Assembly: GCF_011745625.1 (NCBI RefSeq)
Contig: NW_027191471.1
Span: forward strand, 124,001 to 188,000
From: Cladosporium halotolerans
Lineage: Eukaryota
Direction: 5' to 3'
DNA length: 64,000 bases
Shown here: piece after piece, positions 1 to 64,000 of the stretch
Position numbering within the stretch: the first letter of the stretch is position 1
Layout of the letters: each line of letters starts with the position of its first letter
The notes under the pieces: generated by a model
The model's database searches: none
Told to the model about the DNA's origin: nothing
The model's input: the letters and a program-made list of their open reading frames with translations, nothing else
Position numbers and translations under genes: made by a program

Positions 1-948
1 CTTGGAGCTAATCAGAAGGGACGGCCGGATGCAAGAATAGTGAATATTGTTGCATCACTTGATATGAAATATGTATTCTTCGTAGCAATACACTTTCTCA
101 CTAGCTAGATTCGGTCGACAGTCATCGATTGGCGATGCCGGGCAAATGTTTGATACGGCGCTATATATACCGAGCAACGACATGAAGCTGCTTTATTTGC
201 TCGACTTGCGAGTGACGGGATAAAATCTTAGAGTGCACATTGTGAGTTCTGTCCACGAAATTCATTCTTTCGTGCATTCTCACAAGAGTGAGATATCAAG
301 TGCTGTCTTGCCTTGCATCCGATCGGCTGTTGGACTGAGACAATATAAACCTCCGAGATGACAGCCTCGCAACTGCTCCAGCATGAAGCAGTCCTCTAGT
401 ATCTCGCGATGCCGAATGAAGTGAGAAGCAAGAATATAGACGCAATCACCAAGTTGTAGCTCGTGATAAACGTGATCTAGGAGTAGGTAATCTTCGTGCG
501 ATGGCCGCTACGCGAGGCAAGACACCGTTCCGACACGGTCGCGTGCTTTTAAGTTGACGGGTGTCTAGGCTTGGAGCAATCTGATTTTTCGCATCGCTAC
601 CTTGTAGGTGGTACAACCATTGAAAACGCCTTCATTGGATTCGAGATACTGGGAGTGATCGGGTGTAGGAAGACAGATCCAAGGACAAAAGTCGGTGATC
701 TTGCGGTCAGGCAGCGTCGCAGGCAGGCCGAACCCACCTGCAGAGCCATCGAGCCCCGCGTGCCCCGCCAATCAGCCACTCAGGCTAGGTCAAGATTGTG
801 ACAGCCCGCACCAAAACTTTCAACAACATCCCGCACCAAACCCACGAATTGCGTCGACTCGTAGGGAAATACCGGCCCATCACCCGCGACTCGCTCCAAG
901 ACTCTCTCACGGCCTGGGCGGTGCCTCCTCGAGCCCAACACCGCAATC

Positions 949-3023
949 ATGACCGACAAACTCACCCGGTGCGTCGTCCTGTCCTGGCTGCCACTTGGCG
1001 CTCACCGCACAGCGTGACACAGCTCAAGAAACTCATACCATACACAGTATCGCGATCGTCAACTCCGACAAGTGCAAGCCCAAGAAATGCCGTCAGGAGT
1101 GCAAGAAGGCCTGCCCCGTCGTCAAGACCGGCAAGCTCTGTATCGAAGTCGACCCCAACAGCAAGATCGCATTCATTAGTGAGCGTCTCTGCATCGGCTG
1201 CGGTATCTGCCCCAAAAAGTGCCCTTTCGACGCCATTCAGATCATCAACTTGCCCACCAACCTCGAGAGCCAAGTCACCCACCGCTACTCCGCCAACAGC
1301 TTCAAACTCCACCGTCTGCCCATGCCCCGACCGGGCCAGGTCCTGGGTCTCGTTGGAACCAACGGTATTGGCAAGAGTACGGCGCTGAAGATTTTGGCGG
1401 GCAAGCTGAAGCCCAACCTTGGTCGTTTTGAGAACCCGCCGGATTGGGAGGAGGTGCTCAGATACTTCCGTGGATCTGAGTTGCAGAGTAAGACTGGTCG
1501 AAATAACTGTACATGAGGAGGATGTGCGCTAAGAACACCACAGACTACTTCACAAGGGTCCTTGAGGACAACCTGAAGGCTATCACCAAGCCGCAGTACG
1601 TTGATCAGATTCCCAAAGCGCTGAAGCAGAAGGACAACCGCTCTGTTGGCGCACTCATCACAGACCGCTGCGATGTCGGCGAGGACAGGCTCAAAGAAAT
1701 CAGGGAGACCCTCGGTAAGTCCCTCGAAACAACACACTTCATATCATGAGGTTTACTAACACTTGTATCAGAGCTCGATGTTGTCTGGGATCGTGACATT
1801 GACCTCCTCTCCGGTGGTGAGCTGCAGCGTTTCGCCATTGGTATGGTCTGTGTTCAAAAGGCCGACGTCTACATGTTTGACGAGCCTTCTTCCTTCCTCG
1901 ATGTCAAGCAGCGTCTCGCTGCCGGTCGTCTGATCCGCAGCCTTCTCTCTCCTGACAGCTACGTCATCGTCGTCGAGCACGATTTGTCCATTCTGGACTA
2001 CCTGTCAGACTACATCTGCGTTCTCTACGGTAAGCCCGCCGTCTACGGTGTAGTCACCGCTCCCTTCTCCGTCCGCGAAGGTATCAACATCTTCCTTGAC
2101 GGAAACGTGCCCACGGAGAACCTGCGATTCCGTGACGAGTCGCTGCAATTCCGCATCGGCGATGCGAGCGAAGATTTCTTGGTCGACAAGTCCCAGGGCT
2201 TCACCTACCCGAAAATGAAGAAGACTCTGGGCAACTTCCAGCTTAAGGTCGACCCTGGCACTTTCACTGGATCCGAGATCTTGGTCATGATGGGTGAGAA
2301 CGGTACTGGCAAGACGACTTTCTGTAAGATGCTTGCTGGTGCCCTGCAGCCGGATGACAACCAGAAGATCCCTCCGATGAACATCTCCATGAAGCCTCAA
2401 AAGATCACGCCCAAGTTCCAGGGCACCGTTCGTCAGCTCTTCTTCAAGCGCATCAAGGCCGCGTTCATCAACCCCCAGTTCCAGACCGATGTCTACAAGC
2501 CTCTCAAGATGGACGACTTCATTGACCAGGAGGTCCAGAACCTGTCTGGTGGTGAGTTGCAGCGTGTCGCCATCGTTCTTGCCCTCGGTATGCCCGCCGA
2601 CATCTACGTCATCGACGAGCCTTCCGCCTACCTTGACTCCGAGCAGCGTATCGTCGCCTCGCGTGTCATCAAGCGCTTCATCATGCACGCCAAGAAGACC
2701 GCCTTCGTTGTCGAGCACGATTTCATTATGGCGACCTACCTTGCCGACCGTGTCATCGTCTTCGACGGTCAGCCTTCCCGCGACGCACGCGCCAACTCGC
2801 CCCAGTCTCTTCTCACCGGCTGCAACACTTTCCTCGAGAGCCTGGACGTCACCTTCCGCCGCGACCCGAGCACCTACCGTCCGCGTATCAACAAGCTCAA
2901 CAGTGTCAAGGACGCGGAGCAGAAGGCTGCTGGAAGCTACGTAAGTGCAAATCTTGCATGCAATCTCATAACGACATTTTAGCTAACCGCGCGTTACAGT
3001 ACTTCCTGGAAGAAGAGTCCTGA
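949..3023 (+). CDS. RLI1: ABCE1/RLI1 Fe-S ABC ATPase (ribosome recycling); exons 949-968, 1048-1487, 1544-1714, 1772-2940, 3000-3023
   Basis: Spliced product begins [21 protein letters not shown]. It has two ferredoxin-type Cys clusters ([12 protein letters not shown]), two Walker A motifs ([16 protein letters not shown]) and two LSGGELQR signatures. All four introns are GT-AG and preserve frame. Confidence 0.97.
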
Positions 3024-3986
3024 AAGGCACCGCCAAGGACTACAACAGAGATGCCGCGCCGGGCTGCAAGTTCAGCAGCCTCCCGTGCCGCCGAGCAGGG
3101 ACGAAACGGCGCCGCTTGATAAAGAGCGGCGCGGACGACATGCTAGAACTGGCGGGTGCCGAGGAGGACGAAGACAAGGAGGGCGGCCTGGTTTTAGACA
3201 CCCACCACTTGTGCCGTCAAAGTCTCGACTCGCGAGATGAACCGCGGCGACAGCGATGGTGGGGATCCCAAGTCGATCGTCAGGCGATGGGCATCGACAA
3301 CAAAAGGCTTTGTCCCGTTCCTCGAACTCTGCCAGAAGGCGCCGGTCTTCCCGGCCTGCGACTCGCCCGGCGGCAATCTACGAGGTTATGGACAATGACA
3401 ATGACACCAAAAGCGATGAGTAACCGCATTCTAGCATAAGTATACACGGACACAATGGGATAAAAAGTCGTCCAAGGTCTTTGGACTAGCGAGATTTATT
3501 ACACGTACCAGTCTTGACTCACCTGAAATGAGGATGTGATCCTCGAAATTGTGAACATCTTTGGGCATTTAGTGAACTCGTCTCCATTGCTGTGGGTCTG
3601 GGCTCAGTCTGTCTGTTCTACACAGTTCCACCACTTTGATGAGGAAAGCACGTACACCGTAGGTTTGAGATGAAGCCAACAGCCTGGTTTGGATCGAGTG
3701 ATGATGATATGTTTCGACGCGTTGCAGGTCCGGTGGGGCATGCGCTGTGCGGTCAACATTGTCTATGACAATTGCGAGTCATGGGATCACATGCCTGCCC
3801 TCAACGGTTCCCGTTCCTTATGCCCCGTTCCATCTCATCATCCCTCGTCAAGTTCGCACTCCGCGATCCATGGTAGACGGCTGTCTCCTGATATGGTCAA
3901 CCGTGCCCGGATCTGAAGCGTTGCAGGGATTGGCCGCATGACTTATAACGACGTAGGGGGAGCTTGGATCCCATCTTCGAGGGCAC

Positions 3987-6349
3987 CTAGACCTCTTCGA
4001 TTTCGCCCTCCTCACTACCGCTCTGCAGGGCGACTTCCTCCTTGTCGACGGCCATGGCTTCTGGGTCGGGCTCCTTGCTGCGACGAGAACGCTATGAACT
4101 GTTAGCATTGCAGATTTGTAGAGGAGTTTCGACGGGACACGTACCTTGACATCACGTCTGCTAGACATGCTGGCGTCCGAATCGCGGCGCTTGCGCACGC
4201 TGCCCGGCCGGCTGCCCACGGCGTCTTCGTCTCCGTAGTCCAGCATAGCGTTCTTGCCTCTGTCGCGTGGATCCGCGCGCGAAGCGTAATTCCTCTCACG
4301 CTCGATCTCCCTCTCGCGCCTCTCGCGCTCGTACATGCTTTCATACCTGTCAGACCTGCGGTCACGGTCACGGTCACGGCCCGAGTCTCTCGGATCGTAG
4401 CGATCATCGCGGCGATCGCGAGGCGGCGGCGTGAGACCGAAGGAAGCCTTCCTATAGGAGCGTTCGCGGTCAGCCTGGGCTTTGCGGCGGTCGGCTTCGT
4501 AGGCGTCAATCTCGGGCGTGCGGGTGCGGTAGCGACGGTCCCGGTCGCGGCGGTCGTCATAGTCGTAAGAACGGCGGTGGTCACGGTCACGATCTCTCGA
4601 GCGGTCACGTCTCGCCTCGCGGCGAGCGCGGTCGCGTTCGGCATCCTCGGCTTTGTCTTGCAGGCGGCGGATGTACTTTGAAAAGGCAATCTTCCTGGCC
4701 TCGTCGTCGAGTACTTGGTATTCTTTGTAGCTTTCGAGTCTTGGCTTGACACTCTCGAAGGAATCGTCAATCTCGACTGGAGGTTCGAGGTGCTTGATGA
4801 CGGATCGGAGGTTGTCGACGGCCTTTCTTTGGTTGCGCTCGGCGAGTGCTTTGTCCTCCTCAACGCGCTTGTGGATCTTCTCCATGAGCCTGTCGTGGAC
4901 CAGCTTCATCTCCTGGCGGGACCACTTCGAAGCCCGTCCGTCTCGCTGCATGACAGCGATGAACTCGTCAAGAGTGGTTTCAGGGGTCATCTCGTAGCGT
5001 TGGTCGTCAAGTATGTCAAGGGCGTCGTTGCGCTTCGATCTTATCTTACGCTCTTCGTCCTCGACAAGGTCCCAGAACAGATCGAGTGGGCCGCTTCCCT
5101 GAGTGCCGACGAGGTTGGTGAAACGCTCGTCACCCTCGATCTGCGGAACGACATCCTGCCACTTGCTGCCGGCGGTGATCTGGCCGCCACGCTGCTTCTC
5201 TTGCAGAAGCGACTTGAAGCCGTCGCGAGCCTGGCGGTCCCGGCGATCTTTCAGCTTTTTCTCCTTCTGACGTGCATCGTTAATACGGCGCTCCAGTTGC
5301 TTGACGTGCTGGTCGAACGCTCGAAGGACGTCGACTTTGTGAAGGGAACGGAAGCTTGCGTCTTTGGTGAAAACTTCGCTGTTCATGATAATATCCTGTG
5401 CATCCGCCCAAGGGGTGTCTGCATCAAGCACCACGGATTGCAAAAGACCAGAAAGCTGATCCAAGGCTCTGTTCCGAGAGGCCACCTCCTGCTCTGCGTT
5501 ATGCTTCTTCAAGCCCAGAATGTACTCCTCGAACAGCTGCCTCCGCTCGTCCTCGTCACCGGCATGGCGGAACACAGCCTCGCGCTCGATCAGGGGTCGA
5601 GCGGTCTTCCATCGAGTGTAGTGTTTGATCTCGTCGTGGGTCTTGAGCATAGTCCTAAACTCCTCCCTCAGCTTCTCGCGGCGCTCCTTTTCCTGCGTTC
5701 TCTCTTCTTCCTTCTGTTCGATGCAGTAGTCTTCGAATGCGCGCTTTCTCTCTCGCGAGTCCTTGATCGCGCGGTAGTCCCGCTCCTTGACGATTGCGCG
5801 CAGAGCGTCGGTCCAAGTCGTGTCGTACTTGATGTTGTTTTTGCGCAGGACCTTGAAGAAAGCATCTTTGGCCTGTTCCGCGCTGGCGAAATCAGGCTCG
5901 TCCGTTCTAGTCGGCATTGCGCCTCTGAAGCCAGCATTGTCCCCACGCGCCTCCCACGGTCTGCCTCCGTCAAATCCAGGCTTCTGCGGCAGGCCGTGAT
6001 CGCGGTCATCCCTCCTGTCGCGGCGCGCAGGCGGCCCATAGCCGCGTTCGACCAAGTCCTGGGGAGCGCCAGCCGCAAACGCAGGACCACGCGGCGCAAG
6101 AACAGGCAGCTCCCACTTCGTCTCGGAGGTGAGTTTGTTGTAATAGTATGTGCGACCATCTGGCGCTTTCGTATCCGCCCAGCCAGCTTCGAGGTGCGCC
6201 GGGGTGAGTTGAGAGGAGGGTCCAGTGGGAGGGGCAGGCGTCGCGGAGCCGTTCATCTCTGCTGGCTTCTCCCAGCGAGTTTCGCGCGTTTGCGCATTGT
6301 AGTAGTACGAGCGCCCGTCGGCCGCTTTGGCCTCTTTCCAGTCGCTCAT
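3987..6349 (-). CDS. PRP40: U1 snRNP protein Prp40 (2 WW domains, FF repeats, RD/RE-rich tail); intron 4092-4144
   Basis: WW domains (WKEAKAADGRSYYYN..W, WADTKAPDGRTYYYN..W) are followed by FF repeats. Splicing GTACGT..GCTAAC..TAG gives the terminus RSRRSKE..SGSEEGEIEEV*. Confidence 0.93.
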
Positions 6350-6937
6350 GGTAGTAGTAAAAGTGGTGATTCAGTGGTGGTGTTGTTGTGTACGCGATCA
6401 CGCAAGATTGCGCTTTCTCTGCAAGTGTCTCTGATTATCACTGCGAAAGGAGCGACTCGTCGAAACACCTGCGGAATGGTCAAACAGTGAGAGCCGACTC
6501 GACAACCCGACGACGGCGTTCGCAACGAAGGCGTCAGCAACGCGGCCTTGCTTTGATGTTGTCGAGCTAGCTAGGCGTTGTAAGGGAAAGCAGCTTCAAA
6601 AGTTCCAGCGCGCTCGGTCCGCTGGCTCGGGTTACGGAGAAGCCTGAGGCAGCCAGGCAGAAGTGAGATACTTCACTTCCACTCAGGAGTGCCAAAATAA
6701 AGAGATGGGCATGTCCAATGCCCAAAACGAGAATTTTGATCACCAAATATTTGAAAATGCAAGCAAATAATTCTTAGGCAAAACAAATTAATCAATTTTG
6801 TCTAACACCTTACGCCTATCGCTATGCTAACCCGAACCCGTTACCGAAAGAGGACTGAATCAATCCAAAAGACTCCTCGCTCGATCGCATGTAGATTACT
6901 TTAACTTGATTTCAATCATTCTCCGACACCAATTGCC

Positions 6938-9892
6938 TCAAGCCTTCAGTCTCCTCGCCTCACACTTCACACACACGGGATCCTCACTCTCCCCTCGTAG
7001 GAAGTACCGTCCGTCCTCGAACTCGCCTCCGCATTCCTAGAAGCGTGTATTAGCAAATGGTACTTTCAAAATACAAAGCCTTCCTTTTAATTTGGGTGAA
7101 CTTACCAAACAGCAGAAACAGTTCGCATGCCACTCACTCCCCAGCGCTTTGACAACCACATCCGTAACCGGCTTGCGGCACTTCCTGCACTTCGCACTAT
7201 AGCGGTGCGTGTGGCAATCACAGCACCAAGCGTAGCCATCCTTCTCGACAAACGGCGTGCTCGCATCGAACGGGTCGCCGCACTGTGCACAGAAGAAGTG
7301 GCCAGCATGCCACTCCGCGCCACAAGCGACGATGACCTCACCCTCAATGGGTGTCTTGCACGATTTGCAGCGCGGACTGAAGAGCTCGTGGAAGTCGAGC
7401 GCGCAGTAAAACCGCAGCGTCGGCTCCCCGTCGCTTTCTTCAGTTTCGTACAGCACGTCCATGCTGACGTGCTCCGGGATGCGGCCGGTTTGGCGGGCTG
7501 CGATTCGCTCGAGACGCTCAGAACGTTTGGATTCCGGCTCGGGGTGGAACGCGACGTGCTCGAGGTTCGTGTCACACTGGTGGCAATTGAAACAGGACGG
7601 ATGGAGGCGCTGGCCTGCTGCTGAGAGTACGCGGCCGGCAATCGGAAGAGCGCAGTGGGCACAGAGTGCGCGCGATTGACGAAGGGAGGGGGTGTAGTGT
7701 GGTGTTGATTTAGGGATAGGAGATGTGTTTGCGTGGAAATGCTGAGGTGGTTGCTGTGTGGGAGTGGGGAGCGGCCGACCGGATTGAGGTGTCGGCGGCA
7801 GGGATGGAATAGGTCTGGTCGAAAAGCCGGGACCACTGACACCGATTGAGGGTGCTGGTGATCTGGCGGACCTTGTAGGAGGATCAACATTGATAAAAGG
7901 CGCAGTTGTCGAAGACGGCCGCATCGATGGTCTTGTCGTGCCTGGCTGGCTTCCAGCATTCACCGGCGGCCTCTTCTGGGGAACCTGAGGCGGCATGGTG
8001 CTTGGTGTGGGCGCTGAGGCGAATCCCGGAATTGCAGAAGCAATGTCAGGCTCCTCAGGCAGAACATGGCTTTGCATATCGTCATCATCAGGCAGCACCA
8101 GTGTGGGAATTGGAGGCATCGGGGATGCAGAGGCGTTGAATAACGGCTTAGGAACCATAGGGGAGTGATTTCCCTGATCGCGGGGCGGATCGATCCTCGG
8201 AATACCCTGACGGTTGAAAGGTGAGGATCTAGGCGAATCTGACATCCTCGGCGCGCGCGGAGGCGTGGATGCAGCTGGTGATTTGGGCTCAGGGCTTGGT
8301 ACGCGCGTTTCCTCCAGTACGACCTCTTTCTGCTGTTTCCAGCCTTGATCGAAACTGACGATAGGCCTGCCTAACCTGTCACTGACTGCAGTCGGCTGAG
8401 GTAGATTGGGGCTGCGAGCAGATCTTTGCTTGCTGGTAGCTGCTCGGATGTCATCACTCCTGATTTCCTTTCCATCTCTGGCAGGCGTCAACTTCGGCGA
8501 TACATCTTCCTCGCCTCCGTGGTCTGCAACACTCGGAGGTGTAGGTGGTAGAATGTCGTTTGAGGTGTATCCTGCGTTCCTTGACTGGCTGGGTGGGTTC
8601 CTTTGAATCTCTATCCGATCCATCTTGGGCGTGGGCTGTGAGATATTCGGAGCGGATTGTGTACGTTCCAGTCGCTCTTGCTGCATCCTCACCCGGGCAA
8701 ACGGGTTCTTTCGGATGAGTGATGGGCTAGACTGGGCTGGAACAGGTGCTGGCCTCAGATCGGGAACCGGTAAGGGAGGAGGCGGTTGTTGCTTCTTAGG
8801 TGCTGTAGGCTCCTCCTGAGGATCTTCATAGATCTTGTCATCTGGGTGCATGAAGACCTTCTTCTCTCCACTCAACACTCTTCTGCTGCCGCTACTCGTT
8901 CGCCTCCTAGCCGTGTCGATATCCTTCTTCACCGCGGCAGCGAGTTCACCGTAGTTCTTCCCGGAAGGCGTTCGACGCTGCTGGTCCGATGGTGCTTCTG
9001 GAATTTCTCTCGTTCTTGTCGGACTAGGCAGGCTTGATTTCTTGCTTGCATTGGAGGTCTCAAGGGAAGGTCGTGGGCCACTGCTAAAAGAGCTGCGTGG
9101 AGAGTTGGACGCCTGCGGCATTGCCTCGCGGCTATGGCTTCGGCTGTAGCTGCCCTTCCGTAGATGTGATCTATAATCTTTGTTGAGATCCGGATTCATG
9201 TAAGGCGCCTCTGGGTTGGCAAAGGGAGAGTCTGGGTTACGATGTTTCCACACCAGCTCCGCTGCCTCGTCTTGCGCGTCCTTGTGGATTCTCTGTTCTT
9301 CCGCAATATCCATATCCTCAAGAGCCATTAGCAAAGACTGTGCCTCCTGCTTCTCCATCCACCGCGAGCCCTGCTCCATGTACACTGCGCTCCTTGGCCG
9401 ACTGTTTGGCAATTCCTCGCTTTTCTCCTCCTCCTTTTCAGCGATCGACGGGTTTGCAGAAGGCGTTCTTGCTAGCGGTCGTCCGGCAAAGGGGCTGTTC
9501 CTGCCTGCAGTGCTAAGTCCGCGCCGGGCCATGGTTTGTGCTGGCATCGTGGGCATACTGTTGCTCTGAGGCAAGGGAGGGCGGCCATTGTCGGTGACGG
9601 ATGGAGTATTCGTCTTCTCGGTTTCTGTTCGCCTCAAACTGCCGAACTTCGAGGGTGGTGGAGGACGTGAGCCTATCGGGCGCGTCTTATTCGCCCTGAG
9701 GTCTTTCAGGTAACTTGCTGCAGGCACCGATTGTGAGTCTTCTTCTTGAATGGTCGAACATTCTTCTGATCTTGAGCCGCCAAACAGAGCACGCCGAGCC
9801 TGAATAGAAGGAGATGCACGAGACTGCTGACCCATTTGATCCTCGGACATGTACGAGGGCGTAGGCATTGCCCGACCCTGGCTGCCCAACAT
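6938..9892 (-). CDS. LIM-domain (paxillin-like) protein with long Pro/Ser-rich N-terminus and three C-terminal LIM domains; intron 7037-7105, probable second intron 9718-9831
   Basis: LIM repeats include CAHC..HPSCFNCHQC, CKSC..WHAGHFFCAQC and CRKC..WHANCFCC. The GTAAGT..GCTAAT..TAG intron supplies the final ECGG..CVKC exon. The first in-frame ATG is at 9892 (the 9904 ORF start is GTG). Confidence 0.85.
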
Positions 9893-10784
9893 GATGATGG
9901 GCACCGCAGGGCTGTAGTGAAGACGGTCGGGGCGGAGACGGTAGGAATGCTCAGCCGGGCTGCCGGTGTGAGAGCATTGGGCCGGGGTTGCAACACACGA
10001 AAGGCGAGGTCTGACGCCAATCGACCAATGCGTGGCACGAGAAGGAAACTGGAACGGCTGCTAGCGATGTTGAATTGCAATTCTTCAGGTAGCACGTTGA
10101 ACGGCGTGCCGCCAAACGGGCGCTCTGTTTTGAAGCTGGCCAGCGACCGTTGCGGGGGACGACCAGGGACAAAGCCAGCCGTCATATTCGCACCATCCAG
10201 CCGTGCCAGCAACTATGACCGGGTGGACACACTCCACCGCCATCTCGTCCTCGACATCATCTGGCTTAATGAGACTCGTGAAGCACGCAGATGGCAAGTG
10301 TATTTGTGGCGGACAGTTGCTCCGACGGTCACGCACTGCACCAGAGCTCAGTCAAGAGGCTTGAACTGAGTTCTCATGCACCGGTTATAAATACATTCTG
10401 CACATGAAAGCGATGGGCGGTGCTTTCAAGATCTTGGGGAGTCCCATCGCGGGTTCTGAATACTGCTATTACTTGATCTCACCGCAGTCATACAAGGCGC
10501 AGCTTCTCGTCGCGCTGCCTTGGCTGCCACACTCCAAGCCGGGCGAGGCATTCGAAGTATTCGATCGACGAGGAAACAGCCTATCAATGTGGCCGTAATG
10601 CGCACACGTACTGCACACGCCGTCTCCAAGCCTTCTGTTTCTCCAGTGAACTAGAGCCAACGTAGCTCTCAGCTGGAGTGTTCAGCCCCATTCATTGTGG
10701 GTGTCAATACGACGGCACGAGTACATTTCCTTTCTCCGTTCGTTCCAGAGACCATCTGTCTAAGCAACCGCTCAAATTCACATC

Positions 10785-12147
10785 ATGATTCGAGATCGTT
10801 TCACCAGATGCCTAGGGATAGCCCTTTGCCTGTCCATGGCTGTCTCGGCCCAGTCGAATTCATCATCTCAAGACACCGCCAGCTCGTCTTTGTGCAACAG
10901 CTCGATTTCGAGCGCTAACGCGTCTGGAACATACAGCTTCCCTGTCGGGATCGCTCGAGCGGACCAGGACTCCTATACTAATGAAAGGGTACCAGATCCA
11001 TCTTGGGCCATCACTGTCACAGGAGGTAATGGCGAATCAATTGAGAGGCGTTACTGGTATTCGACAGCTGGGCAGGACTACGCGGATGATATCGATATCA
11101 ATTACGACGTCTGCGCCCTGACATGGAGTCGCTTGCCGATCAACACCATTCGCCTGGGGCAATCGGACTCCGGGAACTGCTCTACCGTCTTTAGCGAGCG
11201 CTGCATTGACGGGTTGACCTCCAAAGCCTCCTCGTCAGCCCTGCAGTGGGCTACGTATCCGTCGGCTCCGCCATTTGAAAATCTGACGGCCGGCGTGTTA
11301 CCAAGCATATGCGGCTATATATTTCGCGACCTGCTAGAGACCATGGCAGAGAACTGCACGAACGAATTTGGGGGACCTGAGATGAACCCCATGGGCTACA
11401 CGTCGATCAACGCCGAAGGTAAGCAAGTACTCCACTCCTCTGGCGTCGGTGGCCATCCCTGCAAAGATAGACTGATATATTCCTATTATAGCCCTGACTG
11501 GATACAACTCGTCCGATCTGTACCGAAGCGAGTGCACTCCGGTCGAGGGAAACGATACGTTCCATTCGGTGAGAGTGCCCACCGGCTTTGGCGCCGACGA
11601 CTGGGAATTTGGCACGGACGCTGGCTATGACAACGCCACGCAAGAAATCACCCCCGTATTGACCATGTACATGCCCGTCGCGAATACGGAGCGCACTGGG
11701 ACCAGAAACTACGTGCCCACCGTGCTGCGGTGTCTTCAAGCGAAGAACTTCAGCGAGGGCAGCCGCGTCTCGCCCGCTCTGGCAGAAGGCACGCCGTGGC
11801 CTTCACCCGGTGGGAGTCTTATCGCAGGAGCGAAAGGCGGCATTGCCGCGGGCGTGGTGGTGTTCGTGCTTCTCGTTGGCGGGATGCTGCTTTCTCTTTG
11901 GCTCATCAAGCGGAGGAAGAGGCGTGCGAGAGAAGCTGCGGAGAGACGTGATGAGGCGGCGGGTGAGGATGACAAGGATCTGCCTCCCGAGGCCGACAAT
12001 ACTGTTGAGATCAATGAGCTTGTTGCGAAAGATCGGAAACCGGAGCTTGATAGTGTCAACGTGGTCGAGCTCGGAGGCGGGCAGGGAGAGCCTGTGGAGA
12101 TTGCAAGTAGGACTACGCCTGCTGAATTATCTGCTGACCGACATTAG
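10785..12147 (+). CDS. Secreted-domain type I membrane protein of unknown function; intron 11419-11491
   Basis: N-terminal hydrophobic signal, Cys- and N-glycosylation-site-rich ectodomain, and TM helix GIAAGVVVFVLLVGGMLLSLWLI followed by KRRKRR. The tail has repeated xEL motifs. A GTAAGC..CTGAT..TAG intron joins the 10785 and 11569 ORFs in frame. Confidence 0.8.
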
Positions 12148-12438
12148 TCGTGACGTGGCGGACTGTACAATTTGCTTTCATCGACTCTTTCTCGATCGTT
12201 GATATCAATCCGTATCCATGTCTAGTGCGTATGCTTCCGCCATGAGATCGCAATATATGTCGGTCTCCTTTGACCAAAGAGCAAAATCCGGTGCATCGCC
12301 ACGTCAAATAGCCACAAAGCATTACAAACACACCAAAATATTACCAATATCCACAGAAATGCTAAGAGCCCAAATTCTTAGGCTCCAAGGAGACAGACGT
12401 CCCCGAGTGGTGTGCATCCGTTGAATGTTGGTAAACCC

Positions 12439-12454
12439 AACCCTAACCCTCGCT
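12439..12454. repeat. Interstitial telomere-like motif AACCCTAACCCTCGCT
   Basis: Two AACCCT units read directly in the sequence; identical to the reverse complement of 62069-62084. Confidence 0.6.
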
Positions 12455-12640
12455 ACACCAACTTGTCGCTGGCGCACCTCTCCGCTGAAGCCACTCTCTC
12501 CATACCACTTGTTGTACACGATCACTCCTTCACGAGTAACAATAACATGAACCCACACAACGACTAACTGGCAACAATGACACGGTGTTTTCATTTTTAC
12601 CGACCCTACCCGACAATTTTCTCCCGGGATGAAGCGATGC

Positions 12641-13420
12641 TCAACATCGACGTCCGTCTAGGACCGAACACCACATCCCCGTCGGAACCCTCATGGCAGA
12701 GAGATATCCGCAAAGATGAACTCTACGCATGTCGTAGCCCCTGCAATCACCTCCAGCGAGACCGCACTTCTTTGACAGAAAATTAGTGTGATGGTCTAGC
12801 AATCCCGCAAACGTCTTCGAAGCGTCCACCAGAGTCAGCCTCTCTACATCACAAGTTCTAGTTTGCAGACTTTCGACGAAGCGCTGTGTTGACATAATCT
12901 GACGACAACGATCGGCGTTGATTGAGGCGTCGTATCCAGTCAAGAATTGCAAAACAGTATAATCGCAAGTCTCACCAGTCGGCCTCGTAACAGCCCGAGA
13001 GACAAACAATCTACCGCTACCTTCGCGCGTGAAAGACGTCTCGTCTTCCAGTGAAGTCCACGTTTTGTCGCTGAAACCCCATCATGCGGTCCAGTGCTTG
13101 ACAGACAAGGAACGGACATTCTATGCATGAGGACCCAGAGCTTCGCACCACGATAGATAGCCGCGTCTGGCTTGCTTTTTGCGGAACTCGAAGGTGAATG
13201 TACTAGAGCGGAGGAAGTGCGGGAGAAGGTTATAGATCTCGTGGCTGATTGTTGGGATCGTCTGGACCACCGGGACGTGATCCAACGGGCGTCAGAGTGG
13301 ATGGGATAGCTGCAATACTCGGAGGCAGGATCGGCTCGTAGTGAACAAGGATGTATTCGTAGACGGTTTTACGGACTGCAGCAGGCGGCGCGAGGAAGTG
13401 TGACTCTGTATGTGTGATTC
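12641..13420 (-). pseudogene. Degraded F-box-like / 'LPxExRNxIYEY'-type gene
   Basis: Minus-strand reading SHFLAPPAAVRKTVYEYILVHYEPI, a frameshift near 13280, then VVQTIPTISHEIYNLLPHFLRSSTFTF..YLSWCEALGPHA*NVRSLSVKHWTA*WG, continuing in frame into the 12641-13009 ORF. In-frame stops are at 13121-13123 and 13082-13084. Confidence 0.6.
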
Positions 13421-14920
13421 GGTATCGTCTGTCCTGATTGGTGAGGACGACGTCGATTCTACCTTGGAACCTGCCCTGCAATCTCGCCTGCAAGGCTCTC
13501 CTGGGATCTCTGCATCGCGCCAAAGATTCGCCTCATGTGTTGTAGTGGCTTTGCATGGTTTGTGATATTATGCACGATGTGCGATCCGTCATAGAGCAGT
13601 AGCCCCAGAACCCGCACCCAAAGATGCCATCGGGAATTGTGAGACGAAAGTGAACATATTTGGTTCACCAAGTCGCACCGCCGCATTCTAGATTTTCTTT
13701 TGGCTTGTACGCCCATCACGCGAACGGCTGTTTTGCGTGATTAGTGCTTCAGGTATATGAGCTTACCTATCGACCTCAATCGTTAGAACCACATTCGGCC
13801 AACGTCGGTCCAGATGAATTGAACCCATCGCACATTCTGCGGCGCAGCACACTTGAGTCTTACAACCTAGGCTCGACAAGCGACATATGACAGGTTCGCG
13901 TTACATTCGTGCGCTCTCTCTCCGAAGGCAGACCGGACGGACGACGTGGCCCGGAAAGGGACATCGCACAAGAGCCATGCTGGGTAGCCACGGTAGCCTC
14001 GACCGGCGGAGGTAGCGTGTGCGATCCTTGCACGGCACCGCTGTCCGTCCCCATGCACCCGCCGCTCCCTACCAAGGACGAGGTGAGGTTGGCGGACGAA
14101 GCGAGGACGACGCGGCGCAACGTCGTCCGCGTGCGACGATGGCTGCATTAAGCTCCTTCCAGAAGAACATGTGCTACGCGGTGTGTTCCTGCGTCCGATG
14201 CGTGTAAGACGCGGGTGCCGGCGAGGACGCATGGTGGCGGCGTGTCGACATCAGGCGCCGCCTGTCGTGTGCGACGGCGGCCTCGCTGGTGTACTTTCAC
14301 GTGCGGCGGACAGGGAGAGTGGCCGGCGGGCGCAAGGTGATGGCAGGGGCGGCGGCGGCGCAGCGGCGGCGTGGGCGGGCAATTAGGGGCACCCTCCGGC
14401 CGCTGGTGGTGGGCGTGCAGCCGTCGAGCCCGTCGAGCCCGTCTCAGAGTTCGGTCTGGTCCCTGACCCTGGCCCTTGCATCTGGTGGGCATTGTGGGGA
14501 GGGCGCTTTTTGCCCGTGAAACAGAGGTGCCGCGGTGAGGCGAGCCATGCCGCACCCTATTATACCGCTGCTGTCAGGAGCTGCCGCGAAGGGCGATCGA
14601 TCGTTCGTCTGCCAGCGCCGAGTGTCTTTCTCTTGTTTCGCCCTCACACACCCCACGGCTGCCTCAGGACGTCCAATGCGCTGAGCCCGTCTCCGCCAAA
14701 GCGAAGCTGGCAGGAACGACCAAGCGACCACCGAGCACCCACCTTCCCCGACACCGACTATCGCGCCGCAACCCGACTTCACCTCACCTGGGCTCCCGAC
14801 CCACCAGCCCAGTCGATTGCAGCGCTCCTACCTCCAAGCCACCCCCCTCTTGTCCCACCGTGCGACGAGGGTCCTCCTGATCCTACCCACCACGACCGCC
14901 CCTCTCCGCTCTCCTCCTTG

Positions 14921-14982
14921 GTATGTTGACGTTTGATGCGTGCCTCGCAACACCGAGCACCGAGCTAACACCACCACTGCAG
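14921..14982 (+). promoter_or_regulatory. Probable 5'-UTR intron of the COT1 gene
   Basis: GTATGT donor, GCTAAC branch point and CTGCAG acceptor 20 nt before ATG 15003. An upstream in-frame TGA at 14878-14880 rules out an N-terminal extension. Confidence 0.7.
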
Positions 14983-15002
14983 GAGGCAGTACACCACCCA
15001 TC

Positions 15003-17154
15003 ATGGCGTACAACAACCAGCAGCAGGACAACCGCAACCCTAACCGCCTGCAACTCAACTTCGGCTTCCAGAACAACCCTCAGACCTTCTCGTCCGAGCA
15101 GGCTCGTGCCTACCCGACCACGCCCTCGACTTTCCCTCAGCCCTTCCCAAATGCCGCCGGTCAGCAAGAGGTTTGGGGCACGCAAACGCCGCAGCAGGGA
15201 TTGAACCCGCAAGGATACTTCAACAACTTCAACCCGTACGGCTCTCAGCTCCAGCAGGGCCAAGGCCAGGGCCAGGTGCAGACTCCCGGTGGTCCTTCTC
15301 CGGCACCCAACACATACCGTTCGCCGCCTGCCCAAGGCTTCAACGAGGTCACCAATGGCTTTGCCCAGCAGATGAACCTCGGCGGAAACTCTCCCCGCGC
15401 TGCCAGCCCGTACAACAGGAATGCGTCGCCAGCAAACGCCTCACGCCCACGCACTGCAGGGAACGGCACCCAGCCCTACGGCTCCTACCTCAGTGCTCCC
15501 GTTCCCGGTGCTCCTCAGCAACCGAGCATCTACGATGATCAGGCGCCGCCGAAGAACCCCGAGAAATACTCCGCTGCGCTCACTGAACGCGCGCGTCACC
15601 AGAAGATGTTGACTGGCGAGTTCTTCAAGGAGAACGTGGAGCGTGCTAAGACTCGCAACGAGAGGTGGGTTCATCTTACGCCCCGTAAAGACCGGCTGTA
15701 AAGCTTATCATTCGCAGAGCGCAAGAACTTGTCCGTATTCAGGCCAGCAATGAGCTGTCTGATGCTCGCAAAGAGCAGAAGAAGAACAATGCACAGAAGC
15801 AGGAGGCAAACTTCCTTCGCTTCCTCAGAACCACCGAGAGGCCTCAGAACTACAGTACCTTGAAGATCATTGGCAAGGGTGCCTTTGGTGAGGTCAAGCT
15901 CGTGCAAAGAAAGCGTGATTCGAAGATCTACGCTCTCAAGTCCCTGGTCAAATCTGAAATGGTATGATCGATTGTGAAGGAGTCTTCGATTTTCGTGGCT
16001 GACACCAGACACAGCACAAGAAAGATCAACTCGCTCACGTCCGTGCTGAGCGCGACATTCTCGCGAACGCAGAGAGCCCGTGGCTTGTCAAGCTGCACAC
16101 GTCCTTCCAGGACTCAACATTCCTCTACATGCTTATGGAGTTCTTGCCTGGTGGTGACTTGATGACCATGCTCATCAAGTACGAAATCTTTAGTGAAGAC
16201 ATCACACGGTTCTACATGGCAGAGATTGTCTTGGCCATTGAGGCTGTGCACAAATTGGGCTTCATTCATCGGTAGGTCAACACTCGATTAGACATCTTCT
16301 GGCAAAGCTAACAATGATGCAGCGACATCAAGCCAGACAACATTCTCCTGGACAGAGGTGGACACATCAAGCTCACAGATTTCGGTCTCTCCACTGGCTT
16401 CTCGAAAGAGCATACCGCATCGTATTACCAACAGCTCATGTCTTCTGCTCGCTCGAAATCGATCAACCAGAATCGTAACTCGGTCAGCATCGATCAGATT
16501 CAATTGACGGTATCGAATCGCAACCAGATCAACACCTGGCGCAAGTCTCGCAGGCAGCTGGCTTACTCTACTGTTGGTACCCCTGATTACATCGCCCCCG
16601 AGATCTTCAGTGGCAAGGGTTACGACAAGGGCTGTGACTGGTGGAGTGTGGGCACTATCATGTTCGAGTGCCTCATCGGCTGGCCACCTTTCTGTGCTGA
16701 GGAGCCCCACGACACCTACCGCAAGATCGTCGATTGGCCGAGATACCTCACCTTCCCTCCGGATCAGCAGCTGAGTCCCGAGTCGGAGCACTTCATTAGA
16801 GGGTAAGTTGGAGCGACTGGAAATCAAGTCTTGTCTGCTAACGATTGCGACAGTCTCATCTGCGACCCTCAGAACAGACTTGGCCACATGCGTGGTGCCG
16901 CAGAGCTCAAGGAGCACCCGTTCTTCAGCGGTGTTAATTGGGATGGCCTGCGCAAGATCAGAGCACCGTTCGAGCCCAAGCTCTCCAGCAGCATCGATAC
17001 TCAGTACTTCCCCATCGATGAGATTCCGCAGGTCGACACCTCCGCGCAGATGCGCGCTCAGACTGAGGCTGCAGGCCAGGCCGACGACCCCAACCTCAGC
17101 TTGCCTTTCATTGGCTACACGTTCAAGCGTTTCGATGCATTCCGCAACAACTAA
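15003..17154 (+). CDS. cot-1: NDR-family Ser/Thr kinase Cot1/Cbk1/Orb6; exons 15003-15664, 15718-15961, 16015-16271, 16323-16802, 16854-17154
   Basis: Q/N-rich N-terminus, MOB-binding segment (EANFLRFLR), [31 protein letters not shown], activation loop [14 protein letters not shown] and hydrophobic motif FIGYTF. Four canonical introns. Confidence 0.95.
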
Positions 17155-17869
17155 ACCAAGTTTGTCATCGTGGATATGACCGGCCAGGCCACGAGACACC
17201 TTTCGGCTTCTTCTCCAGGCGTTTGGTAGCATTGCGTCGCCCGAGATGCATCGCGTCACAGCAAGCTTTCGTCTTTGTTTAAGGTAAGAATGTGCTTTTC
17301 CAGAGTTGTTTGAGCGGACAAGGGCGAACGCGGGCATTCCAATTGGCAGATCAGGATACGCAGCGGACGTGCTGCAAGGCAGCGAAGCAGACGAGCAGAC
17401 TGGCACATGGCATGCCGTGCTCAGTGGGCGATACGATGGATTGGTCTCCTTCCGCTGCTGCTGCAGTCGGATGTATTGTTGCATGCACGCATGAAGACGA
17501 GAAGGGAAACCGAAAACGAGATTACCATTGCCACGCCGCAGACGTGGTCAGCACATGAAACGGAAGGCGAGCAGCTAGTTCTGCACGCCACGCATCAAAT
17601 CGATTTGTTTTCAGACAGAGTAACTCCTTCCTGCGCCTTGCTTTTTTCGGTGAATATTCCCAGTCCAGTTTCGTGCTTCCTTTGACCATTCGTTCTCCAT
17701 TCGGTATGCCTATCCTCGCCGGCCCGCTGGTCCCCGCCCTGGTGTGTCGCGAAATCTGCGATATCTTCCCACTCCAATACCCAGGATGATATTTCTTCTG
17801 GCAGATACCGCACCGACTCGCTCGTACTCTCTCACTCCCCATCGGCGAAGTCCTTCCTCCGAAATGAAA

Positions 17870-18209
17870 TCATCGCGCCTCAAACTGAATCATCCTATCA
17901 AATCGCCGTCAGCTTCAGCCCTCTCACTCCCTCCAAAAACTCCTCCCTCCCAAGCCGCAAAACTCCAAAGACTCACCTATTCGTCCTCTCCTTATACAGC
18001 ACACGGTACCCGCACTCCTTGCAGCGGATCGGGTCGCCGCGCTTCAGCGTGACCTTGTTGTCGCAGTCGCCGCACAGGTAGTGCACCGGGCGCGCCGTGT
18101 CTTCGAACCCGCTGCCGCTCGCCTGGAAGCCCGTGTTGCTCGCGCCCGTCGTGCCGCCGAAGTTCGTGCCCGCCGACGTGCTGGGGGGTTGGTATTGTTC
18201 GCGCGACAT
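17870..18209 (-). CDS. RPB12: RNA polymerase I/II/III shared subunit Rpb12 (RPC10); intron 17895-17976
   Basis: YLCGDC..IRCKECGYRVLYKERT zinc ribbon. The GTGAGT..GCTGAC..TAG intron gives the canonical RMIQFEAR* end. Confidence 0.96.
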
Positions 18210-18602
18210 GCTGGGCTGGGGTCGTGTGTTGTAGAGGTTGCAAAGGCTGTGGTGGTGGAGTACCGGTATGGCAAGGCGGTGGGACGAACTTCTTGCGCAG
18301 AGCTGGCTGGCTTGCGGTCGGTCGGGTCGGTCGATCACGAGGGCACGTGAAAGCCGCCGCCGCCGCCGCCGCCTCCGCCTTGCGAGAAAGGCTTTCCAGG
18401 AAGAAAGGCTCGGTCCGGCGCTCGGCGCGCGCAGACGCCGACATCGCGTGGCGAGGGTCCAAAGTCCCGCGCTTGATGACCAAACGCGATAAAATCATTG
18501 CCCCACCGCCGATAAGTGAAGGCTGCTTGGTAGACTTGCTTCTTTGCCTTCCGCTCCCATGTGTTCTTGCAGAGGCGACGAAATCTCGCGACGACTCACA
18601 GG

Positions 18603-20432
18603 ATGTCGGCGATTCTCTCCGCAGACGACCTGAACGACTTCATCTCCCCCGGCGTCGCGTGCATCAAGCCCGTCGAGACGCTGCCGAAGCAGCAGCCGGA
18701 GGAAGATCGCGCGAACGAGTATGAAGTTACGACTGAAGAGAAGGTGACGCAGGAAAACCCGCCGCCGGCGCAGATCTCTTTGACGGATTGCCTGGCTTGT
18801 TCGGGGTGCGTGACGAGCGCAGAGGCGGTTCTCGTTAGTCTTCAGAGTCACAGCGAGGTGTTGGATACTTTGGACAAGTACAGGGAATACAGAGCGCCGT
18901 GGCTAGGCAGCGAGACGCAAAATGGGGCGGTAGAAGGGAATGGAGACGCTGCAGACGAGAGGATATTCGTCGCGACGGTGTCGCCGCAGAGCAGAGCGAG
19001 CCTTGCGGCGACGTACAATATCTCGGAGCGCGAGGCTGGGCTGCTCATCTCGCAGCTGTTGAGTGGACCGTATGGACTGAGAGCTGGTGGAAAGCATGGC
19101 TCTGGCTTCACTTGGATTCTGGATACGAATGCTTTGAGAGAGGCTTGCCTCGTCGCTTCGGCTGAAGAGGTCCAGCAATCGCTCGACAACCCGGCTGAGG
19201 GACAGAAGAAGCCGGTGCTAAACTCGACCTGCCCTGGTTGGGTCTGCTACGCCGAGAAGACACACCCGCATATCTTGCCTCATCTGAGCAAGCTCAAGTC
19301 CCCTCAGGCACTCGCAGGTACGCTCATCAAGTCCGTCCTGGCACGCAAGTTCGGCGTGCCCCCAGAGAAAGTATGGCATCTTGCCGTCATGCCCTGCTTC
19401 GACAAGAAGCTCGAAGCATCCCGCCAGGAACTCACCTCTCACACCTGGCACGGGCAAGAAGGCGACGCCATCCGCGACGTAGACTGCGTCATCACCGCGC
19501 GTGAGCTCCTCATGCTAGCCGAAAGCCGCAACATCAGCTTCCCCTGCCTGCCCAAGCAACGCCTCAGCAAACAATTCACCCCCTCCTTCCCAGACGCAAG
19601 CATCAACCGCTTCCTCTTCGCCCGCCAGCGCGGCCAAAAGCGCCCCCACGCCCACAGCAGCGACGCCCTCGACCCCGCCGCCATCGGCTCCAGCGGCGGC
19701 TACCTGCACCACGTCCTGCGCACGCAGCAGGCCCGCGCCCCAGGCTCCGCCATCAGAGTCCACCGCGGCCGCAACGCCGACGTCGCGGACTACTCCGTCG
19801 TGGGAGCCGACGGCGCCGAGCTCTTCCGCGCCGCTCGCTACTACGGCTTCCGCAACATCCAGAACCTCGTGCGCCGCCTCAAGCCCGCGAAGCAGAGCCG
19901 CATGCCCGGCGCGACGCGCAGGCCGATGGGGGGCGCGGCGCGGAGGCCTGGGGCTGCGAGCGCGGGAGCGGGCGGCGAGGGGGAGTACGCGTACGTCGAG
20001 GTCATGGCGTGCCCGGGCGGGTGCACGAACGGAGGCGGGCAGGTGAAGATTGGGGATGTGTTGACGCTGAGGCAGGTGGGGGGGACGGGGATTGAGAACG
20101 GGAGCGCGGAGCAGGAGGTTCTGCCGGCGCAGAAGGAGTGGTTGGCGAGGGTTGATGAGGCGTATTGGAGTGCGGAGTCGGAGGATTTGGAGGCTGATGG
20201 GGAGGGGGATGTTGAGATGGGTGGGGGTGGAGATGAAGGAGATGTGGTTGACGGGGTCGATAGGAGGGCGATTAGGGATTTGTTCGAGCATTGGTCGGGC
20301 ACGACGGGGGTGGAGTTGGGGAAGCTGTTGTATACCACTTTCCGGGCGGTGGAGAGCGATGTGGGCAAGACGAAGAGCAGTGATACGGAGAGGGTTGCTG
20401 GGCTAGCGGTCCAGGTTGGTGGTGGATGGTAG
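18603..20432 (+). CDS. NAR1: Cytosolic Fe-S assembly factor Nar1 (Fe-hydrogenase-like)
   Basis: [58 protein letters not shown] and [15 protein letters not shown], with a C-terminal Trp. Intronless. Confidence 0.96.
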
Positions 20433-23400
20433 GGTTGTTGCATTGCATTGGTTGGATGGCGATTAGCCAAGGGATCTTGATCAGGATTTATAGGAGCATC
20501 GCATTTCGAGGATTGCATTCTAGCGCGAACGAATATTTATATGATTTACGATAAGCTCTTACAAGATCCAGGACCCCATACGGTTCAATCGATGACCCTC
20601 GCTATGGTGATATATTCAAGTAGACGATTGCTCCCTTTTCAGCAGCATGCGTCTCATGGGAAACACAAACTGAGCAGACGTCTCAAGCCTATACTTGTGC
20701 CGCCCATCATGACGTTCTGCCTTCAAATCGACTGAAATGAACTGCTGATGTTCATGTGATCGATCAATACTATAAGGGCATCGCGTAACAACCTTGATCC
20801 GCCCATCAATGTAGAAGTAGCGGTGCTCCGGCGCAGCAACAAACGATGAGACACTGGAACGAACAGCGCTTGCGTGCCTACACAATCATGGGGCTCAATG
20901 AACATCACGAACGAACCTCTGAATCGAACACGAAAGAACAACAAACCCGTCCAGCGTCGAGTCAAGGTCTCTCACACCGCATTCTCTGGATTAAGCGATC
21001 ATATGACCACCAACCTCAACCTCCACCTCCACCTCAACACGACCACGCACCACTCACCTCTCAACTCAACGCGCCCAACTTCCGCTCCCACAGACCATAC
21101 AGCAGTAGGTAGCACCTCGCCCAGACTCCCCTCGCACACCGTCCAGGCCAGGGTCCCACGTGCTCCCCGATCTCCGAACGCCGCACCAAACCCACCTTAC
21201 CTAACAACGTAGACCGCCAGCCAAACTACCCATGCATGGCACGCACACCGACCGACTCGCGCTCAATCCCGACTCACCGCGCCCACCGCTCCGCGGCCGC
21301 CAGCCAGCCAGCCAGCCAGCCCGCCCGTCCAACGAAACGAAGCCACGGCCCTAGCAGTAGCAACACCGCTCTCAGCAGCGGCAGGCGGGCAGGCACGCGC
21401 GCGCGCGACCTCGCCCAAGCGCTGGTGCGGCGTTGCTCCGCGCCGCACGCACGGGCGGGCAGTGGGATGGGATGGGATGGGGTGGGAAGAGCGGTATACA
21501 CACACGGTACAGCCGACCAGGACGCGCAGGAACCGCGGCCGAGGCAGCACGACAGTCGCTCGCGGAGCACGGGGGAGACAGGGCGTTTCCTCGGCGCGGT
21601 GGGAGTCTGTGTAGTGTGTACTGTACGACGCAGGGCAAAGTTGCTACTCGCTAGCTTGTGGGGAGAGGAGGGTGGTTGCTGAGGAGAGCAGAGCGGAGCG
21701 GAGCGGAAGCGGGTGTGGCGAGTGATGGGCGGGATGGGATCGACTATTACAGTAGTAACAGTAGTCAGTCAGGCCGCAGGTCACGCGCAGGCTGCGAGCG
21801 AGCGCGCGGGGAGGAGGGCCGGAGGTCGTCGACGGTTGGAGGCTGGCTCGGTGGACGACGATTAGGTGGCCTCTTTGGGGCCTGGCGTGTGCGGTGCTAC
21901 CGTGTAGTGGCCGTGAAGGGCGGCCGTTGAGGAGGTGCTAGCTAGTATAGCACGCTTGCTACGCATACCGCGTAGTGTGAAGAAGGCTGAGGAGAGCGGT
22001 CTGAAGGGCCTGGCGGGCCTGACGGGCGTGGCACGGTCCTGCGTTGAGCGCCTGCGGATGCGGGCGGCGTGTGGGATGGGGATTTGCGCAGGCTAGACAG
22101 GCTGTTTCTTGGGGAACGGACGGAGGAGTTTGCGCGCGCGGTTTATTCGGGCGCGCGGGTTGCTTCCTCGCCTTTGATGGAAATTTTCCTCTCGCCTGTT
22201 ACCGGTCCATGGCGGTCTGGTATAGTGCCGGTTCATGGCGGGTCAGAACGGCGGGGTTTCGCGCCTTCTGACCGCGCTCTCGCCGCGGGTGGGATGGCGA
22301 CTAGGACTACTGTAAACGAGGCGTGAAGACGGTGAAGAGCCACCGCTGTCGACGGACCTGACCAGGCCCAGCGACGGTCGTCGAAGCGAGGTCTGCGACC
22401 GCCAACGGGCGGCACCCGGCAGAGCGGGTTTTCCGCGCGCGCGCGTGTGGACTGGCTTTGGGATGACAGGCGTGAACGATGGTACGCAACAGTCGAAGAT
22501 CTGGCTCGGGAGGGCGGATCGCGACGGACGGAATCTTGGGACGTGACCCTCTCTGATGAGAGCGAAGACGCGGCCCTGGGATTGGAATTGGCTCTCGTCG
22601 CCTCGCGCGAACGCGTGCGTGGTCGACACACAGACTGCGACGACCACTGCGTCGGGTATGGCAGCCCAATGCTGACGCCTCTCGCCCTTGCGCAGCGGCG
22701 GCCCTGATCGACCTACACGCGCGGTCGTCACGCAGCCATCGTTCTCCCTTGAACCTTGACGACGAGCCCTCCAGGAGCCTTCCGTTCGGCGCGGCAATCG
22801 GCAGGGTCTCTTTCTTGCCTGAAGTCATGGACTCGTGCGTGTGTGCCTGCCTGTGCGGGCTAGACCTGGGCGCAGTGGTCAGTCTGCGACGGCGGGTTGG
22901 AGAGGGCAACTATCACCGCTGAGTCGTCGGCTGCGGGCGCTGGGCGCGATGAGTCGTGGCGAGCGCCGCTGGCCTGCCCTGACTTGCGGCGCCCGCGGAT
23001 CTGAGACGGCGCGCGAAGCGCACGCGCGTGTCGTCTCTTCGCTGGCGGGCGCCGCTGGGCTGATGAGCGTTGGAAGTCGTACTGCTGTGGCGACCGACCG
23101 ACGGCGGCAGGGCGAGAGAGATACGGGGCGACGAGCGCGGAGTTGGACGCCGCCTGCGTCTGCGCTGGCGATGCGGCGGTGGATGGGCTAACGGACGGTA
23201 TCTCACTGCCGCCCGCCCTCGTGATCAATAATATTCCGGCAGGCGAGTCTGGATCTTGGTTCGGGACTGCAGCTCCAACGCGCCGCGCCAGCTTCTCCTG
23301 CGCGTGGCCACTGACGACACAACATGACTCTACATACAACCACGACCACGCGCGCTTCCAAATAATCGCCCTCTACGGACTGTGCAGAATGCCGATCAGG

Positions 23401-24721
23401 GTCGACGGCCATGAATCGAAAAGACAGCCATGGCGCCACGGCGCGCGCGCACGTCTTGCGCGCCGCGACAAACGCTCCAAGGGCACACGCTGTTGCGGCG
23501 TGCCGCACGCTCTGCCGTCCTCTCCAGACATCCGCACGGCGGTGCAGTAGTCGGGTCAGTAGCACCTGAGCCCAAGCCGATCTGCTGTGCAGAAGGTTCA
23601 GCGTGGGAGGCAACGGCGCGCCGCTAGCGAGCCTCCGGATGCGCCTCCCCGGGGACCCGCTGGGCGGAGAGGGAAAAAAATGTGTTGGTTTCAGAAGGGC
23701 TCGCGCTGCGGGTGCGAGTGGCTGGGAGCCTGGGAAGGGCAGAGGAGGGACTCCGGGAGGGGTGTTTAGACTTCCTGGAGCGGAAGTTACGGTGAATGCG
23801 GTATGCATGCGGCGCGGTGCGATTTCGTGATAGGCTGCGTCGGTGAGCCTGCTGCGTGGTGCGTTGTTTTGGTTGGATGCGCCGAGTTATCTGCGCGTTC
23901 GGATAAGTGCGCATGCATGCACGAGTATCCGATCTTGGGCTCTGATGACGGTTGCGGGTATAGGTTGGGAAGCGTGGTGCTGATATAAGACGGTGGAGTG
24001 CGCTGCTGGCGGGATGGAGGTCATGTGATGAGACAGACCTGCCTGCTTTGAGAGGGGCGGTGCATACGGGAGAAGCGCGAGAGACGCATCACGCCGGCGC
24101 CAGACAGGATGTTATCACTACGATCAAGGAAGGCTGTTGTCGCATGGCAGTCAATAATTGTCAGCACACCTTCAGCAGTACGAGCGCGCCGGCAAAATTG
24201 ATAGTCAGGCACAAAAGCTAGACAGGCACACAGAGGGCGGGCTAAGGCATGCAGGCATCCAGTCCTGGCTTGGCTTCAGGGGCGCCTGCACTGCGATCGG
24301 CCGGCCGGTGTGGTGCCGTCACGGGCGTCACCACTCGCTGCGTGTGCACGTCGATGGCCGGGCTGTTCGATGTGGTGTGACCAACTTCGTGATGATCGCA
24401 GGCATCGCTTATGGCATTCTCATCTCGCTGACGGCGACGATGACGCTTGCCCTCGCGCACGTGACACGTCGCCGTCAATCATCTGTCAGCGCGCGCTTTT
24501 ATCTGGGCGTGAGATGAGCTGCGGCGGGGCATGCGAGGCTGCGAGGCTGCGACACGTTGGTGATACGAAACGCGTGGGATCAGGGTGCTCAGGGCGTCCG
24601 GGCTGTCAAGTGGCAATCATTTCGTGACACGCGAAAAGGGGCGCACGAGCGCTGCGATCTGTCCGCCCGGCCGTGTGCCCGTCCGCGACTCCACGCCGTC
24701 CGCGGCTGTCGACGTGGTGCT

Positions 24722-24768
24722 GCCAGCCTGCCAGCCTGCCACCCGCCAGCCTGCCACCCGCCAGCCTG
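24722..24768. repeat. Short tandem repeat GCCAGCCTGCCACCC (about 2.5 copies plus a partial unit) in the long IME2 upstream region
   Basis: Read directly. Neighbouring microsatellites are (GCCA)n near 21299, (GGGAT)n near 21464 and (CAAT)n near 25307. Confidence 0.7.
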
Positions 24769-26595
24769 TTGTCTTCACGGCATCCTACCGGTGGGCCCAG
24801 GGCTGGAGACGCGGTCAACGGTCGTCTGGCCTTAGCCATATTGCCTGCGTGCGGTAGTGGCATATGCAGTGCTGTTGCGCCGGACAGCGCAGCAGCACAG
24901 GACAACGCACGTCGCACGTCGCAGCGCCGACCAGCGCAGCGCGTCTGCCACCTCGTTGCCCGCCCGATGGCAGGCGTCGTTTGGCCATTATTGGGCGGCG
25001 GACGGCGGGCGGGCGAACCCACGAAGGCGCGCCCGCGCAACGCAGGCGACGGCCGCATGGGTGCTTAATTTAGGTTGCCGGAGGAATATTACAATGCGGC
25101 TAGCGACGAGGGCAGCAGTGCCTAGGTAGTGCTGTGCCCGGAGTCCGACGCACACCCGCAGCCGGCACCCACCCGCCGCCTCCCCTGCCACAGGGCTGCG
25201 CCGGGCATGACGGTGGACGGCCTGAGGGAGCGGCCTGAGCCATCGCCGCCGGCATGCCTGCTGGCTGACCGCATCGCATCGTGTGATATGTCCTGTTCCT
25301 GCGCGTCAATCAATCGCTCAATCAATCAATCAATTCGCTCCCAGCCCGCCGTCCGCCGCGGCCGCCGCCTGCTAGCACCCTCCTTAGTAACTGTAGTGCC
25401 TGCGCGTGCTAACCACCACCGCCGCCTCTCGCCCTCGCGCGCACGTCTCGCCTCGCGGCCCAACCGCCATACACCACAGCGCCTGCTCAATCTCGTCTGC
25501 TCGCCAATGACATACACCTCGCCCTAGCGCCGTCCGACCGTTTCCCAGGGGCCTTCGCCCCCCGTCGCCTGCCCTCAGAGCCCGACAGCAGACGCGCCGC
25601 GCTGCGCTGGCAACACTCCTCGCCCTGTGCCCGCCGGACGTGCTCGTCTTCTGGAAGCGATGCCAATCCCGCCCTCTTCACCCTCGTTATTACCTTTCAT
25701 TAGCCCCCCCTGGCCGGCCTGTCTCACTCCATACCCGCCCGTCCTCGCCGTCCTGGAGCCCACCCGGCCGGCACTTGACGACGCCTGCCCGCCCTCCATC
25801 ACCACCGCCCTGCCGCCGCACTGACACGGCGCCCTGCCCACGCTCGCTCGCCGTGCTCTTCTGGAAACGCTTCGCGCGCCGCCCGGACTGCTCCGCGCCG
25901 CGCAGCCTGAGCCCTCCTCGTTCCACCCACCCGGCCCTCAGCCTGAACCCGGCGCGCGCGCCGCTCCCCTTACCACGCGCTCGTCGTCTGTCACGGCGCC
26001 AGCCCGCCGTCTGCGCGCCTGTCTCATCGCCATCGCGGGCTCCACTACCCTCGAGTCAAGCCATAGACCCGCGCCGCGCCAGCCCGGCCCTGTTCCTGTT
26101 GATCTCCTGCTAGTCCGCGCCATCTGGTCCGGGACCGCTTCCGCCATCCGCAGTCTTGGTGTCTGCCCGTTCACCTTCTCGAGCTCGCTACCTCATCGAA
26201 ACCCTTCTCCAGGACCATCCACGCTCATTTACATCCAACTCGACGCCTGTGCAGGACCCTGAGTCGTCGCTGCATCTCATCCCTCCAGTCCCTCCTTTTG
26301 CATCATCCTATCTCTACACCGTCACCTATATCGACACCAACTAATCCTAATACACCCGTTCCCAATCCGTCCGCCCCCTCGCTCCTGTCTAAGACAATCA
26401 CACAAACGCCCGCCAGACCCGCGATCGCGTACCACGTCTAGCCCATCGTACGTCCCGCCCGATCTTACACACCCAGAAACTTGGAGACTGACCGTCGCAA
26501 CCAGGCAACATCCGACCTCTCCTCTCACACATGTTGAGGTAGAGCTGGGTTCATCAGACTGATCGGCTTCGAAATATCGGAGCCCAAGTGCCACA

Positions 26596-29041
26596 ATGAC
26601 CGTCACGTACGACACGTCAGGTCGCGGCTGGTCTTCCAGCTCGCAACAGGCGCTCTGTCTGGAAGACAAGTACGAAATCATCAAGGATATTGGTGATGGC
26701 AGCTTCGGCAGCGTTACCCTGGGTAGGACGCGGAGCGCAGGCGCTCAATCAGTTCGCCGGGGCACCATGGTAAGATGACTTCATACCCACCACTTCAGGT
26801 AACAGCCGACTGACCTCAACACAGGTGGCCATAAAGACGATGAAGAAGACATTCGAGCACTTCTCTCAATGCATGGAACTGCGAGAGGTCATCTTCCTGA
26901 AGTCCCTTCCCAACCACCCTCATCTCGTCCCCGCATACGACATCTTCCTCGACCCCTTGAGCAAGAAGCTCCACATCTCCATGGAATACATGGACGGTAA
27001 CCTCTACCAACTCATGAAGTCTCGCGACCACAAGCCTTTCGATGGTGCGAGCGTGAAGAGCATCCTTTGCCAGATTCTCTCTGGACTGGAGCACATTCAC
27101 GACCACGGCTTCTTCCACCGTGACATCAAGCCCGAAAACATCCTCGTCTCTTCTTCCGCCACCGAGACTGGCCACAGCTTCAAGAGGTACTCCTCGCTGG
27201 TCACGCCTCCATCAACACCATCAACCTTCTCGATTAAGATTGCCGACTTTGGTCTCGCCAGAGAGACCCACTCTCGCGTCCCGTACACAACGTACGTCTC
27301 CACTAGGTGGTACCGTGCGCCCGAAGTGCTCCTGAGAGCAGGTGAATACTCCGCGCCGGTCGACATCTGGGCTGTCGGTGCGATGGCCGTCGAAATCGCA
27401 ACCCTTAAGCCGCTTTTCCCTGGAGGAAACGAGGTGGACCAGGTTTGGAGGGTATGTGAGATCATGGGCAGCCCTGGCACCTGGGTCAACAGACATGGAC
27501 AAAAGGTCGGTGGTGGCGAGTGGAAGGAGGGTATCAAACTCGCACAGAAGCTGGGTTTCTCTTTCCCTAAGATGGCACCGCACTCTCTCGACACAGTGCT
27601 TCCCGCGCCCCAGTGGCCTGCCAGCTTTGCCAACTTTGTGACTTGGTGTCTCATGTGGGACCCCAAGGTTCGCCCGACTTCTAGGCAGGCTTTGGAGCAC
27701 GAATATTTCGCGGACGCCGTCGACCCTCTCATCAGACCCAAGAGCAGCAGCACACAAAGGCTGCTCGGACGCAAGCCGTCCACCATAAACAACCACACCG
27801 AAACTCCCGACTGCGGCCCTCCTCTTACTACCAAGACTTCTCTCTGGTTCAGGAAATCCCTTGGCGGCAAGGAGGCTGCACCTCCCGTTCCTGAGCACAA
27901 CCAGCCTGCACAGGCAAGGCCCGCTGCGGTTCACGCCAACACTACCGAAGGTGTAGTGACGACACCCAAGAACAGACCGCTTAACACCAAGAGGTCGACT
28001 TGGTCCAACAACTCCACTGGCAACCCTGCTCCGATCCCTATTCTGCCCTCTATCAAGCCAATTTCTCCTCTTCCGGATCAGACTCCTGCTCAGGCAAACA
28101 TTAAGTGGCAAGAGAACGGAGAAGAGAGGAAGAAGGTCGGCAGGCAGCTGTCTCTGAACTCGCACGGCAACCATTACGCGGACATTCACCGTCAGGAAGC
28201 CGAGCGGATGCTCGAAGGTGGCAACAGCCTCAAATCTCCGACTGGCAGCCAGAGGGAAAGCTTCTTCTCTCACCTTCGCAAGCGTGCGAGGAGACTGTCA
28301 GGCAGGAACCAGGGAACTGTTTCGCCACAGGTTGATGATCTTGAGGCTAACCCTGGCTGTTCGCCCTGGGCCGGCAATAGATCGTCTATCCCCGACGCGC
28401 AGTCCATTGCGCCTCTGGCCGCCAACCCTTCGGCTGACCCCAACTACGCCGAGCTTGACAGAGCGCTGCAGAGCGTGCGCTACAGCCTTGACGCCACTGC
28501 TGGTGCAGGCAGCATCCAGTCCAAGACACCGAAGAGAATGGCGAGCAACCCCACTCTCAAGCGACACCACTCTCTTCCGTATGGTGGCGAGGCCCAGAAG
28601 TCAGCGACCATTGGTGGGCCCATCTCTAGCAGGACTCGTCGCTCCGTGCGATACGCCAACCCGTCACCACACTACGAGACCCCCGACGAGGAGGACGAGC
28701 TTCTTGACGAGGCGCTTAAGTCTGCACAGAATGCAGTCAGTGGTTTGGACAATACAGCAGGGAGCAAGGCATCCCGCCTCAGCAGGCCTCACCCGCAGCA
28801 TGTGCTCTCAGATCCTGGTGTCACCGGAGCCTACCTCACACCTTCCCCGTCGAAGGACAACAACGGCGTCAGCTTTGGCTCGCACGATTACACCCCGTCA
28901 AAGCCTATGGCAATCACCCCGCAAATGCAGCAGCAGCAGAATGTTGTCAACCCACAGTGGCCCACGCCCCCTTACGAAGAGAGTGAGTGGGCGGCGTCCG
29001 CTTCGGCCAGCATCTTCGCCACGCAGGCGGCCTACAGGTGA
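26596..29041 (+). CDS. IME2: Ime2/ImeB/Crk1-type MAK/ICK-family kinase; intron 26770-26824
   Basis: IGDGSFGSV, VAIKTMKK, HRDIKPEN, DFG, and TxY loop YTTYVSTRWYRAPE. Long disordered C-terminus. GTAAGA..CTGAC..CAG intron. Confidence 0.94.
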
Positions 29042-30641
29042 TCTCCGTCTTCCTGACACCATTTCACGGCCATACGCTCTAGTTTCGACCTAGCTTTTTT
29101 GCGTTCTAGCATCCTTTCGCAATCTTAGCTCGCCTGAGATACCCCCAATTTTTTCTCGTATCAGCTCGACAATATTCCAGAATTCTTCTTCGGTCGGCAC
29201 GATCGCTCTCAGACATTATTTCTGCAACACATACCTAAGCGATGGCGTTACAGGGCGTCACGTGCGACCACCACTCGCTACATTACTGCACAGACTAGAC
29301 GGCGTTCAAAGCGGCATACATCCTTCGTTTTTCTTGCGGCATCTTCGCATACTTTGACCACTTTTTCATCCGCTTCGACCACAGACAGCCTGGCGCCGTA
29401 CCCACATCAGTTCTCATACGACCTTTATTACACCGTCCATCTCTCTCTCCTCGGACTCGGGCATCGCCAAAGCCCGACCTCTCGAGCTAAACCTTTTTTT
29501 CTCCAACTGGCTATTTCGTTGTGTCCAAAGCTCTTTTTACTATTGTTATCATAAAGAAAAAAGGGACTTCCCCCGGGAATCAAATGGGGCTCAAAAGTCT
29601 CGGGAGGGTGGTGGCTATATCTGTACAGAAAAAATCTTGATCATCGTTTTCGCGCGGCAAAGCAAGCAAGCAAGCAAGCACAAAAAAGCATCGGGGAAAA
29701 TACAACTCTCTTATCGTTACTTCTTCACCGCCTCGAAGATCCACTGGCGCTACGCGTTGCTCGGTGGACCGGGCTTTTGCTTTCCTCTGCTCTTCTCTGC
29801 TTTGTTTTCACCGCTGTTCACTCCGGCATGCGTTGGGCCCGCGCCGCGTGCACATACGCTCTACGGGCACGATTGGCTGGTTCTGATTGATACCCCCTTT
29901 TACACCGTTGTCGCTGCCTCTCACTGGAACAGAGGGAGCACGGCGTCCTCTCTTGGGCACTCGTGTTCTGCTTGGTTCTGGAGGAGAGAGGCGTTTTCTT
30001 GCTTTTCGTTTTGTTCATTGCTGGAGTGGAAGATGTGGGAAGAGGAGGAGCTTTCCCCCCTTTCCCTCTTTTTCTGTTTCTTTGCGTCTGGGAAGCTTTG
30101 GGCTTGGGAGTGATCCAGCCCTGGCCTGGGGTTTTGAGTTGGAGGAGTGAGGTGTAGATACTGGCTAGCTGGCTACTTTAGGTAGTTTGTGGTATCGTGT
30201 GCAGACTTGTGTACACTTCTATTACCTGGAGTTTCATCGCCGGGATATCTACAATTTGCTGTAACCTCAAAAGTGCTTTCTATTCTTCGTAGGGTCTCGT
30301 TGGTAGTGTTCGTATGCACCTACGAAACCCTGGCACGCCTGGCTAGGCAATTGCTTGAGCGAAGCCTCTCCACCTTGCACCAGCGCGAAGCTGGGCTGCA
30401 GCTGTCTGACGTCTGCCGCCGGAGCTTGGGAAATTTTGGCCGACGTCTTGCTTGCTTTGAGCTTCACACCGGAGCATCTGCGCGCGACATTGCACCTCCA
30501 CCGGACTCTACATAAAACCTCGACACCAAGGAAAACATACATCAACGCCAGTAGAACCTCAAAACCCACCCAACCCGCGCCAGAAAGCGCCGCGACAACC
30601 CCACTCCGCGCCCCAGGCGCAACCAACCCACGAACCGAACA

Positions 30642-31762
30642 ATGGCACCCTACACCAACATCCCCCTCTCGCCCGCCGAGCTCTCCTACCTGCAAACCTC
30701 CCTCTCCGCGACACCCCCGATCCGCCCCGACGGCCGCTCGCCGACGCAATTCCGCCCCCTCGTCGCCGAAGCAGACATCCTGCCGTCCGCCAACGGCTCC
30801 GCGCGCGTCTGCTTCTCCGACGGCACGGAAGCTGTCGTGGGCATTAAGGCGGAGGTTGAGAGGACTGGGAGGGCGGATGTCTTTAGGGAAGGAGAGAGTG
30901 AGGGCGAGGATGTCAATGCGACGGGCGAGGGAAAAGGCCGCAACGAGTGGTTGGAGGTTGCGATCGATGTGCCGGGGCTGAGGGACGACGATGCGCTGCC
31001 GGTTTTTCTGGGGGCGATGTTGAGCGAGGCGTTGGGAGCGGATGGCGCGCTGAGGGATCGGTTGTGGATTAATGCGCGGTTTCATTGGAGGTTGTATGTT
31101 GATGTGAGTGTGACCCGAGATCTTCTACCTACCTTCCTGTACAAGAGAGCAATACTAACAATATCCCAAAACAGATCCTCCTCCTCTCCCCACCCCTCTC
31201 CTACCCCCTCCCCCTCCTCAGCCTAACAACCCACCTCGCCCTCCTCAACACCCGGCTCCCCGCGCTCCTCTCCCAAGGCGACGAAGACCCCCTCTTCAAC
31301 GACGACTGGGACGCCTCCACACACCTCTACCCCCGGCCCTCCAAGCCTTCCCCCGCCACCCAAAAACCACCCATAACGCTCCTCGTCACAACCACCGGCC
31401 CCAACATCCTCTTCGACCCATCCCGCGACGAGCTCGCCGTAGCCGAATCCGTCCTCGCCGTCTCCGCCGCGCCCACAGCCTCCGGCTCCCTCTCCGTCGT
31501 CGCGATCCGCTCCGTCGACCCGCCCTCGCGCCTCACGGCCGCGGGCGTCCCGCGCGAGATCAACTCCGCTTCCGGCGCGACGGCCACGGCGAGCGCGGGC
31601 GAGGTGCTGGCTGCACGGGAGAAGGACGAAGGGCGCGGAGTGTGGAGGGCGCCGAGGGGTGGTGTGGGGAGGAAGGTGGTCGCGGAGGTGGTGAAGATGG
31701 TTGTTGCGAAGGGGGGTGTGGGGGAGGAGGTTTTGGCGGGGTTGGAGGGGGTGGAGACTTGA
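30642..31762 (+). CDS. RRP42: Exosome RNase PH subunit Rrp42; intron 31104-31174
   Basis: IRPDGRSPTQFRPL..DILPSANGSARV..VVGIKAEV..WRLYVD|ILLLSPPLSYPLPLLSLTTHLALLNTRLP. GTGAGT..CTAAC..CAG intron; TGA at 31760-31762. Confidence 0.88.
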
Positions 31763-32482
31763 GGGTATGTGGATCAAGACTGTGTTTTTTCCTCTTGATC
31801 TGCGTGTGGCATCCAGAGAAATCGGGCATTGAAGCCAGGTGGAGTGAGCTTACGGCGCAGAGTGTTCTCTGCGAAGAGAATAATCTGTTCACACGACCAG
31901 AGCGTCAACGATTTAAACCCACTTGGAAGTACGGGCGAGGTGCGTCTGAGGCAACCGGGCTCGGCAATGCTGGCGCGCGTCACTGTCGGAAGACAGGAAG
32001 TTGCTCATCGGAAATCTACGTGTTGCCACCGACCTAAGGGAATTACCTTGCTGGAAAGTCGAACGCCCGCGGGGCTACGCAACGGCGTCCGGAAAGACTT
32101 GCGAATGAGCCTCTAAAGGGACGGAAAGAAGGCGGATCTCACGCAGGAGCCTCACGAAAGCTGCCTCAGAAACGGCAGTATCTTGGAACGAGCGTCGTCG
32201 TCTCTTGCACTAGGGCTGTCTCATAGATTTCTAGACACACTGAATGATTACGGCCTAAAAGATGCCGAAGACCTCTCCGCTGGAACTGTCAGGAGCTGTC
32301 TGTGACTGATGAAACCTTCTCATATCGATCATAGGCGTTCTGTACCGTCAGCTACCGTTCAAGAACCAAGGTGACCAATGCCCATAGACTCTTGCTAATC
32401 ATCTGCTACTATCCAAGCCAGCCTGGATTGACAAGTAGAGAATCCCTCGCGAACGATATTAATACCAACCACCAACGACATC

Positions 32483-35143
32483 TCACTTCCCACCCACCTT
32501 CTCCTCCACAAGCTCGCGATACATCTTCTTCAGCTCCAACACGTCCTGCCTCAACTCCTCGACCTCTTCCTCTTTCTCACCCACCATCTCCAAGCAAGCC
32601 TCGTACCGTCCCTTAACCTCACCCAGCTCCTTCTCCGCAGCAGCCAGCCTGCCCTCCTCGCTCCGCTTACCCTCGACTTCACGCATAAGCCCGACGATCT
32701 CGTCGCGCGCCTCGTCGCGCTGCGCCGCCAACCGCGCCAGCTCATCCTTGTGCGCGGCCTTCTCGCTCTCCAGCCTGCGCACGGCAGCGCTCATGCGCTC
32801 GACGAGCTGCACGCTGGGCCCGGCGCCCGCCGTGCTCGTGCTGACGAGGTCGTTGATCGTGCGCTGCGGGGAGAAAGCGTCGGCGTCGCCCACGGCGTCG
32901 AAGTCCGCGGCGTCGACCTCGATGCTCGGCGTGGGCGGGAGCGTGCTGTTGTCGAAGGTGAGCATGCTCTCTTGCCTGCTGAGCGAGGGCGACGCGTCGC
33001 GGTCGGGCGTGCCTGCGGTGCGGGAGGAGAGGATGCCGGGTGTTGGGAAGCCGGAGCTGCGGCGGGACGAGGGGCGGTGTTCGGGCAGGTGGACCTGCAG
33101 GCCGCTCAGGTCGTTCAGGCCGAGTCGGCCAGAGGGCCGGCGAGGATCGTGGATCGATTGCTTGCGGCTGGAGGTTGAGGGAGAGTCCATGCGTGGGTTG
33201 GCAGAGGCGTTTTGGCGTTGCCAACGGGACTTCTCTTCCTCGAGGCGGGAGGCGAACTCGGAGTCCCAGATGCGTCTTTGGCGCTCTTGGTCTGATTTGG
33301 CGTCTGAGAGAGCGGTTTCTGCTTGCCCGAGAGTCTTTCGCAGGGATGTGAGGTCGCGCTGGCAGGTCTTGAGCTCTTCCGTCAATGTCGAGATATGCTC
33401 GTTGGTCGATTCAACTTCCTCCTCCGCCTTCCGAGTCCTGTTGGCGGAGTCTCTGGCCTTCTTTCTGAAGTCTGCTTCACGTTTCGTCGCTTCATCCCTT
33501 TCTTGCTCCAACGCGGACAGTCGAGCGTTCAGAGAGCTCTCGATAGTCTCCCAATTCTCTTTTGCAAGGCTGTACTGGGCCTGCAATGTCTCAACTTGCC
33601 GCATAAGCTTGACCGTGCCTTCGCCTGTAGTTCCTCCTTCCGAGCTCGCCTCCTCGGCTCGCGCTCGCATGGCCTCCAGCCGCGAATCTAGGTTGGCAAT
33701 CTCGTTCTTGAGCTCCAGTTCTCTGACGGTAAACCTTTCGCGCTCCCTGTCTGCCTGATCCTTGATCTTGCGAGTTTCGGACTTCGCTTTGTCTTCGGCA
33801 AGCTTCTTTTCTATCTGTGCGTCCTCAAGCGAGTTCTCTAGTTCCGCCACCTTGTTCTTGTCGGCTTCAGAGGCCTTCGTGTTAGCCTCTTTCTGCGCTT
33901 GCTCAGCCTTCTTCTCGGCGTCTTTCAGCTGCGTCGTCAAAGTTCGTATCAATTCAGCGGCTCGTTCACGGTCTTCATTCATCTCATCGACCTGCTTCTC
34001 AATAACGGCGATCTGCTTGATCTTCTCGTTCGCCTGCCGTTCCGCGACCTCAGCCCGTCTGACTTTCTGCTTCAATTCCGACTCCGATCGTTCGACCCGT
34101 TCGAGCTTTTTCTTGGTCTCGATGGCACCCTTCTCATCATCCGTAGCCTTCGCGCGTAACTTCTTGATCGTTTGCAAATGCCGTAATTCGGTCTTGCTGA
34201 GCTTCTCGCCCTCCTCCATGAGCAACGCGATCTGCTCATCCTTCCTCGCAGCTTGAGCCTCCGCACTGCCCGCAGCGGCCGAAGCGTTGGCCTCTTTGGC
34301 TGCTGCCACGGTTTCCTTCGCCAGATACTGCAGCTTCGCCTGAAGGGCGTCAATACGCTCCAGATGCGCGTGCATCTCTTCCTGCCGCTGCTTTTCGGCC
34401 TTCGAGTAGTCGGCTCGCATCTGAGCCATCTCCGCTTCGAGTTCGGGGGCGCTTTTGCCGGACGGGGCTGATCCGTTTGGAACGTCGGTTGAAGGACGAG
34501 GAGATTGGCTCTCACTATCGGCGGGAGTCTGAAGAGCTGGTGAGACAGTGCTTTCCGTCGACTTCCTCGCAGGATTGATTGGAAGTCCAGAGCTCAAGAG
34601 CGTTGATGCTGGCGCTTCTTCATTCGTAGATGTACCCTCTCCACTCTCCGGCGTCACCTCATCTTTCCTGACATCCTCATCCTTCTGCTCCTCTTTCGGC
34701 GCTTCTACAGCAGGAGCAGATCTCGGCTGTTCAACCGAGCGCTTGACATCGCTACTGGGCCTCGGGCTCCCACCCTCACTCCCAACCGCCGGACTACCGA
34801 CCCTCGACGGCACCTCGCTCGACAGCGCACTCCCGCCATCTAAGCTCTTCTTCGCCGCCGCCCTAGCCAATTTCTCCGCCAACCTGTCGTTGCCTGAAGG
34901 TCGCGGCCTAGAAGCCTCTTGCGACGATCGCGCTGGTGTTACGCTTCCGGAGCCGGCTCTCTGTCTATTGCTGGCGCTCTTCTGCTCTTTCTGCGCTTGC
35001 TCCGCGAGCTTCTGCCGCGCCGCCGGGTCTGTTTCGTCGGCGAGGATGGTGTCCAGGCGCGATTCGAGGTTGGAGATGGCACCGGTGAACATGGAGCCCC
35101 AGCCTCCGCCCTTTTTGGCGGGCTGTTTGTTTGCGTTGGACAT
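32483..35143 (-). CDS. SGM1: Coiled-coil golgin, TMF1/Sgm1 family
   Basis: KDEQIALLMEEGEKLSK..IKKLR segment and C-terminal GPSVQLVERMSAAVRRLESE..LEMVGEKEEEVEELRQDV segment, both typical of the TMF family. 886-aa heptad-rich ORF. Confidence 0.85.
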   Translation of the reverse strand: MSNANKQPAKKGGGWGSMFTGAISNLESRLDTILADETDPAARQKLAEQAQKEQKSASNRQRAGSGSVTPARSSQEASRPRPSGNDRLAEKLARAAAKKSLDGGSALSSEVPSRVGSPAVGSEGGSPRPSSDVKRSVEQPRSAPAVEAPKEEQKDEDVRKDEVTPESGEGTSTNEEAPASTLLSSGLPINPARKSTESTVSPALQTPADSESQSPRPSTDVPNGSAPSGKSAPELEAEMAQMRADYSKAEKQRQEEMHAHLERIDALQAKLQYLAKETVAAAKEANASAAAGSAEAQAARKDEQIALLMEEGEKLSKTELRHLQTIKKLRAKATDDEKGAIETKKKLERVERSESELKQKVRRAEVAERQANEKIKQIAVIEKQVDEMNEDRERAAELIRTLTTQLKDAEKKAEQAQKEANTKASEADKNKVAELENSLEDAQIEKKLAEDKAKSETRKIKDQADRERERFTVRELELKNEIANLDSRLEAMRARAEEASSEGGTTGEGTVKLMRQVETLQAQYSLAKENWETIESSLNARLSALEQERDEATKREADFRKKARDSANRTRKAEEEVESTNEHISTLTEELKTCQRDLTSLRKTLGQAETALSDAKSDQERQRRIWDSEFASRLEEEKSRWQRQNASANPRMDSPSTSSRKQSIHDPRRPSGRLGLNDLSGLQVHLPEHRPSSRRSSGFPTPGILSSRTAGTPDRDASPSLSRQESMLTFDNSTLPPTPSIEVDAADFDAVGDADAFSPQRTINDLVSTSTAGAGPSVQLVERMSAAVRRLESEKAAHKDELARLAAQRDEARDEIVGLMREVEGKRSEEGRLAAAEKELGEVKGRYEACLEMVGEKEEEVEELRQDVLELKKMYRELVEEKVGGK

Positions 35144-35509
35144 GATGAGGTGTTCCTGTAGACCGGTCGTCTTGCGCGTTCGTTGGTATCGGTGTTCGCT
35201 TTAGCTGTGTTCAATGCGTCGTGGGTTGTTGTCAAGGCGTGGTTTGTTTCTTCCGGCGCCGCATCGCAGGGCTTAGGCTACCGCGGATTGTAAGAGGCAA
35301 GATCCATGTGAGGAATCCTTGCGAACAATGTATTACTGTATCGGTCGTACAGAGACGTAGCCCATAGCTTACGTGGTTGAAACAACAAGCCGCCAGGCAG
35401 CGTGAAGCTCCGCTCGGCACAACCGTCGCCGAGTTGCAGACCGCGAATTTCGTCATTTCAAGAAACGTGAAGACAGGCACGAGTCGTATTTACACCGAGG
35501 TCAGAGTCA

Positions 35510-37273
35510 ATGGCCGCAACGAAACCTTTTGTCGGAAAACGGTTAAGTCTGAAAAAGCAGACATGCATCGTCCGGTATATTGGCTCTGTAGCGGACAAGC
35601 AGGGCGAATGGCTCGGGGTTGAATGGGACGATCCTGCGAGGGGCAAGCATAACGGAACGCATGATGGAGTCAGCTATTTCCAGTGTACGTTCGATGAATG
35701 CGTCTTTTTATCTTAAGATCCAGGACTCTGATGCTGAACCATAGGCAGAAGCCCTTCGCCCACAGCAGCTTCATTTCTTCGACCAAAGCAGCCTTGGGAT
35801 GAATCACGAACCTTTCTTCAAGCATTGAGAGAAAAGTACATCTCTCCCGAAGATGCAAAGAACTCCGAGATTGTCTACATCTCTGGCAAACATGCCGAAG
35901 AAGTCGGCCTCGAGAAGCTTGCACGGCGGCAGGCTCAACTGCAAGGAATTCATACGCTCGTGCTCGACCGTATGTGCCTGCGCCATCATGCGGGCGATTC
36001 AGGGCACGATCAAGCCGTCACCTTGCTGTGCGCGAACATCACGTCCTTGGACCTAGGTGGAAACCTCTTCGAAACATGGGAAGAGATCATGGCCCTCTGC
36101 CGACTCTTCCCAAAACTCAACTCCCTGACCCTGGACGGCAACAGCTTCACTTGCCCTTCAGATTCCCTCCAAGCACTACAACTACCTAGCATCCATTACC
36201 TCAGCCTCGAATCGACGCTCCTCACGCCAGCCGAAACCGCGTCAGCAGCCGCCGCCCTTCCCTCCCTCTCGACTCTCATCCTAGCGCACAACAACCACGC
36301 AGCCTGGCCCACGCACACCCCCCTCCCAGCAACCCTCCACACGCTCGACCTATCCAACAACAACATCCAGTCCCTCACCTCCCTCTCACACCTCCTCCCA
36401 ACCCTCCCAAACCTACAAACCCTCCACCTAAAATCCAACACCCTCACCTCCCCTCCCAGCCTCCAAACCCCCCCAAACCCGCTCTCCCCAACCCTCCACA
36501 CCCTCGACCTCCGCTCCAACGCCATCTCCACCTGGGCCCTAATAACCACCCTCCCGCCCCTCTTCCCCTCCCTCCAAAACCTCCACGTCGCCCAAAACCC
36601 CCTCTACACCACTCTCGCGCACCCCACGACGCGCCAGCCGCTGACGCCCGAAGACGGCTGGATGCTGACGCTGGCGCGGCTGCCGAAGCTCAAAACGCTG
36701 AATTACAGCTCGATCGACGACAAGCAGCGCTTGAACGCCGAGACGTACTATTTGGGTCTTGTGTCGAGGGAGGTGGCGGGCTTGAAGGGGGTGGAGAGGG
36801 AGAGGGTGCTGGAGGGGCATCCGAGGTGGGGGGAGTTGTGTGCGGAGTATGGGGAGCCGGTTGTGGAGGAGGGGAAGGAGGAAGGGGAGGGAGGGCCGGG
36901 GGCGTTGGGGAGGAGGTTTGTGGAGGTTGCGTTTTCGCTTGGTGGGAAGTGGGAGGAGAAGGTGGAGGTGGAGGAGTGGACGGAGGAGGTGCCGAGGTCC
37001 GCGAGCGTTTATGCGCTGCTTGGAAGGGTTGGGAAGAGGGTTAGTGTTATGCCGTTGCGGTTGAGGCTTGTGTGGGAGACTGGAGAGAGAGATCCGATCC
37101 GTGGCGACGTGGGGGTTGGGGATGCGGTGGAGTGGTGGGATAGCGAGGACGAGGATACGGGATTAGGAGAGGGAGAATGGGCTGCGAGGGAAGTTGAGTT
37201 GGTTCACGGGACGAGAATGGTGGGGACTTATTTTGAGGGGAAGACAGCAAGAGTGAGAGTTGAATTGAAGTGA
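35510..37273 (+). CDS. PAC2: Tubulin-folding cofactor E (CAP-Gly + LRR + Ubl-like); intron 35685-35744
   Basis: CAP-Gly motif VRYIG..WLGVEWDDPARGKHNG..YFQC spliced to RSPSPTAASFLRP, followed by multiple LxxLxLxxN LRRs. Confidence 0.92.
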
Positions 37274-37626
37274 GGGAAGGGATGTGAGATGAAACAATGG
37301 ACGCGGTCTTCGATGGAAATCGTCGTGGCTCGTATCTGTTATATTACAAGTCGATTTGTACAGGTCGCGTCGAGCGCGTCCCTACCTACCACGGGCATGC
37401 GGTTGAAGAAAGACTCTGTTTCTCGGTGGCGTAGAAATCGCAACCGCCACGACAGCCCTCTTGGTGGTGGTACATTTGCGATCGCCTCATTCATTGCTTG
37501 CTGCAAGCCATATCTCGCTTCGCTTTTCATACGCGAAAGCATCAGCGTGGTCCTCAACGCTCTGAAGCCGGCAATGCTCCAGCGCAAACCCGCCTAATCG
37601 TACACATCCCTCATCCCTCATCTCCC

Positions 37627-38340
37627 TCATCTCCCCTTGCTAGGCGCCAAACCCGGCACACCACTATATCTCTCCTCCCTCTCCGTCTTGAACGTCACAT
37701 GCGCCCAAAAGACCTTACTGTCCGAATCCCACCACGTCCAATACTTGTCCTCCCTCCTATCCACCTCCCTCGCCTGCAACTTAAACGCACACGTCTCGTA
37801 CGGCTCCGCCGCCACCAACATATACTGGAAGTTCTTGTCCGGCGGATCCTCAACCTTCTGCTCATAAGCGCTCATAAACCGCACCTTCGGCGCCGTCTCA
37901 GGCGCCAGATCCGGGTACTGCAGCTGGAACGTCAGGCCCAGCTGGCGCGTGACGGGGTCCCGCGTCTTGTTGATCTTGTACCCCGGCCGTCCGATCTTGA
38001 CCACGTTCTTGCGCACGGCGATCGCGTTCGCGCCCGTGAACGCGCCCTCCTCGTTGCGCTTGCCCAGCTGCGCGTCCTTGGCCGCGCGCCGCGCGAGGTT
38101 CGTCTGGTGCTTGCGGCCCTGGGTGTGCGCGAGGTAGGAGCCGTCGTTCTGGTGGACGGTGAGGCAGAGGCGGCACTCGAAGGAGCCGACGTGGTTTTTG
38201 AAGAAGTAGGGGTCTTTGTCGAGGTCGATGGTTTCGAGGGCGAGCTTGCGCAGGCGCTCGCGGCGGTCGGCGTTGGTGGCTTCCTTGGAGGCGACGCCGC
38301 CGCCGCCGAATTTGGAGCCGGCGCGGTTTTGGTAGTCCAT
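37627..38340 (-). CDS. PRP11: Splicing factor 3a subunit 2 (Prp11/SAP62)
   Basis: MDYQNRAGSKFGGGGVAS..RRERLRKLALETIDL, U1C-type zinc finger CRLC..H..H, VKIGRPGYK and FMSAYEQ. Confidence 0.96.
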   Translation of the reverse strand: MDYQNRAGSKFGGGGVASKEATNADRRERLRKLALETIDLDKDPYFFKNHVGSFECRLCLTVHQNDGSYLAHTQGRKHQTNLARRAAKDAQLGKRNEEGAFTGANAIAVRKNVVKIGRPGYKINKTRDPVTRQLGLTFQLQYPDLAPETAPKVRFMSAYEQKVEDPPDKNFQYMLVAAEPYETCAFKLQAREVDRREDKYWTWWDSDSKVFWAHVTFKTEREERYSGVPGLAPSKGR

Positions 38341-39108
38341 TTTTGGTGGTGGTTAGGGTGGTGGAGGTGGTGGGTTTGGTGTTGGGGCGCGTTGGATGCG
38401 CTGGGCGGTGAGGGTGAGTGGCCAGGCGAGGTGGTAATTGTTCGTATCGTTTGGTGATGAAGTTGGATGCTCGAGCAGAGGAAAATACTGGTCCGAAGAG
38501 TCTGGTCGTTTGCGCGAGTGATGTGAAGTCGCATGGAATCAAGCAGGCCTCGTGAAGTTCGAAGCTTTGACAGGCCTGAGGCAGCGAATTTGCCGCAGCT
38601 CTGTACCAGCATGACCAGATGCGACTGATGAAAGCGCAAGAGTCGGGTTTACATCCAGTCCTCACTCTGTATTTTAATCAAAGGGAAAAGTCGAAGATAA
38701 ATTATGGATCATGGAATGCTGCACATTGCTTCATTATTACCATGTTCTCGATCAGAAACCCCGTAAGCACTGATAGCGACGAACGCATGCAGATGCGTAA
38801 ACTTCAAGAAAAAAGGAAGCCCTCATAAGATCACCCAATGTTCCCGATCTGTGTGCAACTCGCCCTGAGTTATCTGGCACGCGATGACAAAACTCCGTAA
38901 CCTCCAAGACCGAACCGTGCCAGCGTATCCTTCACGCGGCATTTCTTGTTACAGGCCTAATAGCCTGATGACGAGCCCTATGCCAAACCTCTCATCGTGA
39001 TCGCCCTACCCATAACACACCGTAGAAAAGACTAAAGTTCATGCAGATTTGTTCAGAGAGCCTCTCTGTCCTCCGAAAAGCGACCCAGGAGTCGCCGGCG
39101 TCGAATCC

Positions 39109-40012
39109 TCACGATGACTCTGTAGTAGTAGGCGCCTGGGTGCTCTCTTCAGCTTTGGGCGTCTCGCTATGCCTTAATCCACTCTCGGGTGCAGTGGGCT
39201 TCGGTGTGTCCTGTCGATCGGGCATGCTGCCCAGCTCGGCTCCCTGGCCGCTCTGTCCTCGCTTTCGACCGCCGAAATGCCATTTGCTGTCTTGACCTGA
39301 GGTTGCGCCGGGCGCCGCCTGCTCGTTGTTGTTGGAGTCTGTGAGGCGCGAGAGGAAGCCGCGCTTTTTGGGCGGTGCTGCGGCTGGTTTGGGATCGTCG
39401 TTGAGCCCGACGTCTTCGAAGCCTTCTTCTTCTTTCATGGGCGGGGGGATAGGAACCGGCGCTGGGCGGGAGAGGTTTGTACTTTTGCGTGGCGAGGACT
39501 GGAAAGTGCGGCTATCGAGCGAGGCGCGTGGGCGCTCGCCGCTGATTACTGGAGAACGGCCGGAGATGTCCTGTGGTGAGTGGTTAGAATGCGGTCGGAT
39601 GCGGTCGGCTGCGGCAGTGGATGGGGAGTACGTACGAATGATCGTCTGTAAGAGTCGAAGGATTCACGGGAGATGTTGAAAGGCTCATTTTCGTTGATCA
39701 GACTTCGGTGGGTGCTGCTGGTTGTGCTGCGCGACGAGTTGGTGTGTCCCCAGAAGCTCTTGCGCTCCTCGCCGGGAGACGGCGGCAAGCAGACGCCAGA
39801 GTCATTGATCTCTGTAGAGTCGAGATGATTCAGCGGACATGCGCGCGATAAGCGTTCGCTCGACGATACAACCTACCACTCAGTTTGTATTCTGTATTCT
39901 GCTTGTCGGTCAGGTCGATTGACTTTGGCGGGGCATTGGTCCTCTCGACGACGCCCGAGTTAGGACGGACGTTCTCGTCCTTGTTGCGAAATGGGTTGCG
40001 AATGATGGGCAT
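39109..40012 (-). CDS. Conserved-looking fungal hypothetical protein; introns 39812-39876 and 39571-39635
   Basis: Three ORF fragments join in frame via GT-AG introns: YKLS|EINDSGVCLPPSP..RESFDSYRRSF|DISGRSP..FEDVGLNDD..KKRGFLSR..RKRGQSGQGAEL. Confidence 0.8.
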
Positions 40013-41279
40013 TTTGGTGTATGTTGTAGTTGTACGCGGAACGTAAGGCTGGATTCGAAAGATGTGTTTCGCCTACAGCGATCTCGCGGTACACAACGCG
40101 ACGGTCGCTCCGGGCAGCGCAGGCGGAGGTGGAGACGGTGGGCCGCGGAGTGGGCCGGTGTTTGTCGCAAGCTGCGATCTCCGAGTGGGCGCTGTGGGGA
40201 AGATGCCGTGGGATGATGTTCTGGAAAACGCTGATACTTGCGGCACGTGGGAGTCGGGGGAGAAGCAGAGTGGTGATGTGAATCAACGAGTAGAGGCGGA
40301 CGTGAGGAGTGCAGAACGCAGGTCGAGCGGCAACAGACGCAGCGGACCACGGAACGACGACTGAAGCAGCAACGATGTGATACCGGGACTCGGCAGCGGC
40401 GGGCGGCGGTAAATCAAGGAAAAAGTCTACTTGCGACTGGTTGTGCTGGTGAGGGCTTAGGGAGACTAGTGTCCGCCGTGTGAAGGTGTGTACCAGTCTG
40501 CTGTACCGTCGCGTCTATGACGAATGCGAGCGGGAAGCTTGGAAGATTGTGCAAGTGTTGTCCTGTCTTATGCCATTCGCTTGTGTTATCGCTTCGACTC
40601 TCGATTGTGATCAGCTGTTGACAGTGTACGTAGAGATACCTGCCAACTTCTTACACACAGCTGCAGCCGGTCTCACATGGCAGCAGCACAGCCACGACCA
40701 GCGCGCAGTGAGCACAGTGAGATACATGATGCATTGTACCTGGTGTTGTGTTGTGCAAGGATGGGATTCTGCCGCTTGCCGCATTGGGTCGTTCGAACCG
40801 CTGTGCACAGCCGCCGACCAGCCGAGGATCTTGGCCTTTACGTTGTGCAGCGGCCTGCGAGCCCACGCACCGATCCACACACGCTTGGCCGTTCATGGCT
40901 CCGCCGCCTTCGTCACCGCGTGCATCCTCACCTTAGCCGATGTGTGTCGCTCACGTGCTACTCTCTGATTGCGGCCCGACGTGACATTATTTCGAAAGCA
41001 TGGGTGTCCGAGGTATTCTTTACCCCACCTCATAGAATACCTCCACTCACTCTACAGACGAGTCCTCCTGCCGAGAGCAGGTGGGTTCAGGACATCATGC
41101 CCAGAATCGTATTTCGGCGAAATCGGCGAATGACAAGACTCAACATGTAATTCCTGTATCTTCTTTGAACCCTTCCTATGTCCAATACAGTAGCGTGAAA
41201 ACATCATGTTAGGAAAACTCTAGCAATACAGAAATTCTCCAAAACTCCCAAGAATCTCCCATCAATCAAGTCTCACATC

Positions 41280-42047
41280 ATGATCGCAACACGCCAACAG
41301 CCTTGCCAAAATCACTTCCCAGGCTCGACAACCCTCCAGGAACCTCATACCAAATCTCCCAAGACAACACACCCCGCCAACGCGCAACGTCCAACCACCA
41401 CCACCACCCAATCACCTCACGTCGAGACTCTCGAGACAAGCCACCCCGCTCAAAACCAACCGCCGAACAAACCCACCCTCGACCCTCTCACAGCAACTCC
41501 CAAAACCAACAAACCCACACCCATCACCATAACCCTCCTCCCCGACCCCACCCCAGCCTACCCCCTCGCCCTCTCCGCCTGGCACACCCTCTACAGCACG
41601 CACTCCACAACACCCCACCCCTCCCCCAGCACATTCGCGCAAACCTACTCCCCACCCCACGGCCGCCTCCTAACCGCCTCGACGCCCACGCACCCCCTCG
41701 CCGGCCTCGTAGCCTACAGAGCCTACGACGACCGCTTCGCGCACCACGCGCCGCTGCGTTTTGCGCCGGGGGCGGAAGTCGTGGAAGTCGTGAGACTTTT
41801 TGTGAGAGAGGAGTGTAGAGGGCAGGGAGTAGGGAGGGCGCTGGTCAGGGAGCTGGTTGAGGTTGCGAGGAGGGATGGCGTGGCGGTGATGTATTTGCAC
41901 ACGCATCCGTTTTTGCCGGGCGCGCAGGGGTTGTGGGAGCGGGAGGGGTGGGAGGTGTTGGTGAGGGAGGAGAGGGGGCCGTGGTGGACGGTGCACATGG
42001 GAAGGGAGGTTTGGCGGTCGGAATTACGTTTACTGGATTTGTATTAA
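41280..42047 (+). CDS. GNAT-family N-acetyltransferase
   Basis: EVVRLFV..RGQGVGRALV acetyl-CoA motif A and MYLHTHPFLPGAQGLWEREGW motif B. The start codon is uncertain because the N-terminus is low complexity. Confidence 0.85.
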   Translation: MIATRQQPCQNHFPGSTTLQEPHTKSPKTTHPANAQRPTTTTTQSPHVETLETSHPAQNQPPNKPTLDPLTATPKTNKPTPITITLLPDPTPAYPLALSAWHTLYSTHSTTPHPSPSTFAQTYSPPHGRLLTASTPTHPLAGLVAYRAYDDRFAHHAPLRFAPGAEVVEVVRLFVREECRGQGVGRALVRELVEVARRDGVAVMYLHTHPFLPGAQGLWEREGWEVLVREERGPWWTVHMGREVWRSELRLLDLY

Positions 42048-42175
42048 GGGTTTGAAGCTGGTGGTGGCAGTGACTTTATTCGTAGATAGCCCAATCTGAT
42101 CTCTCTATAGTCAAAGGGTATCTTCTGTCCGTCCGCCAAACTCTCAAGTCCGTATGCAAAGCAATGGGAAACGCC

Positions 42176-43760
42176 TCACGCCGCCGCCACCGCTTCACTC
42201 TTCCTCACGTTAACCCTCCACCGACTCCCATTTCCCTCCATAGCCTCGACTGTCAACTCCAAACCCCCCTCAGGAATCATCTCATGCCTCAATCCCCACC
42301 CCGCCCTCCTCGCCAACTCCCACACAACGGCATCGCAGTCCCCAATCAACTGCACATCAAACTCGATATGCTCGCACGGCTCACGCCCGATATACACGCA
42401 CGGCACGTCGCCCCTCCCCGCCTGCGCAAGCTTGTCCGGCATCTTAGCGACGGGCGCAACCTGCATCGACGTGCCAATGACGACAATCAGGTCCGCGACG
42501 TCGCAGTCCAGAGTATTGAAGCGCGTGAAAAAGTCGTTCGGCAGGTCCTCGCCGAAGAACGTGATGTCGGGCTTCATGACGCCGGGCGTGGGGATCGTGT
42601 CGTCCTCGTCGTCGTCTTCGTCGTCAGAATTGAACGAGGGCTTCTTCGCTTTCGGCTTCTTGAGCGGCGCCGCGGCTGCAGCAGCGGCGATAGCATTCTC
42701 GCACGCCCCGCACGTGGCGACGCGCTTCGCGCGGATGTCGGCGAAGATGGCGTCGCCGGGCACGCGGTGCGCGCACTTGCGGCAGCTGGCCGTCGCGAAG
42801 CTGCCGTGGCACTGGATGAGGCGCGAGGGCTCGATGCCCGCGAGGCCTTCGAGGTTGTCGATGTTCTGCGTGTAGTTTGTCTGCAGGCGGTTTTGGTCTT
42901 GGAGGAGGCGGATGAAGGCGTGCGTGGGCGTGTAGGCTTTGCCGGCGGGGAGGATGTCGCCGGCGAGGCTGTAGAACATTCTGGAGTGGGGAGGTTAGGT
43001 TTCGGCGGGAGTAGGGAGAGGAGAGCGAAGGGGGAGACGAACCTGGGGTCGTCGTCGAAGTTGAAGATGTCGAAGACGTCTTCGGGTTCGGAGAAGCCCA
43101 TGTCTCTCAGCTTTGCGTAGAAACCCGTCTGCTTAGAACGGAAGTCTGGAATGCCGAGGGAAGTCGAGATTCCGGCGCCGGTGATGACGAGAATCTTGCT
43201 CCTTGTCTTGAGCAGATTTGCAGCGTCGTCGATCGTGTTGATGTGAGCCAGTTTCTGTCGCTTCGACGTGATGTACAGCATGATGCCGCGAAAGAACCCA
43301 AGATAATCCTCGTCGTCCACTTCAGCGAGTTCGGCCGGCACGCCTAGAGCGGTGCCAACGACTCGTAGATCGAGTTTCTTCGTCTGGAGACATTCTATCT
43401 CGAACGCGGGAGGTCCGATCTGGCGAAGACGGGCGCGAAGTTCCAGTGCTTCTTGAGTCGAGGGTAGGTCCAGTGAGGCTGCCTCGGATGTTAGTTGATG
43501 GCCCGTCGGCATTGGGCAGATTGAGAAATACCTGAGCTATCGCTATCGTCGAAATCACTTTCTTCGTCTTCTTCAGGGACAATCTCTTCGGCCAATGGCT
43601 CTTCGACACCAACATCTCTACTCTGCTTCAACGCCGGCTTGCCGCCACTAAGAGGGTCCCCTGAGATGCCGTCACTGTGGCTTGGGCCACGTTTCCTCTT
43701 AAGAGTGGTCGGAATGGGTGAGTCGGTCAAGACTCTATTGATTGGGGTATCTTGATTCAT
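42176..43760 (-). CDS. SIR2: Sir2/Hst1-class NAD-dependent deacetylase; introns 43479-43531 and 42981-43042
   Basis: GAGISTSLGIPDFRS, NYTQNIDNLE, QCHGSF, CRKC..CGAC zinc site, KPDITFFGE and GTS. Both introns are canonical and frame-preserving. Confidence 0.92.
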
Positions 43761-44252
43761 ATTGGAAATTTCTGCCTTCACAAATGTTTCCTTGGAGGTA
43801 TGGGAGAGAGTGAGGTGTAGTCGTATAGATATAGGTTGGCCAGCAAACCGCGCTAAGCCCGGAGAGGACGGTCGGGTGATCTGTGCGGTACGATTGCTTG
43901 TTGGTTTGAGGACACGATCTTGTCCTCATGTCCTTACCTTCCCAATAAGAGTGGAGCGCTTTCATTAATGATGGATTTCAGAAAGAGACGTGGAAAACAT
44001 GAGTCTTCGTGGGTGGCTTCTGTAATGATGTTTGGCGCATACTGCGGACGCACATTCTTCCGCATGACAGCCAATGGCCTCAGCACTCGTCAGATCGTTC
44101 ATTCATATACAATATATCTTCAGCTCTCTTCGTACATCCAAATTCAAGCGACTCTCCACCCCATCGCCTTCAAAAGCTGCCACCCACTAGCCCAACAAGT
44201 CCCCGTCCGCTTCACCACCATTTGCCTACACCCAAAAGTCAACAACCGCCGC

Positions 44253-45510
44253 TCAAAGCTCATCCTTAGAAGTACTCTTACCCTTTGCCTCGCCCATACC
44301 CCTCTTGACCATACTCGTCAAAATCTCAAACGCAACCTGCGCCGCCGCCAACGCCGTCGTCTCCCCACTGCCATCAAACGCCGGTGAAACCTCCACCACA
44401 TCCGCACCAACAACATTCAACCCCTCGACCCTCCTCAGCAGCCTGATCACCTCCCTCGTGCTCCATCCGCCCGGCTCCGGCGTACCAGTGCCCGGCGCAA
44501 GACCAGGATCAATCACATCGATATCAATGCTGAGATACACCGGCGTCTCCGTGCCAATGTGCTTCAGAATCTGCGCCGCCATGGCATCGGCGCCAATATC
44601 GTCCATGTCGTCCGTGCTAAACCGCTTCCAGCCCTGGGAGTCGTCGTCGTCATTGTCGCCCGGCCCCGACAAGCGCGTGCGCAAACCCGCGTGCACGGAC
44701 TTGTCCTTCGCGATCAGCGACTCGTTGTGCGCGAGCCAGAACATGGTCCCGTGCGTGAAGAAGGACTGCTGCGCGGGGTCCTCGGGGTCGATCCAGGCGC
44801 TGGGGTACTTGGCGGGGTGCCACGTGTCTAGGTGAGCATCCAGGTGCAGGACTGCGATGGGGCCGTGGATTTTGTTGAGGGCGCGGAGGGTGGGCAGGGC
44901 GATGCTGTGGTCGCCGCCGAGGGTGAGGAGCTTGGGGATGCGGCGGTAAGGGATGGCGGAGGCGGCGTTGGCGGCGGGGGCTTGGCTGTGCGCGAGGTTG
45001 GAGAAGGCTTCGGACATCTGGCGCAGGGCGAGGGCGTTGTCGAAGGGCGTGATGGGGATGTCGCCGCAGTCGATTATTTCGGCCCATTCTTGGTAGGGGT
45101 TCAGGCCCGCGCGAGGGTTGTAGCCTCTGAAGCCGGTTTGGCGGGCGCTGGCGGCTCTGATTGCACGGGGACCGAAGCGAGCGCCGGGGCGGTAGGATAC
45201 GGCGGTGTCGAAGGGTGCTCCTAGGATGGCGATATCATATTCCTTCTCCGGATGTTGGAGGCAACGTGTGTGAGGAAGGTGGGCAAATGTAGAGATGCCG
45301 CTGAAGCCCCACTGTCTTGTGGTCAGTCATTGAAGGCGTCGAATTGCCCTTTGAAAGACATACATCAGTGCCCCATTTTGCGTCGAGGTCTTCTTGCGTC
45401 CAGCCGATAAAGGGCTCTTGAGTGCTGGCTTCTTCGGCGTGGTGGCTGTGGGCTGTGACAATGGCGGACAGGCCGCCGGCCAATGCGGCTGCTGCCAGTA
45501 CCGACCTCAT
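44253..45510 (-). CDS. Agmatinase/guanidinobutyrase-like ureohydrolase with signal peptide and C-terminal KDEL; intron 45312-45363
   Basis: Signal-like N-terminus MRSVLAAAALAGGLSAIVTA, then KWGTD|WGFSGISTFAHL, RPGARFGP, GGDHS, DAHLD, SIDIDVIDP and EVSP. The gene ends AAG GAT GAG CTT TGA. Confidence 0.92.
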
Positions 45511-46022
45511 GATGCTGTAGTCAGGGAAGATACAAGAAGTGAAAGGAACATTGGAAGTGGGATGCTGGAGTCGAAGGGCGTGATATAGCTATCCGCATGT
45601 ACCTGCCTATTGTGGGCCTTTATGTAATTTGGCTGTGAGCTTGCCGAGGGCGGCGAAGAGATAAGTGACCACTGCCGTGAACACTTTGCAGTGGACCCCC
45701 GTGAATGCAACATTGAAGTGCGGGGAGCAGCTGGACTGGCCGCTGAGGGCTGACTCCATGTCTTTGGCGTGGGGCTATTCGGATGCCGCGGACGCGATAC
45801 TGTACCGCATCTGAAGCCGGCCTGTGGCGGGTTGTGTTGAAGCTCATGTCATCTACACAAAAACGAGATCAAGCGTCCAATCTCGCTAGGAGATTCAAAT
45901 CGATTCACATGATTGGTTTCAAACGAAATAGTCGTATCCACCGTAACAAACCATCAAGAAGTTATTGTGTTTGAATGGTGGAAGAAGATGCAGTCAGAAT
46001 GGAGAAGATGGATTGCACAAAG

Positions 46023-46070
46023 ACGCGTCTTGGCAAGCTGCAAGCCGCACGCGTCTCGCTTCACGACGCG
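46023..46070. promoter_or_regulatory. Cluster of three MCB elements upstream of PSF1
   Basis: ACGCGT at 46023-46028 and 46049-46054 and ACGCG at 46066-46070, 130-175 nt before a replication gene. Confidence 0.7.
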
Positions 46071-46198
46071 GTCAAGCTTCCGAGACCACCAACACCAGGC
46101 ACAATCAAAGGAACCGGCCTGAACCCCACCACACTCCTTGAAAAACAAAAAAACAAAAACCCAGAAAGAAAACCCAAAAGAACACGCAACCACCAACC

Positions 46199-46858
46199 AT
46201 GTACGGCGAACAAGCCAACAAGCTCGTAACAGACGCCAAACGCATCCAGCACCTCCCGCACCTCCCCCCCTACGCCAGCGCCACAACCCAAGCGGTAACA
46301 AAAGAAGTGCGCGACCTGGACCGCGAAAACAACGAAATCCTCTCGCAGTACAGCACCAGCAACGCCTCGCAACCCGACCCCTCCAGCTCCTCAGGAACCC
46401 CTCTCAAATCCTCCTTCAACCCCGCCTCCGACCCCGCCACCGCCTGCGCCCTCATGGTCAACCACCTAGCCATGCGCCGCAACAAGCGCTGCCTGCTCGC
46501 GTACCACCGCACGCGCACCTCCAAGCTGGAGCGGATGATCTGGGCCGGCGCGGACCCCTTCGCCTCGCCCTCGCCCTCCAGCTCCGGCTCGTCGTCCCTC
46601 TCCGCGGAAGAAGAGCAGTTCGCGCACCAGTACGGCGAGCTGCTGGCGCAGTACAAGGGCCAGTGGACGGACGTGGACCTGACGGGCAGCCTGGAGCCGC
46701 CGCGGGACGTGTTCGTCGACGTGCGGGTGCTGAGGGATGCCGGGGAGGTGCAGACGGAGTACGGGAGTTTGAACCTGACGAAGAACAGCCAGTTTTTCGT
46801 GCGGAGGGGGGACGTGGAGGGACTGATTGCGCAAGGGTACGTGCAGATTTTGCGGTGA
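46199..46858 (+). CDS. PSF1: GINS complex subunit Psf1
   Basis: MYGEQANKLV..LPPY..RRNKRCLLAYH..LTGSLEPPRDVFVDVRVLRDAGEVQTEYG..LIAQGY. Confidence 0.96.
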   Translation: MYGEQANKLVTDAKRIQHLPHLPPYASATTQAVTKEVRDLDRENNEILSQYSTSNASQPDPSSSSGTPLKSSFNPASDPATACALMVNHLAMRRNKRCLLAYHRTRTSKLERMIWAGADPFASPSPSSSGSSSLSAEEEQFAHQYGELLAQYKGQWTDVDLTGSLEPPRDVFVDVRVLRDAGEVQTEYGSLNLTKNSQFFVRRGDVEGLIAQGYVQILR

Positions 46859-47596
46859 GGGGGGATTTCTTGAAGAAGTTGGGTTGGCGGAGAGGAGATG
46901 CCGCCTTGGGCCGGTATGCGATTCAAAGGCTTCGCGGGGAGCGAAATGTCGCCTTCACCGCACCGCGCAATCCAACCCCCAACAGAAGCGCGCAAGCCAG
47001 CGCGCAACCCCTCTTGTCCCAGCTCCCAGAACCACAGCCCGAGCCCTTCAATGGCTGATGACACCACGCCCACCCAGCCAGCCGACAGGACAACAACCCA
47101 CGCAACCGAGACACCCGCCGTATCCAAAAATCAGGAAAGCCAGCCAGCCATTTGGGCTAATCACAACCTCCGTCGATCTGGAGCGGGAAAGCGGGAATCG
47201 AAGTCCTCGAAGCGATGAGGTCTGCTGCCGCCAGAAGATTGGAGAGGGTCGGGCAAGACAAGTCAAGGCACGGTGGCAATGCCGCGCAGCGGTCGTGGGT
47301 GAGGCTTTGGTGCGTACCTTAGGGAACGTAGGCGATCGATTCACCAGATGAATGAGTACGGGGAAGGCAGGAGCTGTAGTAGACGAGAACCCAAGAAGAA
47401 AACGAGGCCGCGAGGCCGTCCCCAAACAATTTTATTTCGCGCCAAATCGTGTGCGGATTCCCCAAGCAAAATTATCTAGTCATTGCTTAAGAGCACAAGT
47501 GCCATCCAATCATGTCTATAACAATCGTTGCCTCCGGAAAACCGTCCTCCCCTAAAATCCCGTGCACGCTTCATTCAAACAGAAAAAGAAAAAAGA

Positions 47597-48944
47597 TCAC
47601 CCACTCAACAAATCCCTCACACTCATCCCCCCCGGCACCCCGCTCCCCCTCCTCTCCTCCCCAGCACCACTGCCACCCCTCCCCTCCCTCCCCCTCCAAA
47701 CCCTCCGATCACTATTCAACATCAACAGCGCCGCCGTAGCCTCCTGGTCCAACTCCAGCTCACTCCTGACCCCCTGCCTAGGCGTCGCGGCCCGCGAGCG
47801 CTCGGCGTCCTTCTCGCTCTGGCGATCGAGCGGCGGCAGAGCGGGGCTGCCGAGCGGCGCGGGCGCGTACTGCGGGATGTGCGAGAGCTGGGGCCCGAAA
47901 GCGGGCGAGGCTTGGTTGGAGTGGATGTAGGGGCTGTAGGAGGCTTGGCTGGCGGAGGAGACGGAGTAGTGGCGGGTGGAGAAGACGGAGGGGGAGGTGG
48001 TGTTTGTGCTGGCTGTGGTGGTGATTTGGGAGAGGGAGGGGAGGGAGATGAGGGAGGAGGTTTTTTGGAGGGGCGCGGGCGGCGGTTCGTAGGTCGGGAC
48101 GGAGGGGTGGGGTTGCTGGTTGTGGTGCGGTTGCTGGTAAGGTTGGTGTTGGGGTTGCGGTTCGGGCTCGGCGACGGGTTCGGCCATTTCGTCGTCCGAG
48201 TCGAGGTCTTCGTCTGCTGGTGTGCGGGACGGGGGTGGTGGCGGGCGTGGGGAATTGTTTTGTGCTTGCAGGTCGGTGACGCATTGTTCGAGATAGCGGA
48301 GGTAGTCGATGCCGGCCTGGAAGATATATGTTAGTAGGATGACCAACGGCTGAATCAAACGACTGTGCCCATACCTGAAGGATCGCCAGCTTGTGCATCT
48401 CCTGCCCTTGACACGCAGGAATCATATCTTTCAACACGCCAAACTCCTCGTTCATCTTCGATCGTCTTCGTCGCTCGATCAAGCTGTGTGCTGTTTTCCT
48501 CGCGATCTTGCGTCCAGCGGCGGTCGTTCCCTTCCCAGAGCCCTTCTTACCGCCATTCGCTTGCGCGGGCGGGTTGGATGCCTTGCCGGAGTTGGACGAA
48601 GCAGCCTGCTGGGTGCTGGTCTGGTCTATCTCACGTGGCTTCATCTGGATGATCTTGCGCGACCGCGTGGGCGGCGGAGGCAGGGAGAAGTCATCCTTTG
48701 TGATGACAGACATGGTGGGCTGGGCGGAGCGCTTGCGTGGGTTGTCGGTGGTCGTGCCGGGCGACACCGGTCTATAGGACGAGTCCGAGCCGTTGTTGGA
48801 AGGAGTGGACGAACTGTTGCTCACGCGATCGGCCTCGGCGTAGGCTGTGGGAGGGAGGGTGAAGGTCGGGGCGTCATGGCTGCCCTCTTTGCCCCGGATA
48901 TCGCTGGAGGATCCCGGGGTTGGTGGAGGCAGCGGGCGAGGCAT
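47597..48944 (-). CDS. bHLH transcription factor (possibly of the EcdR/UrdA type); intron 48317-48374
   Basis: RKTAHSLIERRRRSKMNEEFGVLKDMIPAC..HKLAILQ|AGIDYLRYLE, with C-terminal EATAALLML and MSVRDLL motifs. Ortholog assignment is from memory only. Confidence 0.88.
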
Positions 48945-49341
48945 GGGGGAGGTGGCGATGACCGGGCTGGTGTCCTTTGCGGTGCACGTCGACGAGTGCG
49001 AGTGCGCCTCGGGCGGCAGAGGGCGGCGGCGGGCGAAGTACAGATGCTCTGCGTAGGAAGCTATGGTGGGCGACACGAGAGGGGGGGTTTCACGTCACGG
49101 CGGGCGGCGGGCGCAGATGATATGGAGACAGAGCGGCGAGGGCGAGAGCGACAGCAGGTGGAGGCGTGTGTTGCGAGACATGGTGGGATTGGACGCCGCC
49201 CGCCTGCCCTCCCATATCGCAGCGCAGGGCAGGGCAGGCGCGATGGATGGGTTGAATGGCGAGAGCGAGGCTGTCGCGTGCTCGTCAAGCTGCCTGCCAT
49301 TGGCCCAGAGCCTAATCGCATTGAGCAGGCACGTGCTCTCC

Positions 49342-49526
49342 TCCATCACTGCCACACGCCTGCCTGACTTTCACTATTCCATCGCTGCCACACGCGCCTG
49401 ACTTTCACTACTTCTACCTTACTCCATCGCTGCCACACGCCTGACTTGCCTTAGGTACTACCTGCCTTAGGTACTGCCTGCCTTAGGTACTACTTTCCCT
49501 CCTCCATCACTGACTGCCACACGCCT
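49342..49526. repeat. Composite repeat: four TCCATCRCTGCCACACGC-type units plus three tandem 16-bp CCTTAGGTACTRCCTG-type units
   Basis: Unit A starts at 49342, 49378, 49423 and 49503 (the last has a 4-nt insertion). CCTTAGG occurs at 49449, 49465 and 49481, an exact 16-nt period. Confidence 0.9.
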
Positions 49527-49939
49527 CTAGCTTGCCGTTGGTGCGAGTCGCAGTGAGTGAGGGCTGCAGCCTTGCTACCTAAGGAACTTAGTAAGGTGTC
49601 ACCTCAGGTAGTAAGGCTCTTTCGGCCGGCAGGCCTGACTTTCCCTCGTTGGCCCCGTCATCGCACTGGCGCGTCTCATCTTCGGCGCAACAGAGAAGGA
49701 GGGCACGTGGGCGCTTTGGCTGGCTGCTTGCCCTCCGACGCCCTGACGCCTCGACAGCCCGCAGCCCGCAGGCGGGGGAAAAAGTCGGGGTTAGCGCGGC
49801 CGGCCCATTCGTTCGTTCGTCCGTTCACCCAACCCCGACAATCACGCGCACGTGACACGTCAATGCATCCAGAAAGGGTATCATCATTACAAGTCGGAAG
49901 TATTGTTCTACTGCACAGACGTCGCGTGACGGGGATCCT

Positions 49940-51278
49940 TCACGCCTTCGTCCTCGTCGATCTCCGGCTGCCCGGCGTCGCAGGCTTCTCTGCCTTCTTC
50001 GCTGCGGCCTTCGTCTTCTTGGGCTTCTGTTCTGCTCCACCATCTGCATCCTCTTCCGTCTGCTCAGCCTTCACGCCATTCACCTTGCCTTTGCCTCGTG
50101 CTGTAGTCTTCTTACCAGCCGGCTTCTGTTCCTCCTCTTCCTCCTCATCCTCTTCCTCAGCCTTCACCTTCCGCTTGCGGCCCTTCGCGGGCTTCTCGGT
50201 CTCAGAAACCTCTGCCGAGCTCACGTCTCCCGCAACGGCAGCAGTCTTCTTCTGAACACTCGGCACAATAGCTGAAGTCCTTCCACCAACCTTGAGGTGC
50301 ACAATCTTCTCGCCATTGGGCAGCACATTTCCGTCTTTCTTGCCCTTGTCCCACCGATACTTCATAAGCCACGTCTCAGGGAACTTCTCCGAATCAGCCA
50401 GCGTCTCGCACGCCGTCGTGCACACGTAAACGATCGCCTCGTGAAGCCGCTTGATCTGCTCTTCGTCGAAAGTATTGCTGTACTGCTCCGGGTGAATGCG
50501 CGCTTGATAGAGCACTTCGTCCGCAACCCAGTTGCCAATACCTGTCCACTCGTCAGCCCGTCGCCCCTCTAATCGTCCCAAACCCTCGCCAAACTCACCA
50601 GAAATATTCCCCTGATCCAACAGCAGCGCCTTAACCGGCACCTTCTTCCTCCCCATCAACGCCCCCAAAAACCCCACCGTAAACACCTCCCCATCAACAA
50701 CCGGATCCGGCCCGTTCTCCTTCAGCGGCGAAACATTCCTCACCTCCCCCTCCGCACACTCCACGAGCCGAATCCTCGCCAACCGCCTCGGATCCACAAA
50801 CGCCACCTCCACCGCCTCCCTCCCCTGGCCCTCCCCCTCTTCCTCCTTCTCAAACCCCAGCACAAACTTGCAGTACTTCGGCGGCCACTCGCCCGCCTCC
50901 CCTTTCTCCTCCATCTCCTTCTCCTTCTTGCTGCGATAATACCCCGTCTCCTCCGAGCTCACTTTCACCCACCCCGTCATGCCCAGGTGCATCACGGCGT
51001 GCGGCGGCCGGTCGAACGTGAGGTAGAAGTACTTGCCCTGCTGGCCGGCGCCTGTGATCGTGCGTCCGGAGACGGCGGACTGGAAGGCCGCGGCGCTCGT
51101 GCCGACTTTGCCGTAGACTATGGGGTCGTCGTGCGCGGTGCAGGTGGCTATGGTGCGGTGCAGGGTGTGCCGGCGGAGGTGGTGGAGGACGCGGGCGACT
51201 TCGCCGATCTGGATGGGGAGGGTTAGTTTGGGTTGGTGGGCTTGGGATGGGAAGGGGAGGAGGTCGTACCTCGGGCAT
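49940..51278 (-). CDS. FPG: Formamidopyrimidine-DNA glycosylase (Fpg/MutM, plant/fungal type); introns 51209-51269 and 50542-50598
   Basis: Micro-exon MPE spliced to IGEVAR gives the catalytic Pro2/Glu3. Also QGKYF, HLGMTG, DPRRLAR, KALLLDQ..SG|IGNWVADEVLY (H2TH) and VGGRTS, with a Lys/Glu-rich tail. Confidence 0.94.
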
Positions 51279-51916
51279 TGTGGCGGGATTATGTGCTGGG
51301 TTTCTTCGATAGTCTGTGGCTGTCGGCGAGACGAGAAAGGTGGGGTGGGACGGGGAGACAGAGTGATGTACAAGACGAGCTGGAAGTCGCAGGGATCATA
51401 AGCACTTTACGCGTCTAGGCCGGCAGGAAGACGCGACGGGGCGCTGTGGTGACGCCATTGGTTCCGGCGTCGCGGGAACATCGAAGCGAACGAACCGCGT
51501 GGGAGCCTGCGCGCTTGAAGATCTCACGTCCGCGACGTCGGCATCTCGGTACATCACATCAATGCTTCGAGGCTCAGACGAAACGTTCAATGAGACTGAT
51601 AAGGCTGCTGTCCTAGTGATATGCACGTGTGGCCCTGCCCAAGGGAAAGGTAAGAGACTCAAGCAACTGGACCTGACCGCGCAAAAGAACGAGTCAAGCT
51701 CCAGAGCACAGCGAAGAGCTGCCCCGAAGCATGAAGGACCAAACGCGAGCGCGGGATAACACTCGTCGTCCTGAGGGACACAATATCCTATAGCGGCCGA
51801 ATCCAAAGTCACATCTTGCCCCATTCTTCACCTGTCACGCGAAGCTGAACTGAGTACGAGCGGGATCTGGCAAGGGGTCTCGAGGGGAACAGCACCAATC
51901 ATCTCTCACACTCGCG
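51279..51916. promoter_or_regulatory. Putative bidirectional promoter between FPG and Pol X with MCB-like sites
   Basis: 638-nt spacer between divergent ATGs. ACGCGT at 51409-51414 and ACGCGA at about 51431, 51743 and 51837. Confidence 0.55.
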
Positions 51917-54070
51917 ATGGATTCCACAACCGAGGACGAGCGGCTCGCACTGAAGCGAAAGTTTCACCATGAAATGAACTCGTTGGATCGCAGCGACGAT
52001 GAGGCAGACGATGGCTTGCGCGAGTCTGTCACGGCTCTCAAACGCCACGCCAGACGAACACCCCTTCATTCGAACGACAAAATAACTCAGACATTGAGCG
52101 CTCGACAGCTCATTGCCGAGAACACCGGCTCAAAAGATCGAAGGTCCTTACCGCGGTCCGTCTCAGATGTAGGCCCGTCTCCCAGCAAACAAGCCGCGGC
52201 CGCATCAGCACTACGGGATCTCAAATCTGACACCACAGACCTAATGAGTACTCGAAAGACCTTCTGGGGCGCAGTGGCACCGATATCATCCATGCCTTTG
52301 GTAGCAGGAAAGCGCAAGCGCGACAGCACAATCAACCCCATTCCAATACCCAAGGAGCAACAGATCTTCGACGGCCTACACTTCTACTTCTTCCCCAACA
52401 ACGAGAAACACCCCGCTCGCTTGATGCGTATCAACAAGGCTATTGCTTTCGGGGCGACTTGGCAAAGGGACTGGAGTGATCATGTCACGCACGTGGTTCT
52501 GGACAAGGCGATGGATTATGCCATGCTTCTCAAATTCATCAAGAAAGAGTCTTTGCCAGCGGGTATTGTGGTGGTGAATGAAAGCTGGCCGTCGGAGTGT
52601 ATCGCTTATCGAGCTTTGTTGGATTTTACCAAACCTCAATTTAAGGTGATTGGAGCTCCTGTAGCAGCCGCTCCTCCGCCGACAGCAGTGCCAGCGTCTT
52701 CGGCAGATTCTGACACTTCGTTGAAGCTTAAGCCGGCGGGAAAGGATGTGATGACTCGGCAGCCAGAAACTCAACCGTCAGATGAGAATGTAAATCGCAA
52801 CGTTATTGCGCCAGAGACAACCGTTACCGCGACAGTTCCTGTCGAGGACGAACCTTCTACCGACATCGGTAATTCTGCCGAACTTGACGCGGCGATCAGT
52901 CAAGCGAGAGAACTTCAGATGATGCCTTTGGATGATGAACACTCCGGAAGTCGCCCCGGCAGCTCTGATGGCGCGTCTATGCACCAAGTCCCAGCACCTT
53001 TGAGCGGCCAGTCAAGTAGCAAGCGCCAGGCACTTCAAGAGAAGTTTCAGTGCATGCAGAAGCACACTGGAGAAGTCAAGAACACCGCAAACTCAGCGAC
53101 CATCGCCATACTGCAACAAATGGCAGACTATTACGGCCAGATGGGGGATGAGTGGAGGATCCGAGCGTACCGGAAAGCCATTGCAACCCTTCGCAACCAC
53201 CCGACGAAAGTCTGCACAAAAGAAGAAGCACTAGCTTTGCCGAACGTCGGAGACCGCCTCGCCACCAAGATCGAAGAGATAGCTTTCACAAACCGCTTGC
53301 AGCGTTTAGACAGCGCACTGGCAGAGCCGCAAGATCGCATCCTCCAAACCTTCATGAAAGTCTACGGCGCAGGCTTCGTCCAAGCCAGCAACTGGGCCCG
53401 ACAAGGCCTCACAACCCTCGACGAAGTCCTCCAAAAAGCCGACCTAACCGACAACCAACGCCTCGGCATCGAGCACTTCTCCGACTTCCAAGACCGCATC
53501 CCCCGCGCCGAAGTCACCCAGCACGGCGCCATCGTCCGCAAAGCCCTCCACACCCTCGACCCAGCCTTCCAGCTCACCATCGGCGGCTCCTACCGCCGCG
53601 GCGCCAAAGACTCCGGCGACATCGACTTCATCATCACCCGCCCCGACACAGCCCTGCCGCGCATCCGCTCCGTCGTCCTAGACCGTCTCATACCCGCCCT
53701 CTTCGCGCAGGGCTTCCTCCAAGCCGCGCTCGCCGTCTCGTCCGCCGACGACGGCTCCAAATGGCACGGCGCCTGCTGTCTCCCTGGGCAGACGGCGTGG
53801 CGGCGCGTCGACTTCCTGCTCGTGCCGTGGGCGGAGATGGGGGCCGCGCTGATCTATTTCACGGGGAATGATATCTTCAACCGCAGTCTGAGGTTGTTGG
53901 CTAGCACGAAGGGGTACAGGCTGAATCAGCGCGGGCTGTATAAGGATGTTATTCGGCGGAAGGGGAGGGAGAGGATGACGGAGGGGACGCTGGTGGAGGG
54001 GAAGGACGAGAGGAGGATTTTTGAGGTGTTGGGCGTGCCGTGGCGGCCGCCGGAGCATAGGGTTCCGTGA
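51917..54070 (+). CDS. POL4: Family X DNA polymerase (Pol lambda/Pol4-like) with BRCT domain
   Basis: BRCT (IFDGLHFYF..THVV..W..EC), 8-kDa domain (WRIRAYRKAI..LPNVG..LATKIEEI), GGSYRRG..GDIDF, RRVDF and YFTGNDIFNRSLR. Confidence 0.95.
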   Translation: MDSTTEDERLALKRKFHHEMNSLDRSDDEADDGLRESVTALKRHARRTPLHSNDKITQTLSARQLIAENTGSKDRRSLPRSVSDVGPSPSKQAAAASALRDLKSDTTDLMSTRKTFWGAVAPISSMPLVAGKRKRDSTINPIPIPKEQQIFDGLHFYFFPNNEKHPARLMRINKAIAFGATWQRDWSDHVTHVVLDKAMDYAMLLKFIKKESLPAGIVVVNESWPSECIAYRALLDFTKPQFKVIGAPVAAAPPPTAVPASSADSDTSLKLKPAGKDVMTRQPETQPSDENVNRNVIAPETTVTATVPVEDEPSTDIGNSAELDAAISQARELQMMPLDDEHSGSRPGSSDGASMHQVPAPLSGQSSSKRQALQEKFQCMQKHTGEVKNTANSATIAILQQMADYYGQMGDEWRIRAYRKAIATLRNHPTKVCTKEEALALPNVGDRLATKIEEIAFTNRLQRLDSALAEPQDRILQTFMKVYGAGFVQASNWARQGLTTLDEVLQKADLTDNQRLGIEHFSDFQDRIPRAEVTQHGAIVRKALHTLDPAFQLTIGGSYRRGAKDSGDIDFIITRPDTALPRIRSVVLDRLIPALFAQGFLQAALAVSSADDGSKWHGACCLPGQTAWRRVDFLLVPWAEMGAALIYFTGNDIFNRSLRLLASTKGYRLNQRGLYKDVIRRKGRERMTEGTLVEGKDERRIFEVLGVPWRPPEHRVP

Positions 54071-54690
54071 GAGGGGTGGAGTTGTTGGTTGGGATAGGGT
54101 AGATGGGAGGGTTGATTGGTGACGGGAGTGTTTTGCAATAATGCGGGTTCGTAGTGGTACGAGGGGTGAGATTTTTAACGCATAACGCAACTGGGTGCAG
54201 CCGGTTGGAAAGACTAGAAGCCCTACGAACAACAGCGGCGAGCACTACTCCAGACGGGATGCCCAAACGGCGGCCAAAGCTCCTGTCCGCGCAATGCTAT
54301 TCCCCCGTGTCCCATCTGAATAGTGCCTGTCCTTGCGACAGGTTTACTGCATCAGTCAGAGCTTCGGCGTACACAAAGCCAGGATGAACCATCGAGTCCT
54401 CCTGCAAATCGGAAACCACTGTGAACATAATACTCTGCCCTCTCCAGGGCTTCTTCAACGTGTTTGGGACTTGACACACTCCGCGAGTGGGACAGCTCAA
54501 CTTGAAACACCGCCTTGTCGGGCCGCGTGTGGACTCCACCCTAGCATTGTCGAGAAACAATAAAAGGTTCCGTCGATCACCTGGAATGAAATAGTCCAGA
54601 CCTCCTCAACCTCACAACATCCAGATCAAACCAAAAACCAAAACCCTCTTCCACCTCAGCCAACCTCAGCCACCCCACCAACCAACAAAC

Positions 54691-55131
54691 ATGCTCTCCC
54701 CCAACTCCCTCCTCGCCCTCGCCCTCGCCACCACCCTCGCCACCGCAACCCTCATCCCAGCAACCTCCAACACGAAGGGCTCCCGCCCCGCCTCCCCCGC
54801 CTGCAGTGCGGCGAAAACCAGCACAGCAATCCAAGCCGCCGAATGCAGCCACAACACGCGCACCTCCACGACGCAGACGTTCGCCGTCTTCAAGACAGAC
54901 CACCAGTACGACGGCGTGCAGGGCGCGCCGTACGGGACGTGCGAGGCGTACACCTGCGAAGCGGGCGAGATGGAGGCAGCGGAGGATTACTGGACTTTCT
55001 TTTGGGGGGATGATGCGCGGGGGGAGAGCGAGGGCGAGGGCGCGGGGTGTATTAAAGACCCGCAGAGTGGGGAGTGCGGGTGTGAGAATTCGGATGGGGA
55101 ATTTATTGCTGGGAAGAGCGATTGCTCGTGA
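54691..55131 (+). CDS. Small secreted cysteine-rich protein (146 aa, 8 Cys)
   Basis: Hydrophobic signal LLALALATTLATA, 8 Cys in the mature region, and a good CAAACATG start context. Confidence 0.8.
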   Translation: MLSPNSLLALALATTLATATLIPATSNTKGSRPASPACSAAKTSTAIQAAECSHNTRTSTTQTFAVFKTDHQYDGVQGAPYGTCEAYTCEAGEMEAAEDYWTFFWGDDARGESEGEGAGCIKDPQSGECGCENSDGEFIAGKSDCS

Positions 55132-55200
55132 GGGGCTGCATTTGGGTGCTGTGTAGGTAGAGGTATGGCCGGAATCGATTTCGTGCAGAAAGTTGCCACA

Positions 55201-56322
55201 TCAGAATTCGTCTAGTCTCAACCCGATGTTCTGCGATTCTGCGACTTGCAGCAAGTGCTGCCCGACCGCGAGGTCCATGACGCCGACGCCGACGGATTTG
55301 TAGACCACGAAACCGTTCGCGAGCCAAGTCGTGAGATCGCCTTCTTCATTTCCAGACTTTTCGGCCAGGATCCTGCCCACCTCGAGCATACGCTCGACCG
55401 GCACGCCGGCTTTAACCAGCTCGCCAGCCTCGTGAAGACAGCCGTGGACGCTGTCGACTGCGACGACGCCGCCCTTGTACGTCGGGAAAGGGAGAGATCT
55501 AGCTGGGTCGGTGAGCTCCTGGAGGAGTTTCGGGTCGATCTCCTGCATGTTGAGCTTGTACGAGCCGATGGCGGAGATGTATCGTGGTTTCTTCTGCGCT
55601 TCGGGAGATGTGAGGTAGCTCGCTGGGAAGAGGGGTTCCGTGCTAGGCGTCGTGCAGAAGATGGCGTCGGATTCGACGAGCAGGGCTTCTAGGTTCGCGG
55701 CACGGTCTGGGCTGTCGTTGAAGGCTGTGATGGTGATGTGGTCGGGGCGCCGCATCCCGGGTTCGGACAGGTCGGCGATCATGTTCCTTGTCCGCTCGGC
55801 GGAGCGGTTCACGATGGTGACTTTGCGGATATCGTCGCTGCGGAGTAGGATAGCCAGACGAACGTGCCAGAGCGCTTGCTGGCCCGCGCCGAAGACGACG
55901 ATGTTCTCGACTTTCTTCCGGTAGCGGAAGAGCAGCATGGAGCCCAGCGAGGTGCGGAAGGCAGTGAGTCCGGCGGCGTTGAGGACGCCGATCGCTTGGC
56001 CTTGGGCATCGCAGAGTGTCAGGACGCTTTTCAGAGCGGGCTGTGGGATTTGGTTGTGGTCTAGGATAGGCGGTTTGGTGCTTGGGCGGACGCCGACGAT
56101 TTTCGTCCCGATGAGGTCGGAGGTTGTCGCGGGCATGAAGAGGCTTGTTTGGCCATCTGGGCGAGTCACGACGCCTCGCTCGCATTGGTATGTTGCGCCA
56201 TCTTGACAGGAGTAGTCGATGAGTGCTTTCTCCAGAGCCTGGACGAAGCCCGAGAGTTGGGATGGTGGTAGGTTGGAGAGTATTTGAGAGATGTTTTGTT
56301 CGGTGAGCACTGTGAAGGTCAT
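55201..56322 (-). CDS. Ornithine cyclodeaminase/mu-crystallin family (PrnX-like)
   Basis: SLFMPA..GTKIV..LTAFRT..FGAGQQALWH..IFCTTPS..SAIGSY..YKSVGVGVMDLAVG. The likely start is MTFTVL at 56322; an upstream ATG at 56439 is possible. Confidence 0.9.
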   Translation of the reverse strand: MTFTVLTEQNISQILSNLPPSQLSGFVQALEKALIDYSCQDGATYQCERGVVTRPDGQTSLFMPATTSDLIGTKIVGVRPSTKPPILDHNQIPQPALKSVLTLCDAQGQAIGVLNAAGLTAFRTSLGSMLLFRYRKKVENIVVFGAGQQALWHVRLAILLRSDDIRKVTIVNRSAERTRNMIADLSEPGMRRPDHITITAFNDSPDRAANLEALLVESDAIFCTTPSTEPLFPASYLTSPEAQKKPRYISAIGSYKLNMQEIDPKLLQELTDPARSLPFPTYKGGVVAVDSVHGCLHEAGELVKAGVPVERMLEVGRILAEKSGNEEGDLTTWLANGFVVYKSVGVGVMDLAVGQHLLQVAESQNIGLRLDEF

Positions 56323-57177
56323 GTTGCTAGGTTTTGAGTCCTCCAAGTTGACGACTGTAGTCGAGACTGAGCTATTCGAACGCTTGTACACATTGCGGTT
56401 GTGATCTTGTTGAAGGGCGCGATGTCGGAGATAGCTCATGCCTGCCTAGACGCTGGACCCCACACCTGCGACTCCTCACCTTTTCCAGGATGCTGCCGAC
56501 GGTAGCCGTGATAGCAATTCTCCGTAAACGAGGACTCGTACATTTCTCAGTAGCATTACAAAATACTGGAAAGTTCGGTACAATTCTAACTCCTCAGCTC
56601 ATGGTGAATTGCAACCGAGGTTGTCTTGCGGGATAGCTTCTGCAGGATCAACCTCAAGGCATTCGCCGGACCAAAAGTCACGACTAAAGACTGTGGAAAT
56701 GTGTCCGAAAATGCTTCACGCGTAGTATCGAAGCGCTTCGAAGTCTTGGTTTCCATCAATTGGTAGACCGGTACTATCCTCCAGCAACTCTCGTGAAACT
56801 CGAGCTGCTCTTGCTGACGACGATCGATGACTATTCTACGTCTCCAGATGAGCGTCGATCAGCGTGTCGCTGGTCGACGTCGATTTCGATTTCTGTGGGG
56901 ACCATTGAACGATGATGAAGCCTGCTTGTAAGTGTCTGATGGCGCTGAAGAAGAAATTTCGGGAAAGTCATAGAGAGATCGCAAAAGCAGGCCTTTCCGG
57001 GAGAGATTGATAGCGGGTGTTGAGATGATTGGTATATTGAAAGTTCATTGATCACTTGGGCTACTGGAGGGGAGATTGACTTGGCAAGAGGATCAAGAAG
57101 GATAAACCGAAAATCCTCAAAGGGATCCGGGTTGTATTAAACTAGGTACTAGGTACGGAAAACGCCTGTTATCGCGC

Positions 57178-57601
57178 TTAAAGCGGGATGGAAAGGCAGT
57201 TGGCCTCGAGGTTGATGAGGTTGCCCTGAGAAGTATGTTAGCTGATGGCCAGAGGGGCCAATGATCGATCGATACTTACATCGGCATCGCCAGTCTTGCA
57301 GCAGGCGGCAACGTTGGAACCGCAGCGCTGCTGGATGGGGACAGCGACTGTTCGAAGTTGTCAGCAAAAAGCATCTTGTCGATCGAATGGATTGTTGGTG
57401 GAACGTACGGATGGGGACGTTCAGGCAGTTAAGGCCGATGAGGTCCTCGCCGCTGTTGCAGCAGGCGATCTTCTGGCCGTTGCCGCAGACGGCGGCGTCC
57501 TCGCTCTTGGAGGCGGAGATCTCGGTCTTGTGGTCAGAAGCGCCCTGGGCGACAGCGACGGCAGCCACGGAGGCGATGACGAGAGTCTTGAAGAAGGCCA
57601 T
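57178..57601 (-). CDS. Hydrophobin; exons 57601-57409, 57347-57280, 57225-57178
   Basis: Spliced product is signal + ..VCGNGQKIACCNSGEDLIGLNCLNVPILAVPIQQRCGSNVAACCKTGDADGNLINLEANCLSIPL*, with the 8-Cys C-CC-C-C-CC-C pattern. Confidence 0.96.
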
Positions 57602-57715
57602 TGTAATGGTTGGAGAGTTGCTTGAAGCGAGAGTTGAAAGTTGGAGTGGATTGTTGGATTGATGAGATTGTTGGATGATGATGAGAGTAGATTATCGAGT
57701 GCTACGGACGACGTC

Positions 57716-57721
57716 TTTATA
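57716..57721 (-). promoter_or_regulatory. TATA box of the hydrophobin gene
   Basis: TATAAA on the minus strand about 115 nt upstream of the ATG. Confidence 0.6.
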
Positions 57722-60163
57722 CACAATGCCCACCGCCCTTGGGGTTCTCCGATGGTCCCTGGTGGTGTGTGTTATGGCGATGCTCATCCATAGCTGGCCC
57801 TCCTGTCTCAGCGGTGTGAATGGCGGGTGCTATAGTTGATGTTGATATAGGCGGGCGGACGAGGCAGGCCGCAGTTGAGCGGTGGCGAACGTTGGCTCTC
57901 TCATTTGCCCCTCACGTGTTTTGCAACACGGGCACGTAGAAAGGAGCACGCGATGGAGGGAGCGCAACGGGCGGTCGCGGGCCGTCGGCGCCACCCGTAG
58001 CCACCCCTCGCCCTCCCGCGCTCACCGTCTGCTTAGCTCTGTGTCCACCGCCTGGCTGCCACTCGGATTATCCCTTTTGGGATGTTGGCGGCGAAGACAT
58101 GTCTCAGTCGCGTCTGCTTCGTGCCACACCGCCTGCAATCTCGTGGGGCACACCCTGAGATGTTTGTCTTCACTGCAAAATGGGGAGCAATTTCCCTGGC
58201 GGCGTTCACCCCGCCGCATGTGCCTTGGCTGGGCACTCACAGGGACTCGTGCAATCTCAACGTCCATTAGACTTGCGACACCAACTTCCACATTCAATTT
58301 CCTCGGTACTTGGATCATAACAACATGCGGCATGTGATCGGTCTGGTCTCTCAAGCGGCCAGCTCTGCCATCTGCGCAGGCGCCCGTGATGCTGAGGACT
58401 GCACATCGCGAGATGCCTCACGGGTCAAGTGTTGACATCTCCCCACCTTCGACCTTTCGAGAAGCCATCAGATCCAGACGAAGGAGCGACCACCGACTTG
58501 ATGAAAGATCTGAGAAGCTTGCCACATGAGGCCTGGGGAATGCTAGGTGTGGTGTTCGCCGCTTGCTTATGAAGGCTGACGAGCTCCTGTGGTCCTCCTC
58601 ACGCTGCACGCCTGATCACGCCACGAAACCAAGACGCGGGACGTTCTTCATTCTTAGGCTCAATTGTCATCACGGTGATGCTTACTACTCCAAGCCTATT
58701 GCCATGCCATGCCTTCCGCCTACGCAAATACCACTGCCATGCGCGCCAATCTTGCTGACGCGAGCCTTGTGCGTGTTCGTGCCATGTACAACAAGTCCGG
58801 GCTTGACATTCTCATGTTACGCTGATCGATCCCCTTGATCTTCTTGACAAAACATTTTCGTAAGGCTTCCCAAGTGTTGCAGATGGTTTCCATTGCTGAG
58901 GACATTACTTCGGCCCGAGTAGCTGGTCAGCATCCGACGTTCTCCACAATCCTTGATCCTCACATCTCGGGTTTGCGACAGGCTGGTTCAAGCTCTCGTG
59001 AGATACCTGACTGTTCCGGCTGATGCGATTATTTGTAGTAGCCTCTCACGAGCGCCGCGGAATATCTGGCTTGCCTTACAATCCACCGTCTCGTAAGCGA
59101 AATCCTCATACCGCTCGGGGCGCCTCGCCCCCGGTCAAGTCATCGGTGCTCGCAATCGCGCTCTTATTCGCAGAAGGACACAAGCGATTGAATGATCTGT
59201 CATCTTTGGCTAGAATACAACGGAGAAAACGTCACCGATTTCGCGGGCTCTACATTGTCACGCCTTTAATGTCCACATTACCAATGCTGTCTCACCATGC
59301 TGGTTCCGCGGCCATGATCGCCAGTCACAGACGCCGCAGGGCTGACCACAATCGTGATGCTGAAAGCGCTCCTGAACCGGACCAGCCTCCGGCTACGGAC
59401 GGCTACGGACCCGGCGCCCATTCTACCGGTACAACGCCGTTAGCATAACGTTGTACGGCTTGCAGCAGAACCGATGAACGCAGGGCTGCGAGCAGAGAAC
59501 GCTGACAGGGTTAGGGGACCCAGGCTCACGAAAGCATTGCTAAGCTTCCACTTTGTCAGGCACTCCGTCAATACTCTACTGTACCTTGCTGCAGGTGAGC
59601 CGATTCGCTTTCTCAATAGTCTCGCACTATGTGCTGGCAGCGCGCCTGACAACGTCTTTCTCCGGGCTGAAGCAGCGAGTCGGAGACAAATCCGCTGACG
59701 ACCTTCAAATACACATGATATCTGAAGTATTTGGCCCAAGAAGATGGATGGTAAGCCGCATTGAACGCTCCCCGAAGGCGGGTGAATGATGCGAATTGCC
59801 ATCCGGAAAATCTACAAGGCTGCGGCCTACCAGTCTTCATACAATGGAAGCTTTATACTAGATCCCAAATTGCGGGTCCCCCTTTCGTCGACTGAGCTAG
59901 TTGTTGCCGGCGAACCGACGCCATCGACAACTCAAATGGCATGAGCCAATCAAACCCCGCTGCAAATCCGAAACCGTTGTTCATCTGGAGAGTCCACTTT
60001 CCTTCAACGCCGCATATTCCAAATCGAAGCGTCTTCAACTTTGTATATCACCCAAAGTTAACGAAAAGTAAGGCCGAAGGATGTTGCTCTCATATAGGCT
60101 GCCGCTCTTCACGTCTTCCCCTGCATCTCGACCTCCCGAGCAAAGCCATATCGACGCGCCAAC

Positions 60164-61440
60164 ATGATACTTCCTTCGAGTCTCGCGCTGCTGGCTGGCA
60201 GCGCAGTCGCGCAACCCGCATCGTACGCCGCTCGTCAACCTCAGCCTGAACCTCCTCCGCCTGGACCTCCCAGCACAAAGGGCTTCCAGAAAGCCACTGT
60301 CCACCCGTCCACCGGAGGTCACGCGTCTTGTGTATCTGGTATCGTTCCTGTGGCCGCATCGACGAACAAGAACATCAAGCTCGACATCCAGGTTCCTGCG
60401 AATCAATCGGACGTCACTGAGTTCTTCCTCGAATCCTTCTCAGCTGGTTCGGACCTTGCAGAGCGTATCGCACTTGGCAATGCATCTGTCGCAGGAAAGT
60501 ACGATATCTACGCTACACTATGCACTCCGATGAACAACCCAAAGCCCAAGGGCATACAGCTGCTTACGCATGGAGTCGGAGTATGCATCATTTGTCACCT
60601 ACATGTTACAGTTTGCATACTAACGAACGGTAGTTTGATCACACCTACTGGGATTTCGACTTGGGCTACAGCTATGTCGATGTGGCTGCGGAGCACGGTT
60701 ACGCCTCGTTCTTCTACGACCGTCTCGGCGTGGGCTCTTCCGACAAGCCAGACCCTATCCAGGTCATCCAAGCCCCTCTTGAGGTCGAAATTGCTCGCAC
60801 GCTCGCAACCTCCCTTCGCAAGGGCACCTTCAGCGGCCAGAAGTTCGGAAAAGTCGTTGGTGTCGGACACTCTTTTGGCAGCATCATCACCCAGGCCATC
60901 ACACAGCTCTACCCCGAAATCCTCGACGCTGCCGTCCTGACCGGTTTCTCATCCGATCTCTCGAACCAGCCCACCTTCCTGCAAGCCCTGAACCTCGCCA
61001 TCGCCCGGGAGAACCAACCCACGCGCTTCCCCTCCCTCAACAACGCCTTCCTCGTCTCCAGCACCATCATCTCCAACCAAATCGGCTTCTTCAAAGCCAA
61101 CGGCTTCGACCCCGCCCTCCTCCGCAAAGCCGAAGACACAAAAGGAACCGTCACCATCGGCGAGCTCAACAGCCTCTCCGGCGTCGGCGGGCCCGCGGAC
61201 CGCTTCACCAAGCCCGTCATCGTCGTCGACGGCGACGCCGACTACCCCTTCTGCACCGGCAACTGCTCGTTCCCGACCAACCTCGCCGAGGCCGTGCATG
61301 GCAAGTACTACCCGAACCTCGCGGACGGCGACTTCGACGCGTACCTCGCGCCGCTGGCGGGCCACGGGCTGAACTTCCATTACTCGGCCGCTGCGGCGTT
61401 CGAGCATGCGCAGAAGTTCCTTGCGGAGCATGGTCTGTGA
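60164..61440 (+). CDS. Secreted alpha/beta-hydrolase; intron 60581-60633
   Basis: Signal peptide, LLTHGVG|FDHTYWD, YDRLGVGSS, nucleophile elbow GHSFG, GDADYPFC and GHGLNFH. Confidence 0.9.
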
Positions 61441-62040
61441 TTGGGTTGAGTGAGGGATGTTTGGGTCTTTCGTTCTTTTGTCCGTTCGAGCGGTTTGCTA
61501 CTTTTTCGTACATAGATTCCCCATTAGACTTTCGTTTCTTCTTGCCGCTGGCTGTCGTCTACGGGCTCTGCGTGCGATCGCTTTTTTTTTTGTTTTGAGA
61601 AGCGCGCTCGCGGCAGGCGTCGCGGCGTATTTACAATATTGAATGATTAGACATTTGTTATACCCAGAAGGAGCACCCATGTATCCCTTCCGTGACCTGA
61701 AACGAAATGTACACATCTGCGGACTCGCAGGAATAGACAATCAAGTCCTTTGAGAGACGATGGATTTGTTTCTGTATTGAAGTCGTTCTTTTGCCCCTAG
61801 TATATCCATGCGAAATGCGGCTGTGGCCTAATGGTCAACAGAACGAGATAATTCTCTGCCGTCACTTGTGAAGGGAGTTCAGGCGACGAAGTAGTACGAT
61901 TCCACGTCTTATTTCGATGATAAGCTCTCAGCTGGACAAATTGTGATTACTTTTTGCTGTTACGATCCTACAAAAATCGTACACAAGTCATACATTCAAT
62001 CGAGCTTTCATCTTTGTCGAACGGTGGGTATTCAATTACG

Positions 62041-62089
62041 TTAGGGTCAGGATTACCCTCTTAAGTGAAGCGAGGGTTAGGGTTAGGGT
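62041..62089. repeat. Interstitial telomeric repeats (TTAGGG at 62041; AGGGTTAGGGTTAGGGT at 62073-62089)
   Basis: Read directly, about 290 nt upstream of the ATG at 62377. Confidence 0.7.
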
Positions 62090-62376
62090 GAGCCTTGCTC
62101 CCTCGCACCCCGCATCAACACCAAGAGTCGGCGGCTGTTTCGGCCATGTCAGGCGATGTGAAGCCTCGGTAGCTCGGATGCTGATGTTGTCCCAAGATGT
62201 ACGATACCTAGGTAGATTCTTAATTGATATCGATGGAGTCTTGACTTTGGCCATGACGGCTGCAAACACGGGAAGACCTCTCTCTACTTTGACATCGTCT
62301 TATTAAACCAAGGTAGCTCTCATTCTAGAGCGAAGACTGAGGATCTTCGGAACCGAGCTCAGCTCATGTTAGCATA

Positions 62377-64000
62377 ATGGCGGATGCACCAGTCTCGTCG
62401 TCGTCGACGACGGGCTTCTTCCAGGCTTTGCCTAAGATCCTGCCGCAATATACATGCCTACATCTTGCTTCTGACCAGAATGAAGCCGTCGATGATAAAG
62501 TCCTGACCAGACTTGTCAGGCAATACTTGCCCGCAGATGGTCAGAAAGCTGTCGGCAAGTCGATGCATGACATGTCTCGCACTGTCCTCGAGCGCAGCGT
62601 CCTGGCTCACGCTGTCGAGGCAGAGACCTCGACGCCTTATTTGCGTCCCCTGACTACCTTTGGCGAGGTCAACGACAACGACCCTTTGGTCACTTGCGAA
62701 GGCTGGAAAGCCCTGAAAGCAGTCGGCATACGAGCTGGCGTTGTCAAAACGGCCTACGATGAATCCGTCACGTCTCACAACCGCCGCCTGCATCAGTTCC
62801 TCCTCAACCATACATGGCACCACACTTCGACTTTGACCATGTGTCCGATGACAATGACCGACGGAGCCGCGACTCTGCTCGCCAAGCACTGGAGCGAGGC
62901 CGACGGCGACCAACCTGGGCGGCAAGCAGTCCTCAAAGAATACTACCGCCGGCTCACAAGTGACGATCCCGGCCAGGCATGGACCAGCGGCCAATGGATG
63001 ACCGAGAGATCAGGCGGCAGCGACGTCCGGGGCACCGAAACCGTCGCTGCCAGAATCACTCACAGCGCCAGCCGGCAGGGCCAGGACGTCCTGGGCCAGC
63101 CCCTCGGTCCTTGGTCCATCGACGGCTTCAAATGGTTCAGCAGCGCCACCGACTCCGACATGGCCGTGATGCTCGCGCAGACGACGAGAGGCCTCAGCGC
63201 CTTCGTCGTGCCGATGCGCCGCGAGACAGCGACCGGCTCGCAGCTCAACGGCATCCGCATCCAGCGTCTGAAGAACAAAATGGGGACCAAAGGCTTGCCG
63301 ACGGCTGAGCTCGAGCTCAAAGGCGCGCGGGGCTGGCTGCTGGGCGAGGAAGGGAAGGGTGTGCGGGAGATCTCAACGATCCTGAATATCACGCGCCTGC
63401 ACACTGCAGCCGGGAATGTATCGTCCTGGTCTCGCGGCCTGGCGGTCAGTAGGGCTTACACGATTGCCCGGAAGGCTCGTGGGGCCTACTTGTCTGAGAA
63501 CCTGCAGCATAACTACTGGATGGCTGCGGAGACGGTCAAGTACTGGGCTGCGACGTCTCTTACGTTCTTCGGGGCGGCTCTGCTGGGTTGCGCCGAGCAG
63601 GGCATTAGCATTATGAAAGATACTCCAAGCTCCGCGTTGGTTTCTGACATCGAGACGACGAGGCACTTGCTCAGACTGCTTACGCCCGTCATCAAAGCGC
63701 AGGTCAGCATGGCGGGTGTTGCTGGCCTGCGCGCGAACATGGAGAGCCTCGGCGGGGTCGGCTACTGCGAGAACCACGAGGACGGCGGGATCTTGAACCT
63801 TGCGAAGCTCTTTAGAGACTCGGTCGTGGCGACCATTTGGGAGGGTACTGTCAGCGTCATGGCGGATGATGTTGGCCGGGTGCTGAGTGACAAGCGGATC
63901 GCGGAAGGTCGGATCGTGGAAGATGTTTTCGCGACGTGGGTGAAGAAGATCTTGGAGCCGTGTCACAAGCGCTTTCCCAGGGAGTGTGCTGCCGTCGAGG
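62377..64000 (+). CDS. AidB-like acyl-CoA dehydrogenase family protein, truncated by the window end
   Basis: Absent from the ORF track because it has no stop in the window. It reads MADAPVSSSSTTGFFQ..CPMTMTDGAA..WTSGQWMTERSGGSDV..GFKWFSSATD..RLKNKMGTKGLPTAELEL..ILNITR..LGGVGY..TIWEGT. Confidence 0.9.
   Translation, partial: MADAPVSSSSTTGFFQALPKILPQYTCLHLASDQNEAVDDKVLTRLVRQYLPADGQKAVGKSMHDMSRTVLERSVLAHAVEAETSTPYLRPLTTFGEVNDNDPLVTCEGWKALKAVGIRAGVVKTAYDESVTSHNRRLHQFLLNHTWHHTSTLTMCPMTMTDGAATLLAKHWSEADGDQPGRQAVLKEYYRRLTSDDPGQAWTSGQWMTERSGGSDVRGTETVAARITHSASRQGQDVLGQPLGPWSIDGFKWFSSATDSDMAVMLAQTTRGLSAFVVPMRRETATGSQLNGIRIQRLKNKMGTKGLPTAELELKGARGWLLGEEGKGVREISTILNITRLHTAAGNVSSWSRGLAVSRAYTIARKARGAYLSENLQHNYWMAAETVKYWAATSLTFFGAALLGCAEQGISIMKDTPSSALVSDIETTRHLLRLLTPVIKAQVSMAGVAGLRANMESLGGVGYCENHEDGGILNLAKLFRDSVVATIWEGTVSVMADDVGRVLSDKRIAEGRIVEDVFATWVKKILEPCHKRFPRECAAVE

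Follow-up and report, generated by a model that had tools for sequence, protein, structure and literature searches.

Recurrent C-rich to G-rich skew switches aligned with exons and gene ends in a Cladosporium halotolerans contig

Strand composition changes along the genes of many fungi. In most of about 60 species compared, the coding strand is C-biased in its 5' part and G-biased in its 3' part (McLean and Tirosh, BMC Genomics 2011, PMC3315797). This skew reaches into the UTRs, is found at four-fold degenerate sites and alters amino-acid usage; Candida albicans shows it strongly, S. cerevisiae and S. pombe weakly. AT skew has positive values that stay flat along the genes, and its correlation with GC skew is positive. 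Correlation with expression was weak and the cause was left unresolved; under an adaptive hypothesis that includes CTP limitation, C-rich starts slow early elongation (PMC3315797). In mammals, the portions of the literature drawn on here describe GC-skewed CpG-island promoters (Ginno et al. 2013, PMC3787257) and a bidirectional strand asymmetry around CpG islands (Polak and Arndt 2009, PMC2817419).

We analysed a window of 64,000 nucleotides from contig NW_027191471.1 of C. halotolerans (57.9% G+C; CpG observed/expected 1.02). A preliminary description of positions 17800-55200 had listed 18 centres at which the + strand passes from C-rich to G-rich. In the cumulative G-C skew of this region we found 20 minima with a prominence of at least 40, and every listed centre has one no more than 141 nt away (the worst case being 42650, matched by 42509). 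The two further minima are both weak (Table 1). Around the switches lie arms of 150-390 nt in which one base is nearly excluded, with G at 8-11% on the first side and C at 9-11% on the second. Examples on the + strand are the C arms at 36249-36636 (G 8%, C 56%) and 41377-41675 (G 9%, C 54%) and the G arms at 36739-37005 (C 10%, G 55%) and 47895-48171 (C 10%, G 55%).

The region holds 20 minima of prominence at least 40 and 13 of at least 90, and G or C falls below 10% in 1264 of its 150-nt windows. Mononucleotide shuffles (n = 200) gave means of 5.8, 0.47 and 0, while 90-nt block shuffles (n = 200) gave means of 22.3, 6.3 and 162 and maxima of 29, 11 and 487. Chance therefore does not account for the large domains or the near-exclusion, though it can account for the number of small minima. 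The C-then-G switch pattern is real.

We also scanned the whole window for sharp switches, defined as a skew jump of at least 0.6 between 300-nt flanks. There are 14 from C to G and 10 from G to C, all within 18030-54904. The polarity had been said to be always C then G; C-to-G switches do recur, but the G-to-C returns between them are at times equally sharp (-1.17 at 31121, -1.12 at 42073). The two types differ in composition, with G+C of 0.62-0.76 and 20-35 CpG per 200 nt at C-to-G switches as against 0.45-0.64 and 9-21 at the returns. A accompanies C and T accompanies G, with a correlation between GC and AT skew of r = -0.27 (124 windows, + strand). Between 17800 and 55200 there are 23 G-quadruplex motifs, every one of them on the G-rich strand; relative to the nearest switch, 13 are on its right and 10 on its left. 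The CpG-dense centres have such motifs in their flanks.

Contrary to the initial view that the domains are independent of genes, the switches are not placed at random relative to exons, introns and gene ends. Of the 20 C-to-G minima, 17 fall inside listed coding exons, and of the 19 G-to-C maxima, 17 fall outside them, in intergenic DNA or introns; only 28 of 20000 circular shifts placed them as well. The + strand skew falls across 10 of 11 introns (mean +0.28, null mean -0.35; none of 5000 resamples as large). On the coding strand, the 3' flanks are G-rich in 12 of 12 cases (+0.05 to +0.64) and the 5' flanks C-rich in 9 of 9 (-0.01 to -0.62). The 3' end of the gene or exon serves as an anchor for the G-rich arm, at a distance of about 290-790 nt, and in the arginase gene the skew changes sign 36-51 nt past the poly(A) site. 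The pattern had seemed gene-independent because it is its own reverse complement: the + strand reads C then G for a gene on either strand, and each coding strand consequently reads C/A-rich first and G/T-rich last. A unit usually corresponds to an uninterrupted transcribed segment, be it a short gene, an exon at least about 450 nt long, or the final 0.6-1.5 kb of a long gene. RRP42 has two complete units, one in each of two exons that match one homologue contiguously, and the skew resets inside the predicted intron (31105-31175).

Table 1. Skew units between 17600 and 55200, with the strand of the gene concerned and the position of the C-to-G switch.
Feature	Positions	Strand	Switch	Remarks
Unit over RPC10-like gene (-), divergent promoter and first ~640 nt of NAR1 (+)	17600..19217		~18030-18174	Minimum 18174, prominence 94; right arm weak; Pfam matches Zn_ribbon_RPAB4 and Fe_hyd_lg_C
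Unit, 3' part of NAR1	19217..20555	+	19907	Left boundary 19217 within exon; third-position skew -0.86 to +1.0, observed value reached by 0/300 synonymous shuffles
Unit in G+C-rich DNA without coding signal	20555..24650		21452	C/A-rich arm 20900-21400, CGCG-rich core, then long mild G-rich stretch; no ORF scoring at least 12, no Pfam match
Weak extra minimum downstream of IME2-like kinase gene	29550..30212		29924	Prominence 46; absent from earlier list
Unit, RRP42 exon 1 (30642-31104) and C/A-rich 5' leader	30316..31112	+	30820	Exon matches residues 1-156 of Cladosporium fusiforme RRP42 homologue, 85% identity
Unit, RRP42 exon 2 (31176-31762)	31112..32140	+	31580	Exon matches residues 158-340 of the same homologue, 79% identity
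Unit, 3' end of SGM1/TMF	32149..33390	-	32834	Right boundary within exon
Weak unit over SGM1 (-) 5' coding part, divergent promoter and TBCE exon 1 (+)	34550..35700		35024	Stops at TBCE intron 35685-35744, which RNA contigs back
Strongest unit, TBCE exon 2	35751..37436	+	36626-36649	Prominence 507; G-poor arm 36249-36636, C-poor arm 36739-37323
Unit over entire PRP11/SF3a2	37440..38718	-	38091	
Mild unit, spliced transcript 38705-40339	38721..40780	-	39297	Transcript of highest contig depth
Unit over GNAT acetyltransferase gene	40805..42089	+	41748-41767	Prominence 234
Unit, SIR2, chiefly last exon	42089..44040	-	42472-42509	
Unit, arginase gene	44050..46030	-	44582-44723	Poly(A) site 44086 marked by poly-T loose end in contigs
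Unit over PSF1	46044..46948	+	46604	
Weak extra minimum, no confident gene	46951..47415		47171	Prominence 45; absent from earlier list
bHLH gene	47415..49280	-	47819-47842; ~48683	Strong last-exon unit and weaker exon-1 unit; reset at intron 48316-48373
FPG glycosylase gene	49280..51656	-	50990	Middle-exon unit; last exon G-rich throughout (coding strand); partial reset at intron 50540-50596
POL4	51656..54220	+	53784	Strong 3'-end unit; weaker upstream unit (third-position skew -0.55 near 52300, +0.75 near 52660)
Unit in predicted ORF 54595-55128 (+)	54220..55200		54908	Prominence 353; ORF coding score 37.5, no Pfam family matched

There are exceptions to this placement. Two G-to-C boundaries lie within exons (19217 in NAR1 and 33390 in SGM1), and the unit at 21452 lies in DNA with neither a coding signal nor a known transcript, where the period-3 signal is about 1 (21001-26000). 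G-rich sequence also occurs at two gene 5' ends, in TBCE exon 1 and in the first 640 nt of NAR1. In the third-position profiles of 22 coding segments the G-rich 3' end is missing from RLI1, OCD, ABH and PRP40; the same profiles and the synonymous shuffles bear out the earlier remark that RLI1, COT1 and IME2 lack the pattern. No obvious link to expression emerged, as RLI1 and the transcript of highest contig depth have mild or no units while arginase has a strong one, contig depth being a poor proxy for expression.

Replication initiation at every centre, with mutation differing between leading and lagging strands in the manner of bacteria and mammalian skew jumps, is made very improbable by this placement. 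Such skew, as summarised in PMC3315797 and in the part of PMC2817419 drawn on here, shares the origin-type polarity seen at our locus, a jump from negative to positive with G accompanied by T, and the CpG-dense centres with G-quadruplex motifs beside them also fit. However, it extends over tens of kb to Mb rather than about 1 kb, and shows one jump per replicon-sized domain rather than switches in exons. Here there are 20 centres in 37 kb, 0.6-2.5 kb apart and mostly (17 of 20) in exons, and they lie in keeping with exon structure. Arms of 300-500 nt with skew of up to 0.8 would require nearly all forks to start from all of the centres. Replication initiation was among the causes suggested in the preliminary description, but origins every 1-2 kb inside exons are implausible.

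To what extent is the skew a matter of codons and proteins? Present at synonymous sites, it is also strongest there: a single exon can span third-position skews from about -0.9 to +1.0. Pooled four-fold sites have C.72, G.17, A.08 and T.03 in the C arms and G.66, C.18, T.11 and A.05 in the G arms, so the arms are nearly mirror images (reverse complements) of one another. In 12 of the 22 coding segments, none of 300 synonymous-codon shuffles reached the observed skew. It also runs on into the untranslated flanks, and the unit at 21452 has no coding periodicity. These observations uphold the earlier proposal that codon selection is not the explanation, in the sense that neither codon nor amino-acid selection acts alone.

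Amino-acid composition is nevertheless shifted as well, because protein-preserving synonymous shuffles retain larger jumps (0.3-0.84) than full codon shuffles (0.12-0.35). This contribution is real, and in RRP42 the amino-acid-level pattern is common to all 22 orthologues examined (Pezizomycotina); protein composition could there be the seed, not the product, of the skew. It might thus be argued that the domains are by-products of protein composition and ordinary codon preference, or else repeat copies or an assembly artefact. We give this group of explanations hardly any credence, given the segments that surpass every synonymous shuffle, the skew carried by four-fold sites and untranslated flanks, and the lineage-specific amino-acid skew of TBCE. 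A family of repeats or mobile elements was rejected since the units align with one another at 61-78% identity only, through low-complexity or compositional matches. An assembly artefact was rejected as well, since the window is matched without a difference by the RNA contigs from a single run, and other studies supplied DNA contigs that cover the arms at about 96% identity.

For TBCE in the window and in its 93% relative, the amino-acid-implied skew is first -0.5 to -0.75 and later +0.4 to +0.7; Cladosporium-like proteins have intermediate values, and other Dothideomycetes values of about 0 save in the last bin. Orthologues of this gene (46-54% identity) also have 3' parts that are C-rich and then G-rich; the switch positions and unit numbers differ. 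The PRP11 orthologue of loci L002 and L003 keeps its unit although gene order differs, and at the orthologous SGM1 locus L005 the skew is -0.75 and then +0.55 at the corresponding place. Judged from the TBCE amino-acid comparison, the skew is more strongly developed in the Cladosporium lineage. Among 38 listed difference rows, three relatives have C or A and the window has G or T at 13 of the 14 informative sites in 35794-36189, which shows a concerted shift of an arm edge, compatible with change in either direction.

Both the amplitude and the third-position G+C (0.9-1.0) are highest at the switch and fade over 300-500 nt. Some flanking coding DNA has third-position G+C of 0.3-0.6, and 0.7-0.9 is common in RLI1, OCD and ABH, which have no units. 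In TBCE the C arm builds up over about 650 nt, and third-position skew is +1.0 at 36782-36872 and +0.47 to +0.65 near the stop codon. A peak at the switch that fades towards the boundaries fits spreading from a centre better than it fits distance from transcript ends. This peak, the two boundaries within exons and the non-coding unit speak against the gene-linked explanation that we favour below.

Such spreading recalls recombination. Double-strand breaks could arise in the G+C-rich centres of exons, with the heteroduplex on each side repaired under a mismatch-specific bias: C.C and, less so, A.C mismatches on the invading 3' tail would escape, while G.G and G.T would be corrected to the donor. 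C and A would then accumulate in the 3'-ended strand on either side, and the + strand would read C then G, so the derived polarity is right. C.C mismatches are poorly repaired in yeast meiosis. The near-mirror arms, the fading amplitude and third-position G+C, and the lack of a clear dependence on expression are also compatible with it. In the related fungus Zymoseptoria tritici, 1435 of 2578 inferred hotspots are in exons and the lowest rates are in introns, according to the part of PMC5844332 drawn on here. On the other hand, within-gene skew is strong in Candida albicans but weak in two highly recombining yeasts, S. cerevisiae and S. pombe (PMC3315797), the G arm is tied to 3' ends with a sign flip near a poly(A) site, the intron resets require an additional assumption, and the C arm has more A than T, the opposite of what a rule that pyrimidine mismatches escape repair predicts. 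We therefore regard a recombination footprint as unlikely. For break resection, which had also been put forward, simple deamination of tails resected from a break at the centre should give the reverse polarity.

Selection on the transcript or on transcription is another possibility, whether for G-rich 3' ends that promote pausing or termination, for C-rich starts that slow early elongation, or for segregation of C and G that limits RNA folding in a G+C-rich genome. The near saturation at synonymous sites, the alignment with transcript ends and the confinement of G-quadruplex motifs to the G-rich strand are compatible with it, and an adaptive hypothesis has already been stated (PMC3315797). However, internal exons also end G-rich before introns (RRP42, bHLH, FPG), where a termination signal would be harmful, one unit is non-coding, the arms are mirror images despite their supposedly different functions, and conserved proteins have been remodelled. 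The units fold only slightly more stably than within-arm mononucleotide shuffles (z -0.9 to -3.3), and this small excess indicates neither clear designed pairing nor avoidance of structure. Selection of this kind thus seems quite improbable.

The explanation that we favour, and hold to be somewhat more probable than the opposite, is that the domains are an extreme, sawtooth form of the known fungal within-gene GC skew and are linked to genes. The coding strand of each uninterrupted transcribed segment would pass from C/A-rich to G/T-rich and snap back in the next intron or spacer. The cause would be a strand-asymmetric substitution bias, in mutation or repair, rather than selection on codons or proteins, and a coupling of this bias to transcription of the segment is most probable. 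The strand running 5'-to-3' away from the switch would lose C and A and gain G and T. Exposure of the displaced strand behind RNA polymerase is the likeliest candidate for the mechanism, though with the chances rather against it. Sense transcripts would be responsible for the 3' arm and putative antisense transcripts for the 5' arm, the RNA contigs carrying no strand. The process might reinforce itself, because G-rich RNA makes more stable RNA-DNA hybrids, and A+T-rich introns and spacers would interrupt it. The G-rich 5' parts of TBCE exon 1 and NAR1 and the lack of an obvious expression link count against this explanation.

Outside the fungi, a similar composition occurs at synonymous sites of vertebrate mitochondrial DNA, where one strand is A+C-rich and nearly G-free and its complement G+T-rich. 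That asymmetry is usually credited to deamination of the strand that is single-stranded. It has one polarity throughout the molecule, whereas the polarity here flips about every 0.5 kb. Third-position G+C stays at 80-90% here, so C-to-T and A-to-G changes alone are insufficient.

Mammalian CpG-island skew, as far as the parts of PMC3787257 and PMC2817419 used here describe it, shares with our units a C-rich flank, a CpG-dense core and a G-rich flank in a strand-symmetric arrangement, the flanks being prone to G-quadruplexes and R-loops. The mammalian core is a nucleosome-free promoter or putative origin, whereas here it lies within spliced coding exons, and promoters, terminators and introns are found at the G-to-C switches instead. 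Bidirectional CpG-island promoters were rejected for our locus, as the cores are in exons that RNA contigs join across introns; the contigs are compatible with internal starts.

The closest likeness is to the fungal skew. The preliminary description knew of no earlier account of such a pattern but allowed that one might exist; McLean and Tirosh had already described within-gene skew in 2011 (PMC3315797). The literature gave us no description of intron resets, of several units per gene, of near reverse-complement symmetry at four-fold sites or of a stronger development in the Cladosporium lineage. The two share the 5' C and 3' G polarity of the coding strand (22 coding segments here, with exceptions), continuation into the promoter or 5' UTR and into the 3' UTR, presence at four-fold sites and a shift in amino acids. 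On the other hand, their values are averages over all genes, while single genes here nearly exclude G and then C, and the locus differs further in its several units per gene, intron resets, peak amplitude beside the switch and one unit in non-coding DNA; that it is more extreme is a qualitative statement, as the amplitudes are not comparable number for number. AT skew is flat, positive and positively correlated with GC skew in their data but covaries negatively with it here, which speaks against plain identity of the two. This mismatch marks the sawtooth as a variant, and the same underlying phenomenon is still allowed.

The window carries ordinary fungal housekeeping genes on both strands, as judged from Pfam scans of stop-to-stop open reading frames. 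No known RNA family or tRNA was found within it. Its G+C content is 57.9% and CpG is undepleted (observed/expected 1.02). For three proteins the closest named relative is Cladosporium fusiforme (TBCE, 61%; PSF1, 75%; RRP42, 79-85%), so that the window derives from a Cladosporium-like Dothideomycete. Contigs from two runs bridge GT..AG introns of 50-66 nt and are therefore RNA-derived, and the region is also spanned, at ~96% identity, by DNA contigs of other studies. Since RNA contigs and independent DNA contigs both cover the region, the sequence is not an assembly artefact.

Genes, skew landmarks and side features of the window (skew values are differences, left minus right of the intron).
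Feature	Position in window	Source or strand	Detail
RLI1, PRP40, LIM protein, NDR-type and IME2-type kinases, RPC10, NAR1		Pfam, both strands	
Exosome RNase-PH subunit, SGM1/TMF, TBCE, PRP11, GNAT acetyltransferase		Pfam	
SIR2, arginase, PSF1, bHLH protein, FPG, POL4, others		Pfam	
Clearest unit (TBCE coding sequence), C arm	36249-36636	+	G 8%
Clearest unit (TBCE coding sequence), G arm	36739-37005	+	C 10%
C-to-G minima that are placement exceptions	21452, 29924, 47171		
G-to-C maxima that are placement exceptions	19217, 33390		in NAR1 and SGM1, respectively
Introns with large resets	31105, 48316, 50540, 35685		+1.15, +0.64, +0.39, +0.30, respectively
Match to PRP11 orthologue	37647-38340	related metagenome contigs L002 (1-669) and L003 (734-1427)	81% DNA identity
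Contig loose ends	36593-36813, 44898-44929, 47693, 54710-54744	public-run contigs	
False join between two G-rich arms	36886->43055	one DNA contig	6168 nt
Length difference, C-rich arm of SIR2 last exon	42207-42314	a relative's RNA contig	106 nt missing
Replaced stretch, upstream of bHLH gene (49342-49493)	49359-49410	the relative lacking the SIR2 106 nt	adjoins 16-36 nt tandem repeats
Spliced transcript	38705-40339	-, two RNA runs	introns 39570-39634 and 39812-39876
G+C-rich DNA (62-75%), ~5-6 kb	20555-26700		between NAR1 and the IME2-like kinase gene

Within 17800-55200 the + strand repeatedly passes from a C-rich, G-poor arm through a CpG-dense centre to a G-rich, C-poor arm. Arm stretches of 150-390 nt contain 8-11% G and 39-56% C before the CpG-dense stretch, and 9-11% C and 35-56% G on its far side. 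We located C-to-G switches as minima of the cumulative G-C skew, with minimum depth as prominence, and G-to-C returns as maxima. A preliminary description had listed 18 centres, and each of them has a minimum (prominence at least 40) no more than 141 nt away; two weak minima lie beyond that list. For comparison with chance we used 200 shuffles each of 90-nt blocks and of mononucleotides. Minima with a prominence of at least 90 numbered 13, compared to a block-shuffle maximum of 11 and a mononucleotide-shuffle mean of 0.47, and 150-nt windows with less than 10% G or C numbered 1264, compared to maxima of 487 and 0, respectively. The count of small minima (20) was not above that of the 90-nt block shuffles (mean 22). 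With all 18 centres recovered and the large domains beyond the shuffles, the skew domains as first described are real.

G-to-C returns are also present and sometimes sharp, with a G+C of 0.45-0.64 compared to 0.62-0.76 at the C-to-G switches. A goes with C and T with G (r = -0.27 between GC and AT skew). All 23 canonical G-quadruplex motifs in 17800-55200 lie on the G-rich strand of their arm, 13 on the + strand to the right of the nearest C-to-G switch and 10 on the - strand to the left. The only motifs common to the centres were CGCG-type hexamers, enriched 4-7 fold because of the composition of the centres, and comparison of the arms revealed no repeats or mobile element. A designed arm-to-arm hairpin was rejected: relative to mononucleotide shuffles made within arms, the folding z of -0.9 to -3.3 is too weak, and dinucleotide content confounds it.

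The skew is strongest at third codon positions, which pass from C3 0.7-0.9, G3 0-0.1 and T3 ~0 to G3 0.6-0.9, C3 0-0.1 and A3 ~0 within some 20-60 codons. Four-fold sites pooled from 15 units had a composition of C.72, G.17, A.08 and T.03 in the C arm and G.66, C.18, T.11 and A.05 in the G arm, which is close to a mirror image and alike in + and - genes. Shuffling synonymous codons within segments removed part of the skew jump, and in 12 of 22 segments the observed jump was beyond all 300 such shuffles. It was reached by 2/300 in PRP11 and 3/300 in PRP40, and by 19-278 of 300 in eight segments (IME2, FPG last exon, SGM1, LIM, RLI1 and the coding segments OCD, ABH and ACAD). Full codon shuffles were exceeded in 14 of the 22. 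The jump left after synonymous shuffling (0.3-0.84) was larger than that left after full codon shuffling (0.12-0.35), and therefore amino-acid composition is shifted too; in TBCE, L, T, S, P, H, N and Q are abundant in the C arm and G, E, V, R and W in the G arm. Survival of the skew at four-fold sites and beyond synonymous shuffles, a check set beforehand, was thus observed. The skew does not come from codon or protein selection alone.

To place the units relative to genes we used an exon map based on Pfam hits, RNA-supported introns, a codon-usage score and reading frames, in which confident coding exons make up 56% of the region. C-to-G minima fell in exons in 17 of 20 cases and G-to-C maxima outside exons in 17 of 19, a placement equalled in 28 of 20000 circular shifts. 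This refutes the proposal that the domains are independent of genes. A coding-strand order of "C/A-rich then G/T-rich" is unchanged by reverse complementation, so that the + strand reads C then G for either gene orientation, which explains why no dependence on gene direction had been seen. Coding-strand 3' flanks were G-rich in all 12 examined (+0.05 to +0.64) and 5' flanks were C-rich or neutral in 9 of 9 (-0.01 to -0.62), mostly with A>T. Beside arginase, the skew changes sign 36-51 nt past the poly(A) site (poly-T loose end, 44086). Towards the 3' side of the gene, the next boundary follows the switch after about 290-790 nt, and the C-rich side extends from ~400 nt to more than 2 kb, varying with gene length; the exception is the FPG unit, whose G-rich side covers two exons.

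Skew is also reset at introns. Across 11 introns (ten RNA-supported, one predicted), the + strand skew of the left 200 nt exceeded that of the right 200 nt in 10, and the mean difference was +0.28 compared to -0.35 at random positions in the same exons (reached by 0/5000 resamples). Apart from the four large resets, six introns gave +0.01 to +0.17 and one gave -0.08. The clearest case is the exosome gene RRP42, where third-position skew goes from -0.56 to +0.81 in exon 1, then restarts at -0.85 and reaches +0.83 in exon 2. A single C. fusiforme protein matches exon 1 with its residues 1-156 and exon 2 with its residues 158-340, and the intron reads GTGAGT at the donor, CTAAC at the branch point and CAG at the acceptor. 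Two units each are also found in NAR1, POL4, bHLH and SGM1. In three of these genes (NAR1, SGM1 and, as judged from third-position skew, POL4 near 52780) the units meet inside an exon, at a third-position G+C dip. The unit at switch 21452 lies within 5 kb of G+C-rich DNA (62-75%) that has no period-3 signal, scoring ORF or Pfam hit. Because a gene can hold several units and a unit occurs in DNA without coding signal, the unit is best described as an uninterrupted G+C-rich segment between A+T-richer spacers, in practice mostly an exon or short gene.

The long G+C-rich stretch between NAR1 and the kinase gene contains the short repeats GGGAT, CCAGCC and CTGCCAGC and one full skew unit. No period-3 signal, ORF with a coding score of at least 12, Pfam hit or Rfam match was found in it; lying upstream of the kinase gene, it may be an extended regulatory region or one that yields non-coding RNA. 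The spliced - strand transcript has the highest contig depth by far, a weak period-3 signal (~1.7) and no Pfam family.

Related genomes carry the same kind of skew. In metagenome orthologues of TBCE (46-54% identity) the 3' part is C-rich then G-rich, with third-position skew of about -0.4 to -0.8 followed by +0.75 to +0.9. The switch falls at differing alignment columns, and one orthologue has two units. On a further contig the 3' end of SGM1 goes from -0.75 to +0.55. Gene order is rearranged in L002 and L003, where the PRP11 orthologue is upstream rather than downstream of TBCE, and the PRP11 unit is retained despite its position on the opposite side.

We also calculated the skew forced by amino acids, that is, the G-minus-C content imposed on codon positions 1-2. 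In the window and a 93%-identical protein it was -0.5 to -0.75 at TBCE 151-330 and +0.3 to +0.7 at 331-511. It was intermediate in nine Cladosporium-like proteins and about -0.3 to +0.3 outside the last bin in most of 25 other orthologues (nearly all Dothideomycetes), in all of which the last bin was positive. A marked C arm was also present in a few others, such as the Zymoseptoria (P0029) and Lasallia (P0116) proteins. For PSF1, a conserved protein, the 5'-to-3' rise in forced skew was largest in the window among 26 orthologues (+0.31 compared to +0.02 to +0.25). The two-cycle amino-acid pattern of RRP42 was common to 22 of 22 orthologues, reaching Aspergillus and Penicillium, so the pattern can be old; in RRP42, protein composition may be the seed of the skew and not its product.

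Differences between close genomes were also directional. Among the differences listed (40 of 987, 38 of them within 35284-36191; unrooted), 13 of 14 informative sites at the upstream edge of the TBCE C arm (35794-36189) had G/T in the window and C/A in three relatives, and within 36102-36191 9 of 10 sites private to one relative had G/T there and C/A in the others. Between genomes ~4% apart, the edges of arms therefore shift in a concerted and directional manner. At SIR2 and ahead of the bHLH gene, the genomes differ by length polymorphisms that lie within arms or next to them.

These data show a strong, strand-asymmetric force that is locally symmetric around each switch, acts on all site classes and is aligned with exon and gene boundaries. 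It persists across relatives with mobile details and is stronger in the Cladosporium lineage. We infer that the cause is a bias in substitution, such that C and A are lost from whichever strand points 5'-to-3' away from the switch. By themselves, transitions cannot yield 80-90% G+C with one dominant base, and therefore C-to-G exchange or fixation bias must be involved. A mutation or repair footprint rather than codon selection, as favored in the preliminary description, is thus supported in general terms; the fixed points proposed for it (origins, resection) are not supported. A replication origin at every centre is implausible as the density of centres is too high. Deamination of resected 3' tails was rejected: a break at the centre would predict G-rich then C-rich, which is the wrong polarity, and breaks at the boundaries would give the right polarity but an effect peaking at the boundaries, which is not seen.

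Tentatively, we rank transcription-coupled exposure of the displaced strand first as a possible cause. The reasons are that the skew is aligned with transcript ends and introns, and that a fungus without regular meiosis is strongly skewed and highly recombining yeasts weakly (PMC3315797). Sense transcripts would act on the 3' arm and putative antisense transcripts on the 5' arm; G-rich RNA would give more stable hybrids and so reinforce the process, and skew-building would stop at A+T-rich introns and spacers. Against this explanation, amplitude is maximal beside the switch and not at transcript ends, some gene starts are G-rich, and no clear link to expression was found in the contig data. 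The main rival, which we consider improbable, is that heteroduplex flanking breaks at the centres undergoes mismatch-specific repair; the centre-peaked amplitude fits it. This repair would have the right polarity provided that C.C and A.C mismatches carried by an invading strand went uncorrected. In Zymoseptoria tritici, exonic hotspots and cold introns lend it some support, but GC-biased conversion is almost absent and hotspots are unconserved (PMC5844332).

A bolder reading, which we consider rather unlikely, is that the sawtooth reflects self-reinforcing strand-specific substitution. C and A would be steadily removed from the locally G-rich strand, for instance where sense and antisense transcripts form RNA-DNA hybrids or, alternatively, through mismatch-specific heteroduplex repair at intragenic breaks. 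Pinned by introns and spacers, this process would in the Cladosporium lineage have gone so far that one base is nearly excluded from 400-nt coding stretches and conserved proteins, TBCE among them, are rewritten. If this self-reinforcing reading is true, the Cladosporium clade is a natural amplifier that makes the unexplained gene skew of fungi directly testable. Within single genes codon-usage selection is overridden, with one base at 70-90% of synonymous sites and the composition of conserved proteins moved, and codon-usage indices of expression, composition-sensitive phylogenies and gene finders will be misled.

The low-complexity arms also endanger short-read assembly: within them, public-run contigs break off or are joined falsely, as the loose ends and the long false join illustrate.

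The preliminary description knew of no precedent, but the outline had already been published. McLean and Tirosh (2011, PMC3315797) found the coding strand C-biased at the 5' side and G-biased at the 3' side in most of ~60 fungi, the same outline as in the window. That skew extends into promoters and 3' UTRs, is visible at 4-fold sites, alters amino-acid usage and has only a weak correlation with expression; among species, Candida albicans is strongly skewed and S. cerevisiae and S. pombe weakly. The proposed explanations were mutational (polymerase cofactors that differ along the gene) or adaptive (CTP limitation). A lineage with extreme skew, intron resets and shifts between close relatives is a tractable system, in which transcription-, recombination- and selection-based explanations could be told apart. 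Neither resets at individual exons nor such a skew in Cladosporium turned up in the full-text literature searched, which covers subscription journals thinly. The published skew is an average over genes, with a flat and positive AT skew and no intron effect, whereas the window shows units in single genes and resets at introns. The sawtooth of the window belongs to a class of feature already known, of which it is an extreme variant with a richer structure.
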